56,801 bases of DNA from Planctomycetia bacterium (GCA_046074725.1 JBJTOU010000200.1:1-56801), one strand, 5' to 3'. Shown: positions 1-56,801, counted from the stretch's first letter. A program made the numbers and translations. The notes: generated by a model not told the origin, from the sequence alone.

Positions 1-29
1 GATCATCAGGCCTTATCAAGGAGGATGAC

Positions 30-821
30 GTGGCGAATCAGACGTCCCAGCTGTCGGCCGAAGAAGTGCTCGAGATCTGGAAGCGGTTCAAGACCGACCA
101 GTCGAACGAGGACCTGCGCAACCGGCTGATCGAGGTCTACCTGCCGCCGGTCCGCTACAACGGCGAACGGATCTGGTCGCGTCTGCCCGAGGGGGTCGAG
201 CTCGACGATTTGGTCTCGGCCGGGACGTTCGGCCTGATGGACGCCATCGACGCCTTCGACATGAGCCGGGGCGTGAAGTTCGAGACGTACTGCGTGCCGC
301 GGATCCGCGGTGCGATGCTCGACGAACTGCGCACGATGGACTGGGTGCCGCGGCTCGTCCGCTCCAAGGCGAGCAAGCTCAACGAGGCCGTCAAGACGCT
401 TGAAGCCAAGCTCGGGCGGGCTCCGGCGGATGCCGAGGTCGCGGAGCACATGGGCCTCTCGCACGAGGAATTCGAAAAACTGCTCATCGACGCGAATGCG
501 GTGAGCCTGGTGAGCCTCAACAAGAAGTGGTGCGAGACCGACAGCTCCAAGGACGTGCGAGAAATCGACATCCTGGAAGACAAGAAGGGTGATGATCCCA
601 CCCGCCGGATTCAAAAGGCCGACCTCATGCGGCTGGTCACCAAGGGGCTCAACCGCAACGAACGGCTGATCATCATCCTGTACTACTACGAGGAACTCAC
701 GATGAAGGAGATCGGCGCCACGCTCGACCTCTCCGAAAGCCGCGTCAGCCAGATGCATTCCGCGATCGTCGAGCGGCTACAGAACCAGCTCGAACGGCGG
801 CGCCCGGAATTCGCGATGTAA
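30..821 (+). CDS. fliA: RNA polymerase sigma-28 factor (FliA/WhiG family)
   Basis: Sigma regions DLVSAGTFGLMDAI, KFETYCVPRIRGAMLDELR..DWVPR and YYEELTMKEIGATLDLSESRVSQMH. GTG start with SD AAGGAGG upstream. Confidence 0.95.
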   Translation: MANQTSQLSAEEVLEIWKRFKTDQSNEDLRNRLIEVYLPPVRYNGERIWSRLPEGVELDDLVSAGTFGLMDAIDAFDMSRGVKFETYCVPRIRGAMLDELRTMDWVPRLVRSKASKLNEAVKTLEAKLGRAPADAEVAEHMGLSHEEFEKLLIDANAVSLVSLNKKWCETDSSKDVREIDILEDKKGDDPTRRIQKADLMRLVTKGLNRNERLIIILYYYEELTMKEIGATLDLSESRVSQMHSAIVERLQNQLERRRPEFAM

Positions 822-843
822 CGATCCAGGACCGCGCACCATG

Positions 844-861
844 GCAGGCTGGGCAGCCTGC
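844..861. other. GC hairpin directly downstream of fliA (GCAGGCT-gggc-AGCCTGC)
   Basis: Perfect 7-bp inverted repeat. There is no + strand U-tract, so a terminator role is uncertain. Confidence 0.4.
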
Positions 862-911
862 GAAGGATACAGGCCCGGAAAACAGGAAAAACTGGAACGA
901 AAAAAATCGGA

Positions 912-940
912 TCAAGAGTGCTGGCCGTCCCTGCCGATGA
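912..940 (+). promoter_or_regulatory. Putative sigma-28 promoter for flgM (TCAAG-N16-GCCGATGA)
   Basis: The -10 GCCGATGA matches the FliA consensus GCCGATAA and TCAAG resembles the -35, upstream of flgM. The spacer is about 2 nt longer than canonical. Confidence 0.5.
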
Positions 941-1119
941 GGATCGGATGGAGGCGGCGCATGATTCGGAGACTGGAGTCGCCGGATCGCGAGACCGCGG
1001 CAACAATGGAAAGGAAGACTTCGGGCGATTTCGAGCGAACCCTTCGACGGCCGGCTTCGTAGAGCCGGATACCAACGGGGGACGACGGAACCACACGACT
1101 GTCTGCAAGGAGATCAACG

Positions 1120-1407
1120 ATGAACATTTGGGGTGTCACTTCAACGCATGGGTCGCAGGGCGTGAACGCCGTCAAGGGCGTGGAGGCTGCACAGGCCGCC
1201 GCGGAGACGGCCGCCAACCAGGGCGTGTCCGAGGTGCGTGATGCGGTCACGCTGTCGGTCGATGCCGTCAGGGCCGCCGATGCTACCTCCGACATCCGCT
1301 TCGACCGTGTCAACGCGATCCGCGCGGCGATTGCCGACGGCTCGTACGAGACGCCTGAGAAACTCGACCTCGCCCTTGACCGACTGCTCGAGCGGTTGGG
1401 CGGGTAA
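1120..1407 (+). CDS. flgM: Anti-sigma-28 factor FlgM
   Basis: 95 aa with DAVTLS and DIRFDRVNAIRAAIADGSYE (FlgM C-terminal motif). SD AAGGAG; adjacent to fliA. Confidence 0.9.
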   Translation: MNIWGVTSTHGSQGVNAVKGVEAAQAAAETAANQGVSEVRDAVTLSVDAVRAADATSDIRFDRVNAIRAAIADGSYETPEKLDLALDRLLERLGG

Positions 1408-1501
1408 GCTTCACGCCCGCGGTGCCATCCATGGCCACCGCGGGCTTGAGGCCTGCGCGACAACAGGTCGCTGCGGCCTAAAGGCCCGCCATCCAGGCGG
1501 G
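1408..1501 (-). repeat. Two hairpins that display GGA loops on the minus strand (CCA-UGGA-UGG and CCCGCC-UGGAU-GGCGGG)
   Basis: Stems GCCCGCGGTG/CACCGCGGGC (1415-1445) and CCCGCC/GGCGGG (1485-1501). The loops read TGGA/TGGAT on the minus strand. Confidence 0.65.
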
Positions 1502-1527
1502 ATGTTCACGCCCTGGGCTGAATCAGG

Positions 1528-1677
1528 TCACGGGAGGGGGTGCCCATGCCCCAGGAGCCGGCGTATGCAGACAAGCGAAGCAAGGATTGCGGAGCGCGGT
1601 CTGCATCCGAGTGAGCGAAGGACAGGATGTCCGGAGTGAACGTCCGGCGATGGGGCGTGGGCAGCCCCGACCCGCGA
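1528..1677 (+). ncRNA. Structured dispersed element, copy 1 (double GGA-hairpin multi-stem motif)
   Basis: Long terminal stem, inner stem ATGCAGAC/GTCTGCAT, hairpins GCA-AGGAT-TGC and GGAC-AGGAT-GTCC. Homologous to the copies at 24577 and 30921. Confidence 0.7.
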
Positions 1678-1724
1678 GACGGGCAGCTTCCGTTGAGACC
1701 CCTCAAAAACTGCAAAAGTCGAAT

Positions 1725-2312
1725 CTAGCCGGATTGTGACCTCTTGAGTCGCTCGACCTCGGCCTCGAGCGATTCGACCCGCTGCTCGAGCTCCTCGAAT
1801 CGCGCCTTGGCTTTTTCAAGCCGCTCCCTCATCTCCTCGCGGGCATGCTGCATCCGCTGATGCATCATCTCGCGCATCTCCGGAGGCATCCCACCTCGCA
1901 TGCCGTCCGGTGGGCCGCCCCACTCCGGCCGCTCGCCGTGATGCGGGCGATGGGGGGGGCCGCCGTGATGATCGCCCCTCGGTGGCCCGCTCTCGCCCCT
2001 CGGGGGCCCGCTCTCGCCCCTCGGGGGCCCGCCCTCGCCCCTTGGGGGCCGGCCCTCGCCCCTTGGGGGCCGGCCCTCGTGCGGCCCGTCCCCCCGGTCG
2101 CCGTGGGGCGGACCTTCGCGGCCCATCCGCCCATCCAGCCGGTTGAGTAGACGATCGAGTTTGTCGGCCAAGCGATCGATCTTATCGCCGATATCGGCCG
2201 GCCGCGTGTACGAAGGCTCTTCCGAGGCCGTCACCATGTTGACCCGGCCGATCACCGCGATCAGGCCGATGCCACAGGCGGCCACGGCCAGCCATTGTGC
2301 GAGACGTTTCAT
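1725..2312 (-). CDS. Exported or membrane-anchored hypothetical protein with Gly/Pro/Arg-rich repeats and C-terminal coiled coil
   Basis: Start re-called at MKRLAQWLAVAACGIG (SD CAGGAG). Hydrophobic N-terminus, low-complexity centre, coiled-coil-like C-terminus. Confidence 0.75.
   Translation of the reverse strand: MKRLAQWLAVAACGIGLIAVIGRVNMVTASEEPSYTRPADIGDKIDRLADKLDRLLNRLDGRMGREGPPHGDRGDGPHEGRPPRGEGRPPRGEGGPPRGESGPPRGESGPPRGDHHGGPPHRPHHGERPEWGGPPDGMRGGMPPEMREMMHQRMQHAREEMRERLEKAKARFEELEQRVESLEAEVERLKRSQSG
1972..2076. repeat. Intragenic 21-bp tandem repeat x5 (TCGCCCCTYGGGGGCCSGCYC)
   Basis: Five near-identical adjacent units encoding E(G/S)(R/G)PPRG heptads on the minus strand. Confidence 0.9.
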
Positions 2313-2370
2313 GGGAATCTCCTGGAGGGGAACGTATTCTGACACCGATAGAAACGCCCCTGCGACCATA

Positions 2371-3261
2371 ATGTTTCGCGACCCGTCGCTCGTCGATTTC
2401 GGCTCCGACGCCTCCGCCCGAGGAGGCGGCCAGGGCCGGCGGCTGGAGTTGCTGGGCGGCATCCTCGTCGACCGGCCGCTCGCCCACGACGGCATGCCGC
2501 CACGGGGGATGCCTGAGCAGTGGCGGGCCGCCGGCGCGACCTTCGTCGATTCCGGCGGTGGCTGGACGTTTGCCTCCCCACCTCCCGACCCATGGCGGGT
2601 GCGGGTGCCGCTGGAAGAAACCGCCGCTGCGAAGGCGATTGAGCTGGAGGTTCGACCGGCGCCGTCCGGCCAGACGGGCCTGTTCCTCGAGCAGGTGCCG
2701 CAGTGGCGTTGGCTCTTTGAATCGACGCCATCCGGTGCCCGCGTGCTCTCGCTCTTCGCCCACTCAGGCGCCGCCACGCTCGCCCTCACGGCCGCCGGTG
2801 CGGAAGTGACCCATGTCGATGCCTCGAAGCAGGCGACGGCGATGGCCCGTCGGAATGCCGTCGCCTCAGACCTCGATGCCGCCCCGATCCGCTGGATCTG
2901 CGATGATGCGCGTGCCTTCGTGGCCCGCGAAGTGCGTCGGGGCACGGCCTATGACGGCGTGGTGCTCGATCCACCCTCGTGGGGCCACGGATCGAAGGGA
3001 CAGGCGTTTTCCATCGACCGCGATCTGCTGCCACTGCTGGAAGGGATCGGCCTGCTGCTCGCTTCGGCCAGTCGAACGACGGGCATCGGGCCGGTGCTGC
3101 TCACCTGCCACTCGCCCGGCTGGCATCATCGCCGCCTCCACGACACACTGACTGCGACGCTCGGCTTCGACCGATGTGAGTCGGGCCGACTCACCTGCAC
3201 CGATGCCTCGGGCCGGTCGCTCGCCCTGGGCGACTACGCGCGGCACACCCACCCTCGATGA
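2371..3261 (+). CDS. Class I SAM-dependent methyltransferase (RlmI/RlmK-like)
   Basis: QTGLFLEQ, VLSLFAHSG, VTHVDAS and YDGVVLDPPSWG motifs. Confidence 0.85.
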   Translation: MFRDPSLVDFGSDASARGGGQGRRLELLGGILVDRPLAHDGMPPRGMPEQWRAAGATFVDSGGGWTFASPPPDPWRVRVPLEETAAAKAIELEVRPAPSGQTGLFLEQVPQWRWLFESTPSGARVLSLFAHSGAATLALTAAGAEVTHVDASKQATAMARRNAVASDLDAAPIRWICDDARAFVAREVRRGTAYDGVVLDPPSWGHGSKGQAFSIDRDLLPLLEGIGLLLASASRTTGIGPVLLTCHSPGWHHRRLHDTLTATLGFDRCESGRLTCTDASGRSLALGDYARHTHPR

Positions 3262-4100
3262 CGCACTCCGAACGGATCACGAGCCCTTCCAATCCACGGG
3301 TGCGGGGAGCGGCGAGACTGCGCGAGGCCGATGCACGCCGGGAGTCGGGGCTCACGCTCGTCGATGGCCGCCGCGAACTCTCGCGGGCGTTCGCCGCCGG
3401 CATCGAGGTCGTCGACATCTTTCTCGATGGCGACAGCGGCGACGATGCCGAACGCGAACCATGGCTCGACGACTGTGCGGCTCGCGGAGCGCGGGTCGTG
3501 GAAGTCCCGCGGAATGTGTTTGAAAAAATCGCCTTCGGCAGCCGCAACGAAGGGCTGGTGGGAGTGGTGCGGTTCGCGGCCCAGCCGCTCGACGGCTTTC
3601 GGGCGGCGGCAGGCCGACCGGTGCTCGTGGCCGAGGGCGTCGAGAAGCCGGGCAACCTCGGGGCCATCCTGCGCACCGCCGATGCCGCTGGCATCGCGGG
3701 CGTGATCGCCTGCGGCCCCGGCACCGATCCGGCCAATCCCGCCTGCATCCGCGCAAGCCTCGGCGCCGTGTTCAGTGTTCCGCTGGCCGTCGCGACATCG
3801 GAGGCCGCGATCGACTGGTGCCACGACCAGAGACGCCGCGTGATGGCCGCGGTCCCCGATGGCGACACGCTCTGGCACGAATCGACGCTCTCGGGCGACA
3901 CCGCGATCGTGCTCGGCAGCGAGGCACACGGCCTCTCCACCCTGTGGCGCGAAGCGGCGGCAGCGGGGCGGATCTCACTGCATACCGTCCGATTGCCGAT
4001 GCTTGGCATCACCGACAGCCTGAACGTCTCGGTCACGGCGGCCATCCTGTCCTACGAAGCCCTGCGGCAGGGCACCCATCGATCGCCGGAAACGCCATGA
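3258..4100 (+). CDS. TrmH/SpoU family RNA 2'-O-methyltransferase
   Basis: [26 protein letters not shown] and [19 protein letters not shown] motifs. ATGA overlap with the upstream gene. Confidence 0.93.
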
Positions 4101-4189
4101 CCGTGGAGTCGGCGGGCCATCGAGCCCCAGACAGCCCGTCGCCGACAGAAATCTGCAGGAATACGATGCCCTTCCGAGGAGATCCCGCG

Positions 4190-4837
4190 ATGGAGCAACG
4201 AACGACCCACGACCGCAAGGAATACCTTCATGGCTCGCTCGACGAGGCCTCCGTCGATCGCGACCCCATCGGTCAGTTCGCCGCCTGGTACGACGCGGCC
4301 CGCGCCGCGGGCGTGCCGGAGCCCGAGGCGATGACACTCTCCACGGCGACGTGCGACGGACAGCCCTCGGCCCGGATCGTGCTCCTCCGCAGTTTCGATG
4401 CCCGTGGCTTCTGCTTCTTCACCAACTACGACAGCCGCAAGGGGCGGGAACTGGAGGCGAACCCACTCGCCGCCCTCACCTTCCACTGGGCTGAACTCGA
4501 ACGGCAGGTCCGCATCGAGGGCCGCGTGGAGAAGACGAGCGCAGCCGAGAGCGACGCCTACTTCCAGAGCCGCCCGCGTGGCTCGCGGATCGGTGCCTGG
4601 AGTTCACCGCAGAGCGCGGTGCTCCCCGACCGGCATGCGCTCGAGGATCTCTTCGCCAGGTTCCATGCCGAACATCCCGACGACACCGCGATCCCGCGAC
4701 CGGATCACTGGGGCGGCTACCGGCTCGTGCCTGAGCGAATCGAATTCTGGCAAGGCCGCCCCAGCCGCCTTCACGACCGGCTGCGATTCCGCCGCGGCGC
4801 TGATGGTGGGTGGGCGATCGAGCGACTGGCCCCCTGA
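4190..4837 (+). CDS. pdxH: Pyridoxamine 5'-phosphate oxidase
   Basis: [38 protein letters not shown] and [21 protein letters not shown]. Confidence 0.96.
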
Positions 4838-4946
4838 ATTCGGCCAGATCGCGGCGGTCATCGGACGGCTCAGCCCATCTTGACGCTGGCCGCCGATCTC
4901 TTCATTGTTCCGCGGATTTCTTCCCGCTTTCGAGGATCGACCCGCC

Positions 4947-6428
4947 ATGCCGACAGCGAGGCCGATTGCTTCCGCGCTGATCACCGCCGCCATCTGCGCC
5001 GCCGCATGCGCCGCGGAGCATGAAGCCGCTCGGCTGCCATGCACCGTTCCGGTCGTTCGTGACCACGCCTATCTGCGGGCGGGACCGAGCGACGATTTCT
5101 ACCCGACGGAGCGGCTCGTGCGCGGCGACACGCTCGAGGTGTGGGCCATCGATCCGGCCGGCTTCTGCGCCGTACGTCCCGTGACTGGCAGTTTCAGCTG
5201 GATGCGGGCCGACGACCTCGCCGACGGCTCGGTGTTTCGGGATACGGCCGACGGACGCCGCATCCCGACAGGACGGTTCACCGGCGTCGTGGCCACCGAC
5301 GGGGCCGTCTCGCGTGTCGGCTCGCAGCTCAATGATCTCCGTCACGTCGCCCAAGTTCGGCTGGAGGCAGGCGAGCGGGTGCAGGTGCTCGAGACGGTGA
5401 CGATTGACGCCGGCAGACATGCCGGACATTGGGCGAGAATCGAACCACCATCGGGAGAATATCGTTGGGCGCGGGCGACCGACCTCGGTCTCCCGCCGGA
5501 ACTCGCGCCACCACCGCCCGTGGCACCGCCGTCGGAAGCCGAGACGGCCGCCGCCGCAGCCGAGGCCACGGCGGCGATTCGTGAAGCTGGCGATGCCGTG
5601 GCGAGGGTCATCGCCACCGCGGGCGAGGCCGCCCCACACGCGTCGGGCGAAAGCACGCCGTCCACCGACACCGCTCCGCCGCAGCCGCTCGGCGCGGTGC
5701 CGATGGCGAAGCGTCTCTTCGCCGGCTGGCTGCCGCTTGGCAGCGGCGTACTCGACCCGACGACCCCCGCCGCCCCGGTCGCCGTGAGCACCGGCGCAGT
5801 GGCGGCGTCGGCCCATGAACTGGCCGACATCGATCTGTCGCTTTCGCTGGCGGTCGCCGGTCCGAGCGATGCCTGGAACCTCGAGCCGCTTCGTGAGCGG
5901 CTGCGACTGGCCGCGGCCCGGACCACCACGCAGGAGGAGCGAATGCGGGCCGAGGCGATCGATGCCCGGCTCTCGCGGTTCGAATCGATCCAGGCCCGGC
6001 AGCGGGCCATCGCCTCGGGGGGCGAAAGTGACCCGTCAATGTTGCGGCTGGGCAGCATGTGGTCGAGCATGTCGACGATCGGATCGCGTCCGATCCGTCC
6101 CGGCGTGCTTCCGGGCGGCGCCCCTGCGGACGGTCAGCCAACCTGGACCCCGCCGGAAGCCATGGAGGCGACCGGCCGGCTTGCGACCGTCGTGTCGCGA
6201 CGGCCCGACGCCCCGCGGTGGGCCGTCGTCGATGAGAGCAACAACGTCGTCGCATTCGTCACGCCCTCGCCCGGCGTGAACCTCGCGCCCCTGGTGGGCC
6301 AACAGGTCGCCGTGCGCGGCGCGAAAGGCTACATGCCCGAGTACAAGCGTCCCTACATGGTCGCCTCCGAAGCGCGGCCTCGCTTGGCTGCCACGCCACC
6401 CGCAGCCAACGACGCCATCCGGCAGTGA
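4947..6428 (+). CDS. Secreted protein with N-terminal SH3b-like domains
   Basis: Signal peptide, YLRAGPSDDFYPTERLVRGDTLEV and a second WARIEPP SH3-like segment, Pro/Ala linker. Confidence 0.7.
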   Translation: MPTARPIASALITAAICAAACAAEHEAARLPCTVPVVRDHAYLRAGPSDDFYPTERLVRGDTLEVWAIDPAGFCAVRPVTGSFSWMRADDLADGSVFRDTADGRRIPTGRFTGVVATDGAVSRVGSQLNDLRHVAQVRLEAGERVQVLETVTIDAGRHAGHWARIEPPSGEYRWARATDLGLPPELAPPPPVAPPSEAETAAAAAEATAAIREAGDAVARVIATAGEAAPHASGESTPSTDTAPPQPLGAVPMAKRLFAGWLPLGSGVLDPTTPAAPVAVSTGAVAASAHELADIDLSLSLAVAGPSDAWNLEPLRERLRLAAARTTTQEERMRAEAIDARLSRFESIQARQRAIASGGESDPSMLRLGSMWSSMSTIGSRPIRPGVLPGGAPADGQPTWTPPEAMEATGRLATVVSRRPDAPRWAVVDESNNVVAFVTPSPGVNLAPLVGQQVAVRGAKGYMPEYKRPYMVASEARPRLAATPPAANDAIRQ

Positions 6429-6479
6429 TGCCTCGCGAAAGTCGGCGACCCGACACGATAGACGGTAACCCGCGGCGTG

Positions 6480-7385
6480 CTACCGTGCCGCCGGCTGCCA
6501 CCGGGCGGCGAGTTCGGTCTGCACCGTGACATCGTCGCCGGCAGCGGCCCGTTGGACCCCTCCCTCGCCGATGCTCCGAGCAATGTCGGCGAGAGACTGT
6601 TTGTCGCCCGGCGCGGTCCGCGGCAGCCTTCCGGCCAGCCGGGCGACGCCATCTGGGTTGGCCTCGGCGGCCCTCGACAGGCTCGCCATGAAGATGCATA
6701 TCTCGCTGAAATTCGACGCCGCGGAGCGGACGATCAACGGCTGGAGCGTGCGAGTGACGACCTCCAGCCCGACGCCATCCATGTCGAGGAAGGCGTCGAT
6801 GTCGATCCGCTGGAGCGCACGGCCATCGGCCGCAGAGCCGGCGGGTGTGTGCCTGACGAGCAGCACGCACGACCCGGTAAGCATGCGAGGCGAGAGCGGA
6901 CCGGTATAGGCGCCGCGGCCATGGAAGACAAGCGTGCCACGGCGGCCATCGTGCTCGTGATGCACAAGCCGCAGGACGCCGACCGTGCCGTAGCCGTCGT
7001 CGAGTCGCCATTGTTGCGGACCCACGGGGTCGAGCGAGAGGCGGCTGATGCCGAGCACCCGCCACAGATCGACGATCGCCTCGGGGTTGTGCAGTGAGAA
7101 GGCGAGCAGGTCGCCATCGCACGGAAATGTCTTCGTCGGCAGGTGCCGGTAGAGCGTCGTCGTCTGGAGGCATTTTTCCACGGTGTGCCGCTGCGCGGCA
7201 TTCATGCGTTCCAGCGGCATCGCCTCGATCGCCGCCCGGCGGGCATCGCGCCCCGACGAACCGCCATCGGACATGAGCGCCGCGACGGAACCTGCCGAGA
7301 TCTCCTGCTCCGCGGCCCGGCCATCGATCGCCAAGCACAGGATCCCGATGCCGGCAGCCACGGCCGGCCACATACGAAACGTCAT
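6480..7385 (-). CDS. Secreted hypothetical protein
   Basis: Signal-like N-terminus (MWPAVAAGIGILCLA), globular composition, fills the gap between neighbouring genes. Start uncertain. Confidence 0.7.
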   Translation of the reverse strand: MTFRMWPAVAAGIGILCLAIDGRAAEQEISAGSVAALMSDGGSSGRDARRAAIEAMPLERMNAAQRHTVEKCLQTTTLYRHLPTKTFPCDGDLLAFSLHNPEAIVDLWRVLGISRLSLDPVGPQQWRLDDGYGTVGVLRLVHHEHDGRRGTLVFHGRGAYTGPLSPRMLTGSCVLLVRHTPAGSAADGRALQRIDIDAFLDMDGVGLEVVTRTLQPLIVRSAASNFSEICIFMASLSRAAEANPDGVARLAGRLPRTAPGDKQSLADIARSIGEGGVQRAAAGDDVTVQTELAARWQPAAR

Positions 7386-7627
7386 AGAGAAAGCCCCCCG
7401 GATCGACACCCCTCACCGGCGGCCCATCGGGGTGCCGGCTGGGAAGGTTTTTCGGCGCGTGCGGGATGCTCGGGCCAGTCATTTCCGTCAGGTTTTCCTG
7501 GCACCCCCCCAGACTCCCTCCCTTGCCACGTCTCCTGACAGCGTGGGTTGGCCCCGCTCCGCATGTTTTCTACGATCTCCCCCCCGCGAACGGCCGCCAT
7601 GGAAGGCGGCGCGCGATCGGAAGAGCG

Positions 7628-10360
7628 ATGCCCAACGACGCCGCGCCATCCCACGACGCCTCCATGACTCCCGACGGCGGCACGATGGCCCCGCACGGTC
7701 TCATCGCCCGCGGCTTCGTCGCCTGGACACGGCTGTGCCTGAAGGTGCCGGCGATCATCACGGTGATCGCGATCCTGTCGGCGATCGCCTGCGGCGGCTA
7801 CGCCGCGAAATGCCTCGGCTACAAGGTGAGCCGCGTTGACCTGCTCGATCCGAAGAGCGAGTACAACAAACTCTGGATCGACTACATCGCCGAGTTCGGC
7901 GAGGATGACGACGCCGTCATCGTGGTCGAGGCACCGACCCGCGACGACGTGATCACCGTCCTCGAGGACATCTCCCGCGAGGTCGGACGGCAGGGGAGCC
8001 TGTTCCGCTCGGTGCTCCACGAGGTCGATCTCTCGGCGATCCGCGGCAAGGGGCTGCACTATCTCTCCCCGGCCGATCTCGCCGCCATCGACCGCTTCAT
8101 CGAGAAAAGCGGGCCGATCCTCGATGGCGGCTGGGCCCACCTCAAGGCGGGCTCGATGGTGACAGGGCTGGCTGGGCAGATGGTGGCCGGGGCCGCGACC
8201 ACCGCAGGACCGCTCGACGAGCCGGTCACGACGGCGCTGGAGCGGTACAGCGAGAGCCTGTTGGCCGGCCTCGATCCGGCCAACCGCACCGCCGGCCCCG
8301 CGACGGCGGCGGTCCCGTCGCCATGGCCGCCGATGCCGGAGTCGCTCTCCACGCTCCGAGATCTTTCGAGCCAGCACCTACTGGCCAAGGACGGCAGGCT
8401 CGGCTTCGTGCTGTTGCGGCTGACGAAGGAACCGGGCGGCTTTGCCGGCGCCTCAGCCTCGACCGACGAGCTTCGTCGCATCATCGAAGGCGTCGCATCG
8501 CACCATCCGGATGCCACGATCGGCCTCACCGGCCTGCCGGTCATGGAAGACGACGAGATGCGGACGAGCCAGCAGTCGATGGTCTGGGCCAGCGGCCTGT
8601 CGCTCGCCGCGGTGGCGCTGGTCATCATCGCCGGCTTCGGAGGCGTGCGGCACGCACTGATGGCCAACGCCGTGCTCGTGATCGCGATGGCGTGGGCGTT
8701 CGCCTGGGCGACGGCGAGTGTCGGGCACCTCAACATCCTGAGCGTCACCTTCACCGTGACGATGATCGGCGTCGGCATCGATTACGGAACCTACTACGTG
8801 GCCCGCTACCTGCAGGGCCGACGTCGCGGGCTCGACTGCGAGGCGGCCCTGCTCGAAACGAGCGCGTCCGTCGGCTCGAGCATCCTCACCGGGGCCATCA
8901 CCACGGCGGTCGCCTTCTTCTCCGCGTCGTTGACCAGTTTCGTGGGCGTCGCGGAACTTGGCACGATCGCCTCGGGGGGCATCCTCCTGTGTGCCGCGGC
9001 CGAGCTGCTCGTGCTGCCGGCGGTGATCGCGATGGTCGACCGCAGCCCGCTGGGGAAGCATGTCCCTCAGCCGGTGCCCGTGCATGCCTGGCTCGCCCCG
9101 ATCTTCCGGTACCCGCGGTTCGTCGCCCTCGCGTCGATGGCCCTCACGATGGCCGTCGCCTCGGGGCTGCATGAACTTCGGTATGACCACAATCTCCTCA
9201 ACCTCCAGGCCGACGGCCTGGAGAGCGTGGCCGTCGAGAAAAAACTCCTGGAGGAATGCGATCAGAGCGTCTGGTATGCCCTGTCGATCGCCGACTCCCG
9301 GGAGGAACTGCTGATCCGCAAGGAGTCGCTCCAGAAACTCCCGACGGTGGAGCGGGTCGACGAGATCGCGTCGCTGCTCCCCTCCGACGAGGATCTCAAG
9401 CGACCGATCATCGAACGGATCAACGCACGTCTCGCTTCGCTCCCAGAGCGGCCACCGGAGATCCCCATCGACCGGCTCGACAGCCTCGGAGAGACGCTCG
9501 CCTGGGCGCAGAACGAGGCGGCGAAGCGGCCGGGTGGCCTCCGGACGGCGTGGCACCTGGAACGGTCGCGAGACGCGCTCCGCCGGATGCCCCCGGAGGA
9601 GTGTTTCCGCGCGCTGGCCGCCTTCCAGCAGCGTTCGGCGGGCGAACTGCTCAGCCGGCTGCATGCCCTGGCCGGCGTGTCCGATCCGGAGGCTCCCACG
9701 CTCGACGACCTGCCGCCGAGCCTGGTGGAACGGTTCGTCGGCCAAAGCGGCAAGCACCTCCTGAAGATCTATGGCCACGGCGACATCTGGAACTTCGAGG
9801 CTCTGGAGCGGTTCGTGAAGGACGTTCGCGGCGTCGACCCGCGTGCCACCGGCAACCCGCTTCAGGCCTACGAGGCATCGCTGGAAATGAAGCGCAGCTA
9901 CGAGCAGGCGGCCGTCTATTCGCTCGTCGTGATCCTCGTGGTGTTGTGGCTCGACTTCCGCAGCATCTCCCATGCCCTGCTCGCCGGACTGCCCCTGGCC
10001 CTGGGCATGTTCCAAACGCTGGGCCTGATGGGACTCGTCGGGATCGATCTCAATCCCGCGAACCTGATCGGCATCCCCCTGATCCTCGGCATCGCCGTCG
10101 ATTACGGCGTGCATATCATGCACGACGCCCTGGAACGGCCCGGCCCCTACTCGATCAGCGCCTCGACGGCCAATGCGGTGCTGGTCGATGCCCTCACGAC
10201 GATCCTCGGGTTCGGCGCCCTGATGGTGGCCAGCCACAAGGGTCTGGAGAGCCTGGGAAGGGTGCTCACATTGGGCGTGACGACCTGCACGATCACATCG
10301 CTGGTGTTCCTGCCGGTGGTGCTTTCGATGCTGCGGCGCGGCGAAACGGCAGCCGAGTGA
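7628..10360 (+). CDS. MMPL/RND family transporter (HpnN-like)
   Basis: Two repeats of soluble loop plus TM bundle with GVGIDYG and GIAVDYGVH motifs; about 910 aa. Confidence 0.88.
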   Translation: MPNDAAPSHDASMTPDGGTMAPHGLIARGFVAWTRLCLKVPAIITVIAILSAIACGGYAAKCLGYKVSRVDLLDPKSEYNKLWIDYIAEFGEDDDAVIVVEAPTRDDVITVLEDISREVGRQGSLFRSVLHEVDLSAIRGKGLHYLSPADLAAIDRFIEKSGPILDGGWAHLKAGSMVTGLAGQMVAGAATTAGPLDEPVTTALERYSESLLAGLDPANRTAGPATAAVPSPWPPMPESLSTLRDLSSQHLLAKDGRLGFVLLRLTKEPGGFAGASASTDELRRIIEGVASHHPDATIGLTGLPVMEDDEMRTSQQSMVWASGLSLAAVALVIIAGFGGVRHALMANAVLVIAMAWAFAWATASVGHLNILSVTFTVTMIGVGIDYGTYYVARYLQGRRRGLDCEAALLETSASVGSSILTGAITTAVAFFSASLTSFVGVAELGTIASGGILLCAAAELLVLPAVIAMVDRSPLGKHVPQPVPVHAWLAPIFRYPRFVALASMALTMAVASGLHELRYDHNLLNLQADGLESVAVEKKLLEECDQSVWYALSIADSREELLIRKESLQKLPTVERVDEIASLLPSDEDLKRPIIERINARLASLPERPPEIPIDRLDSLGETLAWAQNEAAKRPGGLRTAWHLERSRDALRRMPPEECFRALAAFQQRSAGELLSRLHALAGVSDPEAPTLDDLPPSLVERFVGQSGKHLLKIYGHGDIWNFEALERFVKDVRGVDPRATGNPLQAYEASLEMKRSYEQAAVYSLVVILVVLWLDFRSISHALLAGLPLALGMFQTLGLMGLVGIDLNPANLIGIPLILGIAVDYGVHIMHDALERPGPYSISASTANAVLVDALTTILGFGALMVASHKGLESLGRVLTLGVTTCTITSLVFLPVVLSMLRRGETAAE

Positions 10361-10471
10361 GGCTGCTCCCACCCCCTAAGCACGGCTTGAAAACCCCACT
10401 TGTGCGGTGCCGACGGGGCGCGGTACTCCCCTTGCCGCCCCCGGCTCCGCATCACCCCGCACGGTGGATTC

Positions 10472-11140
10472 ATGTCTTTGCTCCTTCTCTCGCGTCGTCG
10501 TGTCGTGCTCTCGGTCCTCTCCGTGGGCTTCGCCGTCGCGGCCATCGCCATGCCCCGGCGGGCCGAAGCGCAGCCCCGTGAGCGTGTGGTCAACCTCGCG
10601 ATGGAGGATCAGTTCCGCGCGCGTCGTGAAACGGGAACGCTGCTCGGCGACGTGGTCGTCCTCATCTATGCCGAACGAACGGGCGCCGAGGCAGCGCACG
10701 ACCTGGGCAAGAAGATCCATGTGCGCTTCCACCCGACCGCCGCGTCGGCCTCCGACGCCGAATGGCTGCGACAGCCTGTGACGAGCCTGCCCGGATGGCC
10801 GGCCGGCACGCGGGTGCCAAACGTGCACGCGATCCCGGTGGCCTGCCTGTCGGAGGTGCCCAAGGCGATGCATCCGGTGGTCCGCGCCCGCATCCGCAAG
10901 GAGTCGCCGATGCTGCCCGTCTGGCTCGATTTCGACGACACGATGGACCGTCACTTCGGTCTCGTGAAGGGCGTGCCGAACGTCGTGATCCTCGACTCCC
11001 GCGGCCGCGTGCATGCAGTGCAGTCCGGCCGATTCGACGCCCGCATGGTGGAGGAACTGGCCGCCACGATCGACGAAATCCGGATGAAGGCGCGCCCGGA
11101 GTTCCACACGGCCGCGGTGCCTGCGGCTGCCACGCGGTGA
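10472..11140 (+). CDS. Exported thioredoxin-fold protein without CxxC
   Basis: Signal peptide (SRRRVV...AEA|Q), MEDQF start, PVWLDFD...FGLVKGVPNVVILDSRGRV thioredoxin/AhpC-like C-terminus. Confidence 0.7.
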   Translation: MSLLLLSRRRVVLSVLSVGFAVAAIAMPRRAEAQPRERVVNLAMEDQFRARRETGTLLGDVVVLIYAERTGAEAAHDLGKKIHVRFHPTAASASDAEWLRQPVTSLPGWPAGTRVPNVHAIPVACLSEVPKAMHPVVRARIRKESPMLPVWLDFDDTMDRHFGLVKGVPNVVILDSRGRVHAVQSGRFDARMVEELAATIDEIRMKARPEFHTAAVPAAATR

Positions 11141-11149
11141 ATCGCCCGA

Positions 11150-12031
11150 TCAGTGCGTGCGCTGTTTGAAGCGTTCGCTGGCCTTCACGAGCGTTTCCCG
11201 TTCCTTGACGGTCAGGCTCGACTCGCCCGATCGGCTGATCTTTTCGAGGATCCGATCGACGTCCATCTGCAAGGCCTCGTCGTCGGACCGCTGACGCGCT
11301 CTGGGCGGCTCGGGCAGGTCGTCGGGCCGCACGATCCGCATCGACTGCCGACGGATTCGCCGCCTCCATTGCTCGGTCAGGTCCGAAAGGCCACCGAGAT
11401 TCCACCCGCGATAGGCGTAGAGCAGCCCGAAGGCAGCACCGGCGAGGTGAGCCACGTGGGCGACGTTGCCACCGCGGCCATTGGCTCCCTGAAGATCCAT
11501 GACCACGAAGAGCACTCCCAGCGCCCAGGCGGGGACCGGCAGGACACCATAGATGTAGACCGTCTGCCTGGGGAAGAACCAGATGAAGACGGCCATCACC
11601 GCCATGATCGCGCCGCTGGCTCCCACCAGAAACATTCTCCCCGCATCCCCGGGATTGCCGACCTGCACGCTCACCAGCCACGCGATGCCGGCGAGGACGA
11701 CGGCCACGAGATAGAACCGAAGGAACTCGCCGCGGCCCATGATCGCTTCGACCTCACGGCCGAAGAAGAAGAGGGCCACCATGTTGAAAAGCAGGTGCGA
11801 TGGATCGCTCGCGTGCACGAAGCCATAGGTGACCAACTGCCAGGCTTCCATGAGGTGCCGAGGCAGGTCGCCGCGAAGGGCGAGAAAATCACTGATCGGG
11901 ATCTCGCCCGCCGCCACGAGGTTCGCCACCCACAGGGCGACATTGGTCACGATGAGCGTGAGCACGGCCGTCCATTCAGCCATGAACGGCGGGCGGGTGT
12001 CGTAGGAATAGCCGCGGTCGGAAAATCCCAT
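11150..12031 (-). CDS. Rhomboid family intramembrane serine protease with C-terminal DUF6576-like tail
   Basis: WQLVTYGFVH, HLLFNM, GASG (catalytic Ser), AHLAGA (His), tail VDRILEKISRSGESSLT. Confidence 0.92.
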   Translation of the reverse strand: MGFSDRGYSYDTRPPFMAEWTAVLTLIVTNVALWVANLVAAGEIPISDFLALRGDLPRHLMEAWQLVTYGFVHASDPSHLLFNMVALFFFGREVEAIMGRGEFLRFYLVAVVLAGIAWLVSVQVGNPGDAGRMFLVGASGAIMAVMAVFIWFFPRQTVYIYGVLPVPAWALGVLFVVMDLQGANGRGGNVAHVAHLAGAAFGLLYAYRGWNLGGLSDLTEQWRRRIRRQSMRIVRPDDLPEPPRARQRSDDEALQMDVDRILEKISRSGESSLTVKERETLVKASERFKQRTH

Positions 12032-12189
12032 CCACGGAATGGTAGGCGGTAGCGGCGGCACGGGACAACCACAGGCGGGGCCCGGCCGCTGCCGTGAAGC
12101 CGCCGACTGTGCTAGATTCCGCTTCATTCAGGCGGGGCCCGCCGCGACGTGCCCCCCGTCACGAACCACCAGAGAGAAATGGAGCGGGC

Positions 12190-13386
12190 ATGGCCACCAA
12201 CGGCGCACTGGGCAGGAAACTCCGCATGGGAATCGTCGGAGGCGGACAGGGGTCGTTCATCGGCCGCGTCCACGTCACGGCTGCCGTGCTCGACAACCGG
12301 GCGGAACTGGTGGCCGGCGCCTTTTCCAGCGACGCGGCCCGTTCGAAGGCCAGCGCCGCCGACTATGCCGTCGATCCCGCCCGGGCCTACGGCTCCTACG
12401 AGGAGATGCTGTCGGTGGAGAAGTCGCTGCCTCCGGAGAAGCGGATCGACTTCGTCTCCATCACCACGCCCAATCACATGCACTTTCCGGTGGCCAAGGC
12501 GGCCATGGAGGCAGGCTTCCACGTCATCTGCGACAAGCCGCTCACGCTGACCCTCGCCGAGGCGGAGGGGCTGGCGGAGATCGTCCGCACTGCGAAGGGC
12601 GTCTTCGCCGTGACCCACAACTACACCGGCTATCCGCTCGTGCGCCAGGCCCGGGAGATGATCCGCACCGGTGAACTCGGCGACATCCAGGCGATTCGGG
12701 CCGAGTACATCCAGGGATGGCTGCGGACGAGGCTGGAGTCGGAGGGGCAGAAGCAGGCGGCATGGCGAACCGATCCGAAGCGGAGCGGCGCCGCCGGAGC
12801 CTTCGGCGATATCGGAACCCATGCCTACAACCTTGGCCGCTACATGACCGGACTCTTGCCCGAGTCGATCAGCGCACACTTGCGGGTTTTCGAGCCCGGC
12901 CGCGCCCTCGACGATTATGGCCATGCCGTGATCCGCTATGAGAACGGCGCGCTGGGCACCGTCACGGCCTCGCAGATCAGCCACGGTCGCGAGAACGACG
13001 TGCGAATACAGATCGACGGCACGCTCGCCAGCCTCGAATGGCACCAGGAAAACCCGAACCAGATGATCGTGCGCCGCAATGGCCAGCCGCACGCCATCTA
13101 CACCCGCGATCCCAACGCCCCGTTCATGAACGCATCCGGCAAGGCCGCCTGCCGGCTTCCATCGGGGCACCCCGAGGCCTTCTTCGAGGCCTTCGCCAAC
13201 GTCTACCGCGCCGCCTACGACGCGATGGAACTGGCGATGACGGGCAAGCCCTTCGAGCGGACCGACACCATCTACCCCAATGTCCACGACGGCGTGGAGG
13301 GGATGTATTTCATCGAGCAGTCCGTGGCGTCGAGCAAGGCCGACGGCGCCTGGCTGCCATTGAAGCATCGCCTCGCGAGGCGGTAA
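12190..13386 (+). CDS. Gfo/Idh/MocA family oxidoreductase
   Basis: GIVGGGQGSFIG, ITTPNHMH, HVICDKP and GDIGTH motifs. Confidence 0.92.
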   Translation: MATNGALGRKLRMGIVGGGQGSFIGRVHVTAAVLDNRAELVAGAFSSDAARSKASAADYAVDPARAYGSYEEMLSVEKSLPPEKRIDFVSITTPNHMHFPVAKAAMEAGFHVICDKPLTLTLAEAEGLAEIVRTAKGVFAVTHNYTGYPLVRQAREMIRTGELGDIQAIRAEYIQGWLRTRLESEGQKQAAWRTDPKRSGAAGAFGDIGTHAYNLGRYMTGLLPESISAHLRVFEPGRALDDYGHAVIRYENGALGTVTASQISHGRENDVRIQIDGTLASLEWHQENPNQMIVRRNGQPHAIYTRDPNAPFMNASGKAACRLPSGHPEAFFEAFANVYRAAYDAMELAMTGKPFERTDTIYPNVHDGVEGMYFIEQSVASSKADGAWLPLKHRLARR

Positions 13387-13518
13387 CGTTTTTGGTTTTC
13401 AAACACCCCCGCCCCGGAGAGGACGAGGCGATGGGGTCGGCGAACGCTCGACGAGCGTAGGGCCGCTGCGCCCCCCGCGAGGAGACTTTTGCCGCCCCCG
13501 AGCCGTGTTCTGGCACTG

Positions 13519-14331
13519 ATGGGAAAACAAGACGCAGCATGCCTCGTCTTCGACATCGAGAGCGTGGCCGATGGTGAACTGGTCGCCCGGATCCGCTATC
13601 CCGGCGAGAAGCTCGATCCGAAGGGGGCGATCAAGAAATACCGCGAGGAACTGCTCGTCGAGAACGGGAAGGACTTCATCCCCTACACCTTCCAGTTGCC
13701 GGTGTCGCTGGTGGTTGCGAAGGTGGCCTCCGATTACCGGCTGCTCGATCTGGTGGCCCTCGACGAGGAGCGGTCACGGCCGCACGAGATTGCACGGATG
13801 TTCTGGGAGGGCTGGAGACGGAACCACCGGCCGCGGCTGGTGAGCTTCAATGGCCGCGGCTTCGACATGCCGCTCCTGGAACTCTGCGCCTTTCGCTACG
13901 GGATCGCCATTCCCGACTGGTTCGCCGAGGACAGAAAGAGCTTCGACCAGCCCCGCTATCGATACAACGCCGCGGCCCATTTTGATCTGCACGAGTGGCT
14001 CACCAATAGCGGCGCGTCGCGATTCGTCGGCGGGCTGTCGCTGGCGGCGAACCTGATCGGCAAGCCGGGCAAGATGGACGTGGCCGGCCACATGGTCCAA
14101 GACCTGTGGGACGCGGGAAAGGCATCCGAGATCCACGACTACTGCCGGGGCGACGTGCTCGACACCTATTTCGTCTTTCTGAGATCGCGCGTGGTCGCGG
14201 GCGACCTGGACATCAGGCGGGAGCACGAACTCATCGAGGAGGCGCGGCGGTGGATCGAGGCCAAGGCGGAGACGCACGCAGGACTTGCCCGCTACCTCGC
14301 CGCCTGGGGCGATTGGAAGAGCCCGTGGTGA
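13519..14331 (+). CDS. Predicted 3'-5' exonuclease (PolB-related, DEDDy)
   Basis: ExoI FDIE, ExoII SFNGRGFD, ExoIII YCRGD. Confidence 0.88.
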   Translation: MGKQDAACLVFDIESVADGELVARIRYPGEKLDPKGAIKKYREELLVENGKDFIPYTFQLPVSLVVAKVASDYRLLDLVALDEERSRPHEIARMFWEGWRRNHRPRLVSFNGRGFDMPLLELCAFRYGIAIPDWFAEDRKSFDQPRYRYNAAAHFDLHEWLTNSGASRFVGGLSLAANLIGKPGKMDVAGHMVQDLWDAGKASEIHDYCRGDVLDTYFVFLRSRVVAGDLDIRREHELIEEARRWIEAKAETHAGLARYLAAWGDWKSPW

Positions 14332-14338
14332 GCGGGAC

Positions 14339-14707
14339 TCACTCGGCGATCGCTTCCTTCACCAGCTGGATGAAGTGCGTCGATCGCGACGAACCGGTGA
14401 GGTCGGCCGCCTTTTTTTCCGCCGCCTTGCGATCGGCGTATTCATACATGGCAAGCCGCTTCATCGACGGATTGAAGACTCCCCAGTAGGCCTTCATGCG
14501 GGCTTCCTTGGCGGTCTTCTTGCGGGATGGCTTCTTGGCGGCTGGCTTCTTGGCCTTCGGCTCCTTGGCGGGCTTTTCCTTCGCTGCCTTCGCCACCTTT
14601 TCCTTGGCCGGCTTTTCCTTGGCGGTCTTCTTCGCCGAGTTTTCCTTGGCCGGCTTCTTCGCGGCCTTCGCCTTCGATTCCTTGTCTGCCGCCGCTTTCT
14701 TCGCCAT
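14339..14707 (-). CDS. Small Lys/Ala-rich (histone H1-like tail) protein with a compact C-terminal domain
   Basis: Repeated KEKPAK/KKPAAKK motifs followed by MKAYWGVFNPSMKRLAMYEY...HFIQLVKE. SD-like AAAGG. Confidence 0.8.
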   Translation of the reverse strand: MAKKAAADKESKAKAAKKPAKENSAKKTAKEKPAKEKVAKAAKEKPAKEPKAKKPAAKKPSRKKTAKEARMKAYWGVFNPSMKRLAMYEYADRKAAEKKAADLTGSSRSTHFIQLVKEAIAE

Positions 14708-14832
14708 GTCGACCCTTTCCGTGATGTTTCGACCGGCCGGCATTCGATCGCCGACCGCGGCGGCAGTATAGCGTCTCGCGTGGCCGGCACACGGGGTGCC
14801 TATACTTGCCGACACGCCCGGAGCCCGCCCCC

Positions 14833-15975
14833 ATGACAGTAGCCGTGGCCGAGGTCCCCCTCGCCAGCCCGTTCCCAGCCTACCGTGGTCTCGATGACGC
14901 CGTTCTCGATGCGCGGATCGAGGGAGTGCGGCGACGCATGGGTTCGCGGCTCGTCGTCCTCGGCCACCACTATCAGCAGGATGGCGTCATCGCCCATGCC
15001 GATCTCCAGGGCGACAGTTACCAGCTTTCCAAGTCGGCGGCGGAACGGGAGGGCTGCGAGGCGATCGTCTTCTGCGGTGTCCACTTCATGGCCGAGACGG
15101 CCGATATCCTCGCCAACCGTCCCGAGAAGGTGGCCGCCCGCGGCGGCCGTCGGGTCACCGTCGTGCTCCCCGACATGGCCGCCGGTTGTTCGATGGCCGA
15201 CATGGCAGGCATCGAGCAGGTCGAGGACGCCTGGGCCGATCTCGGCACCGTGATCGACACCGCCGACATCACGCCGGTCACCTACATCAATTCGGCCGCC
15301 AGCCTGAAGGCATTCTGCGGCCGCCACGGCGGGATCGTGTGCACATCGAGCAACGCCCGCGCCGTCCTCGAGTGGGCCTTTGCCCGTACCCGACGCGTGT
15401 TGTTTTTTCCCGACCAGCACCTCGGCCGCAACACGGCCCGCAGGATGGGAATCCCGCTCGACGCGATGTGCGTGTGGAATCCACACGACCCGACGCTCGG
15501 CGGCAATTCCCGCGAGCGGCTCGAGGCCGGCCGCGTCATCCTCTGGCAGGGCCATTGCAGCGTGCATGCGATGTTCAAGCCGGAGCATGTCGATGCCATG
15601 CGGGCCGCCATGCCCGGCGTGAAGGTGCTCGTGCATCCCGAGTGCGCGATGGAGGTGGTCGACAAGGCCGACCTCACGGGCTCGACGAGCTTCATCGTGA
15701 ACCAGATCCGCAATGCCCCACCGGGCACGTCGTGGGCGATCGGTACGGAGCTGCACCTCGTGAAGCGGCTGGAGTATGGCCACCCGGACCAGACGATCCG
15801 GTTCCTCTCACCGGTCGTCTGCATGTGTGCCACGATGTACCGCATCGACCTCGCCCACCTCTGCTGGGCGCTCGAGCACCTCGAGCGGGGCAAGCCCGTG
15901 AACGTCATCCGCGTGGATGACGAGACCGCCAGGTGGTCGGTCGTGGCGCTCCAGCGGATGCTGGCGGTGTCGTAG
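14833..15975 (+). CDS. nadA: Quinolinate synthase A
   Basis: LGHHYQ, FCGVHFMAE, AGCSMAD, YINS, CTSSNA, PDQHLG, GHCSVH, HPEC and CMCATM motifs. Confidence 0.97.
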   Translation: MTVAVAEVPLASPFPAYRGLDDAVLDARIEGVRRRMGSRLVVLGHHYQQDGVIAHADLQGDSYQLSKSAAEREGCEAIVFCGVHFMAETADILANRPEKVAARGGRRVTVVLPDMAAGCSMADMAGIEQVEDAWADLGTVIDTADITPVTYINSAASLKAFCGRHGGIVCTSSNARAVLEWAFARTRRVLFFPDQHLGRNTARRMGIPLDAMCVWNPHDPTLGGNSRERLEAGRVILWQGHCSVHAMFKPEHVDAMRAAMPGVKVLVHPECAMEVVDKADLTGSTSFIVNQIRNAPPGTSWAIGTELHLVKRLEYGHPDQTIRFLSPVVCMCATMYRIDLAHLCWALEHLERGKPVNVIRVDDETARWSVVALQRMLAVS

Positions 15976-16058
15976 CAGCGAGAGACGAGACTATACTGGT
16001 GCCGTCTTGGCGGAGCGGCCGACGCGACCGCCGCCTTTTCACATGTCACGGGTGAGCC

Positions 16059-17690
16059 ATGATGCCCCTTCGCTCCATTCGAGTCGCAGCACTCCTCGTC
16101 CTCTCCGTCGCCGTCAGGGCGGCCGGTGCGGCCGATGCCCCGCCGGTGGCGGCGACGCTCGGCGAGCTCGGCCGCTGGGTCATCGCGGCCGACTTTGCCA
16201 AGGATGGATCCACGCTCGTCACGGCCGGGGGCGAGAGCCTGCTCTACCGTCCGGGCGACGTGGTCGTGTGGAAGCCCGATGGCACGAGGGTCGGCGATCT
16301 CGCCGGCCACCCCACCACCGTCTGGGCGGTGAGGATTTCACCCGACGGATCGCGTGCGGCCACGGCCGGCTACGACGGCCTGGTCAAACTCTGGAACTAT
16401 CCCGAACGCACGCTCACGAGCGACCTCAAGAAGCACAGGGGCTGGGTGCGGTCACTCGATTTTTCCCCCGATGGCACGACATTGGCGACGGCCGGGGAAG
16501 ATGGCACGGTCATCCTCTGGGATACCGCCACTGCGAGCGAGACCAAGACGATCGCCGCCCACGCCGCGCCGGTGACGGCCGTCAGGTTCTCCCCCGACGG
16601 CGGAACGCTCGCAAGCGGCGGCGGCGACAAGATCGTGAAGCTCTGGAGCGTCGCCGATGGCACCGAGAAGGTAAAGCTCGACGGGCACGGCGACGCGATC
16701 TGGGCCATCACGTATTCCCCGGATGGATCGAAACTCGCCACGGCCGGTGCCGATCGCTCGATCAAGCTCTGGAGCACGGCCGACTCCAAGGAATTGGCCA
16801 CGCTCAAAGGTCACACCGATTGGGTGACGAGCCTCGCCTTCTCGGCCGATGGCACGCGAATGGTCAGCGGCAGTCTCGACGGCGCCGTCAAGCTCTGGGA
16901 CGTGAACGCGAAGGGGGAGCAGGAAGGGCCTCCCGCGGAGAAGTCGAGCGTGTGGTGCGTGGCCTTTGCTCCCGACGGCGCGAGACTGTTCGTCGGGACG
17001 CATGCGGGCGGGAAACTCGTCTCCGTCCCTGCGCCGAAACTGTTGCCGCCCCCACCGCCTCCTCCGTCGGCCCCGCCACCGGCCACCACAGCGGCACCGA
17101 CAGCCGCTGCCGCCCCTGCGGCGACCGCCCCTGCCGGGCAGGGATGGAAGCCGCTCGTGCCCTCTGATTTCAAGAGCATGGCCGGCGCCACGGCCGCGAT
17201 CGCTGCCGACGGCGCCGTGACGGTGACCGGTTCGCTGGCGAGAGACACCTACACCCTTCGCGTTCCGCTCCCCGCGGGCCTCGTGCCGGCGGCCATCCGC
17301 TTGGAGGCATTGGCCGACAAGGGACTCCCCGCCCAGGGACCAGGTCGCGCGAGCAACGGTAACTTCGTTCTGACCACGTTCGGCGTGTTGTTCGGCGAGC
17401 CCGGCAAAACGGAAACACCCACGCCCGTGGCGTTCGCCTCCGCCAAGGCCGACCACGAGCAGCCGAATTTCACCGCCGCCGGCGCGATCGACAGCAATCC
17501 CGCCACGGGCTGGGCGATCGGCGGTGGCACGGGCAAGGATCGTGCCATCACGTTCGAGATTTCGCCCGACGCGAAGATCCAGGCCGGGGCGCCGCTGACG
17601 ATCACGGTCGATCAGCAGTATTCCGATGGCCAACATGCTCTGGGCAAATTTCGTGTGTCGGTGATGCCGGCGGGAGGGCCCCGGCCATGA
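16059..17690 (+). CDS. Secreted WD40-repeat protein with Pro linker and C-terminal beta-sandwich domain
   Basis: About 7 WD40 repeats (FSPDG..LATAG.DG.VKLW), signal peptide, C-terminal GPGRASNGNFVL...GAIDSNPATGWAI domain. Confidence 0.88.
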   Translation: MMPLRSIRVAALLVLSVAVRAAGAADAPPVAATLGELGRWVIAADFAKDGSTLVTAGGESLLYRPGDVVVWKPDGTRVGDLAGHPTTVWAVRISPDGSRAATAGYDGLVKLWNYPERTLTSDLKKHRGWVRSLDFSPDGTTLATAGEDGTVILWDTATASETKTIAAHAAPVTAVRFSPDGGTLASGGGDKIVKLWSVADGTEKVKLDGHGDAIWAITYSPDGSKLATAGADRSIKLWSTADSKELATLKGHTDWVTSLAFSADGTRMVSGSLDGAVKLWDVNAKGEQEGPPAEKSSVWCVAFAPDGARLFVGTHAGGKLVSVPAPKLLPPPPPPPSAPPPATTAAPTAAAAPAATAPAGQGWKPLVPSDFKSMAGATAAIAADGAVTVTGSLARDTYTLRVPLPAGLVPAAIRLEALADKGLPAQGPGRASNGNFVLTTFGVLFGEPGKTETPTPVAFASAKADHEQPNFTAAGAIDSNPATGWAIGGGTGKDRAITFEISPDAKIQAGAPLTITVDQQYSDGQHALGKFRVSVMPAGGPRP

Positions 17691-18259
17691 TGACGAACCC
17701 TTCCCGAGCGCCTGGAAAACTCCTGGAAAACGTGTCGCTCGTCGCCTGCGGGGCGGCGCTGGTGATGACCGGGATCGGCATCGGTCGCGGCAGCATGCCG
17801 CCTGGGCATCCGCTTCCCACGGCGCGGGCGATCACGTCGTTGGCCGACGACTCGTTCGCGGTCTGCACGGCAACCGTCGACATGGCCAACGGCATCGAAG
17901 GATTGTTCGTGCTCGATTTCGAGACGGGCGACCTCACCGGGGGCGTTCTCAACGCCGGATCTTCGACGTTCACTTCCTCCTACAAGTGGAACGTGCTCAA
18001 CGATCTCGGATTCCAGCCCGGCCAGGCGAAGAACCCGCGATTTCTCCTCGTGGCTGGCCAAGCCGAGCTTCGTGCCAATCCGCGCATCGGGCGGAGGCCA
18101 CTGGCCCGGTCAGTCCTCTACGTGACCGACTGCTCCACCGGCGCGACGGCCGCCTATGGCATTCCCTGGGCCGCGCAGCAGTCGACGGCGACCGGGCTCG
18201 TCATGAGTGAACTCGTGCTCCTGGACGTCGCACGGCCACGGGGACCGGCGGTGCCGTGA
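17687..18259 (+). CDS. Hypothetical exported protein
   Basis: Hydrophobic N-terminus, EGLFVLDFETGDLTG segment; overlaps both neighbours (ATGA, GTGA). Confidence 0.75.
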   Translation: MMTNPSRAPGKLLENVSLVACGAALVMTGIGIGRGSMPPGHPLPTARAITSLADDSFAVCTATVDMANGIEGLFVLDFETGDLTGGVLNAGSSTFTSSYKWNVLNDLGFQPGQAKNPRFLLVAGQAELRANPRIGRRPLARSVLYVTDCSTGATAAYGIPWAAQQSTATGLVMSELVLLDVARPRGPAVP

Positions 18260-18504
18260 TCGAGATGCCGTTCAACTCCTCGGAACCAGCTCCGGGCGGT
18301 CTGTGCGTGCTGGCAGTCAATGGCCAACGACGGGATGTCCCGATCGGCTCCACGGCACTCGACGTGGTGCGAGGGCTCGGTCTCGAGGGGAGGCCGATGG
18401 CGGTCGAAGTGAACAACCGGGTCGTTCCCCGGGCTGATTTGGGACGGTGTATGCTGTCCTCCGGAGACCGTCTGGAAGTCGTCACGCTCGTGGGTGGCGG
18501 CTGA
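18256..18504 (+). CDS. thiS: Sulfur carrier protein ThiS
   Basis: VNG...AVEVNNRVVPR...GDRLEVVTLVGGG with C-terminal GG; directly upstream of thiG. Confidence 0.93.
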   Translation: MIEMPFNSSEPAPGGLCVLAVNGQRRDVPIGSTALDVVRGLGLEGRPMAVEVNNRVVPRADLGRCMLSSGDRLEVVTLVGGG

Positions 18505-18543
18505 TCCGGCCGGCCACGCCGTTCCCGTGACCCACGTCCAGCC

Positions 18544-19386
18544 ATGATCGAATCCGTCGATTCCACCCCTGCCGCCGACACGCTCCGCGTCGGAGGGATC
18601 ACGCTTACCAGCCGGCTCGTGGTCGGCACCGGCAAGTATGCGACGTATGCCGACATGGCCCGTTGCCTCGAAGCCACCGGCGCCGACTGTGTGACGGTGG
18701 CGGTGCGGCGGGAGCGGCTCGTGAACGCCGCCGGCGAAAACATCCTCGATCATCTCGACCCCTCCCGATACACGCTGCTGCCCAACACGGCCGGGTGTTA
18801 TTCGGCCGATGACGCCGTGCGGGTCGCCCGCCTCGGACGGGAACTGCTTCGCGATCTCGGCAACCAGGGAGCCGAATGGGTGAAGCTGGAGGTGCTCGGT
18901 GACCGTAAGACGTTGCTCCCCGATCCGGTGGGGACGCTCGAAGCCACGGCGCGGCTCGTCGAGGATGGATTCACCGTGCTCGTCTACACCAGCGATGATC
19001 CGGTCGTCGCCCGGCGGCTGAAGGAGCTCGGCGCCGCCAGCGTGATGCCCGCCGGCAGCCCGATCGGGTCGGGCCAGGGGATCCTCAATCCCAACAACCT
19101 GCGCATCTGCATGGAATACCTGAAGGATGGCGACCCCGGCTATCCGGTGATCGTCGATGCCGGCGTGGGCACGGCCAGCGACGTCGCCGAGGCGATGGAA
19201 CTGGGCGTCGATGGAGTGCTGCTCAATACGGCGATTGCCCATGCCGCCGATCCGCTGCGGATGGCGCGGGCGATGAAGGCCGCTTGCCACGCCGGCCGCG
19301 ATGCGTTTCTTGCCGGCCGCATGCCGCGGCGGCTCTATGCGACGGCTTCGAGCCCCGACGAGGGCGTCCTTGGCGGAGGCCGGTGA
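18544..19386 (+). CDS. thiG: Thiazole synthase
   Basis: [35 protein letters not shown] and DAGVGTASD motifs. Confidence 0.97.
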
Positions 19387-20186
19387 TGCTGGCCCGACGA
19401 ATCATCCCCTGCCTCGATGTGGAGAAGGGTCGCGTCGTGAAGGGGACGCGGTTCCTCGAACTCGTCGATGCCGGCGATCCTGTCGCCGTGGCGGCGCGGT
19501 ACGAAGCCGAGGGGGCCGACGAACTGGTCTTCCTCGACATCACCGCCAGCCACGAGGGGCGGGCGATCATGCTCGACGTGGTGCGGCGGGTCGCCGAGAC
19601 GATCTTCATGCCCTTTACCGTCGGTGGAGGCATCCGCACGCTCGACGACGCCGTGCAACTGGTCCATGCCGGCGCGGAGAAGGTGAGCATCAACTCGGCG
19701 GCGGTGAGGACGCCGGGCCTGGTCTCGGCGGTCGCCGACCGCCTCGGCAGCTGCGCGACCGTCGTCAACATCGACCCCAAGCGTGTCGTCCGCGACGGCC
19801 GCGAAACGTGGGAGGTGTTCGTCAACGGCGGACGGGTGCCGACCGGACTCGAGGCGGTCGCATGGGCCCGGCAGGTCGAGCGGCTCGGGGCTGGTGAAAT
19901 CGTGCTGACCTGCATGGATCGCGACGGGACCCGCGATGGCTACGACCTTGACATCACGGCCGCGGTGAGCCGGGCCGTTGGGATTCCCGTGGTGGCCAGC
20001 GGGGGAGCCGGGCGGCCGGAGCACCTCGCCGACGCCATCGAGATGGGCGGGGCCGACGCGGCGCTGGCCGCTGGAATCTTCCACTTCGGAGAGTGTACGA
20101 TCCGGCAGGTGAAGGAACTCTTCCAGGCACGCGGGATTCCCGTTCGTCCCGCCCAGAAGCATGGCAACGCTCGACCCCACGACTGA
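19386..20186 (+). CDS. hisF: Imidazole glycerol phosphate synthase cyclase subunit
   Basis: [42 protein letters not shown] and [10 protein letters not shown] motifs. Confidence 0.97.
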
Positions 20187-21330
20187 ATCGTCCACGCCGG
20201 TGGAGCCGACTCCCCAGCCGGCCGCCGTCGCGAAGCCGGCTGCCGCCGGCCTCGAAATCGACCGCCTCTTCGAGGCGATGGTGAAGCTCAATGGCAGCGA
20301 TCTCCATCTCAAGGTCGATAAGCCGCCCTACATGCGGGTGAAGGGGGCGCTCGCGCCGCTGAAGTATCCCCCGATCGACTCCGAGCAGATGAAGCGGCTG
20401 CTCTTGCCGATGATGAACGAGCGTCATCAAAAGATCTTCGAGACCGAGGGGGGTGCCGACTTCGCCTATTCCTGCGTCGTCGACGGCGTGCGGTGGCGGT
20501 TCCGCATCAACATGCTGACCCAGCAGGGCCGTTGGGGCCTGGTGGCCCGGCGCGTGAACAACACGATCCCCGACTTCGAGAAGCTCTTCCTGCCCCCGGC
20601 GATCGAGCGGCTCTGCCAGCTCGATCAGGGGATGGTGCTGCTCGCGGGCGTGACGGGCTCCGGCAAGAGCACCACGATCGGCTCGATGCTCAATTACATC
20701 AACCGCAACTACCGCAAGCACATCCTCACGCTCGAGGACCCGATCGAATTCGTCTTCACGGAAGACAAGTGCCTGATCAATCAACGCGAGATCGGCAACG
20801 ACGTCAAAAACTTCGAGATCGGCATGAAGCACGCGGTCCGCGAGGATCCCGACATCATCCTCGTCGGCGAGCTTCGTGACGTGGAAACCTTCAAGACGGC
20901 GATTCATGCCGCCGAGACGGGACACCTCGTGTTCGGCACGATCCATGCCGCGACCGCCCCGAGCACGGTGACCCGCATCCTCGACCTGTTCCCGCAGGAG
21001 GAGCATGCCTCCATCCGCAGTGCCATCGCCTTCAACATGAAGGGCATCGTGGCCCAGAAATTGCTCAAGTCGATCCGCCCCGGCGTGAGCCGCGTGCCGG
21101 TAGTCGAACTGATGTTCTTCGACCCGCTGGTGCGGAAGTACGTGCTGGAGGGCGAGGACCACCTGCTGGCGGACCACATCAAGAAATCGGTGCGCGACGG
21201 CATGCAGGATTTCACGATGAGCCTCAAGAGCCTCATCGACCAAGGGCTCATCGACCGTAACGACGCGCTCGAAATCGCCCCCAACCGCGAGGCGCTGACG
21301 ATGGCCCTCAAGGGCATCGGGGTCACGTGA
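20161..21330 (+). CDS. pilT: Type IV pilus retraction ATPase PilT/PilU
   Basis: SDLHLK, Walker [32 protein letters not shown] and [12 protein letters not shown]. Confidence 0.9.
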
Positions 21331-23210
21331 TGGATGGATGGCGAAACGGCACGTCGCGGAGGCTCCTTGGAGCGGCGATCGGTTGTGCGGCGACCATTGC
21401 CGCCCGGCCGGCGGTGGCCGAGGGATGGCCGGCGATCGCACCGGCCGAGTTCTCGCGCGGCGCCGGCGGCGGTCTGGCGATCATCCCGGTCGCCTGCTGG
21501 TGGCTCCTGACGCTCGGATGGGTCTTCACCACCGACTGGCTTTCGCGGGACAGCGTCCGCCGCGGATTCGCCCCGGCGGTCTGGGGGCCGGTCGCGGCCC
21601 TTTCCTTTCCGATCCTGGCGCTGATCGCCTGGTGGATTCCGTGGACGTGGGCGGCCTTGGTGCTCACGACCCTGGCATGGCTGGTGCCCGTGTTGTCCTA
21701 CGTCTTCACCCGCAATCCCAAGGTGCACGGCTCCGAGCGAGTCCTCACGGTGGGCCACGTGAAGCGACTCGTGGCGCCTCTGTTCGAGCGGTTCGGCGTG
21801 GAAATCGAGACGATGGACGACACGGGGGACGACCTGCTGCCGACGGTGCACATTCGGACCACGGCAGGTGGCGACCCACACTCCGATCCTTCGGTGATGG
21901 AGCGGCTGACCACCGCGGCCGCGGCCATCAGCAAGGCGCTTGCCGATCCCAACCGGATCAACGAGGGCTACACGGCGGCCTGTGGCGTCATGCAAGGAGC
22001 GGTGGCTGCGCGTGCCGGGCGGATCCGGCTCGACGTCGCGCCCAGCGCGGTGAACCTGCACCACTTCCTGGATGGGATCTGGCTGAAGCCGCGGGTGATG
22101 ACGGCCCGCGGGTCGAAGAAGCTGCCGGAACAGTGGGCCGATGCACCGCCGCTCGCTCGCCCCGCGGCGGACACTGTGATCGTCATCCTCAAGGGAATGG
22201 CCGGCATCGACGCCCGCCGCAAGGGACCGCAGCGGGGTTCCTTTCTGATCGATGTCGATGGGAAGCCGCGGCCATGCACATTGGTCGTGCAAACGGCTCC
22301 GACCGGAGAGCACGTTGAGATCGAGATCGATTCGAAGCCCGCGTCGATGAAGGGCTGTGCCGACATCGGCATGCCCCCAGCGTTGATCGACCGCCTCTCC
22401 GAACTGCTGGGGCTCGAGAAGGGGGTGCTGCTGCTCTCCTCGCCTCCCGCCTCGGGGCTCTCCACGACGTTCGACATCGTCGTGGGAATGACCGATCGCC
22501 TGATGCGCGACTTCATTTCGATCGAAGACGCGGCCGCGCCGGCAGTCGAGATTCAGAACGTCAAGCCGATCCGCTACGACACAAAGGCGGAGCAGACGCC
22601 GCTTTCGGTGCTCGCCAAGGCCCTCCTCGATTATCCGGCGGCGGTCATCACGCGCGACCTGCGTGAGCCCGCGCTCGGGGTCGAACTCGTCCGACTCGCC
22701 GACGAGGAGAAGTTCGTCGTCATCAGTCTCAAGGGGTCCGACGCCATCGACGCGATATCACGGCTCGTCGGCTGCAAGGTGCCGACCGACCAACTCGGCC
22801 GCAGCCTGCTCGGCTCGCTTTCGCAGCGGCTGGTGCGGAAGCTGTGCCCGAAATGCCGGACGGGGGTTCAGCCGTCGCCGAAACAGCTGACACTCCTCAA
22901 AAAGAAGCCCGAGCAGCTTCAGCAGATCTTTCGCGCATCACAGCAAGGCTGCCGTCTCTGCCACGGCCACGGCTACCTCGGCCGTACCGCCGTCTTCGAA
23001 CTCGCCTCCGGCCCCACCGTTCGGAAGGCGATCGCCGCGAAGGCCGATCCGCAGACGATCCGCAAGGCGGCGATCCAGGATGGGATGGTGACGCTGCAGG
23101 ATGCCGCGCTGGCGCTGGTCTCCGAGGGTGTGATATCTTTCGAGGAAGTGCAGCGGGTGTTCGCCGCGCCCGCGGTCAAAAAGCCGGCAAACGGAGGGGC
23201 ACGATCATGA
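21327..23210 (+). CDS. Membrane-anchored PilB/GspE-like protein with degenerate ATPase motifs
   Basis: N-terminal TM helices, C-terminal QRLVRKLCPKC...CRLCHGHGYLGRTAVFE. Walker A reads SPPASGLST. Confidence 0.85.
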   Translation: MMDGWRNGTSRRLLGAAIGCAATIAARPAVAEGWPAIAPAEFSRGAGGGLAIIPVACWWLLTLGWVFTTDWLSRDSVRRGFAPAVWGPVAALSFPILALIAWWIPWTWAALVLTTLAWLVPVLSYVFTRNPKVHGSERVLTVGHVKRLVAPLFERFGVEIETMDDTGDDLLPTVHIRTTAGGDPHSDPSVMERLTTAAAAISKALADPNRINEGYTAACGVMQGAVAARAGRIRLDVAPSAVNLHHFLDGIWLKPRVMTARGSKKLPEQWADAPPLARPAADTVIVILKGMAGIDARRKGPQRGSFLIDVDGKPRPCTLVVQTAPTGEHVEIEIDSKPASMKGCADIGMPPALIDRLSELLGLEKGVLLLSSPPASGLSTTFDIVVGMTDRLMRDFISIEDAAAPAVEIQNVKPIRYDTKAEQTPLSVLAKALLDYPAAVITRDLREPALGVELVRLADEEKFVVISLKGSDAIDAISRLVGCKVPTDQLGRSLLGSLSQRLVRKLCPKCRTGVQPSPKQLTLLKKKPEQLQQIFRASQQGCRLCHGHGYLGRTAVFELASGPTVRKAIAAKADPQTIRKAAIQDGMVTLQDAALALVSEGVISFEEVQRVFAAPAVKKPANGGARS

Positions 23211-23788
23211 TCACCCTGCTCCTGCTCGGCGTGCTGGTCGCGACAGCCGGCCTCTTCTTTCGCGATGGCCTTTGGACCGCGCTGGTGGCCGTGGCCAACG
23301 TGCTTCTCGCCGCTACGCTCGCCACGGCATGGTACGAGTGGCCCGCGGGACTCCTGGAGCAGGCCCTCCCTTCGATCGGCTCCTTCGCCGATTTCCTCTG
23401 CATTTGGCTTCTGTTCGCGGCCATTCTCGGCGCCGCAGGTGAAGCGACCATCCGCATGTCGCGGACGCGGGTGATGTTCCCCGGCCACGTCGATCGTTGT
23501 GGCGCTCCCATCGCGGGGCTCATCGCCGGGTGGATCATGGTCTGCTTCACGGCGATGACGCTCCACCTCGCGCCCGTCACCCGAGACCTCATTCAGCCCA
23601 CCCCCGAGTCGCGGCTCTTTCTGGGCTTCGCCCCCGACCGCACATGGGTGAGCTTCATGCGACACGCCACCCGCCGAGGTCCGTTTTCCAACCCCGGCGA
23701 GGACGAGGCCAACGTGTTCGACAAGGGCGAGGATTTCATCGTGCGGCATGCAGATCGTCGCAAGAAGCTCGAGGGAGGATCGCCATAG
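23207..23788 (+). CDS. CvpA-like membrane protein
   Basis: About 4 TM helices, RDGLW...A(T)AWYEW and DRCGAPIAGLIAG pattern. ATGA overlap. Confidence 0.7.
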   Translation: MITLLLLGVLVATAGLFFRDGLWTALVAVANVLLAATLATAWYEWPAGLLEQALPSIGSFADFLCIWLLFAAILGAAGEATIRMSRTRVMFPGHVDRCGAPIAGLIAGWIMVCFTAMTLHLAPVTRDLIQPTPESRLFLGFAPDRTWVSFMRHATRRGPFSNPGEDEANVFDKGEDFIVRHADRRKKLEGGSP

Positions 23789-24408
23789 TGGAAAGCCTCA
23801 TGAGTTCGCCGCCTGAAGATTCGGGCGGCTATCGACCCGTCAGCGCGGTCGCGGTGGCGGCCCTCGTGGCGGGGATCATCTCGGCGGCGTCGCTGGTAAG
23901 CCCCTTCTTTTGGGTCCTGCCTTTGATCGCCATCGGCCTCGCCTGGCTGGGGCTGGCCGATGTGTCCCGTCCAGGCGGGGAGAAGGCCGGCCGAGCGGCG
24001 GCCCTCATCGGCCTGGCGCTCGCGATCGGCTTCGGCGCCCAGGCGGTGTCATCGACGGCGGCGCGTCATTGGATCTTGTCGTCGCGGGCACGCTCGGCAG
24101 CGCTGCTGTGGGTTGAAGCCCTGCGGGAAGGCCGGATCGACGACGCCAAAAACATGTGCCTGGCCGGCGCCGTGAACCAGCTCGAGCAGTTCTCCACGAG
24201 GCTCACAGCCTGCGGGGCTGGAAGCAAAGCCCACACAGCGGATGTCGGCCGCAACGACGAAATACCGGAACAGTGGCTGGTGCACGTCGTCGTTGAGCCA
24301 TGCCCATCCGGCTCCATCGATCTCGATGTCCACGTCGCATCGGAGTTGGCCACCGGCCAGGAAGGCCGGCTCGAACGCTGGAAAGTAGTGAAGTGTGACT
24401 CGCGATGA
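23788..24408 (+). CDS. Membrane protein (DUF4190-like N-terminus)
   Basis: YRPVSAVAVAALVAG...GRAAALIGLAL TM pattern. TAGTG coupling; alternative ATG at 23800. Confidence 0.7.
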   Translation: MESLMSSPPEDSGGYRPVSAVAVAALVAGIISAASLVSPFFWVLPLIAIGLAWLGLADVSRPGGEKAGRAAALIGLALAIGFGAQAVSSTAARHWILSSRARSAALLWVEALREGRIDDAKNMCLAGAVNQLEQFSTRLTACGAGSKAHTADVGRNDEIPEQWLVHVVVEPCPSGSIDLDVHVASELATGQEGRLERWKVVKCDSR

Positions 24409-24457
24409 GTTCTCGCGTTTCTCCGATCCACAAGGCACTCGATAGGACGGCCCGGCT

Positions 24458-24523
24458 TCGGGGGCGGTGAACGCCTCAGCTTCGAAGGGCGAGGATACGC
24501 CCACTCGCCTCGACGTCCCCCGA
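24458..24523 (+). repeat. Small stem-enclosed element carrying a GGA-loop hairpin (GGGCG-AGGATA-CGCCC)
   Basis: Outer TCGGGGG/CCCCCGA pair. Inner hairpin at 24487-24502 is preceded by CGAA, as in the main element. Confidence 0.5.
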
Positions 24524-24576
24524 CCCCCTGCGCCTTCCACAGGTTCGTTCTTGAATATGGTTCGCGGATCCAGCGA

Positions 24577-24708
24577 GGGGCCGCCCATGCCCTGGAGCCG
24601 GCGTAGGTGGCCAGCGCAGCCCGGAGGGCGAGAGCGCAGCCACCTCCGAGTAAGCGAAGGGCATGGATGCCCGTAGCGAACGTCCGGCGAGAGGGCGTGG
24701 GCAGCCCC
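24577..24708 (+). ncRNA. Structured dispersed element, copy 2
   Basis: Same scaffold as copy 1 with inner stem AGGTGGC/GCCACCT and hairpins GCCC-GGA-GGGC and GGGC-ATGGAT-GCCC. Confidence 0.7.
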
Positions 24709-24716
24709 GAGCCGCG

Positions 24717-25688
24717 TCAGGCGTCATCAGACGAAAAGGGGCGGATGGCGTCGATCGAATCGGTGCCGGCAGCGAGCATGACGAGCCGGTCGAAGCCGAG
24801 CGCCGCACCGATGCCGTCGGGCATCCCGACCCCATGGGCGTCGAGGAGCCGGGCCGGAATTGGAAGCCGGCTGCGGCCGTCAGCGACGCGGACCCTGTTG
24901 GCGGCGTCGATCCGATCAGCGAGCACATCGCGGCTCGTCTCTTCCTCCCAGCCATTGGCAAGTTCCACCCCCTCGACGAACAGTTCGAACCGTCGGGCCT
25001 GCCGCCGATCGGCGTGGTCGAGTCGTGCTAACGCCGCCTGCGAGGCGGGCCAGGCCTCGAGCATCGCCGGCCTGCCTCGGCCAAGATTCGGCTGCACGAC
25101 CTCCGCCAGCAATGCCTCGAACCAGCGGTCCCAAAGCGCCGCCCGCGCCGCATCGTCGGCGGGCCGGGCATGATGCGACTCCGGCAGGCGAAGGCCAGCC
25201 CGCCGGCCGGCCGCCATCAGTTCCTCGAGTGTGGACGAAAGGGGGTCGACGGCAGCATGGGCGGCGAAGGCATCGGCGCATGACACCCGTTCGATGCCCG
25301 AGGTGCCGAGCGTGGCGGCACAGAGCCGTTCGAGAATCGTCGCCGTCTCGTCGAGGCCGGTGCCCGGGGCGTACCACTCCAGCAGCACGAACTCGAGGTC
25401 GTGCTGCCGGCCCCGCTCACCGGCACGGAAGGAGCGGGCGAACTGGTAAATCGGGCCCGCGCCGGCCGCCAGCAGCCGCTTCATGAGCGCCTCGGGGCTC
25501 GCCTGCAGGTAGCGCGGCGGCAGGTGGGGGCCACCGACGTGGACGGCCATCGGGTCGATGTGCGCTTCGGGCAGCACCTCCGACGAGATCGTGGGCGTAT
25601 CGACCTCCACGAACCCGGCTCGGTCGAAGACATCGCGAATCCGCGACCGCATCGTGGCACGAAACTCGAGCATCGGTCGTGTCGACAT
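24717..25688 (-). CDS. epmA: EF-P lysine aminoacylase (EpmA/GenX)
   Basis: FVEVDTP, YLQASPEALMKRLLAAG, ARRFELFVEGVELANG and GAALGFDRLVM; LysRS catalytic domain only. Confidence 0.92.
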   Translation of the reverse strand: MSTRPMLEFRATMRSRIRDVFDRAGFVEVDTPTISSEVLPEAHIDPMAVHVGGPHLPPRYLQASPEALMKRLLAAGAGPIYQFARSFRAGERGRQHDLEFVLLEWYAPGTGLDETATILERLCAATLGTSGIERVSCADAFAAHAAVDPLSSTLEELMAAGRRAGLRLPESHHARPADDAARAALWDRWFEALLAEVVQPNLGRGRPAMLEAWPASQAALARLDHADRRQARRFELFVEGVELANGWEEETSRDVLADRIDAANRVRVADGRSRLPIPARLLDAHGVGMPDGIGAALGFDRLVMLAAGTDSIDAIRPFSSDDA

Positions 25689-25735
25689 GAAGTGTCCTTG
25701 CGCGGCCGTGCGATGAGGCATCGGCCGTCACTCGA

Positions 25736-26197
25736 TCAGAGCGAGAGCGCCGGTTTCTTGGCCGAGAGTTTTTCGGCCGTCTCACGGTAGATGAGCACCG
25801 GGCAGGGCGCCCGCCTCACGATCGCCTCCGCCACGCTTCCCATGAGGAGCCGCATCATGCCCGTCCGACCATGCGTGCCGAGCACGATCATGTCGGCCTT
25901 CTCTTCGTGGGCGATACGGATGACTTCGGAGGCCGGATCGCCCATCGTGAGCCGGTGCGCGAAGGGAATCGCGTGATCGGCGGGCTTGACGTCTTCGAGC
26001 ATCGCGAGAATCCGCTCCGAACTCGGCTCGGGGATGCCGTAATAGAGTTCACCCCCGCCGTAGGCCAGCGGCGGCTCCTCGACGTGCACGATCAGGAGTC
26101 TTGCGGCCATCGACTTGGCCAGCGCCTCGGCATGCGCCAGCGCGGCATCGCTGGCGAGCGAGAAATCGGTCGGGAAGAGAATCGTTTTCTGTGCCAT
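25736..26197 (-). CDS. Universal stress protein
   Basis: ILFPTDFS and DMIVLGTHGRTG..RLLMGSVAEAIVRRAPCPVL. Confidence 0.95.
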   Translation of the reverse strand: MAQKTILFPTDFSLASDAALAHAEALAKSMAARLLIVHVEEPPLAYGGGELYYGIPEPSSERILAMLEDVKPADHAIPFAHRLTMGDPASEVIRIAHEEKADMIVLGTHGRTGMMRLLMGSVAEAIVRRAPCPVLIYRETAEKLSAKKPALSL

Positions 26198-26286
26198 CGC
26201 AGGTACTCCGGTGGAGAAGGCATCCTCGCACGGAAACGTCCATCCGTCGCAATCCTACCGGCTCGTGGGTCCTGCTGTCCGATCAA

Positions 26287-28371
26287 TCAATGCAGCCGCA
26301 TGCCCGGAAGGGCACCCGAATCGGGGGAAAGCAGAAAGACACCTGGGCTGCCGGCGCCGCTGGCGGCCACCACCATCCCTTCGCTGAGTCCGAACTTCAT
26401 CTGCCGCGGCGCGAGGTTTGCAACCACGACGACGAGCCGGCCGACCAGTGCCCCCGGCTCGTGAAAACCCTTGATGCCGGCGAACACGGTGCGGATCGTG
26501 TCGCCACCGAGGCTCACTGTGAGCTTGAGCAATTTCTTCGCCTCGGGCACCTCCTCCGCGGCGGTGATCCGCGCAACGCGGAGATCGACTTTCCCAAAGT
26601 CGTCGATGGTGCACTCGGGTGCGAGCGGTTCGGCGGCAAGCGGCTCGGCCGGGTCGGCATGGGGACCAGTCATGGCGGTGGATCCTTTCTGTGAGGACGA
26701 CGGGAACATGTCTTGCTCTGGCCGGGACGCGGCAAGCATGGATTCGATCTGGGGCGGCTCGACCCGCCGCATGAGCGGAACGAAGGCGGCGACGGGAAGG
26801 CCGGCCAGGGGACGCTGCGACTCGTCCCACGAGCGGATCGGGCCACCGACAAGGCGGCCCGCCTGTTCCGCGAGGCCGGGAAGCACCGGCGCGAGGAAGA
26901 TGGCGATCTGTCGAAAGAGATTGATCGCGACGCTCACCACGTCTCGGAGCCTGGATGCAGCGTCGGGCCCGGCCTTGGCGAGCTTCCACGGCTGCTCGGC
27001 ATCGACGTAGGCATTGGCCCGATCGGCGGCGAGCATGATCGTCCGCATCGCACGGGCGAAATCGCATGCCTCATACGCCGCCGCGATCTCCTCGCCTTCG
27101 GCGGCGGCACGGGCGAACAGACCGCCATCGTCGGGATAACCGGGGGCGAGCCCTGTGGCTTCGAGCCAGCGGGCGGTACGGCTGGCAAGGTTCACCACCT
27201 TGCCGACGAGGTCGGCGTTGACCTTCGTGGCGAACTCCTCGAGGTTGAGGTCGATGTCGTCGATGCCGCCGGAGAGTTTGCTGGCGTAGTAGTAGCGGAG
27301 CGCGGAGGGATCGAGGTGTTCGAGGTAGGTCCGCGCCAGCAGGAACGTTCCTCGGCTCTTCGACATCTTCTGACCGTTGACCGTCAGGAAGCCGTGGATG
27401 CGGACCTTCGTCGGAAGGGAAAGCCCCGCCGCCTCGAGCATCGCCGGCCAGAAGAGCGTGTGGAAGTAGGTGATGTCCTTGCCGATGAAGTGATGGATCT
27501 CAGCGGGCGGATCGTTGGCGGAGCCCCGGTGCCACCAGGCGGAAAGGCTCTCGCCATGGACCTCGCACCACTCGCTCGTGGCGGCGATGTAGCCGATGGG
27601 GGCGTCGAACCAGACGTACCAGAAATGCCCGGGCGCATCGGGAATCTCGAAACCGAAATAGGGGGCCGGCCTGGAGACGTCCCAGTCGCGGAGCGACTCG
27701 CCCAGGAAGTGGCCGGCGAGATAGTTGGCGATCCGCGGATCGAGCGCGGCGGACGATCTGGTCCACTCGTCGAGGAACCTGTGCAGTGATTCAATCGTCA
27801 CGAACAGATGCTCGGACGACCGCAGCTCCGGCGTCGCTCCCGACAGCGTGCTCCTCGGATTCACGAGGTCGGTCGGGGCGTAGGTGGCGCCGCACTGCTC
27901 GCAGGAGTCGCCGTATTGATCGGCCGCGGCGCACCTCGGACAGCCCCCGCGAACGAATCGGTCGGCGAGGAAGACACCCGCCTGCGGGTCGTAGAGCTGC
28001 TGCACCTGCCGCGCGACGATGAGCCCGCGGTCGTGGAGGGCCTTCCAGATCTCGCCGCACAGTCTGCGGTTGGCAGGGCTGTCGGTCGAGCCGTAGTGGT
28101 CAAACTCGATCTGGAAACCGGCGAAGTCCGCGAGGTGGGCCCCCCGCATCGCCGCGATCAACTCCTGCTCGCTGCGACCTTCGGCCCTCGCCCGGATCAT
28201 GATCGCCGTACCGTGGGTGTCGTCCGCGCACAGGTAGATGGCCCGGTGGCCTCGGAGCTTCTGGAAGCGGACGAAGATGTCGGTCTGGATGTACTCGACG
28301 AGATGCCCGAGGTGGATGTGGCCGTTGGCGTAGGGCAGGGCCGAGGTGACGAGAATGCGGCGTGCAGGCAT
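26287..28371 (-). CDS. metG: Methionine--tRNA ligase
   Basis: [14 protein letters not shown] (HIGH), Zn knuckle CPRC..CEQC, KMSKS, C-terminal tRNA-binding OB domain. Confidence 0.98.
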
Positions 28372-28378
28372 GGGCCGG

Positions 28379-28384
28379 ATTGTA
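28379..28384 (-). promoter_or_regulatory. -10 box TACAAT, 7 nt upstream of the metG ATG (likely leaderless)
   Basis: Minus strand reads TACAAT-CCGGCCC-ATG; no SD. Confidence 0.55.
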
Positions 28385-28531
28385 TGAACCCGCGCGAAAA
28401 GGGGGAAACGGTGTGGAAATGGGGGCAACGAGGCAAGCCGGTGGATGTCGAGCCGGTGGCGAAAGTGATCTTGTGGTGGTGCGGCGCCCCCGGCACCATC
28501 CGCCCCCTCGCAACCGACTTCGGAGTCTTGG

Positions 28532-30238
28532 ATGATCATCGCACGACGAGCGGCCACGTGCGGCCTGTTGGCAGTCGCCTGCTGGGTGGCAGCGATCCCC
28601 GGCGCCTGTGCCGATCCGCTCCGCAACACCAGGCCTTCCGACACCGCCATGGCTGCGGTCCAGGCGGCCACTCAGGGCGAGGTGGTACTCCTCGACTTCG
28701 CCGCCTCCTGGTGCGGCCCGTGCCGACAGATGGCGCCGATCATCGGTGAAATCACGGCGGCCGGATGGGTGGTGCGGCATGTCGATGTCGACCGTGAACC
28801 GAATCTCGTTAAGCGATTCGGAGTGACCGGGGTTCCCTGCTACGTGCTGCTGGTTCAGGGGGAGGAAGTGGGGCGGGTGAACGGTGCGACGACCCGCGCC
28901 GACCTGGAACACTTGCTGGCCAAGAGCCGCCAACCGCTCGGCCTGCCAGCGGTGCCCGTCGCCGCGGCCCCGGCGGGGCCGACGATTGCTCCCGTCCCCG
29001 GCATCACACTCCCCGCCACCACACCGACCGCCCCACTGGCCACCGAACCGCCCGCCGAACGACAGGCGATCCCCGAGGCGATCGTTCGAGTGCCGTCGCC
29101 GCCGGCCAAGGCGGCCCCCACGGCGACCGCTCGCGAGGCCGTGGCCCCGGCCCGTGCGGAGACCCCGGGCCCGACGCGAGGGACCGATCCGCGGGAACGC
29201 GTCGCATTCGAGCAGAAGCTCCTACAGGCGACCGCGAGATTGCGGGTCGATGATACACAGGGCATGTCGCGGGGCACCGGAACGGTCATCGACTGCAGAC
29301 AGGGCGAGGCACTCATCCTCACCTGCGGCCACATCTTCCGCGACTCGGGCGGCAAGGGGCGAATCGAAGTCGATCTCTTCGGATCCCACGGACCGCGAGG
29401 CGTGGCGGGGCAGCTGGTGGCCTATGACCTGAAGCGTGATCTGGCACTCATCAGCATCTTTACCGATCAGCCGATCGAACCGGTTCGAGTCGGCGGCGCC
29501 GACTGCGACATGAAGGCCGGTGAGCCGGTGGTGACGGTGGGCTGCAACGGCGGGGACGATCCGACGTTTCACTACAGCAGGATCAACGGCACCGACAAGT
29601 ACCTCGGGCCCGCCAACGTGCAAGTCGCCGGGCAGCCGGTCCAAGGCCGCAGCGGCGGCGGCCTCTTCGGCCTCGACGGCACGCTGATCGGTGTCTGCAA
29701 CGCCGCCGATCCGGCCGACAACGAGGGCCTCTTCGCCGCGCTGCCCGCGATTCACGAGCAACTCGACGAGGCGGGGCTGGCGTTCGTCTATCGCAGCGTC
29801 TATCCGAGCGGTGGCGTGGCGGGGGGAGCAGCCGATCACGCCGCCATGCCGTCGATGCCTGAGGAGATGCCGAAGGTGGCATTCGACCGACGCGACCGGG
29901 CCGACGCGGTTCCGACCGCCTCGACGGCGGCCGATCGTACGACGCCCGTCACCGCCGATCCACGAACGGCAATCCAGCAACCGTCTTCGGGGCATCCTTC
30001 AGGGCAGCTCTCCAGCGGCGAGGAGGCGCTGCTGCAGCATGTCCGCCAGCACGAGGGGAAGGCCGAGGTGATCTGCATCGTTCGCCCGCATGGAGCGCCG
30101 CAGGGGGCCAGCGAGGTCTTCGTCCTTCAAAACGCCAGCCGCGAGTTCCTCGACGAACTCTCCCGCACCCACCTCGGTGCGGCCACCCGGCCCGACGAAA
30201 CCACGGCGAGCCTCCCTGCCGCGAAACCGTCGCGATGA
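28532..30238 (+). CDS. Secreted thioredoxin plus trypsin-like serine protease fusion
   Basis: WCGPC thioredoxin, Pro-rich linker, protease triad motifs LTCGH, RDLAL and QGRSGG. Confidence 0.85.
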
Positions 30239-30251
30239 TGCCACGCCGACC

Positions 30252-30902
30252 GTGAAACAGCTGCAATACCTGATCCGGCACGGTGAAAGCGTCTCCAACC
30301 TCGAAGGCCGGGTGCAGGGTCAAGAGGACGTCGAGCTTTCCTCGCTCGGCCAACGTCAGGCCGTGGCCGTCGCCTCGTGGAGCATATCCATGTTCCATGG
30401 CGACACCTCGACGATCGAAGAGATCTGGTCGAGCCCCCTTCGCCGCGCCCGGGACACCGCCGCCCCGATCGCGGAAGCCCTCGGACTGCCTCTGAGGATC
30501 GATGATCGGCTGCGCGAACTGCATGCCGGCGTCTTTCAAGGTCATCTCTGGGCCGACCTCGAGTCGCGGTTTCCCGAAGCGGTGGCCCGCTGGCGGAGCG
30601 GCGACGCCGACTATTGCATCCCCGGGGGTGAATCGAGGGCGGCTCTTGCCGCTCGTGGCCGAGAGGCGTTGGAATCGCTCGCGGCTCGTCCGGTGCGGGG
30701 CATGATCGTCGTCGCCCACGGCGGCATCCTCACCGCGGCCCTGGGCAGCCTCGTGGGCCGCACGCATCCCCTGCTCGCCGCCGCGGCCGAGCGGCCGTTC
30801 ACAAAACTCCCCGCGCTCTCCAATGGCTCGATCACGCTGGTCGAGTGGCCCGGGCCGTCGCTCGTGTCGTTCAACGAAACGACCCACCTCGAGAACCGGT
30901 AA
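30252..30902 (+). CDS. Histidine phosphatase (phosphoglycerate mutase family)
   Basis: LIRHGES, SSPLRRARDTA, LRELHAG, PGGES and VVAHGG. GTG start inferred. Confidence 0.92.
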   Translation: MKQLQYLIRHGESVSNLEGRVQGQEDVELSSLGQRQAVAVASWSISMFHGDTSTIEEIWSSPLRRARDTAAPIAEALGLPLRIDDRLRELHAGVFQGHLWADLESRFPEAVARWRSGDADYCIPGGESRAALAARGREALESLAARPVRGMIVVAHGGILTAALGSLVGRTHPLLAAAAERPFTKLPALSNGSITLVEWPGPSLVSFNETTHLENR

Positions 30903-30920
30903 TGTCGAGTTATCCGTCGA

Positions 30921-31060
30921 GCCAGGGGCTGCCCGTGCCCCGAGAGCCGGCGTTTCTGACAAGCGTAGGCAGGGATGCCGGAGCGCAGTCAGCATCGAGG
31001 GAACGAAGGCCTGGAGGGCCGTAGTGAACGTCCGGCGACGGGGCACGGGCAGCCCCTGGC
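30921..31060 (+). ncRNA. Structured dispersed element, copy 3
   Basis: Perfect 22-bp terminal inverted repeat (30921-30942/31039-31060), inner CTGAC/GTCAG, hairpins GGCA-GGGA-TGCC and GGCC-TGGAG-GGCC. Confidence 0.72.
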
Positions 31061-31157
31061 GGAGGGTCACATCAGGCCGATTCCATTCCGAATCGACCTG
31101 TCGGGCTCTTCCGTGCCACCGGTAGACTACGCATGACGCCTCAGGAATCTCCCTCGC

Positions 31158-32090
31158 ATGCCCCGCCCCGCTCCGATCATCGTCGGCATGCTGCTGGTGG
31201 CCGCATGCGCGCGGGCCGATGAGCCATCGCCGAAGGAAGACTTTTCGGGCGCCCGCGCGATGGCGCATCTGGAGGCGATCTGCGATCTTGGGCCCCGGCC
31301 GAGCGGTTCGCCCGGCATGGATGCCCAACGGGCGATGCTGGTGAAGCATTTCCGTGCCGCCGGCGCCACGGTCACCGGGCAGGCCTTCACGTCGCGCGAC
31401 CGTCGGACGGGCGAGCCCGTGCACATGGAGAACCTCGTCATCACATGGCACCAAGACCGTCGGGATCGCGTGCTCGTGGGCGCCCATTATGACACGCGTC
31501 CATACCCTGACCGCGACCCCGTCGATCCCAAAGGCCACTTCCTCGGGGCCAACGACGGCGCCAGCGGCGTAGCGGCCCTCATGGAACTCGGCCGCTTCAT
31601 GCCGGGGCTGCCGGGGCCGACAGGAGTCGACTTCATCCTTTTCGATGCCGAGGAATATGTCTTCGGCCCCCGCGATCCCTACTGCCTCGGATCGACCTTT
31701 TTTGCTCGACAGTATGCCGCCGACCGGCGTGCCGATCCGTCGCTGCATCGCTACCGCGCCGGCGTGATCCTCGACATGGTGGCCGACAAGGATCTGCAGA
31801 TCTGGCAGGAGCAGCAGAGCGCGACCTGGGCCGACACGCAACCGGTGGTGGACGCGATCTGGGGGGTTGCCGCGCGGCTCGGCGCACGAGAGTTCGTGCC
31901 CCGACCGAAGTACACGGTTCAAGACGACCATGTGCCGCTTCGCATGATCGCAGGAATCCCAACCTGCGACATCATCGACTTCGACTACCCGGCATGGCAC
32001 ACGACCAACGACATCCCGGCCAGCTGCTCCGCGGAATCACTGGAAACGGTGGGGCGGGTCGTTCTGGCATGGCTTCGCGAACAGCGGTGA
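31158..32090 (+). CDS. M28 family metalloenzyme, glutaminyl-peptide cyclotransferase-like
   Basis: GAHYDTRP, GANDGASG, FDAEE, LDMV, DDHVP and WHTTND motifs. Signal peptide with possible lipobox VAAC. Confidence 0.85.
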   Translation: MPRPAPIIVGMLLVAACARADEPSPKEDFSGARAMAHLEAICDLGPRPSGSPGMDAQRAMLVKHFRAAGATVTGQAFTSRDRRTGEPVHMENLVITWHQDRRDRVLVGAHYDTRPYPDRDPVDPKGHFLGANDGASGVAALMELGRFMPGLPGPTGVDFILFDAEEYVFGPRDPYCLGSTFFARQYAADRRADPSLHRYRAGVILDMVADKDLQIWQEQQSATWADTQPVVDAIWGVAARLGAREFVPRPKYTVQDDHVPLRMIAGIPTCDIIDFDYPAWHTTNDIPASCSAESLETVGRVVLAWLREQR

Positions 32091-32093
32091 GCA

Positions 32094-32381
32094 ATGACCG
32101 GGCACGAATCGAGCCAGGGTGGGCCGAACGCCGCACGGCGAGTGCCCGTGGTGGCGCCCGATCTGGGCATCGGCGGCAGGGTGACCGTCTCGCTGTGGCT
32201 CGTGCCCGTCGGCACCCGTGTGCTCGAGGGTGATCGGATCGTGGAACTTCTCGCCGGCGCCGCGACCATCGATCTGGAAGCGCCGGTCGCAGGCACCCTC
32301 GTGACCCAGCGCGTCGAGGAAGACGACGCGGTGCAGCCCGGCGCCGTGCTCGCGGACATCGAGCCCGTGGAGGGGGCGTGA
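32094..32381 (+). CDS. Stand-alone biotin/lipoyl-attachment domain lacking the acceptor lysine
   Basis: WLVPVGTRVLEGDRIVEL-LAGAA-TIDLEAPVAGTL...VQPGAVLADI. There is no Lys anywhere in the 95 aa. Confidence 0.85.
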   Translation: MTGHESSQGGPNAARRVPVVAPDLGIGGRVTVSLWLVPVGTRVLEGDRIVELLAGAATIDLEAPVAGTLVTQRVEEDDAVQPGAVLADIEPVEGA

Positions 32382-34066
32382 GCATCCCGTTCGTGTGCCG
32401 CCAAGACGATGGGTCGTCGCTCGATGGTCGGCGGCTCTGGTTCCTCGCGTTGGCCGGCGCGATGGCAATGTTTCTCGCGCAGCCTCCCGCCGACCTGTGG
32501 CCGCTGGCGTGGCTGGCGCCGGTGCCGTGGCTGGCGATCATCGTCCCATCGACGCTCGCATCGCCCCGACCGTGGCGGGCGCTCTGGACCGCCGGCTTCG
32601 TGCACTGGCTGCTCACGATCCACTGGCTTCGGCTTCCCCATCCGGCGACTGCGATCGGATGGGTCGCGCTGTCGGCCTATCTGGCCTGCTTCGTGCCGCT
32701 TTTCATCTGGGTGGCTCGCACGCTTCTGCACCGGTGGCGGTGGCCCCTGGTAGCCGCGGCGCCGCTTGCCTGGATCAGCTGCGAGCAGCTGCGTGGCAGC
32801 CTGCTCGGCGGATTCACCTTCGGCGGGCTCGGCCATACGCAGTGGCGATGGACGACGTTCGTCCAGGCGGCCGACCTGTTCGGCGCGGTCGGCGTGAGCG
32901 GCGTCGTCATGCTGGTCGCGGCGGCGGTCGGATCCCGGTCGGCCCGTCAGGCCGCCGTCGCGGCGACCGTGGTGGCGGCGACGCTCGGCTATGGCGCGTG
33001 GCGGCTTGCCGGCGAGCCCTCGCCCGTCGGCACGCCGCTCGACGTGCTGCTCGTCCAGGGATCGATCGACACAGAGCTCAAGCATGATCCTGCGGCGGCA
33101 GGAGACGTGGCGAACCAATACGACGAACTGACGATCGCCGGGCTGAAGGCGACGCCGCACGAGACGCCCGATCTGATCGTCTGGCCCGAGACGATGTGGC
33201 GATGGGGTCTTCTTGCGATCGATCCGGACGAGCATCTGCCGGAGGATGTGGTCGAGCGTATGGTCGGCCCGCGCGGAGAACGTACCGGCCCGTCGGTGGA
33301 CGATGAGCGGCAACGACTCTCTCGGGAGGCGCTCGAGGCGGAGCGGCTGGCAGCCCTGGCCGTCTTCGCCAGGCGCTATGGCACCCACTGGCTCGTCGGC
33401 GTCGATCGGCAGGAGATCACACCGCGGGCCCCATCGGGCGCCTTCCACTACAACTGCGGACTGTTCCTCGATGCCGACGGGGTCCCGATGGCCCGCTATG
33501 ACAAGATGCACCCCGTGATGTTCGGCGAATACATCCCGTTGGCAAACCGTTTTCCATGGCTTTATTCGCTCACTCCGCTGCCGGCCGGCCTCACGGCCGG
33601 CACGCACCCTGTCGCGGTACCGATCGCCGGTCACCGGGCGGCCGCTACCATTTGCTACGAAACGGCGCTGCCCGACGCGGTGCGGTCGATGGTCCGCCGC
33701 CTGGCCGGGGCCGGCAGCCGCCCCGACGTGATCGTAAATCTCACCAACGACGGTTGGTTCTGGGGATCGAGCGAACTCGACATGCACCTGACGGCCGCGG
33801 TCTTCCGGGCCATCGAGGTCCGCACACCTTTGGTGATCGCAGCCAACACCGGTTTTTCAGCGTGGATCGACGGCTGTGGCCGGTTGCTGGCCTGCGGCCC
33901 AAGGCGGTCCACCGCGACGCTCCGGGCCCGAGTGCGGCCCGATGGCCGTCCCACAGCATGGCTGGCCTGGGGGAGTCTGCCGAATTGGGGATGTGTCGCG
34001 GTTGCGGCATGTATCATGATATGGGACAGACGTCGGGTTGTCGGGGCCTCCCGGCACATGGGTTGA
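32378..34066 (+). CDS. lnt: Apolipoprotein N-acyltransferase
   Basis: N-terminal TMs, nitrilase triad WPE / YDK / ICYE, NLTNDGWF and ANTGFS. Confidence 0.95.
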   Translation: MSIPFVCRQDDGSSLDGRRLWFLALAGAMAMFLAQPPADLWPLAWLAPVPWLAIIVPSTLASPRPWRALWTAGFVHWLLTIHWLRLPHPATAIGWVALSAYLACFVPLFIWVARTLLHRWRWPLVAAAPLAWISCEQLRGSLLGGFTFGGLGHTQWRWTTFVQAADLFGAVGVSGVVMLVAAAVGSRSARQAAVAATVVAATLGYGAWRLAGEPSPVGTPLDVLLVQGSIDTELKHDPAAAGDVANQYDELTIAGLKATPHETPDLIVWPETMWRWGLLAIDPDEHLPEDVVERMVGPRGERTGPSVDDERQRLSREALEAERLAALAVFARRYGTHWLVGVDRQEITPRAPSGAFHYNCGLFLDADGVPMARYDKMHPVMFGEYIPLANRFPWLYSLTPLPAGLTAGTHPVAVPIAGHRAAATICYETALPDAVRSMVRRLAGAGSRPDVIVNLTNDGWFWGSSELDMHLTAAVFRAIEVRTPLVIAANTGFSAWIDGCGRLLACGPRRSTATLRARVRPDGRPTAWLAWGSLPNWGCVAVAACIMIWDRRRVVGASRHMG

Positions 34067-34119
34067 GTCGCGTCAACCCGCCGACCGATCACCAAAGAGT
34101 TCGGGTACAAGAGTGGGCG

Positions 34120-34947
34120 ATGAATAACATCGGCAAAATCTTCGTGTTCGCGGTGTTCATCATGAGCCTCGTGTTCATGACTTTCGCGATCGCCATCTTT
34201 GCCTCTCACACCAATTGGAAGACGGAATCGGAACGGCTGGCGAAGGTGCTCGAGGAGGAAAAGGGCAAACGCGGCAAGCTCGTCGAGGAGATCAATCGGC
34301 TCTCGACGGACGTGTCGACGTCGGAGGCAGAACGCGACCAGGTGGCCGCCAAGTTGCAATACGCGCTCAACGAGCAGATGGGCGAACTCGAGACCCTGCG
34401 GAAGGAAAAGGAAGACTTCGAAAAGAAGCAGCAGGCGGCGATCGCCGAGGCCTCGACCGCCAGCGCCGCGCTCGAGCGGGCGACGGCGACCATCAAGGAA
34501 CTCCGTGAGGAGATTCGCACCATGCGATTGAAGGTCGACGAGGAAATCGAGGGAGCCGTGAAACTCGCCGCGACGCTCCATGAGAAGCAATCGACCCTGG
34601 CCATCGTCGAGGAGCGGAAGGCGCAACTGGAGAAGCAGCTTGCCAACGCACGGATGCTCCTCAAGCAGAGCGGCCTCGCCGTGGAAAGCCTTCCCCGTGA
34701 CCAGGTGCCGACGATCGACGGCGTGGTCATGGCGGTGGCCGACGGGTCGGTCGAGGTCTCGCTTGGCGGCGACGACGGCCTGCAACTGGGCCATGTGCTG
34801 GAACTGTACCGTGCCGACTCCTATCTCGGCCGTGCGGTCGTGAAGGCCGTGAAACCGGATCGTGCGGTGGCCGTGCTCGTCAAGGAATACGCCCGGGGCG
34901 CCGTGCAGCGCGGCGACCGCGTCACCACCCGTCTGAAACCGGCCTGA
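34120..34947 (+). CDS. Membrane-anchored coiled-coil protein with C-terminal beta domain
   Basis: N-terminal TM, ~150-aa coiled coil, VEVSLGGDDGLQLGH..L.R...YLGR...GDRV domain. Confidence 0.8.
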   Translation: MNNIGKIFVFAVFIMSLVFMTFAIAIFASHTNWKTESERLAKVLEEEKGKRGKLVEEINRLSTDVSTSEAERDQVAAKLQYALNEQMGELETLRKEKEDFEKKQQAAIAEASTASAALERATATIKELREEIRTMRLKVDEEIEGAVKLAATLHEKQSTLAIVEERKAQLEKQLANARMLLKQSGLAVESLPRDQVPTIDGVVMAVADGSVEVSLGGDDGLQLGHVLELYRADSYLGRAVVKAVKPDRAVAVLVKEYARGAVQRGDRVTTRLKPA

Positions 34948-34983
34948 TCGGCACGCTGTCCCGGCCCCGTGAAGCAGCCATCC

Positions 34984-35139
34984 ATGAGTGACGATTCCAA
35001 GCCCGCCGCCGACCGTCGCCGACCGCCGATGAACGTCTACACCGCGATGCTTGCGATGTCGTTCGTGGCCATGACGATCGCCTGCGTGATCCTCGCGATC
35101 GACCTGTTTGCCAAGGATCGCCTGCCGCTCAAGCCGTAG
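34984..35139 (+). CDS. 51-aa single-TM small protein (absent from the ORF track)
   Basis: Hand translation: MSDDSKPAADRRRPPMNVYTAMLAMSFVAMTIACVILAIDLFAKDRLPLKP*. GC-rich third codon positions; fills the gap in a co-oriented run. Confidence 0.75.
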   Translation: MSDDSKPAADRRRPPMNVYTAMLAMSFVAMTIACVILAIDLFAKDRLPLKP

Positions 35140-35153
35140 GTGGCCTTCCCGAG

Positions 35154-35933
35154 ATGCTCTCCTGGCTTCGGAAACGGCGGCGACGGGCGATTCGCGAACG
35201 CCCCGTCCCCGCGGCCTGGGATGACCTGCTTCGCCGGAATGTCCGCCAGACCTCGTGGCTCGGCGACCATGAACGTCAGCAGTTGCGTGAATGGATCGCC
35301 GTGTTCATCGAAGAGAAATCGTTCGAAGGCTGTGGCGGTATGGAGATCTCCGACGAGGTCCGCCTGACGGTCGCGGCGCAAGCCGGCCTTCTCGCGTTGG
35401 GGCTCGGTGAGGAATACTTTGATCGCGTCCGATCCGTGCTCGTCTATCCGGGCGACTATCTCGTGCCCCGATCGACGCCGCTGGCGGGCGGAGGGGAGCT
35501 CGAATGGCAGGAGGCGCGGCTCGGTGAGACATGGTCGGGGGGCAGTGTCGTCCTCTCGTGGCCGCGAGTCGTCGAAGGAGGCCGGCTTCGCGACGGACCG
35601 AGAAGCGTGGTGATCCACGAGTTCGCCCATGTCATCGACATGCTCGATGGCGAGATCGACGGTGTGCCACCGCTCGCCCAGGGCCGCCGGTCATGGGCGG
35701 CCGATATGGCGGCCTGTCGGGGGCGGTTCGAGGCGGCGCTCGACGACGGTCGATTCGTGCCACTCGACGAATATGCCGCGGAGGGACCGGGCGAGTTTTT
35801 CGCCGTCGCGACCGAGTGCTTCTTTCAGGATCCACACCGCCTGGCCCGTGGCGACGGCATGCTCTACGACCTTCTTCGCGCCGCATGGCAACAGGATCCG
35901 AAGGCCCGTGTGCCGACGCATCCCGCCCGGTGA
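35154..35933 (+). CDS. mtfA: MtfA/peptidase M90 family zinc protein
   Basis: EKSFEGCGG, LGETWSGGSVVLSW, VIHEFAH, YAA...EFFAVATECFF. Confidence 0.9.
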   Translation: MLSWLRKRRRRAIRERPVPAAWDDLLRRNVRQTSWLGDHERQQLREWIAVFIEEKSFEGCGGMEISDEVRLTVAAQAGLLALGLGEEYFDRVRSVLVYPGDYLVPRSTPLAGGGELEWQEARLGETWSGGSVVLSWPRVVEGGRLRDGPRSVVIHEFAHVIDMLDGEIDGVPPLAQGRRSWAADMAACRGRFEAALDDGRFVPLDEYAAEGPGEFFAVATECFFQDPHRLARGDGMLYDLLRAAWQQDPKARVPTHPAR

Positions 35934-35952
35934 CGGTCCGCCCTGGGCGGCT

Positions 35953-37245
35953 TCATGGCCCGGGCATCGCCGGTGCTTCAGCGGCCTCGGGGCCCGCGGG
36001 AGTCGGCGTGCCGTCGCTGCGCGGTGCCAACGAGGCCACGATTCCTCCGGGGGAGGCCAGCACGAGGCGATCCGACGCGGCGTTGACGACCGGCAGCCCA
36101 AAGGGACCAAGGCAGAATTGCTGCAGACTCCGACCGTCGGCGGGATCGAGCGTGACGAGTCGCCCCATGGCATCGATGCACCACAGCCGTTGCGACGTGA
36201 TCGTGAGCAGTCGAATCTGCTGCTCGTGCATCCAGAGCCGCGTGCCGTCCTCGGCGGAGAGGCCGGCCAGCCCTCCGGTGGACAGTGGCACAAGCAGCGT
36301 GTCACCCGCGATGCGCACGTCTCCGACCACGGAATCGCCCAGTGGCGCCCGCCACCGATAGACGAGGCCGGTCGGCAGCAGCTCAATGCGGATGACATCC
36401 CCCGCCGACCTTCCCGCATTCGTCGCGGCGAAGATCGTCTTGTCACGGATCAACAGGCCGCCGGCCGGTGGCCTTCCGAGATCAAACTCATCCCGCTGCC
36501 ATTCGGGCTGAGCCGGAAGGAGGGCGGTGATCAGTCCGTCGGTCGTGCACCACAGCACGCCGCGCTGAAACGGCACCGGCGCCATTTCGACGCGACCGCT
36601 GGCACTGATGGAGAGGGGCTTGATCCGTTCCTCGAACGTCAATGACCGGGGTGGTGCCAACGGGACAGGTTTGGCTTTCTTGCCCTTCGTGGCGGGCGGG
36701 GGTATGTCCTGAGCGGCGCGGTATGGATTGACCGCCCATCGGATCAGCCGACCTCCCTCGACCGGAAGATACACCCAGTCCCCCGACACGACGGGTGCCG
36801 CGGTTGGGGGGTGAGACAGCGGCTCCTGCCACAGCGTGCGGCCGGTCTGGGCATCGATCGCGAACGCATGAAGGGGGCCGGCGACGACCACGATCCCACT
36901 GCCCATGGCGGGAGTGAGGAGCGTTCCCTCCGCACGACCAAAGTGCCGCGACCAGAGCAGCGTGCCCGGCATTGGCTGGCCAGGCACGGAGGCGCCGGTG
37001 GCGACGCCGTGCAGGCTCCCGTCCCCCGCCGCGGCCACGACGATGCCTTCGCCCACCGCAATCCGTTCCAGCCGCGATGCCGCCGAGTCGAATGGCAACT
37101 GCACGACCCACTCCCGTCGCAATCCCACCTCCTCGGCGACGAAGGCGTCGGCGAGGGTGCCACAGACCTGGCCGCAGGAAGTCCCTGCCGCCGAGACCAT
37201 GGCGAGGGCCGCGATGACGGCGCGGGGTGCGGCAGGGTATCGCAT
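35953..37245 (-). CDS. Secreted PQQ-like (BamB-type) beta-propeller protein
   Basis: Signal peptide and repeats AIDAQTGRTLWQ, GLSAEDGTRLW, TLDPADGR. Confidence 0.8.
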   Translation of the reverse strand: MRYPAAPRAVIAALAMVSAAGTSCGQVCGTLADAFVAEEVGLRREWVVQLPFDSAASRLERIAVGEGIVVAAAGDGSLHGVATGASVPGQPMPGTLLWSRHFGRAEGTLLTPAMGSGIVVVAGPLHAFAIDAQTGRTLWQEPLSHPPTAAPVVSGDWVYLPVEGGRLIRWAVNPYRAAQDIPPPATKGKKAKPVPLAPPRSLTFEERIKPLSISASGRVEMAPVPFQRGVLWCTTDGLITALLPAQPEWQRDEFDLGRPPAGGLLIRDKTIFAATNAGRSAGDVIRIELLPTGLVYRWRAPLGDSVVGDVRIAGDTLLVPLSTGGLAGLSAEDGTRLWMHEQQIRLLTITSQRLWCIDAMGRLVTLDPADGRSLQQFCLGPFGLPVVNAASDRLVLASPGGIVASLAPRSDGTPTPAGPEAAEAPAMPGP

Positions 37246-37435
37246 CGGTTCCAACTCTCCAAAAGCTGCCGGCCCAGTTCCCGGGATCGTGACGCACCTG
37301 CTCGTCAGACGCGCGATTTCCCCGTGTCTGGGGTGCCCGCCCGAAAAAGCCGGGCCGGTCACACTCTCTGGTCAAAGATAGATCGTGGTTGCGTGCACGC
37401 AATACGCCCGGACTTGCGGTAGGATCGTGCGGGAC

Positions 37436-40400
37436 ATGACGCCCTCCCGACCGACCGATCCGGCGGCACTCGTCCTCGGATATCTCAACTTTTCGTCAGG
37501 ATCGTTCGATCCCGCAGCCTGGCGGGCCATGAACGACCTCTTCGCCACGATCGAAACGGCTCCCGGGCTCGACGGCGCGGCCGTCGCAGAGGGGGGCGAC
37601 TCATCGGCCGCCGTGGCCTCCGCCCTGAGGCACAGGCTCGCCGAGCTCGAGGCATCGGAGCCGGCCTTCCGACAATCCGCCCAGGCGCGGGCCGCGATCG
37701 ACATGGTTCTGGATGTGGTCCCCAAAGCCTACCGCGATTACCACTCCGATCTGATCGAGCACCAGCCCCGCGGTGCGATCGAACGGCCCTTTTTCCTGAT
37801 GGCCGTCGCACAGGCGGTGCTGGCCGAGGGGGCCGGCGGCGATGATCTGAGCGACCCGGTTTCCGGTCGGCTCGTCGAGCGTGTTCTCGCGCGGCTCAAC
37901 GACTACGTGGGATGGCGTCCGGTGGCCGTCCTTGAAAACGGTCGCCTGTCGGAACCATATCCGCACGAACGGGTTCGGCCGATTCCGATCTTCATCAACG
38001 GCGCCGGCCCGGCCCATGGCCGCTATCGTGATCTCGTGCAGGGGGCGATCGACATCCTCGCCGCCGCGCCTCCCGATCTCATGAGGCAAGCCGACTTCGA
38101 TCTTGCGATGCTCGAAGAACTGGCGATCGATCCTCGCGCCTTCGATTTTCTCCATCCGGCTGCCAGCCGGCCCAACTATCTTTTTGGCCTGTGGGATCCG
38201 GGACGGATCGACACGCACGGGTGCTACCGTCGGATGGTCGTGCAGCAGGCAACGCTCGACGGAATCCTGTCATGGCCGTGCGCCGCCGGGCCTGAGCAGC
38301 CGGAGGCCGGCCTGCTGGCGGAGCTGCGCCGGGAATCCTCGGCCGTCCTCGCGGGCGTTATGCTCATGGCCTCCGGTCTCTCGGGACACGGGCCCGGCGC
38401 CCACCAGGCGGGCCTTCCCCTCGCCGAACTGCTGCCACGCATCGCGGGCTACCGCGATGCGTTCTACCGCTGGCTCGTGGAACGGCTTCCGGAGCCGCAC
38501 CGCGACCGCCTGAACGAGGAAACCCACCGGCTTCGACAGCCCTTCGGCGGCGTGCGACGCCACATCAACACGCTGCTTGCCGGCCGGCGGGCGAGGCAGG
38601 TGGAGAGCGTCGCCCTCTCGGCAGTCATGTCGCGTCTCGGCCGTGCCACCGAGGCGGAGCGGCTGGCGGGCATCGTGCCGGCCGCCTCGGCGCGGATGCT
38701 GGCACGAATCAGCGGCAGCGTCGTGGCCGCCCGACAGGCTCTCCAACCCGCACCGTCGGCCGCCGGTGGTGCCGGCGCGGCGCTCGATCATCTCGACACA
38801 GCGGCCGATCTCCTGTTTCGCGCGGTCGGCTGCGGTGCCACCGTCGATCCGTGGAACATTCTCGGGCTGGCCGGTCAGTTTCCGCTTCACGAGCCGGGCG
38901 GGGAGAGCCTGACCGATCCCAGGGTCGATGACCTCATCACCACGACCGGCTCGATCCTCGATGGCTATGCGGCCGTGTGGCGGCAGGCGGCGATCGGTGG
39001 CGCGATCGCCGATGCCACCCGCGCCTCGAACTCGCTCGAGCGGCTTGCCACATGGTGGGATCGCTTCGCCACGACCACGGTCTCGGGTGTCGAGCACCTT
39101 TCGGGCCGCGAGGTTCGTGACTCGACGCGCGAAGTAATCGAGTCGCTCGACCGCCGCCACGAGTCCGGCCCCGAACCGCCGCCCCCGGGCTTCTGGCGGA
39201 AGGAGGTCGCCTCGTTCTCGTCGCCGAGGAGCCATGCGCAGGCGGCCGATGCGTTGCTGCGGGAAGGAGATCTCGACGGCGCGATGGGGCTGCTCGTCCA
39301 CTGGGCATCGCTCCTGGAAGGACAAACGCTCGATCAACTCGGCGGGGAATGGCTGGCGGCGGCGGCCCGCTGGATGGGCCGAGCGTTCACCGATCGATCG
39401 CCGGCCGGGCGATCGCGAGTCAGGCGGTTTCTGGAACTGGTCGACGCGAACACCAGTGGGATCGCCGACATCATCGAGATGGTCGCGGCCGGGCGGGATC
39501 CCGGCGGCCGACGTGGCGAGGCCATGGCATCGCCCGGGGAAGCCGAGGACGAGCATCCCGACGCGCAGGAGAGCGTAGCCAGTGCCTATGAATCGATGGT
39601 GTGGCGCGACTCCACCGACGACGGCGTCGATGGCGGGATGCTCGAGTTCGACCTGCCGGGCGGCACGTCGGGCACCGGCCCGGCCGCCCTCGAGCAGGCG
39701 GCGGATTTTCTCGCAGGCTGCGCCCGACTGGTGCAGCATGCCGTCACGGCATCGTGCGCGGCCGACATCGCCGAAGGAGGCGGGCCGACTCGTGAGGAGA
39801 TCGATGCGACGGTCGCCGCGCGGCATTCGATGCGACGGCAGCGACGCGCCATGATTCGGGCGGCAATGCTCATCACGTCGGAGGACATCGCCACCGATCC
39901 GGGGATGCCGGCGGCCGAGCTCGAACGGCTGCGGTGGCAGCTGGATGCCGCGGCCGAACGGCTCATCGAGGCCGCGGTCAAGGCGACCGAGACGTCGTGG
40001 ATGCTTTCGGCGCGGCTCCGGATCGATGGGCCGCGACAGCCTCGCGACGCGGAGCGGAGGCCCATGGGCCGCGGACTGATCGGCCCTCTCTTCGCCGCAA
40101 TTCTTCAGGGCGATGCACCGCAGGCGCGGGAACTGCTCGACAGGCTGTGCAACCGCCTCGTCGGTAAGGCGGTGCTCTACGTGCCGCTGTCACGCGGCGG
40201 CCGGCCCGATCGGATCGTTCGTGCCCGGTGCCGCGAACGTCTGTTGGCGAAACTCGCCGCCTGCCTGCCAAGGATCGGCTTGGTGACGGAGACCACGCGG
40301 ATCGTCCTCATGGCCAAGGGGCTCGAGGGAAAACGGCCGGCCGGCGGAGCGAGCGTCAGCGAGTTCGATCGCGTGTTCGAGGCGGCAACCATGTCGCTCG

Positions 40401-41488
40401 TGGAGCGCATCGTCGAAAGCGCCCATGTGCCTGCCCCGGGAGCGCCGCCCGTCGATGACGCGACGGCGACCCAGAGGATTCTGGACGGCTTGGCCCTGCT
40501 GGTGCCGAGGCTCCTGGAGACCTGGATGACACACGCCCGTCAGTTGCGGCTCTCGGTACTCGAGCGGGTCCGTGAGCAGAAGGCCTTCGACGGAGTGCGC
40601 GAGTTCGTCGAGCAGTATGGCTCGGGCCTGTTCACGCAGCACCTGCTCGCACCGCCGTCGCTGCGGGGAATTCTCCGCGGTGGCGTCAAAGCCCTCCTGG
40701 AGCGGTTGATCGATCGCGACCAACGCGATCACGGAGACGAGATCGGTCAGGAATCGCCCTCCCGCCGTCCGGCCAAGCTCCTCGACGATCTCGCGTCCGG
40801 AAGGTTGACGATGAAGTCGGCACAGGCCCGGATTCGGCTCGTTCTGGAGAGCGTTGCCGAGAATCATGCCGAATACCGCGACTGGAACTCGACGACGACC
40901 CAGTCGGACCGTGGTGAATGCGTCCATGTGTTGCTCGACTTTCTCCGCATCAAGGCGGAGTACGACCGCATCACATGGACACTGCGACCGGTCACGATGG
41001 CCCACCGGGTGCTGGCCAGACGGGGCGAATCGGGGGCGGCCACCGCCTGGCGCCGTCGGCTGCGGGACGAGACGGCGGAAACCGCGGCGGGGCTGACGAA
41101 ACGTCTGGCTGACGTGGAGCGCGAGACGGGGGTGCGGCTGGCGAGCGTCGGCGATCGCATCCGCCGCGCCTTCACGGCGCCCCTGGAACAGGACGATCTC
41201 GAATCGTTCGTCGAACCCGCCGTGTCCGAACTCTCCACAGGCTCGCCCCACGGAGCTGGTGCCCGGCTCGAAGAGAAGGCCCGCGGATTTCTCGGCGTCG
41301 CCAGCGGGTCAGGCGTTGAGGTGCCGGAATGGCTCGAGCGACTCACCATCACGGTCGATCGCACCCTGGAGCGGGCCGATGTCGAGACGGTCGCAGCCAC
41401 GGCGTTCTCGCGCTCGGGCTCTCTTCCCGATGCGGTGGCATGGGCGGTGATGCCATGGTCGGCCCTCCACGAATCGCTCTCGAAGTAG
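37436..41488 (+). CDS. Large (~1350 aa) helical protein of unknown function
   Basis: Uninterrupted ORF with conserved-looking blocks (LGYLNFSSG, YVGWRPVAVLE, VDPWNILG, EYRDWNSTTTQSDRGE). No recognisable domain. Confidence 0.85.
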   Translation: MTPSRPTDPAALVLGYLNFSSGSFDPAAWRAMNDLFATIETAPGLDGAAVAEGGDSSAAVASALRHRLAELEASEPAFRQSAQARAAIDMVLDVVPKAYRDYHSDLIEHQPRGAIERPFFLMAVAQAVLAEGAGGDDLSDPVSGRLVERVLARLNDYVGWRPVAVLENGRLSEPYPHERVRPIPIFINGAGPAHGRYRDLVQGAIDILAAAPPDLMRQADFDLAMLEELAIDPRAFDFLHPAASRPNYLFGLWDPGRIDTHGCYRRMVVQQATLDGILSWPCAAGPEQPEAGLLAELRRESSAVLAGVMLMASGLSGHGPGAHQAGLPLAELLPRIAGYRDAFYRWLVERLPEPHRDRLNEETHRLRQPFGGVRRHINTLLAGRRARQVESVALSAVMSRLGRATEAERLAGIVPAASARMLARISGSVVAARQALQPAPSAAGGAGAALDHLDTAADLLFRAVGCGATVDPWNILGLAGQFPLHEPGGESLTDPRVDDLITTTGSILDGYAAVWRQAAIGGAIADATRASNSLERLATWWDRFATTTVSGVEHLSGREVRDSTREVIESLDRRHESGPEPPPPGFWRKEVASFSSPRSHAQAADALLREGDLDGAMGLLVHWASLLEGQTLDQLGGEWLAAAARWMGRAFTDRSPAGRSRVRRFLELVDANTSGIADIIEMVAAGRDPGGRRGEAMASPGEAEDEHPDAQESVASAYESMVWRDSTDDGVDGGMLEFDLPGGTSGTGPAALEQAADFLAGCARLVQHAVTASCAADIAEGGGPTREEIDATVAARHSMRRQRRAMIRAAMLITSEDIATDPGMPAAELERLRWQLDAAAERLIEAAVKATETSWMLSARLRIDGPRQPRDAERRPMGRGLIGPLFAAILQGDAPQARELLDRLCNRLVGKAVLYVPLSRGGRPDRIVRARCRERLLAKLAACLPRIGLVTETTRIVLMAKGLEGKRPAGGASVSEFDRVFEAATMSLVERIVESAHVPAPGAPPVDDATATQRILDGLALLVPRLLETWMTHARQLRLSVLERVREQKAFDGVREFVEQYGSGLFTQHLLAPPSLRGILRGGVKALLERLIDRDQRDHGDEIGQESPSRRPAKLLDDLASGRLTMKSAQARIRLVLESVAENHAEYRDWNSTTTQSDRGECVHVLLDFLRIKAEYDRITWTLRPVTMAHRVLARRGESGAATAWRRRLRDETAETAAGLTKRLADVERETGVRLASVGDRIRRAFTAPLEQDDLESFVEPAVSELSTGSPHGAGARLEEKARGFLGVASGSGVEVPEWLERLTITVDRTLERADVETVAATAFSRSGSLPDAVAWAVMPWSALHESLSK

Positions 41489-41530
41489 TTCGCGGTGTCG
41501 TGATGACAGCCACGATCGGGAGCGGAATGC

Positions 41531-41539
41531 TGGTACAAT
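41531..41539 (+). promoter_or_regulatory. Extended -10 promoter TGG-TACAAT, 7 nt upstream of the lipB-like ATG
   Basis: TGnTACAAT followed by exactly 7 nt and ATG 41547; no SD. Confidence 0.6.
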
Positions 41540-41546
41540 GCGCGGC

Positions 41547-42311
41547 ATGACGAGATCTCGACGCCACGCAACACAGCGCTCGCTCGCCGTCTGGCTGGCG
41601 GGAAGGATCGGGCTGGAAGCCTACGCCGGCATGGCGGAGAGGCTGGCGTGGGACGTTTCGGAGCCGGACGGAAGGCCTCCGACGCTCGTGCTCTACGAGC
41701 CCGAGCCGTCGATCACCATCGGCCGGGCCGGCTCGCGCACCGATGTCGATCTGTCCGACGACGAACTCCGGTCGAGGCAGATCGCGATCCGGTTCGTCGG
41801 CCGTGGCGGCGGAGCGGTGCCGCACGGACCGGGGCAGGTGGGAATCGCCCTCTTTGCCAAACTGGAGGACCTCGGCCTGGCCAGGCATGATGTCGGAGGC
41901 TATCTCGAACGGCTCGAGGCGGCCATCGAAGGGGCGGTCCGTGGTCTGCGGTGTGGCGCCGCCCGCGACTCGCGGGCGGCGGGCGTTTTTGGTCGTACCG
42001 GCCTGCTGGCCGCCGTCGGGATCGCCGTGCGACGCGGCGTGGCCTGGCATGGCGGCTTTCTCAACGTGCAGCCACTCGCCCTCCCCATGCACCGCGTGCG
42101 GACTGCTCCCATGGCCGCCGCGGCGGGGATGCGTACCATGTCGTCGGTCGAGGCCGACGTCCAACGCCGGATCCGGGTGCAGGATGCCCGCACGATGATC
42201 ATCGAACAGGTGGCAGACGCCTTCGGTTTCGGCGAGTCGCATGTCCACCCGGGCATGCCAGTGTCCATCCGTGAAGTCCCTCTCCGGGAGCCTGCGAGCC
42301 GTGCCGGATAA
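41547..42311 (+). CDS. LipB-like (octanoyltransferase fold) protein lacking the catalytic Lys and Cys
   Basis: ITIGRAG, RGGGAVPHGPGQ and AVGIAVRRGVAWHGGFLNV align to LipB. The KI motif reads LL and the PCG motif is absent. Confidence 0.82.
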   Translation: MTRSRRHATQRSLAVWLAGRIGLEAYAGMAERLAWDVSEPDGRPPTLVLYEPEPSITIGRAGSRTDVDLSDDELRSRQIAIRFVGRGGGAVPHGPGQVGIALFAKLEDLGLARHDVGGYLERLEAAIEGAVRGLRCGAARDSRAAGVFGRTGLLAAVGIAVRRGVAWHGGFLNVQPLALPMHRVRTAPMAAAAGMRTMSSVEADVQRRIRVQDARTMIIEQVADAFGFGESHVHPGMPVSIREVPLREPASRAG

Positions 42312-43218
42312 TCTCCTTTCCCTCCCGATCGTCGAAGCCTCCGCGCCGGTGACGGCCACGCCTGCCCGCAGGCTGCCGCCATGGCTGCGTCGCAACCTCG
42401 AGCCGGGCGGGGGCCACGGCGAGACGGCGCACCTGATCGCCGAACTCGGCCTGGAGACGGTCTGCTCGTCGGCCAAATGCCCCAATCGGCTCGAATGCTG
42501 GTCGCAACGGACGGCGACGTTCATGATCCTCGGAAACGTCTGCACGCGGCCGTGCGGCTTCTGCTCGGTGCCACGGGGCAAGACCGAGGAACTCGAGCTC
42601 GACGAGCCGCAGCGAGTGGCCGAGGCGGCACGGCGGCTGGGGCTCGCCCATGTCGTGATCACGAGCGTCACCCGCGACGATCTGCCCGATGGCGGGGCTG
42701 ACCACTTTCGGCAGACGGTCGAGGCCGTCCGGGCCGCCACCGGCGCGGTGGTCGAGGTGCTCGTGCCCGATTTTCTGGGCAAGGAAGGGGCGCTCGAGCG
42801 TCTCATGGAGGCGAAGCCCGATGTCTTCAACCACAACACCGAGACCGTGCCGCGGCTCTATCGAACGGTCCGCGGTCGCAGAAGCGTCTACGCCTGGACA
42901 CTCCAGCTGCTCGCCGACGCCAAGCGAATCCTCCCGTCCGTGAAGACCAAGAGTGGCCTCATGCTCGGGCTCGGTGAGACGCGCGACGAATTGCTTGATG
43001 TCTTCGCCGACCTGCTCGACCATGGCGTCGATTTCCTCACGCTCGGACAATACCTGCAGCCCACGCCCGACTCGCTTCCGGTGGAGCGGTATGTGCCGCC
43101 CGAGGAGTTCGACGAGATCGGCGACCTGGCCCGGCGCATGGGATTCGCGAAGGTGGCCTCCGGCCCGTTCGTACGATCGAGCTACCATGCCCGCGAGATG
43201 AACGAGGGGCCGGGCTGA
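42301..43218 (+). CDS. lipA: Lipoyl synthase
   Basis: CSSAKCPNRLEC (CX4CX5C), CTRPCGFC (radical SAM), NHNTETV and RSSY. GTG start overlapping the upstream gene. Confidence 0.96.
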   Translation: MPDNLLSLPIVEASAPVTATPARRLPPWLRRNLEPGGGHGETAHLIAELGLETVCSSAKCPNRLECWSQRTATFMILGNVCTRPCGFCSVPRGKTEELELDEPQRVAEAARRLGLAHVVITSVTRDDLPDGGADHFRQTVEAVRAATGAVVEVLVPDFLGKEGALERLMEAKPDVFNHNTETVPRLYRTVRGRRSVYAWTLQLLADAKRILPSVKTKSGLMLGLGETRDELLDVFADLLDHGVDFLTLGQYLQPTPDSLPVERYVPPEEFDEIGDLARRMGFAKVASGPFVRSSYHAREMNEGPG

Positions 43219-43236
43219 CGGTGTCGGGCGCCCCGC

Positions 43237-44304
43237 CTACTCGCCCGCATCCTCGAGGCCGTGCTCGAGGAGTTTCTTGCGCAGCGTGTTGCGGTTGATA
43301 CCGAGGCGGGCAGCAGCCTTGAGCTGGACGCCGTTGCAGGCGGCGAGCATCTGTGCGATCAGTTCCCGTTCCACACGACTGACGATCCGGTCGAAGAGGG
43401 TGTCGTCGTCGGGTCCGGCCGTCGCCATGCCCTGCTCGACGAGATCGCGGGCGAGGCTGTCGAGGTCGCCTCCGCGGCCGGGCATCGACACGGTCGGCCG
43501 TCCGCCCCGCATCGCGGGGGGCAGCAGGTCGAGCGTGATCTCGTCGCCCGGCGCCAGCACCACGCACCGTTCGACGACGTTTTGCAGCTCCCGCACATTG
43601 CCCGGCCAGTGGTAGGCGACCAATGCGTCCGTCGCCTCCTTCTGGATGTGCACCACGTACCGCTCGCACTCCCGATTGTAGTGCTCGAGAAAATGGGTCA
43701 GGAGCAGCGGAATGTCTTCTCGACGCGAACGCAACGGAGGAATGGAGATCGGCACCACGTTGAGCCGGTAGTAGAGGTCTTCCCGGAACGTCTCCTTCGC
43801 CACCTCGTCGAGCAGCTCCCGATTGCTCGCGGCAATCACGCGGGTATCGACGCTGATCGTCTCGGTATCGCCCACCCGCTCGAACTCCCGCTCCTGCAGG
43901 ACTCGCAGAAGTTTCACCTGCAGCTTGGGCGTCGTGGAGTTGATCTCGTCGAGAAAGATCGTGCCGGTATGGGCCGCCTCGAACCGGCCGGCACGATTGG
44001 CCACGGCGCCGGTGAACGCTCCGCGGACGTGCCCGAAGAGTTCGCTCTCCAAGAGGCTCTCCGAGAGGGCGCCGCAGTTGACGCGGACGAACGGCCCGGT
44101 GCTCCGCGGCGAGAGCCGATGAATGGCCTTTGCGATCAGTTCCTTGCCCGTGCCGGTCTCGCCCATGAGCAGCACCGAGGCATTCGAGGCGGCCACGCGC
44201 CGGGTCATGGCATAAACGGCCTGCATCGCCGGGCTCGAACCGATCAGGCCCTCGATGGGGGGCGCGGCGGCGGCATCGCCGGATGAGGCGGGATTACGGA
44301 GCAT
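43237..44304 (-). CDS. Sigma-54 enhancer-binding protein (AAA+ and Fis HTH) without a sensory domain
   Basis: [45 protein letters not shown]. Only about 17 aa precede the AAA+ domain. Confidence 0.93.
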
Positions 44305-46657
44305 CGACTCGGGCGGTACGGGGGCGGATGCGTGGCGACTCGACGATTTCGAGTAGGGCGCCGGCCTGGTCGCGGCTGTCCGCATCGATCGCTCGATTGT
44401 ACATGGTGGAGAGCCGGAGCACGTCGTCGCGCTCGAGCAAGAGACCATACCGCCGGACGTTGGCCGCGAATCCGGCCCGCGCCGAGCCTCGCCAGGCCTC
44501 CGGCACATCGCGCTGCCATGCCTCGTGAAAGAGCGCCCGCTGGGCGGCCGGATCGCCCGCCGTCGCGAGGACCGCCACGGCGGCGTCGTGGAGGTCGGGA
44601 TGTTGGATCGCCGAACGGGCCACCCATACCGCCTGGGAGACATCCCATCCGCGCTCGCCGAGCGAGGCCAGCGTGATCATCGCCGTACGAGCCCGGGCTA
44701 GTCGAGCAGCTGCTCGCGCGGCACGCCGCTCCGGGTCGCCCGCGCGCGGTCCGGCGGCAATCGCGAGAGCATCGAGGAATCGCGGGGGCCTGGGTGCCGC
44801 GCCATCTGCCACAGGATCGGTGGCTGGCAGAAAAAAACTCTCCACGCGATCGACGATCGCCACACATTCGACATCGGCGAACGACGTGATCAGTCGGGAC
44901 AGGAACAGTCCTCGCGGATTGTCGTCGAGAGGATCGACGACGACGAGCACGGGAGGCGTCTCGAGATCGCTCCCGAGTCGGAGCAGTTCTACCGTCTCCA
45001 GCGCCGACGGGCTCCCGAGGCGGGCCGCCAGGATCACGAGCACCGTGTCGGCCGAATCGCGGGCGGCGAGGATCGCGTCGCGACCGTTTCGCACACGGAT
45101 CGTCTCGTAGCCATGCCGCGACAGCCCGGCCGCCAGCTCCTCGACGATCGTGAGGTCGGGATGGGCCACAATCGCCCGATCGTCGCCCGTCGATGTGGCG
45201 GCATGGACGAGGTTGCGCACGACACGGCTGGCACCGCGGTAGGGCGGATCGCCGCCGCGGGCGGCCAGCGTGACGGCGGCCTCGAAGGCGAGGGTGGCAT
45301 CGGGAGCAGAGAGCCCGCGGACAAGTGCCTCGCGGACAGCCGGCGCCAGCGGAGACGCCGGCGTCGTGCCGCCTTCCGGTCGGTTCGCCTGCGACAGCCG
45401 CATGGCCCTCGCGGCCGCGCCCGCGGCCTGCTTCATCCCACGGGCGGCGGCCTCGTCGAGCACTTCAGCGACGATGGCCGAATCGAATCCTTCCGGTCCG
45501 GAGAGCGCCGCCAGCATGGCTTCATCGGAGGGAATTCCATCGACCGCCGAGGGATTTATCGCAGCCAGCGCCGACTCCATCTCGAGCCTGGACAGCAGGA
45601 TGAGCCTGATGTGGGCTGGATCGGTGGGGCCCATCGCCGCGAGATCGCGGGCCAGGTGAACGGCCCTCTCGGCACGTGCCAGTCGCGTCGGCATCGAGCC
45701 GCGCTGCGGCGCAGCAGCCTGCGGATTCCATCTGACGCGGTCGATGGTCGTTGCATCGAGGCTGTCGGCCTGCGGGAGACCGGCGGGAGAGAGCAGCCAG
45801 TCGAGCCGACGGGCCACGAGGAACCGGGCCATGTCGGGCGTGGGCGTGATCCCGTGAGCCGCAAGCACACGGCCGGCGGCGGCCCGAACCGGCGGCGGCG
45901 CATCGGCTGCGAGCGCCGGGCCGAGCAGGTATTCGGTCTCCTCGCCGCTCCATGGGGCGAGCGCCGCGATCACGCCCGGCCACCGGTCGATGTCGGCCGA
46001 TCCAAGCCATGCCAGGAGCGCATCGCGGCCATCCTCGCCCATGCCACGCACGAGCCCACGGGCGATGCCGCGGGCAACCTCGCCCGCATCGTCCTCGGTC
46101 TGCAGCAGGGCGACCAGCGCGGGCAGGGCATCGATGCCCGATCGGGCGATCTGTCCTGCGGCCTCGAGCCGTTCAGGGCGGGACTCGCTGCGGAGCCCGT
46201 CGATGGCCGCGGCCATCCGCTTCGGGTCGCGGCGCCGCAGGCCCGCGGCGTCGGTGAGCGAGCCGAGCAGTCTGGGGGCATCGGGCTCGTAGCGCGCGAT
46301 CCCCCGTTCCAGTCGGCGGATGCCGGCCGCATCGACGGCATCGCCGAGGTCGGCGATCAGATCGACCCGGTTTTCTCCGGCCTCCTCCAGGGCAGCGACG
46401 AAGCCACGGTAGAAGTCGATGGCGTCGGCCACGGCATCAACATCGATGGTCGCGATCGCGGCGTCGAGCCATGCCCGTGCCGTTTTTGGGGCCGGCTGCC
46501 GCCGCGACTCGACGACGGCGCGGGCCATCGGATCGAGCGCGACGCGAGGCGGATCCTGTCGCTCCGCCGCCCAGGCCTGGGCGTGGCGGGGCGCGGCCGC
46601 CGCCGTCACGAGCGCGAGGGCCAGGAGCGTGCCACGAGATCGAGACGTTGTCGCCAT
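44294..46657 (-). CDS. HEAT-repeat-like protein with signal peptide and an internal degenerate receiver-like domain
   Basis: Signal peptide, helical repeats ([33 protein letters not shown]), REC-like segment near the C-terminus. Confidence 0.75.
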
Positions 46658-46792
46658 GCACCGACAACGTCGGCACGTCGTGCCGGCACGATCGATCCGA
46701 AGCCATTTCTTCGCGCAACTGCCCGCGATCCACAGGGAACCGGGGTCGCGCGGCCATCCCAACCGTCAGACTTTCACCACCCCTCGCATCTG

Positions 46793-47896
46793 TCACTCAC
46801 GGCGAGTCTGCCCACGCTCCCTGGCAACGCGGCCGGTCTGTGCCCTCGTGACCGCTTCGCCCACGGCGGCGGCAATGTCGGGGAGCGGAACGACGCGATC
46901 GACCACGCCGAGTTCGACCGCGGCCCGGGGCATGCCGTAGACGACGCAGGTCGATTCATGCTCGGCGATCGTCGTGCCGCCCGCAGCGTGAATCGCCTGC
47001 ATGCCGACCGCTCCGTCGCTGCCCATGCCGGTGAGCAACACGCCCACGGCATGTCGCCCGGCCGCTTCCGCAGCCGACCGGAAGAGCACATCGACGGCCG
47101 GGCGACAGTGGTGGATGGGAGGGGTCCGCAAAAGCTTGGTGACATGCACCCCGGCACGGAACTCGACGGCCAGGTGAAAATCACCCGGCGCGATCACGCA
47201 ACTGCCCGCACGGAGTGGCTCGTTATCGACCGCCTCATGGACATCGATGCCGCTGATCGCGTCGAGACGATCGGCGACCGCCTTGGAGAAGAAGGCCGAG
47301 ATGTGCTGTACGACGGCGATCGGCGGCAGTCCCGGTGGAAGCCTCGGAATGATCTGGCGGAGTGCCTCCACGCCGCCGGTCGATGCGCCGATGACGATGA
47401 GTTGCCGGGCGTCGGGCGCCGCAGCGGGCCTCTCCACCAGGGGGCCGGGCATCGACGGGCGGGCCTCGCCTCGCCGCAGCCGCGGGGCCGCGGCCGCCGC
47501 CGCCTTGACGTGGAAGGCAAGCTTGTCGGCGAGCGCCCCGATCGACATCGTGCCATCGGGCTTCGCGAGCACGTCCACGGCACCGGCCTCGACCGCTTCG
47601 AGCGCGGCCTGCGATCCCTGCTGAGCCAGCGAGCTGACCACGACCACCGGCAAGGGGTGGTGCTCCATGAGGATCCGCAGGAATGTCAGACCGTCCATCC
47701 TCGGCATCTCGAGATCAAGCGTGAGGACGTCGGGGTCCAACTGTGCGATCTTTTCCCGGGCCACGTAGGGATCGCAGGCCGTCGCCACCACCTCCAGCGC
47801 CGGATCGCGGGCGAGTGCCTCGCTGATCGCGCGCCGGACGAGCGCCGAATCATCGACGACGAGGACGCGGATCTTCCTGTTCTGAGTTCCGTTCAT
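46793..47896 (-). CDS. cheB: Chemotaxis response regulator methylesterase
   Basis: REC (VLVVDDS, LTLDLEMP) plus esterase motifs GASTGG, VQH and GVLLTGMGSDG. Confidence 0.96.
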   Translation of the reverse strand: MNGTQNRKIRVLVVDDSALVRRAISEALARDPALEVVATACDPYVAREKIAQLDPDVLTLDLEMPRMDGLTFLRILMEHHPLPVVVVSSLAQQGSQAALEAVEAGAVDVLAKPDGTMSIGALADKLAFHVKAAAAAAPRLRRGEARPSMPGPLVERPAAAPDARQLIVIGASTGGVEALRQIIPRLPPGLPPIAVVQHISAFFSKAVADRLDAISGIDVHEAVDNEPLRAGSCVIAPGDFHLAVEFRAGVHVTKLLRTPPIHHCRPAVDVLFRSAAEAAGRHAVGVLLTGMGSDGAVGMQAIHAAGGTTIAEHESTCVVYGMPRAAVELGVVDRVVPLPDIAAAVGEAVTRAQTGRVARERGQTRRE

Positions 47897-47918
47897 GGTT
47901 GTGTGTCGCCCCGCGCGT

Positions 47919-48761
47919 TCACAGTGGCCTCTCGTAGAGCGAGGGGCCGGCCCGCCGGAACCGGTGCCGCAGCCCGAGCAGGCTCTCGGCATGGCCGATG
48001 AAGAGGAATCCACCCGGAGCGAGCTGATCGAAGAGCCGCTCGACGAGCACCTGCCGCGATTCGGCGTCGAAATAGATCATCACGTTGCGGCAGAAGATCA
48101 CGTCCTGTCCCGGCGGCAGAGGGTAGGACTCCTGAAAGAGGTTGATGGCCGCGACCTGAACATGCCGTCGGAGTTCAGGCTTTACCCGATAGAAGCCCTC
48201 TCGCTCGCCGAACCCGCGGAGGAAATAACGACCGAGAAACCGTGGATCGGGGAGTTCGACTGCGCGGGCTTCGTAGATCCCCATCCTGCATCGCTGGAGC
48301 ATTCGCCGGGAAATGTCGGAGGCCAGCACCATCCAGCCACGAGAGATCAGGGGCGACTGCTGCTCGGCCAGCACGATGGCGATTGAATAGGCCTCCTCGC
48401 CCGATGCCGCGGCCGCGCTCCAGACCCGCACGCCACGGCCGGCTGCAGCCGCGCGAGGGGCCACGGCCGGAAGAACGTCGCGCGCGAGAAGATCGAAGTG
48501 TGCCGGCTCCCTGAAAAAACGGGTGTGATTGGTGGAGATGAGGTCGATCATCGCCTCGGCTTCCTCGTCTCCATCCCGTGCCCCGATGAGCCGACAGTAA
48601 TCGTCGTAGGTCGCACACCCGAGTTCGCGAAGGCGATTGGCCAGTCGGCTCGCGACGAAGGCCTGCCTGTCGGGTCCGAGCCGGATGCGGCTGCGCCGAT
48701 AGACCACGTCGGCGAGAAACGCATAGGCCTGCGGCGAGAGTGCGGCGTCGGGAGAGATCAT
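47919..48761 (-). CDS. cheR: Chemotaxis methyltransferase
   Basis: [40 protein letters not shown] and LFIGHAESL. Confidence 0.96.
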
Positions 48762-50374
48762 GCCGGCCGGTGTGACCCCTCGAAACTGGTGAAGTGACGG
48801 TCCTCGGCGTCGGCCGCCGCCATGTCGCCGTCTCCAGGCATCGGGATTCGGGGGGCCGGCGCCCGGAGCCTGGGCAGCGGGGCCACCGCGGGGCCTGGAC
48901 CTGGGAGCCTGACGGGCGTGATCGATTTCCGCGATCGGATGACGAGCCCCCGAAGACTCTCGACCTGCTCCTGCATCAGCACGGCCTGGTCGGAGAGGTC
49001 GGCCGCGGCACGGGCACCCTCGTCGGCACGGGCGGCATTGTCCTGGGCGATCTGGTCGAGCTGGGCCATCGCCGTAGTGATCTGGCGGATTCCCTGTGAC
49101 TGCTCCCGGGCGGCGGTGGCGATCTCGGCGACGAGCCCGTCGGCCGCCCTGATGCGTTCGGCGATCTCATCGAGCGAGTGTCCGACACGGCCACAACTGG
49201 CGGCCCCCTCACGGCTGCTCGTGATGGCCGCCTCGATCCGTTCAGCGGTTTCGCGCGCGGCCGCGGCGCTTCGCTGCGCAAGGAGCCGCACCTCGTCGGC
49301 GACAACGGCGAACCCGGCCCCCGCCTCGCCCGCACGGGCCGCCTCGACCGCGGCATTGAGCGCGAGGATGTTGGTTTGGAAGGCAATCTCGTCGATCTGC
49401 TTGACGATCTTCGCGACGTCGCCGCTGGCGGTGGCGATCGCCTGCATCGCGCTATCCATCTCCACCATCGTCCTGGCACCGGACTCCGCGGCCACGCGGG
49501 CCTGCGCGGCACACTCCTTGGCCCGGGTGGCATTCTCGGCCGTGGCGCGGGTCATCGCCGACATCTGCTCGAGGGCCGCGCCGGTTTCCGCGACCGAGGC
49601 CCCCTGCTCGCTGCAGCCGGTGGCGACCGTCTGGCTGACGGAGGCGAGCTGGCTCGACGATGACGACGTCCGCGCGGCGCCGGTCTCGAGTGACGAGGAG
49701 ATCTGCATCAGGGTGCGTGAGAGCGACCGCATGATGGTGGTGGCCAACAGCAGTCCGACGAGCACAGTGCCCGCGAGCGTCGCGACATTGAAGCGGAAGC
49801 CCATCCGAAGTTTCGACTCGGCCCGACCAAGTTCCCGCTCGGAAAGGGCGATGTTGTGGTCGATCACGGCCCTGAATCGCTCGAGGCATTCCCGGGCGAC
49901 GGGCTCGACGTCGCCCAGCACCGTCCGTCGGGCCTCGTCGGCCCGCCCGTCGGCGGCCAGCGCGGCCGCCTGCTGCAACTTCGTGAGGAAGGCGTTCCGG
50001 GCGGCACGGGCGGCGACGAAGAGCCGCTCGTCATCTGCATCACTGAAGAGATCGACGTAGCTTCCGCACAGGCTATCGCCACGGTCGATCGCCTTCCGCA
50101 TGTCCACCGCAGCGGCCGCCATCCGCGCCGGGTCGTCGATATCGAGGATGGCCGTGCGGGCCGACTGCAAACCCAGCAAGTTGGCCTCGATGATGCGGCT
50201 GAGCGTGGCCACCGACGGCACGATGTTGTCGGAGAGCGACGTGACGTGATGCTTGATCTCCGACAGCCTCCACAACGAGGCGAGGCCGATCGAGAACGCA
50301 GCCAGCACGAGCACCGCAAACCCGACACCGACTCGATGGGGAATGGTCGAGGTCTTGAACCAGGTCTTGAACAT
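48758..50374 (-). CDS. Methyl-accepting chemotaxis protein (four-helix-bundle-type sensor)
   Basis: Two TMs flanking a helical sensor; [37 protein letters not shown] signalling tip. Confidence 0.95.
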
Positions 50375-50383
50375 GGGGGCCTT

Positions 50384-50911
50384 TCAGGACAGTGAGGATT
50401 CGGCGGCCGCGTTGCCCGACGTCATCGAATGAATGTCCGCGGCCGCGATGGCATCGATGTCGATCAGTGTCGTCACGCCACGGGTGGTTCTGGCCATCCC
50501 GGCGATGAAGCGGGCATCGATCGCACCGCCGAAATCGGGGGTCGGCACGAGGTCGTCGGAGGCGTAGGAGACCACCTCCTCGACGCTGTCGATGACGACC
50601 GCGTAGGGTCGCACGCCGCCGCTCGCCGCCGGAACCTCGGTGACGATGAAGCAGGTGCGGTCGTGGTCGGGCGGGGCCGGCAGCCCGAACCGAGCCCGCA
50701 GATCGACCAGCGGAATCACACGCCCGCGCAGGTTGATCACGCCCCTGACGTACGGCGGCATCGTTGCCACTGGCGTGACCGGGCAGAGCCTGATGATCTC
50801 CCGCACCACCAGCACGCTCATGCCGTAGGTTTCACCCGCGAGGGAGAAGGTCAGGTACTTGCCCGGCCGGGCCATGGCCACGTCGGGGGGAAGGGGCATG
50901 GGAAGCGTCAT
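50384..50911 (-). CDS. cheW: Chemotaxis adaptor CheW
   Basis: KYLTFSLAGETYG, VRGVINLRGRVIPLVDLR and VVIDSVEEV. Confidence 0.95.
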   Translation of the reverse strand: MTLPMPLPPDVAMARPGKYLTFSLAGETYGMSVLVVREIIRLCPVTPVATMPPYVRGVINLRGRVIPLVDLRARFGLPAPPDHDRTCFIVTEVPAASGGVRPYAVVIDSVEEVVSYASDDLVPTPDFGGAIDARFIAGMARTTRGVTTLIDIDAIAAADIHSMTSGNAAAESSLS

Positions 50912-50924
50912 CGTGTGCGGGCGG

Positions 50925-53036
50925 TCATGCCGCCGTCTCCAAGGGCGATGTCGTGAGCCGCACCAGGGCCGTCGCGTCGAGGATCAAGCCGACGCGGCCG
51001 TCACCGAGGATCGCCGCGCCGGCGAAACTGCGGGCCCCTCGGAACGTCTCGCCGAGGGCCTTGATCACGACCTCCTGCCTGCCGACGAGGGAATCGATCA
51101 AAAGGCAGCGGCGGTCGTGGCCCGATTCGACGACGACCACGATGCCCCGGAGGGGATCGTCGATCGCAGTGTCGATGCCGAGGTGGCGACCAAGCCGTAA
51201 GAGCGGCAGTAACTGGCCTCGAACATCGACCAATTCGCCACGTCCGTGCACCGTCGTCACGCCGCCTGCGGGCGGCCGAAACGATTCCCGGACCGACACC
51301 GCGGGAATGACGAACTGCTGCTCGCCGACGGCCACGAGCAGACCCTCGATGATCGCCAGCGTCAGCGGCATGAAGATCGTGAAGGTGGTGCCCTTCCCGG
51401 GATGCGATTCGATCTCGACGGTGCCGCGTAGGCGTTCGATGTTGCGGCGCACGACATCCATCCCGACACCGCGGCCCGAGAGGTCCGAGACCCGCTCCGC
51501 GGTGGAGAACCCAGGCGCGAAGATCAACTCCAAGGCCGCTCGGTCGTCGATCACGGAATCGGCGGCGATGAGCCCGCGTTCGACCCCCTTGGCACGCAGC
51601 TTCGCCGGATCGAGTCCCTGACCGTCGTCGGCGATCTGGATCACCACGAAGCCGCCCTGATGACGGGCCCGAAGCGTGATCGTGCCGGCCGCCGGCTTTC
51701 CAGTTGCGGACCGATCGGCCGGAGACTCGATGCCATGGTCGGCCGCGTTGCGAACCATGTGCATGAGCGGGTCGCCGATCTCCTCGATGACGGTGCGATC
51801 GAGTTCAGTCTCCTCTCCCTCCACGACGAGGCGGATCTCCTTGCCGAGCTGCGCGGACAGGTCGCGGACAAGACGGCCCATCTTCTGGAACGTTCCCTGG
51901 ATCGGAATCATCCGCATGGCCATGGCCGTCCGCTGAAGTTCGGCCGTGATGCCCCGCAGCCGACCGAGCGACCGCGCGAGCGGCTCATCGGCTCCGCGAG
52001 CCTCGGCACCGATGGCGACCATCGACTGCGCGATGACCAGTTCGCCGACCAGATCGACGAGCCCGTCGAGTTTCTGGGTATCGACTCGAATGGAGCCAGT
52101 GGTCGATGCGGCCCGAACCGGCGTCGCCGCGGCGGGAGCTTCGACCGCCGCCGGCTCGACGGGAACGGGCGCAGACTGATCGGCAGCCGCCGCAGCGAGG
52201 GTCGTCTCGGCGGACACAGGAGGTGTCGGAGTCGGCGGCAGGGGGCTCGGAGCCAATTCGCCCGTGAGGACGGCCCGCACCCGGCTCACCACGGCGGGAA
52301 TGGGAAGGTCGATCGATCGGCCCACGTTGTGGCCGTCGAGCTGCCGCGCCAGTTCCGACACGTATCCAGCGAAAACGTCGGCCCCGGCGAGCACCACGTC
52401 GATGGCGTTGCGATCAAGCCGCCGCCCACCCCGGCGGGCTGCATCGAGCAACGACTCCAGTTCGTGAGCCAGCCGCTGCAGCACGACGAGCTTCATGACG
52501 GCGGCGTTGCCCTTGAACGTGTGGAAGGCTCGAAAGACGGTGGCGAGCGTGTCGGGATCGTCCGGCGTGGTTTCCAATCGCAGCACGCCCTGCTCGATCT
52601 CCCGCAGGAGATCCTCCGATTCGGAGCAGAAGAGCCGCATCAGTTCGGGATCGGCCCCCTCCGGCAGCACCGTCACCGGCTGGGATGCATCGAGAACCTC
52701 GGGGGTCGCAGGTGCGGTCACGGCGCCGAGTGCCGTCGGCCAGATCGGCAGCGGGAGCCCGCGCTCCCAGGAGGTGACCGACTCCTCCATCCACGGATGC
52801 CAGAGATTGAATCGCTCCGCCACGTCGGGCCCGATCGACCCGGCATCGGCGAGCCAGCCCGAGGCGGCGGCGACCGCCGAGCGGATCTCCGATGGCGCCG
52901 AGCCGCTCACCGTGCGAGCCAAGGAGGCGAGCATCTCGCGCAGTGGTGCAGGACCCGCCGTCGAAACAAAGGCAAGTTCAAGGCCGATCTTCTGGAGCAG
53001 GCCCCGGGAAACGGCGATCGTGGCGTCGGAAGGCAT
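50925..53036 (-). CDS. cheA: Chemotaxis histidine kinase CheA
   Basis: Hpt FRAFHTFKG, dimerisation IRVDTQKLD, HMVRNAADHGIE, DDGQG, SGRGVGMDVV, C-terminal CheW domain. Confidence 0.96.
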   Translation of the reverse strand: MPSDATIAVSRGLLQKIGLELAFVSTAGPAPLREMLASLARTVSGSAPSEIRSAVAAASGWLADAGSIGPDVAERFNLWHPWMEESVTSWERGLPLPIWPTALGAVTAPATPEVLDASQPVTVLPEGADPELMRLFCSESEDLLREIEQGVLRLETTPDDPDTLATVFRAFHTFKGNAAVMKLVVLQRLAHELESLLDAARRGGRRLDRNAIDVVLAGADVFAGYVSELARQLDGHNVGRSIDLPIPAVVSRVRAVLTGELAPSPLPPTPTPPVSAETTLAAAAADQSAPVPVEPAAVEAPAAATPVRAASTTGSIRVDTQKLDGLVDLVGELVIAQSMVAIGAEARGADEPLARSLGRLRGITAELQRTAMAMRMIPIQGTFQKMGRLVRDLSAQLGKEIRLVVEGEETELDRTVIEEIGDPLMHMVRNAADHGIESPADRSATGKPAAGTITLRARHQGGFVVIQIADDGQGLDPAKLRAKGVERGLIAADSVIDDRAALELIFAPGFSTAERVSDLSGRGVGMDVVRRNIERLRGTVEIESHPGKGTTFTIFMPLTLAIIEGLLVAVGEQQFVIPAVSVRESFRPPAGGVTTVHGRGELVDVRGQLLPLLRLGRHLGIDTAIDDPLRGIVVVVESGHDRRCLLIDSLVGRQEVVIKALGETFRGARSFAGAAILGDGRVGLILDATALVRLTTSPLETAA

Positions 53037-53247
53037 CGAACCCCGGCTCACAGGTCGGACGGGCCCTCCGCGGACCCTCCTGCTCAATCGTAGCTCGCAA
53101 TTCCACCGACTGGTGGATCTGCGGAAACGGTCGGGGAAAGTCCTATCGTGCCGGTTGTGCCGGCGGCGGCGTCACGGCCCGAAAACGCGACCTAGACTTC
53201 CCTGACGGGCCCGAATCCGGCGGCCCGATGCCCTTCTGGATACAGCC

Positions 53248-54711
53248 ATGAACGCCATGCAGCGGCTGAAGCTGACGACGATCGCGCCCGTGGCGGGTCT
53301 GCTCGCGCTTTCCCTTGCCGCCTTCGTCAGCCAGCGGTCGCTCAGCCAGGCCCAGACCAACCGGTTCGACTCCTATCGCCTCGCCAACGAGTTGCGAGAG
53401 AGTTCCGACGAACTCACGCGACTGGCCCGCACATACTGCGTCACGGGTGATTCCGAGTTCGAGCGGCAGTTCTGGCATGTGCTCGACGTCCGCAACGGCA
53501 CGCAGCCACGCCCCGACGGCCGCACCGTGCCGCTGCGGACGCTCATGGAGCGACAGGGCTTCACGCAGGCCGAATTCGCGATGCTCGAGCAGGCGGAAGA
53601 CAACTCCAACGCCCTCGTGGCAACTGAAACCATCGCGATGAACGCGATGAAGGGGCTTTTCTCCGACGGACAGGGGGGCTTCACAAAGCGAGGCGATCCC
53701 GACCGGGAGCTTGCCCGACGGATCATGCATGATTCGCAATACCATGCCGACAAGGCGAGGATCATGGAGCCGATCGGCCGGTTCGAGCAGATGATCGACC
53801 GTCGGACCGACGAGGCGGCCCACACCGCCCGCCGTCGCAGCGACGCGATGATGCTGGTCATGGTCGTCGTTGCGGCTGTGGCCGCCGTCATGACCTGGCT
53901 GAGCATCGGCCGCCATGCACGCACGCTCCGCGGCGCCATCGATCAGCTCGCCTCGACCGCGGAGAACGTCGGCAGTGGGGCGACCGAGACGGCCGCGGCA
54001 AGCCAGTCGCTGGCCCAGGGGGTGACGGAGCAGGTGGCGGCCGTCGAGGACATCTCGCAATCGGCCCGTGAAACCGCCAGCATGGCCTCCGACAACGCCC
54101 GGCGCACGCAGTCGGCAAGCGACCTCGTGGCCCGCGAGGAACGGCAGTTCGCCGAAGCCTCGAACCGCTTGGGGGAAATGGTCACGGCGATGGAGGCGAT
54201 CAGGACGACCGGCGGCCGAATCTCGAAGATCAACAAGGTGATCGACGCGATCGCCTTTCAGACCAACATCCTCGCCCTCAATGCGGCGGTGGAAGCGGCC
54301 CGTGCCGGCGAGGCCGGGCTCGGATTCGCAGTGGTGGCCGAGGAGGTTCGGATGCTCGCGCGTCGATCGGCCGAGGCGGCCCGCGAGACGGCCTCGCTCA
54401 TCGAGGAGTCGATCGGCCGCTCCGATGCCGGCAGCGAGAAGGTGGCCGACGTGGCAGCCTCCATCACATCGCTCGCAGAGCAGGCGTCGGCGGTTCGGGT
54501 ACTCGTCGATGAGGTGAACGCGGGGAGCCGCGAGCAGCAACTGGCGGTCTCCCGCATCGGCGACGCGATCAAGCAGATTGAGGACGTGAGCCAGCAGGCG
54601 GCAGCAGGGGCCGAACAGGGGTCCGCCGCGGCGGAGGAACTCAACGCCCAGGCCGCATCGCTGCTCGACGTCGTTGCGATCCTCGGCCACATGGTCGGGC
54701 GAGATCGTTAG
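53248..54711 (+). CDS. Methyl-accepting chemotaxis protein
   Basis: Two TMs, sensor [22 protein letters not shown], signalling tip [26 protein letters not shown]. Confidence 0.95.
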
Positions 54712-56105
54712 CGACTGGACAGGCGTGCTTTCCAGGATGCCAGCTGTTCGGCGACGCGGGCAGGGGCGGTCGATCCAAAGCTCTGCATCCGCGAGACAGC
54801 CTGCGATGCGCCGAGCGCCGTGCGATACGAGGGCTTCCAGCCGGAGCATTCATGCCGGCATTCGTCTTCGGAAAGCTCGTCGAGCCGCACACCGCGGTTC
54901 ATCGCCAGCCGCACGAGCCGTCCGACCGTCTCATGCGCAGTTCGCTGGGGCAGCCCGTCGGCGATCAGGGCCTCCATCAGGCTCGTGGCATCGAGATGGC
55001 CGCGATCGACCGAGGCGGCGATGCGGTTCCGGTCGAACGACGTGCCCTCCACCAGCGGTGCGGCCACACCCAGCATCGCCTCGAGCGTGTCGATCGAATC
55101 AAAGATCCGCTCCTTGTCCTCCTGGAGGTCGCGGTTGTAGGCCGTCGGCAGGCCCTTGAGCAGCACCAGCAACGCCTGCACGTTGCCGATCGCGCGGGCC
55201 GACTTGCCGCGGACCAGTTCGAGGACATCCGGGTTGATCTTCTGCGGCATGATCGAACTGCCGGTGCAGAATCCCTCCGGCAGTTCCAGGAATCCGAACT
55301 CGTGCGTGCTCCAGAGGATCCACTCCTCGGCCCATTGCGAAAGGTGCACGGCGCACAGCGACAGCGCAAAGGCCAGTTCACAGGCGAAGTCGCGGTCGCT
55401 CGCCCCGTCGAGGCTGTTGGCCGCGATGCCATCGAATCCGAGCGACCGCTGCACATGCTCGCGGTCGATCGGCAGGCTCGTGCCGGCCAGCGCTCCGGAG
55501 CCGAGCGGCAGGATGTTGGTCCGCCTCCGGCAGTCGGCGAGCCGGTCCCGATCACGCTGGAGTTTCTCGCACCAGGAGAGGATCTGATGGCTCGCGAGCA
55601 CCGGCTGCGCCCGACGCAGGTGCGTGTAGGCGGGAATGACGAGCCCCTGCTCCCGCTCGGCCAGACCGACGAAGGCCCGCTGCAATCCAGCGATCGCCGC
55701 GTCGATCCGATCGATGGCCCGTCGGCAATAGAGCCGCAGGTCGGTCGCCACCTGGTCGTTGCGGCTTCGGGCCGTGTGGAGCTTTCTCCCGACGTCGCCC
55801 AGTTTCGCCGTGAGGGCCGACTCGATGTGGAGGTGGATATCCTCCTTGGCGATGGTGAATTCGAATCTGCCAGCCGCGATCTCGCGGCGGATCTCCTCGA
55901 GCGCCGTGGCCACCGCCTCGGCCTCGGCCGCCGTCATGAGCCCGCAGGCGGCGAGCATCCGGGCGTGGGCGATCGAGCCGTCGATGTCGTCGTCGGCCAA
56001 CCGACGGTCGAACGACACGCTCTCGGAAAACCGCTCGACCCGTGCGTCGGTCGGCTCACGAAACACGCCTCCCCAGGCTTTTGAATGCTTGGAGGAATGG
56101 TCCAT
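54708..56105 (-). CDS. argH: Argininosuccinate lyase
   Basis: [47 protein letters not shown] and [10 protein letters not shown]. Confidence 0.98.
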
Positions 56106-56536
56106 CACGATCCCTTTCTGCGGCGGACGTTTCCCTACTTGTACTGTCGCAGGGTGAAAAATCCATTCGCGAGCATCACCGTCGTGGTCGGACGACCGTG
56201 ACGGCGGGCAGATTGTGCTTGGACAGCCTATTGCCGGCGGCGCACACCCGCCGTGGCTCAAAGACTTCACCGGGTAGGAATCGCGACTCGCACGACCGCG
56301 TGCCCTGGTCCTTCGACTGCCGCCGCATGGATCCTCCACTCCCCCATCACGCGGGGGTCTGTTGGCGTGGATCGGCATTCGAATTGAGGCAACAACACTT
56401 CGCTCCACAAGCGTTGCCCACTTCGCCCAGATGGCTCACCGACGGGCCGCCTTGGGGCAATCGTACCGGCTGCCGCTCAAGCCCGAGGCGTTCCCGGCGG
56501 TGGTCGTGCCAGACCATCAGATAGGATTGCGTCATC

Positions 56537-56801
56537 ATGCTTCGCCCCGAAGATTTTCTCGCGCCCGATGGTCGACTGGCGGCGCGGCTGCCGGTATGGG
56601 AATCGCGGCCTCAGCAGGTGGACATGGCGGGGCTGATCTCGCAGGCGATCGCCGAACGGCGGCATGCAATCGTCGAGGCAGGAACGGGCGTGGGCAAAAG
56701 CCTCGCCTACCTCGTGCCGGCCGTGCTCGCCGCGACGGCGGACCAGGCGGAGGAGTTCGAAGCCGCCGAGGAGGCGTTCGGTGCGGCGCCGGGCGATCTC
56801 G
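56537..56801 (+). CDS. DinG/YoaA family helicase, 5' fragment running off the window
   Basis: Hand translation MLRPEDFLAPDGRLAARLPVWESRPQQVDMA...IVEAGTGVGKSLAYLVPA (Q motif and Walker A). Confidence 0.9.
   Translation, partial: MLRPEDFLAPDGRLAARLPVWESRPQQVDMAGLISQAIAERRHAIVEAGTGVGKSLAYLVPAVLAATADQAEEFEAAEEAFGAAPGDL

Follow-up and report, generated by a model that had tools for sequence, protein, structure and literature searches.

ERIC/IRU and Correia elements are family-restricted, imperfect palindromes of 100-160 nt which lie in transcribed intergenic regions in either orientation and fold as RNA hairpins affecting mRNA fate; Correia elements also have TA duplications and DDE-type terminal inverted repeats. 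Neither group is known to show skew polarity. Palindrome-associated elements derived from IS200/IS605 move as single-stranded DNA by "peel and paste" and show a replication-related orientation bias. The RNAs of the CsrB/RsmZ type carry many GGA sites each and are encoded by one gene or a few, each under a regulated promoter of its own, and the TwoAYGGAY RNA motif of Rfam consists of two hairpins with a GGA-centred hexamer in the loops. According to PMC3733652, REPs are high-copy extragenic palindromes that follow genes, chiefly in the spacers of tandem or convergent ORFs, often form inverted dimers, have no target duplication and are thought to act as single strands.

The window analysed here, a stretch of 56,801 nt from a Planctomycetia bacterium (GCA_046074725.1, JBJTOU010000200.1), holds three members of one structured repeat family with a core of about 142 nt (Table 1). 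A preliminary description had placed three copies with one shared scaffold at these positions, in agreement with our letter-by-letter check and with a mean column identity of 76% in a MAFFT alignment of the three. The terminal stem GCCGGCGT/ACGTCCGGC, the inner stems (ATGCAGAC/GTCTGCAT, AGGTGGC/GCCACCT and CTGAC/GTCAG), the hairpin stems with their six GGA-containing loops, and ACAGGATGT at 1622-1630 all read as it had given them. An outer 17-bp stem, P1 (GGGGGTGCCCATGCCCC/GGGGCGTGGGCAGCCCC), had not been listed there and lies inside the coordinates it gave. In the flank information profile conservation begins 4 nt before GGGG and stops 4-5 nt after CCCC, and information in the upstream flank is near 0, so that no conserved promoter region is seen.

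Table 1. Positions of the three copies, their parts and neighbouring genes in the window.
Feature	Position	Strand	Remark
Copy 1, conserved core	1532..1673	+	R1 match, 154 bits (model match 1524-1681)
Copy 1, P1 5' arm GGGGGTGCCCATGCCCC	1536..1552	+	Pairs with 1652-1668
Copy 1, P1 3' arm GGGGCGTGGGCAGCCCC	1652..1668	+	Pairs with 1536-1552
Copy 1, P2 box 5' strand GCCGGCGT	1557..1564	+	Invariant sequence, no covariation
Copy 1, P2 box 3' strand ACG-T-CCGGC	1640..1648	+	One bulged T
Copy 1, arm A	1565..1606	+	Inner stem ATGCAGAC/GTCTGCAT, GC clamp, GAA/GGA internal loop, hairpin 1
Copy 1, arm A apical GGA	1584-1586	+	GGA invariant in 29/29 aligned copies
Copy 1, three-way-junction linker (C)CGAGTGA	1607..1614	+	Conserved, single-stranded
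Copy 1, arm B	1615..1637	+	GC/GT clamp, GAA/GGA internal loop, hairpin 2 GGACA-GGA-TGTCC
Copy 1, arm B apical GGA	1625-1627	+	Within CAGGATG
Copy 2	24573..24713	+	R1 match, 130.3 bits (model match 24565-24721)
Copy 2, P2	24597-24604 / 24680-24688	+	
Copy 2, apical GGA	24623-24625, 24665-24667	+	
Class II aaRS-like gene	24717-25721	-	Pfam; stop overlapped by 3' model flank of copy 2
Copy 3	30921..31060	+	R1 match, 158.4 bits (model match 30913-31069)
Copy 3, P2	30946-30953 / 31028-31036	+	
Copy 3, apical GGA	30973-30975, 31013-31015	+	
Copy 3 flank, His_Phos_1	30090-30902	+	Pfam
Copy 3 flank, Peptidase_M28	31158-32090	+	Pfam

The family is much larger than these three copies. The scan with covariance model R1, an approach proposed in the preliminary description, gave 94 matches in G000, the 2.85-Mb genome to which the window belongs (E<=1e-3; 150 of 3154 candidates scored), where BLAST finds 73 near-full-length copies, and model matches number 92 in the relative G005 and 114 in G014. 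The element has reached about 90-115 copies per genome of 3-4 Mb. The comparison with Rfam 15 gave no family: there were no matches at the gathering threshold across the whole window, and none overlapping copies 1-3 at E<=10. Plasmid, phage and viral-contig sequences did not match the element either.

On one strand, termed the sense strand, the predicted fold starts with the outer stem P1, which has tandem G.A mismatches at its foot, followed by the invariant P2 box (GCCGGCGT/ACG-U-CCGGC) and a three-way junction. Both arms of the junction contain an internal loop of the symmetric form G-N-A/G-N-A and end in a short GGA-capped hairpin. Over 29 copies aligned with MAFFT, 97.8% of the cells in the 42 predicted pairs are paired, compared with 88.3% in shuffles and 31-43% in slid-register controls, and 28 of the 42 pairs show compensatory change on both sides, a count reached by none of 500 shuffles. 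This supports the earlier claim that the stems differ in sequence while pairing is kept. In the same copies compensatory change affects 15 of the 17 pairs of P1 and none of the eight pairs of P2, and the P2 box is conserved to at least 90-97% in 117 copies from other genomes. The proposed strand asymmetry of G-U-tolerant changes is in line with 35 G-U cells against 4 A-C/C-A cells in the predicted pairs, and with a sense strand that is the more stable of the two in 73 of 77 copies under RNA parameters and in 76 of 77 under DNA parameters (mean energies of the two strands with RNA parameters, -85 and -77 kcal/mol). The description as a module spread as a repeat, structured on one strand and bearing two hairpins with GGA caps is borne out. 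Terminal inverted repeats are present, the arms of P1 and P2 together making up an imperfect one of about 29 nt. The GTAG/GGAG tetranucleotides described at the hairpin feet did not hold up: the feet read G-N-A-G with any N, and there is thus no GTAG tag. An intrinsic (Rho-independent) terminator was also considered and rejected, since the GC-rich hairpin is not followed by a T-run in copies 1-3; the 3' flanks of the family have no conserved T.

The preliminary description regarded the element as a distributed CsrA sponge or 3'-UTR CsrA tag, in which about 90 copies would together titrate or recruit CsrA, the two GGA hairpins about 40 nt apart in sense transcripts being bridgeable by one CsrA dimer. 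The parts of this reading that stand are the presence of csrA and the retention of GGA. Genome G000 has four csrA paralogues (PF02599 matches) and csrA is present in 41 of 41 relatives, while GGA is kept in loop 1 of 114 and loop 2 of 105 of the 117 copies from other genomes, as had been expected of further copies; loop 1 reads TGGA after an A in 42 of the 117, and loop 2 ATGGAT in 9. In RNA form, as CAGGAUG, the motif CAGGATG is the repeat unit of CsrB and the core of the SELEX consensus for CsrA. Of 83 G000 copies, 47 contain it in sense and none in antisense, and 57 of its 636 genomic occurrences fall in elements, which cover 0.48% of bases. The strand-specific fold and a co-oriented upstream gene in 54 of 77 copies also speak for the reading. 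However, relatives that lack the element keep an equal number of csrA genes, and the P2 box, not the loops, is the most invariant part. We consider a CsrA sponge or tag unlikely, also in view of the gene contexts and the polarity described below. It is similarly doubtful that the element supplies, as a mobile, self-spreading CsrA-binding module, an RNA arm otherwise missing from the expanded Csr system of the Pirellulales. If it did, the sense copies in mRNA 3' ends would together amount to about 100-200 high-affinity CAGGAUG hairpins per cell, and CsrA availability would be set by genome-wide read-through transcription instead of by one regulated sponge gene.

The element occupies the 3' flanks of genes regardless of the direction of the neighbour and shuns divergent (promoter) spacers. 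Both flanking genes were called for 70 copies with a simple caller of our own (82% coding), and these copies divide into 33 convergent, 15 tandem-sense, 18 tandem-antisense and 4 divergent contexts, three antisense cases being upheld by Pfam. Orientation relative to transcription is therefore mixed, an outcome of the sort that the preliminary description had listed as counting against its reading, and the claim that all copies lie downstream of + strand genes is correct for the three copies of the window, by Pfam, but not for the family. Within 100 nt, antisense gene ends (37) outnumber sense ones (24; n=68). Copies in antisense context are no less intact than those in sense context (median 135.9 vs 129.1 bits, p=0.68), so that quality is independent of context. 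The mixed tandem contexts, the excess of antisense gene ends and the intact antisense copies all count against a CsrA function.

The same placement could point to a 3'-end module selected by the host. By stopping transcription in both directions or blocking 3' exonucleases, as has been suggested for REP and ERIC, the long GC-rich hairpin would insulate densely packed genes and be retained for that reason. The enrichment of convergent and depletion of divergent spacers, element ends that often lie about 30 nt or less from stop codons on either side, and the strong folding of both strands are consistent with such a role, as is the equal placement of REPs (PMC3733652). Yet neither the invariant P2 box nor the GNA/GNA and GGA loops are needed for a plain barrier, any tolerated insertion would likewise be expected to avoid promoter spacers, and the lack of a T-run in copies 1-3, the loss of copies without replacement in close relatives, the skew polarity and the head-to-head dimers are left unexplained or argue against it. 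This function is in our judgement improbable.

Orientation tracks local GC skew rather than the neighbouring genes. The sense strand is the C-rich strand in 56 of 82 G000 copies and, at |skew| of 0.02 or more, in 30 of 38, and this polarity is seen in every gene context. On a 189-kb contig of G014 copy orientation switches where the skew switches, and on a 204-kb contig of the same genome 7 of 7 copies have one orientation. Skew is a DNA-level variable, which is a further point against a CsrA sponge. Close pairs are head-to-head (5 in G000, 7 in G005 and 10 in other genomes) apart from one tandem pair, and none is tail-to-tail. The skew dependence, together with the invariant P2 half-sites, might suggest a polar chromosomal site acting at the DNA level, structured or bound sequence-specifically by a protein and related to replication (fork processing, priming or chromosome organisation). 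Against such a site, the polarity is just about 70-80%, members of the family vary from 1 to more than 100 copies with none at all in 18 of 121 genomes, copies drift and are deleted, and the placement rule concerns gene ends; we regard this explanation as very unlikely.

Copy presence differs between genomes that are 93% identical. The sites of 30 G005 copies compared with G000 were filled in 9 cases, empty in 4 and without a call in 17; of the window copies, G005 lacks copy 2 and has copy 3 at the respective orthologous sites, and one site common to both genomes holds different subfamilies. Copies erode through microhomology deletions at the hairpin base, with CCCG and CCCCGA microhomology at the junctions of missing copies, and truncated remnants exist. 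Resident copies drift at about the intergenic rate, orthologous copies differing at 8.5-10.1% of sites, compared with an apparent intergenic divergence of 8.6%, 13.5% at codon position 3 and 2-3% at positions 1-2; this too is unfavourable to a CsrA sponge. A search of 73 copies for flanking direct repeats of 3-8 nt found none at any consistent offset. Nor did the filled/empty comparisons show a clean empty site; the empty sites there resemble deletions and not pre-insertion states, so that it is copy number, subfamilies and patchy distribution which point to transposition.

The search for a RAYT/IS200-like transposase, which the preliminary description had proposed, found none in G000: this 95% complete genome has no matches to Y1 transposase (PF01797), TnpB (PF07282) or reverse transcriptase (PF00078). 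PF01797 was not found in G014, G022 and G024 either, which like G000 carry between 53 and more than 100 copies, and its presence in 9 of 24 family relatives is uncorrelated with that of the element; among relatives, none of the three enzymes follows the element's distribution. In G000 no gene was seen enclosed by two element ends, as in a full-length parent IS, and partial copies are truncated remnants; MAGs often contain no assembled IS. Two established classes fit only in part. A RAYT-mobilised REP or REPIN proper does not fit a core that is too long and branched, the lack of a GTAG/CGTC tag and the lack of Y1 in G000, and a DDE-derived MITE would match the terminal inverted repeats but not the lack of a fixed-length target-site duplication in 73 copies.

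Of 121 genomes of the host's family, 103 carry the element (61 of 70 high-quality genomes), very unevenly in copy number and patchily even inside one genus (g3, 6 of 18 genomes positive); none of 16 further families in the order has it. A scan of 185,579 species with a sequence pattern returns freshwater MAGs labelled Planctomycetota. The same scan also returned one contig from a MAG labelled Chitinophagaceae. The consensus is nearly identical over 11 genera, which could also mean a function at host level.

Overall, and with moderate confidence, we favour the view that the element is a structured interspersed repeat of the REP/ERIC/Correia class in uncultured freshwater Pirellulales, family-specific, non-coding, non-autonomous and mobile or recently mobile. 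Its spread would depend on the sense strand in a single-stranded state, as DNA or as RNA, with the P2 box and the GGA-capped arms presumably read by a trans-acting factor, and the compensatory changes would reflect selection on lineages that are still multiplying and not on each resident copy. The skew polarity may come from strand-specific insertion, or from faster loss when the stabler strand is on the lagging-strand template. A transcript that includes a copy in sense would gain a very stable 3' hairpin and two putative CsrA-type sites, probably as a side effect and not as the raison d'etre of the family. Counting against a mobile repeat is that no mobilising enzyme was found in G000, and that the purine-loop three-way junction is more elaborate than known recognition hairpins of REP or IS200 type. 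It is tempting to speculate that the element may be the substrate of a new strand-specific mobilising enzyme.

Compared with the described systems, some loops of the element read ATGGAT like those of the TwoAYGGAY motif, which differs in phylum and lacks the long terminal stems, the three-way junction and the high copy number. With CsrB/RsmZ the element shares GGA, often in CAGGAUG, in apical loops of short hairpins and two sites at bridging distance, but it is dispersed in about 90 copies of mixed orientation with two GGA sites each and no conserved promoter, and the Csr/Rsm models of Rfam do not match it. Strand-specific hairpin structure, orientation bias and absence of target duplication recall IS200/IS605, whereas no TnpA or TnpB was found in G000 and the strand that forms the structure is the C-rich one, a polarity opposite to IS608-type lagging-strand-template insertion provided that the usual G-rich-leading rule holds in this clade. 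ERIC/IRU and Correia elements resemble it in size, imperfect palindromy, intergenic position in either orientation, RNA hairpin folding and restriction to a family, but they lack a branched core that carries conserved purine loops and have no sequence similarity to the element in the Rfam, plasmid and phage searches, and the absence of target duplication separates it further from Correia. REPs are simple hairpins of 20-40 nt that bear a GTAG or CGTC tag and mostly have a matching Y1 transposase, unlike this element of about 142 nt with its three-way junction and G-N-A-G feet and with no PF01797 found in its genome. The likeness to REP/BIME/REPIN lies in an extragenic, gene-downstream position, frequent inverted dimers, the lack of a target duplication and a presumed action as single strands, and the element behaves more like a genomic repeat of REP/MITE type than like a dedicated CsrA-binding RNA gene.

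We lean towards reading the element as a structured interspersed repeat of the REP/ERIC/Correia kind, which fits the data better than a dedicated family of regulatory RNA genes. This reading draws on its high and uneven copy number, its subfamilies and its patchiness within genera, on copies gained and lost when close relatives are compared, neutral drift of copies in place and the lack of duplications, and on a position at gene ends whatever their direction, depletion from promoter spacers and the formation of inverted dimers. The three stretches of the preliminary description, seen there as covarying copies with two GGA hairpins each and read as a distributed CsrA sponge or 3'-UTR CsrA tag, are present and mutually similar in the window sequence and in alignment. 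The stems listed there were recovered, while each copy proved slightly larger, with a 17-bp outer stem (P1) lying outside them. P1 encloses the P2 stem GCCGGCGT/ACG-T-CCGGC, beyond which a three-way junction opens into two arms. In arm A an inner stem is followed by a GC clamp of two pairs, then by a symmetric 3x3 internal loop with G-N-A on each strand, and finally by a four-pair hairpin with a GGA cap; after the conserved linker CGAGTGA, arm B has a clamp, a G-N-A/G-N-A loop like that of arm A and its own hairpin, likewise capped by GGA. Tandem G.A mismatches lie at the foot of P1 and at the P1/P2 boundary. According to the flank information profile, the conserved unit runs from 4 nt 5' of GGGG to 4-5 nt 3' of CCCC, giving a core of ~142 nt.

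Positions of the element in the window, with gene contexts, and of a short hairpin insert in the host genome (C, contig)
Feature	Position	Strand	Position from	Gene context	Context from
Core, copy 1	1532-1673		flank information profile	downstream of flgM	Pfam
P1 of copy 1	1536-1552 with 1652-1668	+	paired stretches		
Core, copy 2	24573-24713		flank information profile	adjoins stop of minus-strand class II aminoacyl-tRNA-synthetase-like gene	Pfam
Core, copy 3	~30921-31060		flank information profile	downstream of histidine phosphatase gene	Pfam
~28-nt hairpin insert	C33:1801-1823				
~28-nt hairpin insert	C37:36798-36820				
~28-nt hairpin insert	C87:3149-3171				
~28-nt hairpin insert	C110:5042-5064				
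~28-nt hairpin insert	C11:13566-13588				

Several other identities were considered and rejected. A small ORF was set aside as every frame is broken by indels. Group II intron domain 5 came into question through the resemblance of the P2 box to GAGCC...ACGU...GG, and was discarded because P2 opens into a junction and the Rfam intron models gave no match to the copies. A known self-cleaving ribozyme was set aside for lack of an Rfam match, and an integron attC array in view of the scattering of copies among housekeeping genes in both orientations.

Twenty-nine copies aligned with MAFFT (A2) served to build a covariance model (R1), and scanning the host genome and its relatives with it, the check proposed in the preliminary description, uncovered many further copies. 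RNAalifold predicted 42 pairs in the 29 copies, 28 of them with compensatory changes. For this structure 97.8% of 1216 cells are paired, compared with 88.3% after shuffling; on none of five measures did any of 500 shuffles reach as high, and pairing fell to only 31-43% when the partner was slid by 1-3 columns. Free covariation is seen in P1, in the inner stem and in the stems of the two hairpins; P2 hardly varies in sequence and shows zero double changes. Cells with G-U (35) exceed those with A-C or C-A (4), and the sense strand, the one that folds, is the more stable in 73 of 77 copies with RNA parameters and in 76 of 77 with DNA parameters, so that the fold is a property of one strand. Strand-specific covariation and the unchanging P2 box indicate that something reads that strand in single-stranded form, and this reader may be the machinery of the element's own spread.

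The host genome (2.85 Mb in 226 contigs, 95% complete, 66.5% G+C) returned 42 matches in a similarity search and, by BLAST, 73 near-full-length copies plus fragments, while R1 matched at least 94 times among the best 150 of 3154 first-look candidates scored. R1 matches number at least 92 in G005, a close relative, and at least 114 in G014, which belongs to a different genus. Many of the BLAST copies lie at contig ends, and the element therefore breaks metagenome-assembled genomes (MAGs). Four freshwater metagenome runs had a summed contig depth over two window copies of ~10-60 times that of the flanks, with contigs ending there (24403-24703 and 30724-31325); the contigs of these runs yielded no clean junctions at the two copies. 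The element is thus abundant in the four sampled communities and breaks assemblies there. Among 40 relatives it occurs in 19 of 24 genomes of the same family and in 0 of 16 from other families of the order. A wider draw matched 103 of 121 family genomes (61 of the 70 high-quality ones; E<=1e-15) in 11 of the family's 12 genera, with copy numbers from one or few up to more than 100. Distribution is patchy even within one genus, where 6 of 18 genomes carry the element. The matches listed in an exact-pattern scan of bacteria and archaea (one genome per species) include freshwater MAGs, with the labels Planctomycetota, Pirellulales, Planctomycetia or Planctomycetaceae, some Candidatus Kuenenia or Planctomicrobium piriforme (both also Planctomycetota), and a single contig from a MAG with the label Chitinophagaceae. 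There was no match in plasmid and phage collections, and viral contigs gave 0 pattern matches. The comparison with Rfam foreseen in the preliminary description found no family matching the element: Rfam 15 at gathering thresholds gave zero matches over the whole window, and at E<=10 nothing overlapped the copies in searches of copy 1 and of 24500-31120.

Turnover was followed between the host genome and G005, whose flanking DNA is ~93% identical. Of 30 copies in G005, nine have a copy at the same place in the host, four do not, and 17 have flanks on different contigs; copy 3 of the window is common to both genomes, and copy 2 is absent from G005. The junctions in such filled/empty comparisons are not clean insertions. 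At one empty site the outermost stem persists, forming a small hairpin, and the joint has CCCG; in G005 the two sides of the copy 2 site meet at CCCCGA, with 52 nt of flank outside the element missing as well; and two further empty sites are larger replacements. Truncated remnants lie in other spacers. A scan for a target-site duplication in the flanks of 73 copies found no direct repeat at a consistent offset. Of 1571 aligned sites in orthologous copies, 159 differ (10.1%, or 8.5% when the replaced copy is left out), compared with an apparent intergenic divergence of 8.6%, 13.5% at third codon positions and 2-3% at first and second positions. Resident copies thus drift at approximately the neutral intergenic rate. 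One intergenic site (C211:3172-3329 in the host, locus L083 on G005:C277) holds different subfamilies in the two genomes, with 75% identity and different outer stems, which suggests replacement or re-insertion at one place.

The host has csrA, with four PF02599 matches, as the CsrA interpretation supposed. The gene was found in all 41 genomes searched, including element-free ones, with similar counts within the family. The GGA motif proved to be conserved well beyond the window: in copies from other genomes it is kept in 114 of 117 first loops and 105 of 117 second loops, most second loops without it having CGA. CAGGATG, a heptamer that forms the CsrB repeat and the core of the SELEX consensus for CsrA, is present in sense in 47 of 83 host copies and in antisense in 0, and 57 of its 636 genomic occurrences fall inside the element, which makes up 0.48% of bases. 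By their conservation and this enrichment the loops are good candidate CsrA sites. If transcripts of the element do bind CsrA, it would be the first CsrA sink of a dispersed kind and, for Planctomycetota, the first RNA partner of Csr. The CsrA tag also implied an orientation bias with respect to transcription, and the preliminary description itself counted a mixed orientation against the idea. Genes were called with a simple codon-usage caller trained on the host genome (82% coding), key cases being checked by Pfam. Called genes flank 70 of the 88 best matches on both sides, in these arrangements: 33 convergent, 15 tandem-sense, 18 tandem-antisense and 4 divergent. Three of the antisense tandem cases have Pfam-supported genes on both sides (aldolase/malate dehydrogenase, MoxR-like/VWA and MBL/HAD). 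Gene ends within 100 nt of the element face it in antisense more often than in sense (37 and 24 of 68), and the median R1 scores of sense and antisense tandem copies (129.1 and 135.9 bits) do not differ (p=0.68). Orientation to transcription is hence mixed, and we find it doubtful that the element serves as a CsrA sink and tag, a role compatible with a selfish origin. A barrier at 3' ends, selected by the host, is equally compatible with such an origin; it would go with the convergent contexts, and we consider it improbable.

In the window, a sigma-70-family factor (regions 2, 3 and 4; 3-821) and then a FlgM-like anti-sigma-28 ORF (1120-1407) lie directly upstream of copy 1, and the ORF at 28532-30238 has both a thioredoxin and a trypsin-like peptidase domain.

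A polarity is seen instead relative to GC skew. Skew was taken with the elements masked: in 56 of 82 host copies the sense strand coincides with the local C-rich strand, as it does in 30 of 38 where |skew| is at least 0.02. This holds in every gene context, and the genes hardly favour either strand (52.6% of coding bases on the G-rich one). In 15 of 21 cases, neighbouring copies separated by more than 400 nt have the same orientation. In G014, a 204-kb contig with positive skew has 7 of 7 copies on the minus strand, and on a 189-kb contig four copies before ~146 kb are minus and two beyond it plus, the cumulative skew turning there. By the general rule, applied to this clade too, the C-rich strand would be the lagging strand. 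The best DnaA-domain match in G014 (C75:56093-56545) lies 85 kb from the skew turning point of its contig, so dnaA does not mark a skew switch there; in the closed genome G035 the skew around dnaA matches is too noisy to give the leading-strand sign. The polarity is a DNA-level trait. It would fit a polar DNA site, an explanation that we rate as very unlikely. For an interspersed repeat, the polarity could come from strand-specific insertion, or else from preferential loss of copies with the more stable strand on the lagging-strand template, an effect reported for asymmetric palindromes in E. coli; such loss is expected to leave microhomology deletions of the kind found at the empty sites. Where assemblies are fragmented, polarity relative to skew offers a way to mark the direction of replication. 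Copies in close pairs almost always stand head-to-head, their 5' ends facing (5 in the host, 7 in G005 and 10 in loci of other genomes, against 1 tandem and 0 tail-to-tail pairs), some of the host and G005 pairs being probably orthologous to each other. Same-orientation tandem arrays with a period of ~297-298 nt and ~142-nt spacers occur at G014:C85:40706-41455, G014:C90:16545-16998 and in locus L118 (545-998).

The RAYT/IS200-like transposase suspected in the preliminary description did not materialize, PF01797 having no match in the host genome; its presence in relatives does not track the element. TnpB had no match in the host and 15 family relatives, and reverse transcriptase (RT) none in the host, G004 and G005, nor does RT track the element in relatives. 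The RT matches in G001 and G014 belong to group II introns interrupting element copies, plus one diversity-generating retroelement. The introns, with Rfam D1-D4 and D5-D6 matches and RT ORFs, lie in loci L244 (G001:C101, 2841-3195) and L239 (G014:C48, 1341-1489). In G001 the GTGCG 5' end follows directly after ...GGATGCCGAAG of arm A, in sense, and in G014 the 3' end adjoins an antisense copy cut within arm B, so that element copies seem to serve as intron landing sites in relatives. The retroelement cassette (L243, G014:C87, 1329-4960; FGE-sulfatase-fold target protein, bAvd and RT) is flanked by two head-to-head copies 3.3 kb apart. A ~28-nt hairpin insert, GGGCACCGATCCGCC-NNAG-GCGGATTGGTCG, occurs five times in the host, four times inside element copies, in sense, in arm A or the hairpin 2 loop; the fifth, whose left flank is similar, lies where a contig ends. 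It is also found in element copies of other genomes.

Overall, our data describe a covariation-supported structured element with thousands of copies across one family of abundant uncultured freshwater planctomycetes, new to the RNA and repeat libraries searched. It offers a natural system for asking by what means a branched fold of a single strand, invariant box included, multiplies in a genome without any known partner enzyme. A literature search on planctomycete REP, CsrA small-RNA and MITE reports gave no description of it, and the REP family tables of PMC3733652 might include planctomycete repeats. REPs are the nearest described systems: they match the element in placement and dimer habits, and differ from it in size, tag and transposase (PMC3733652).
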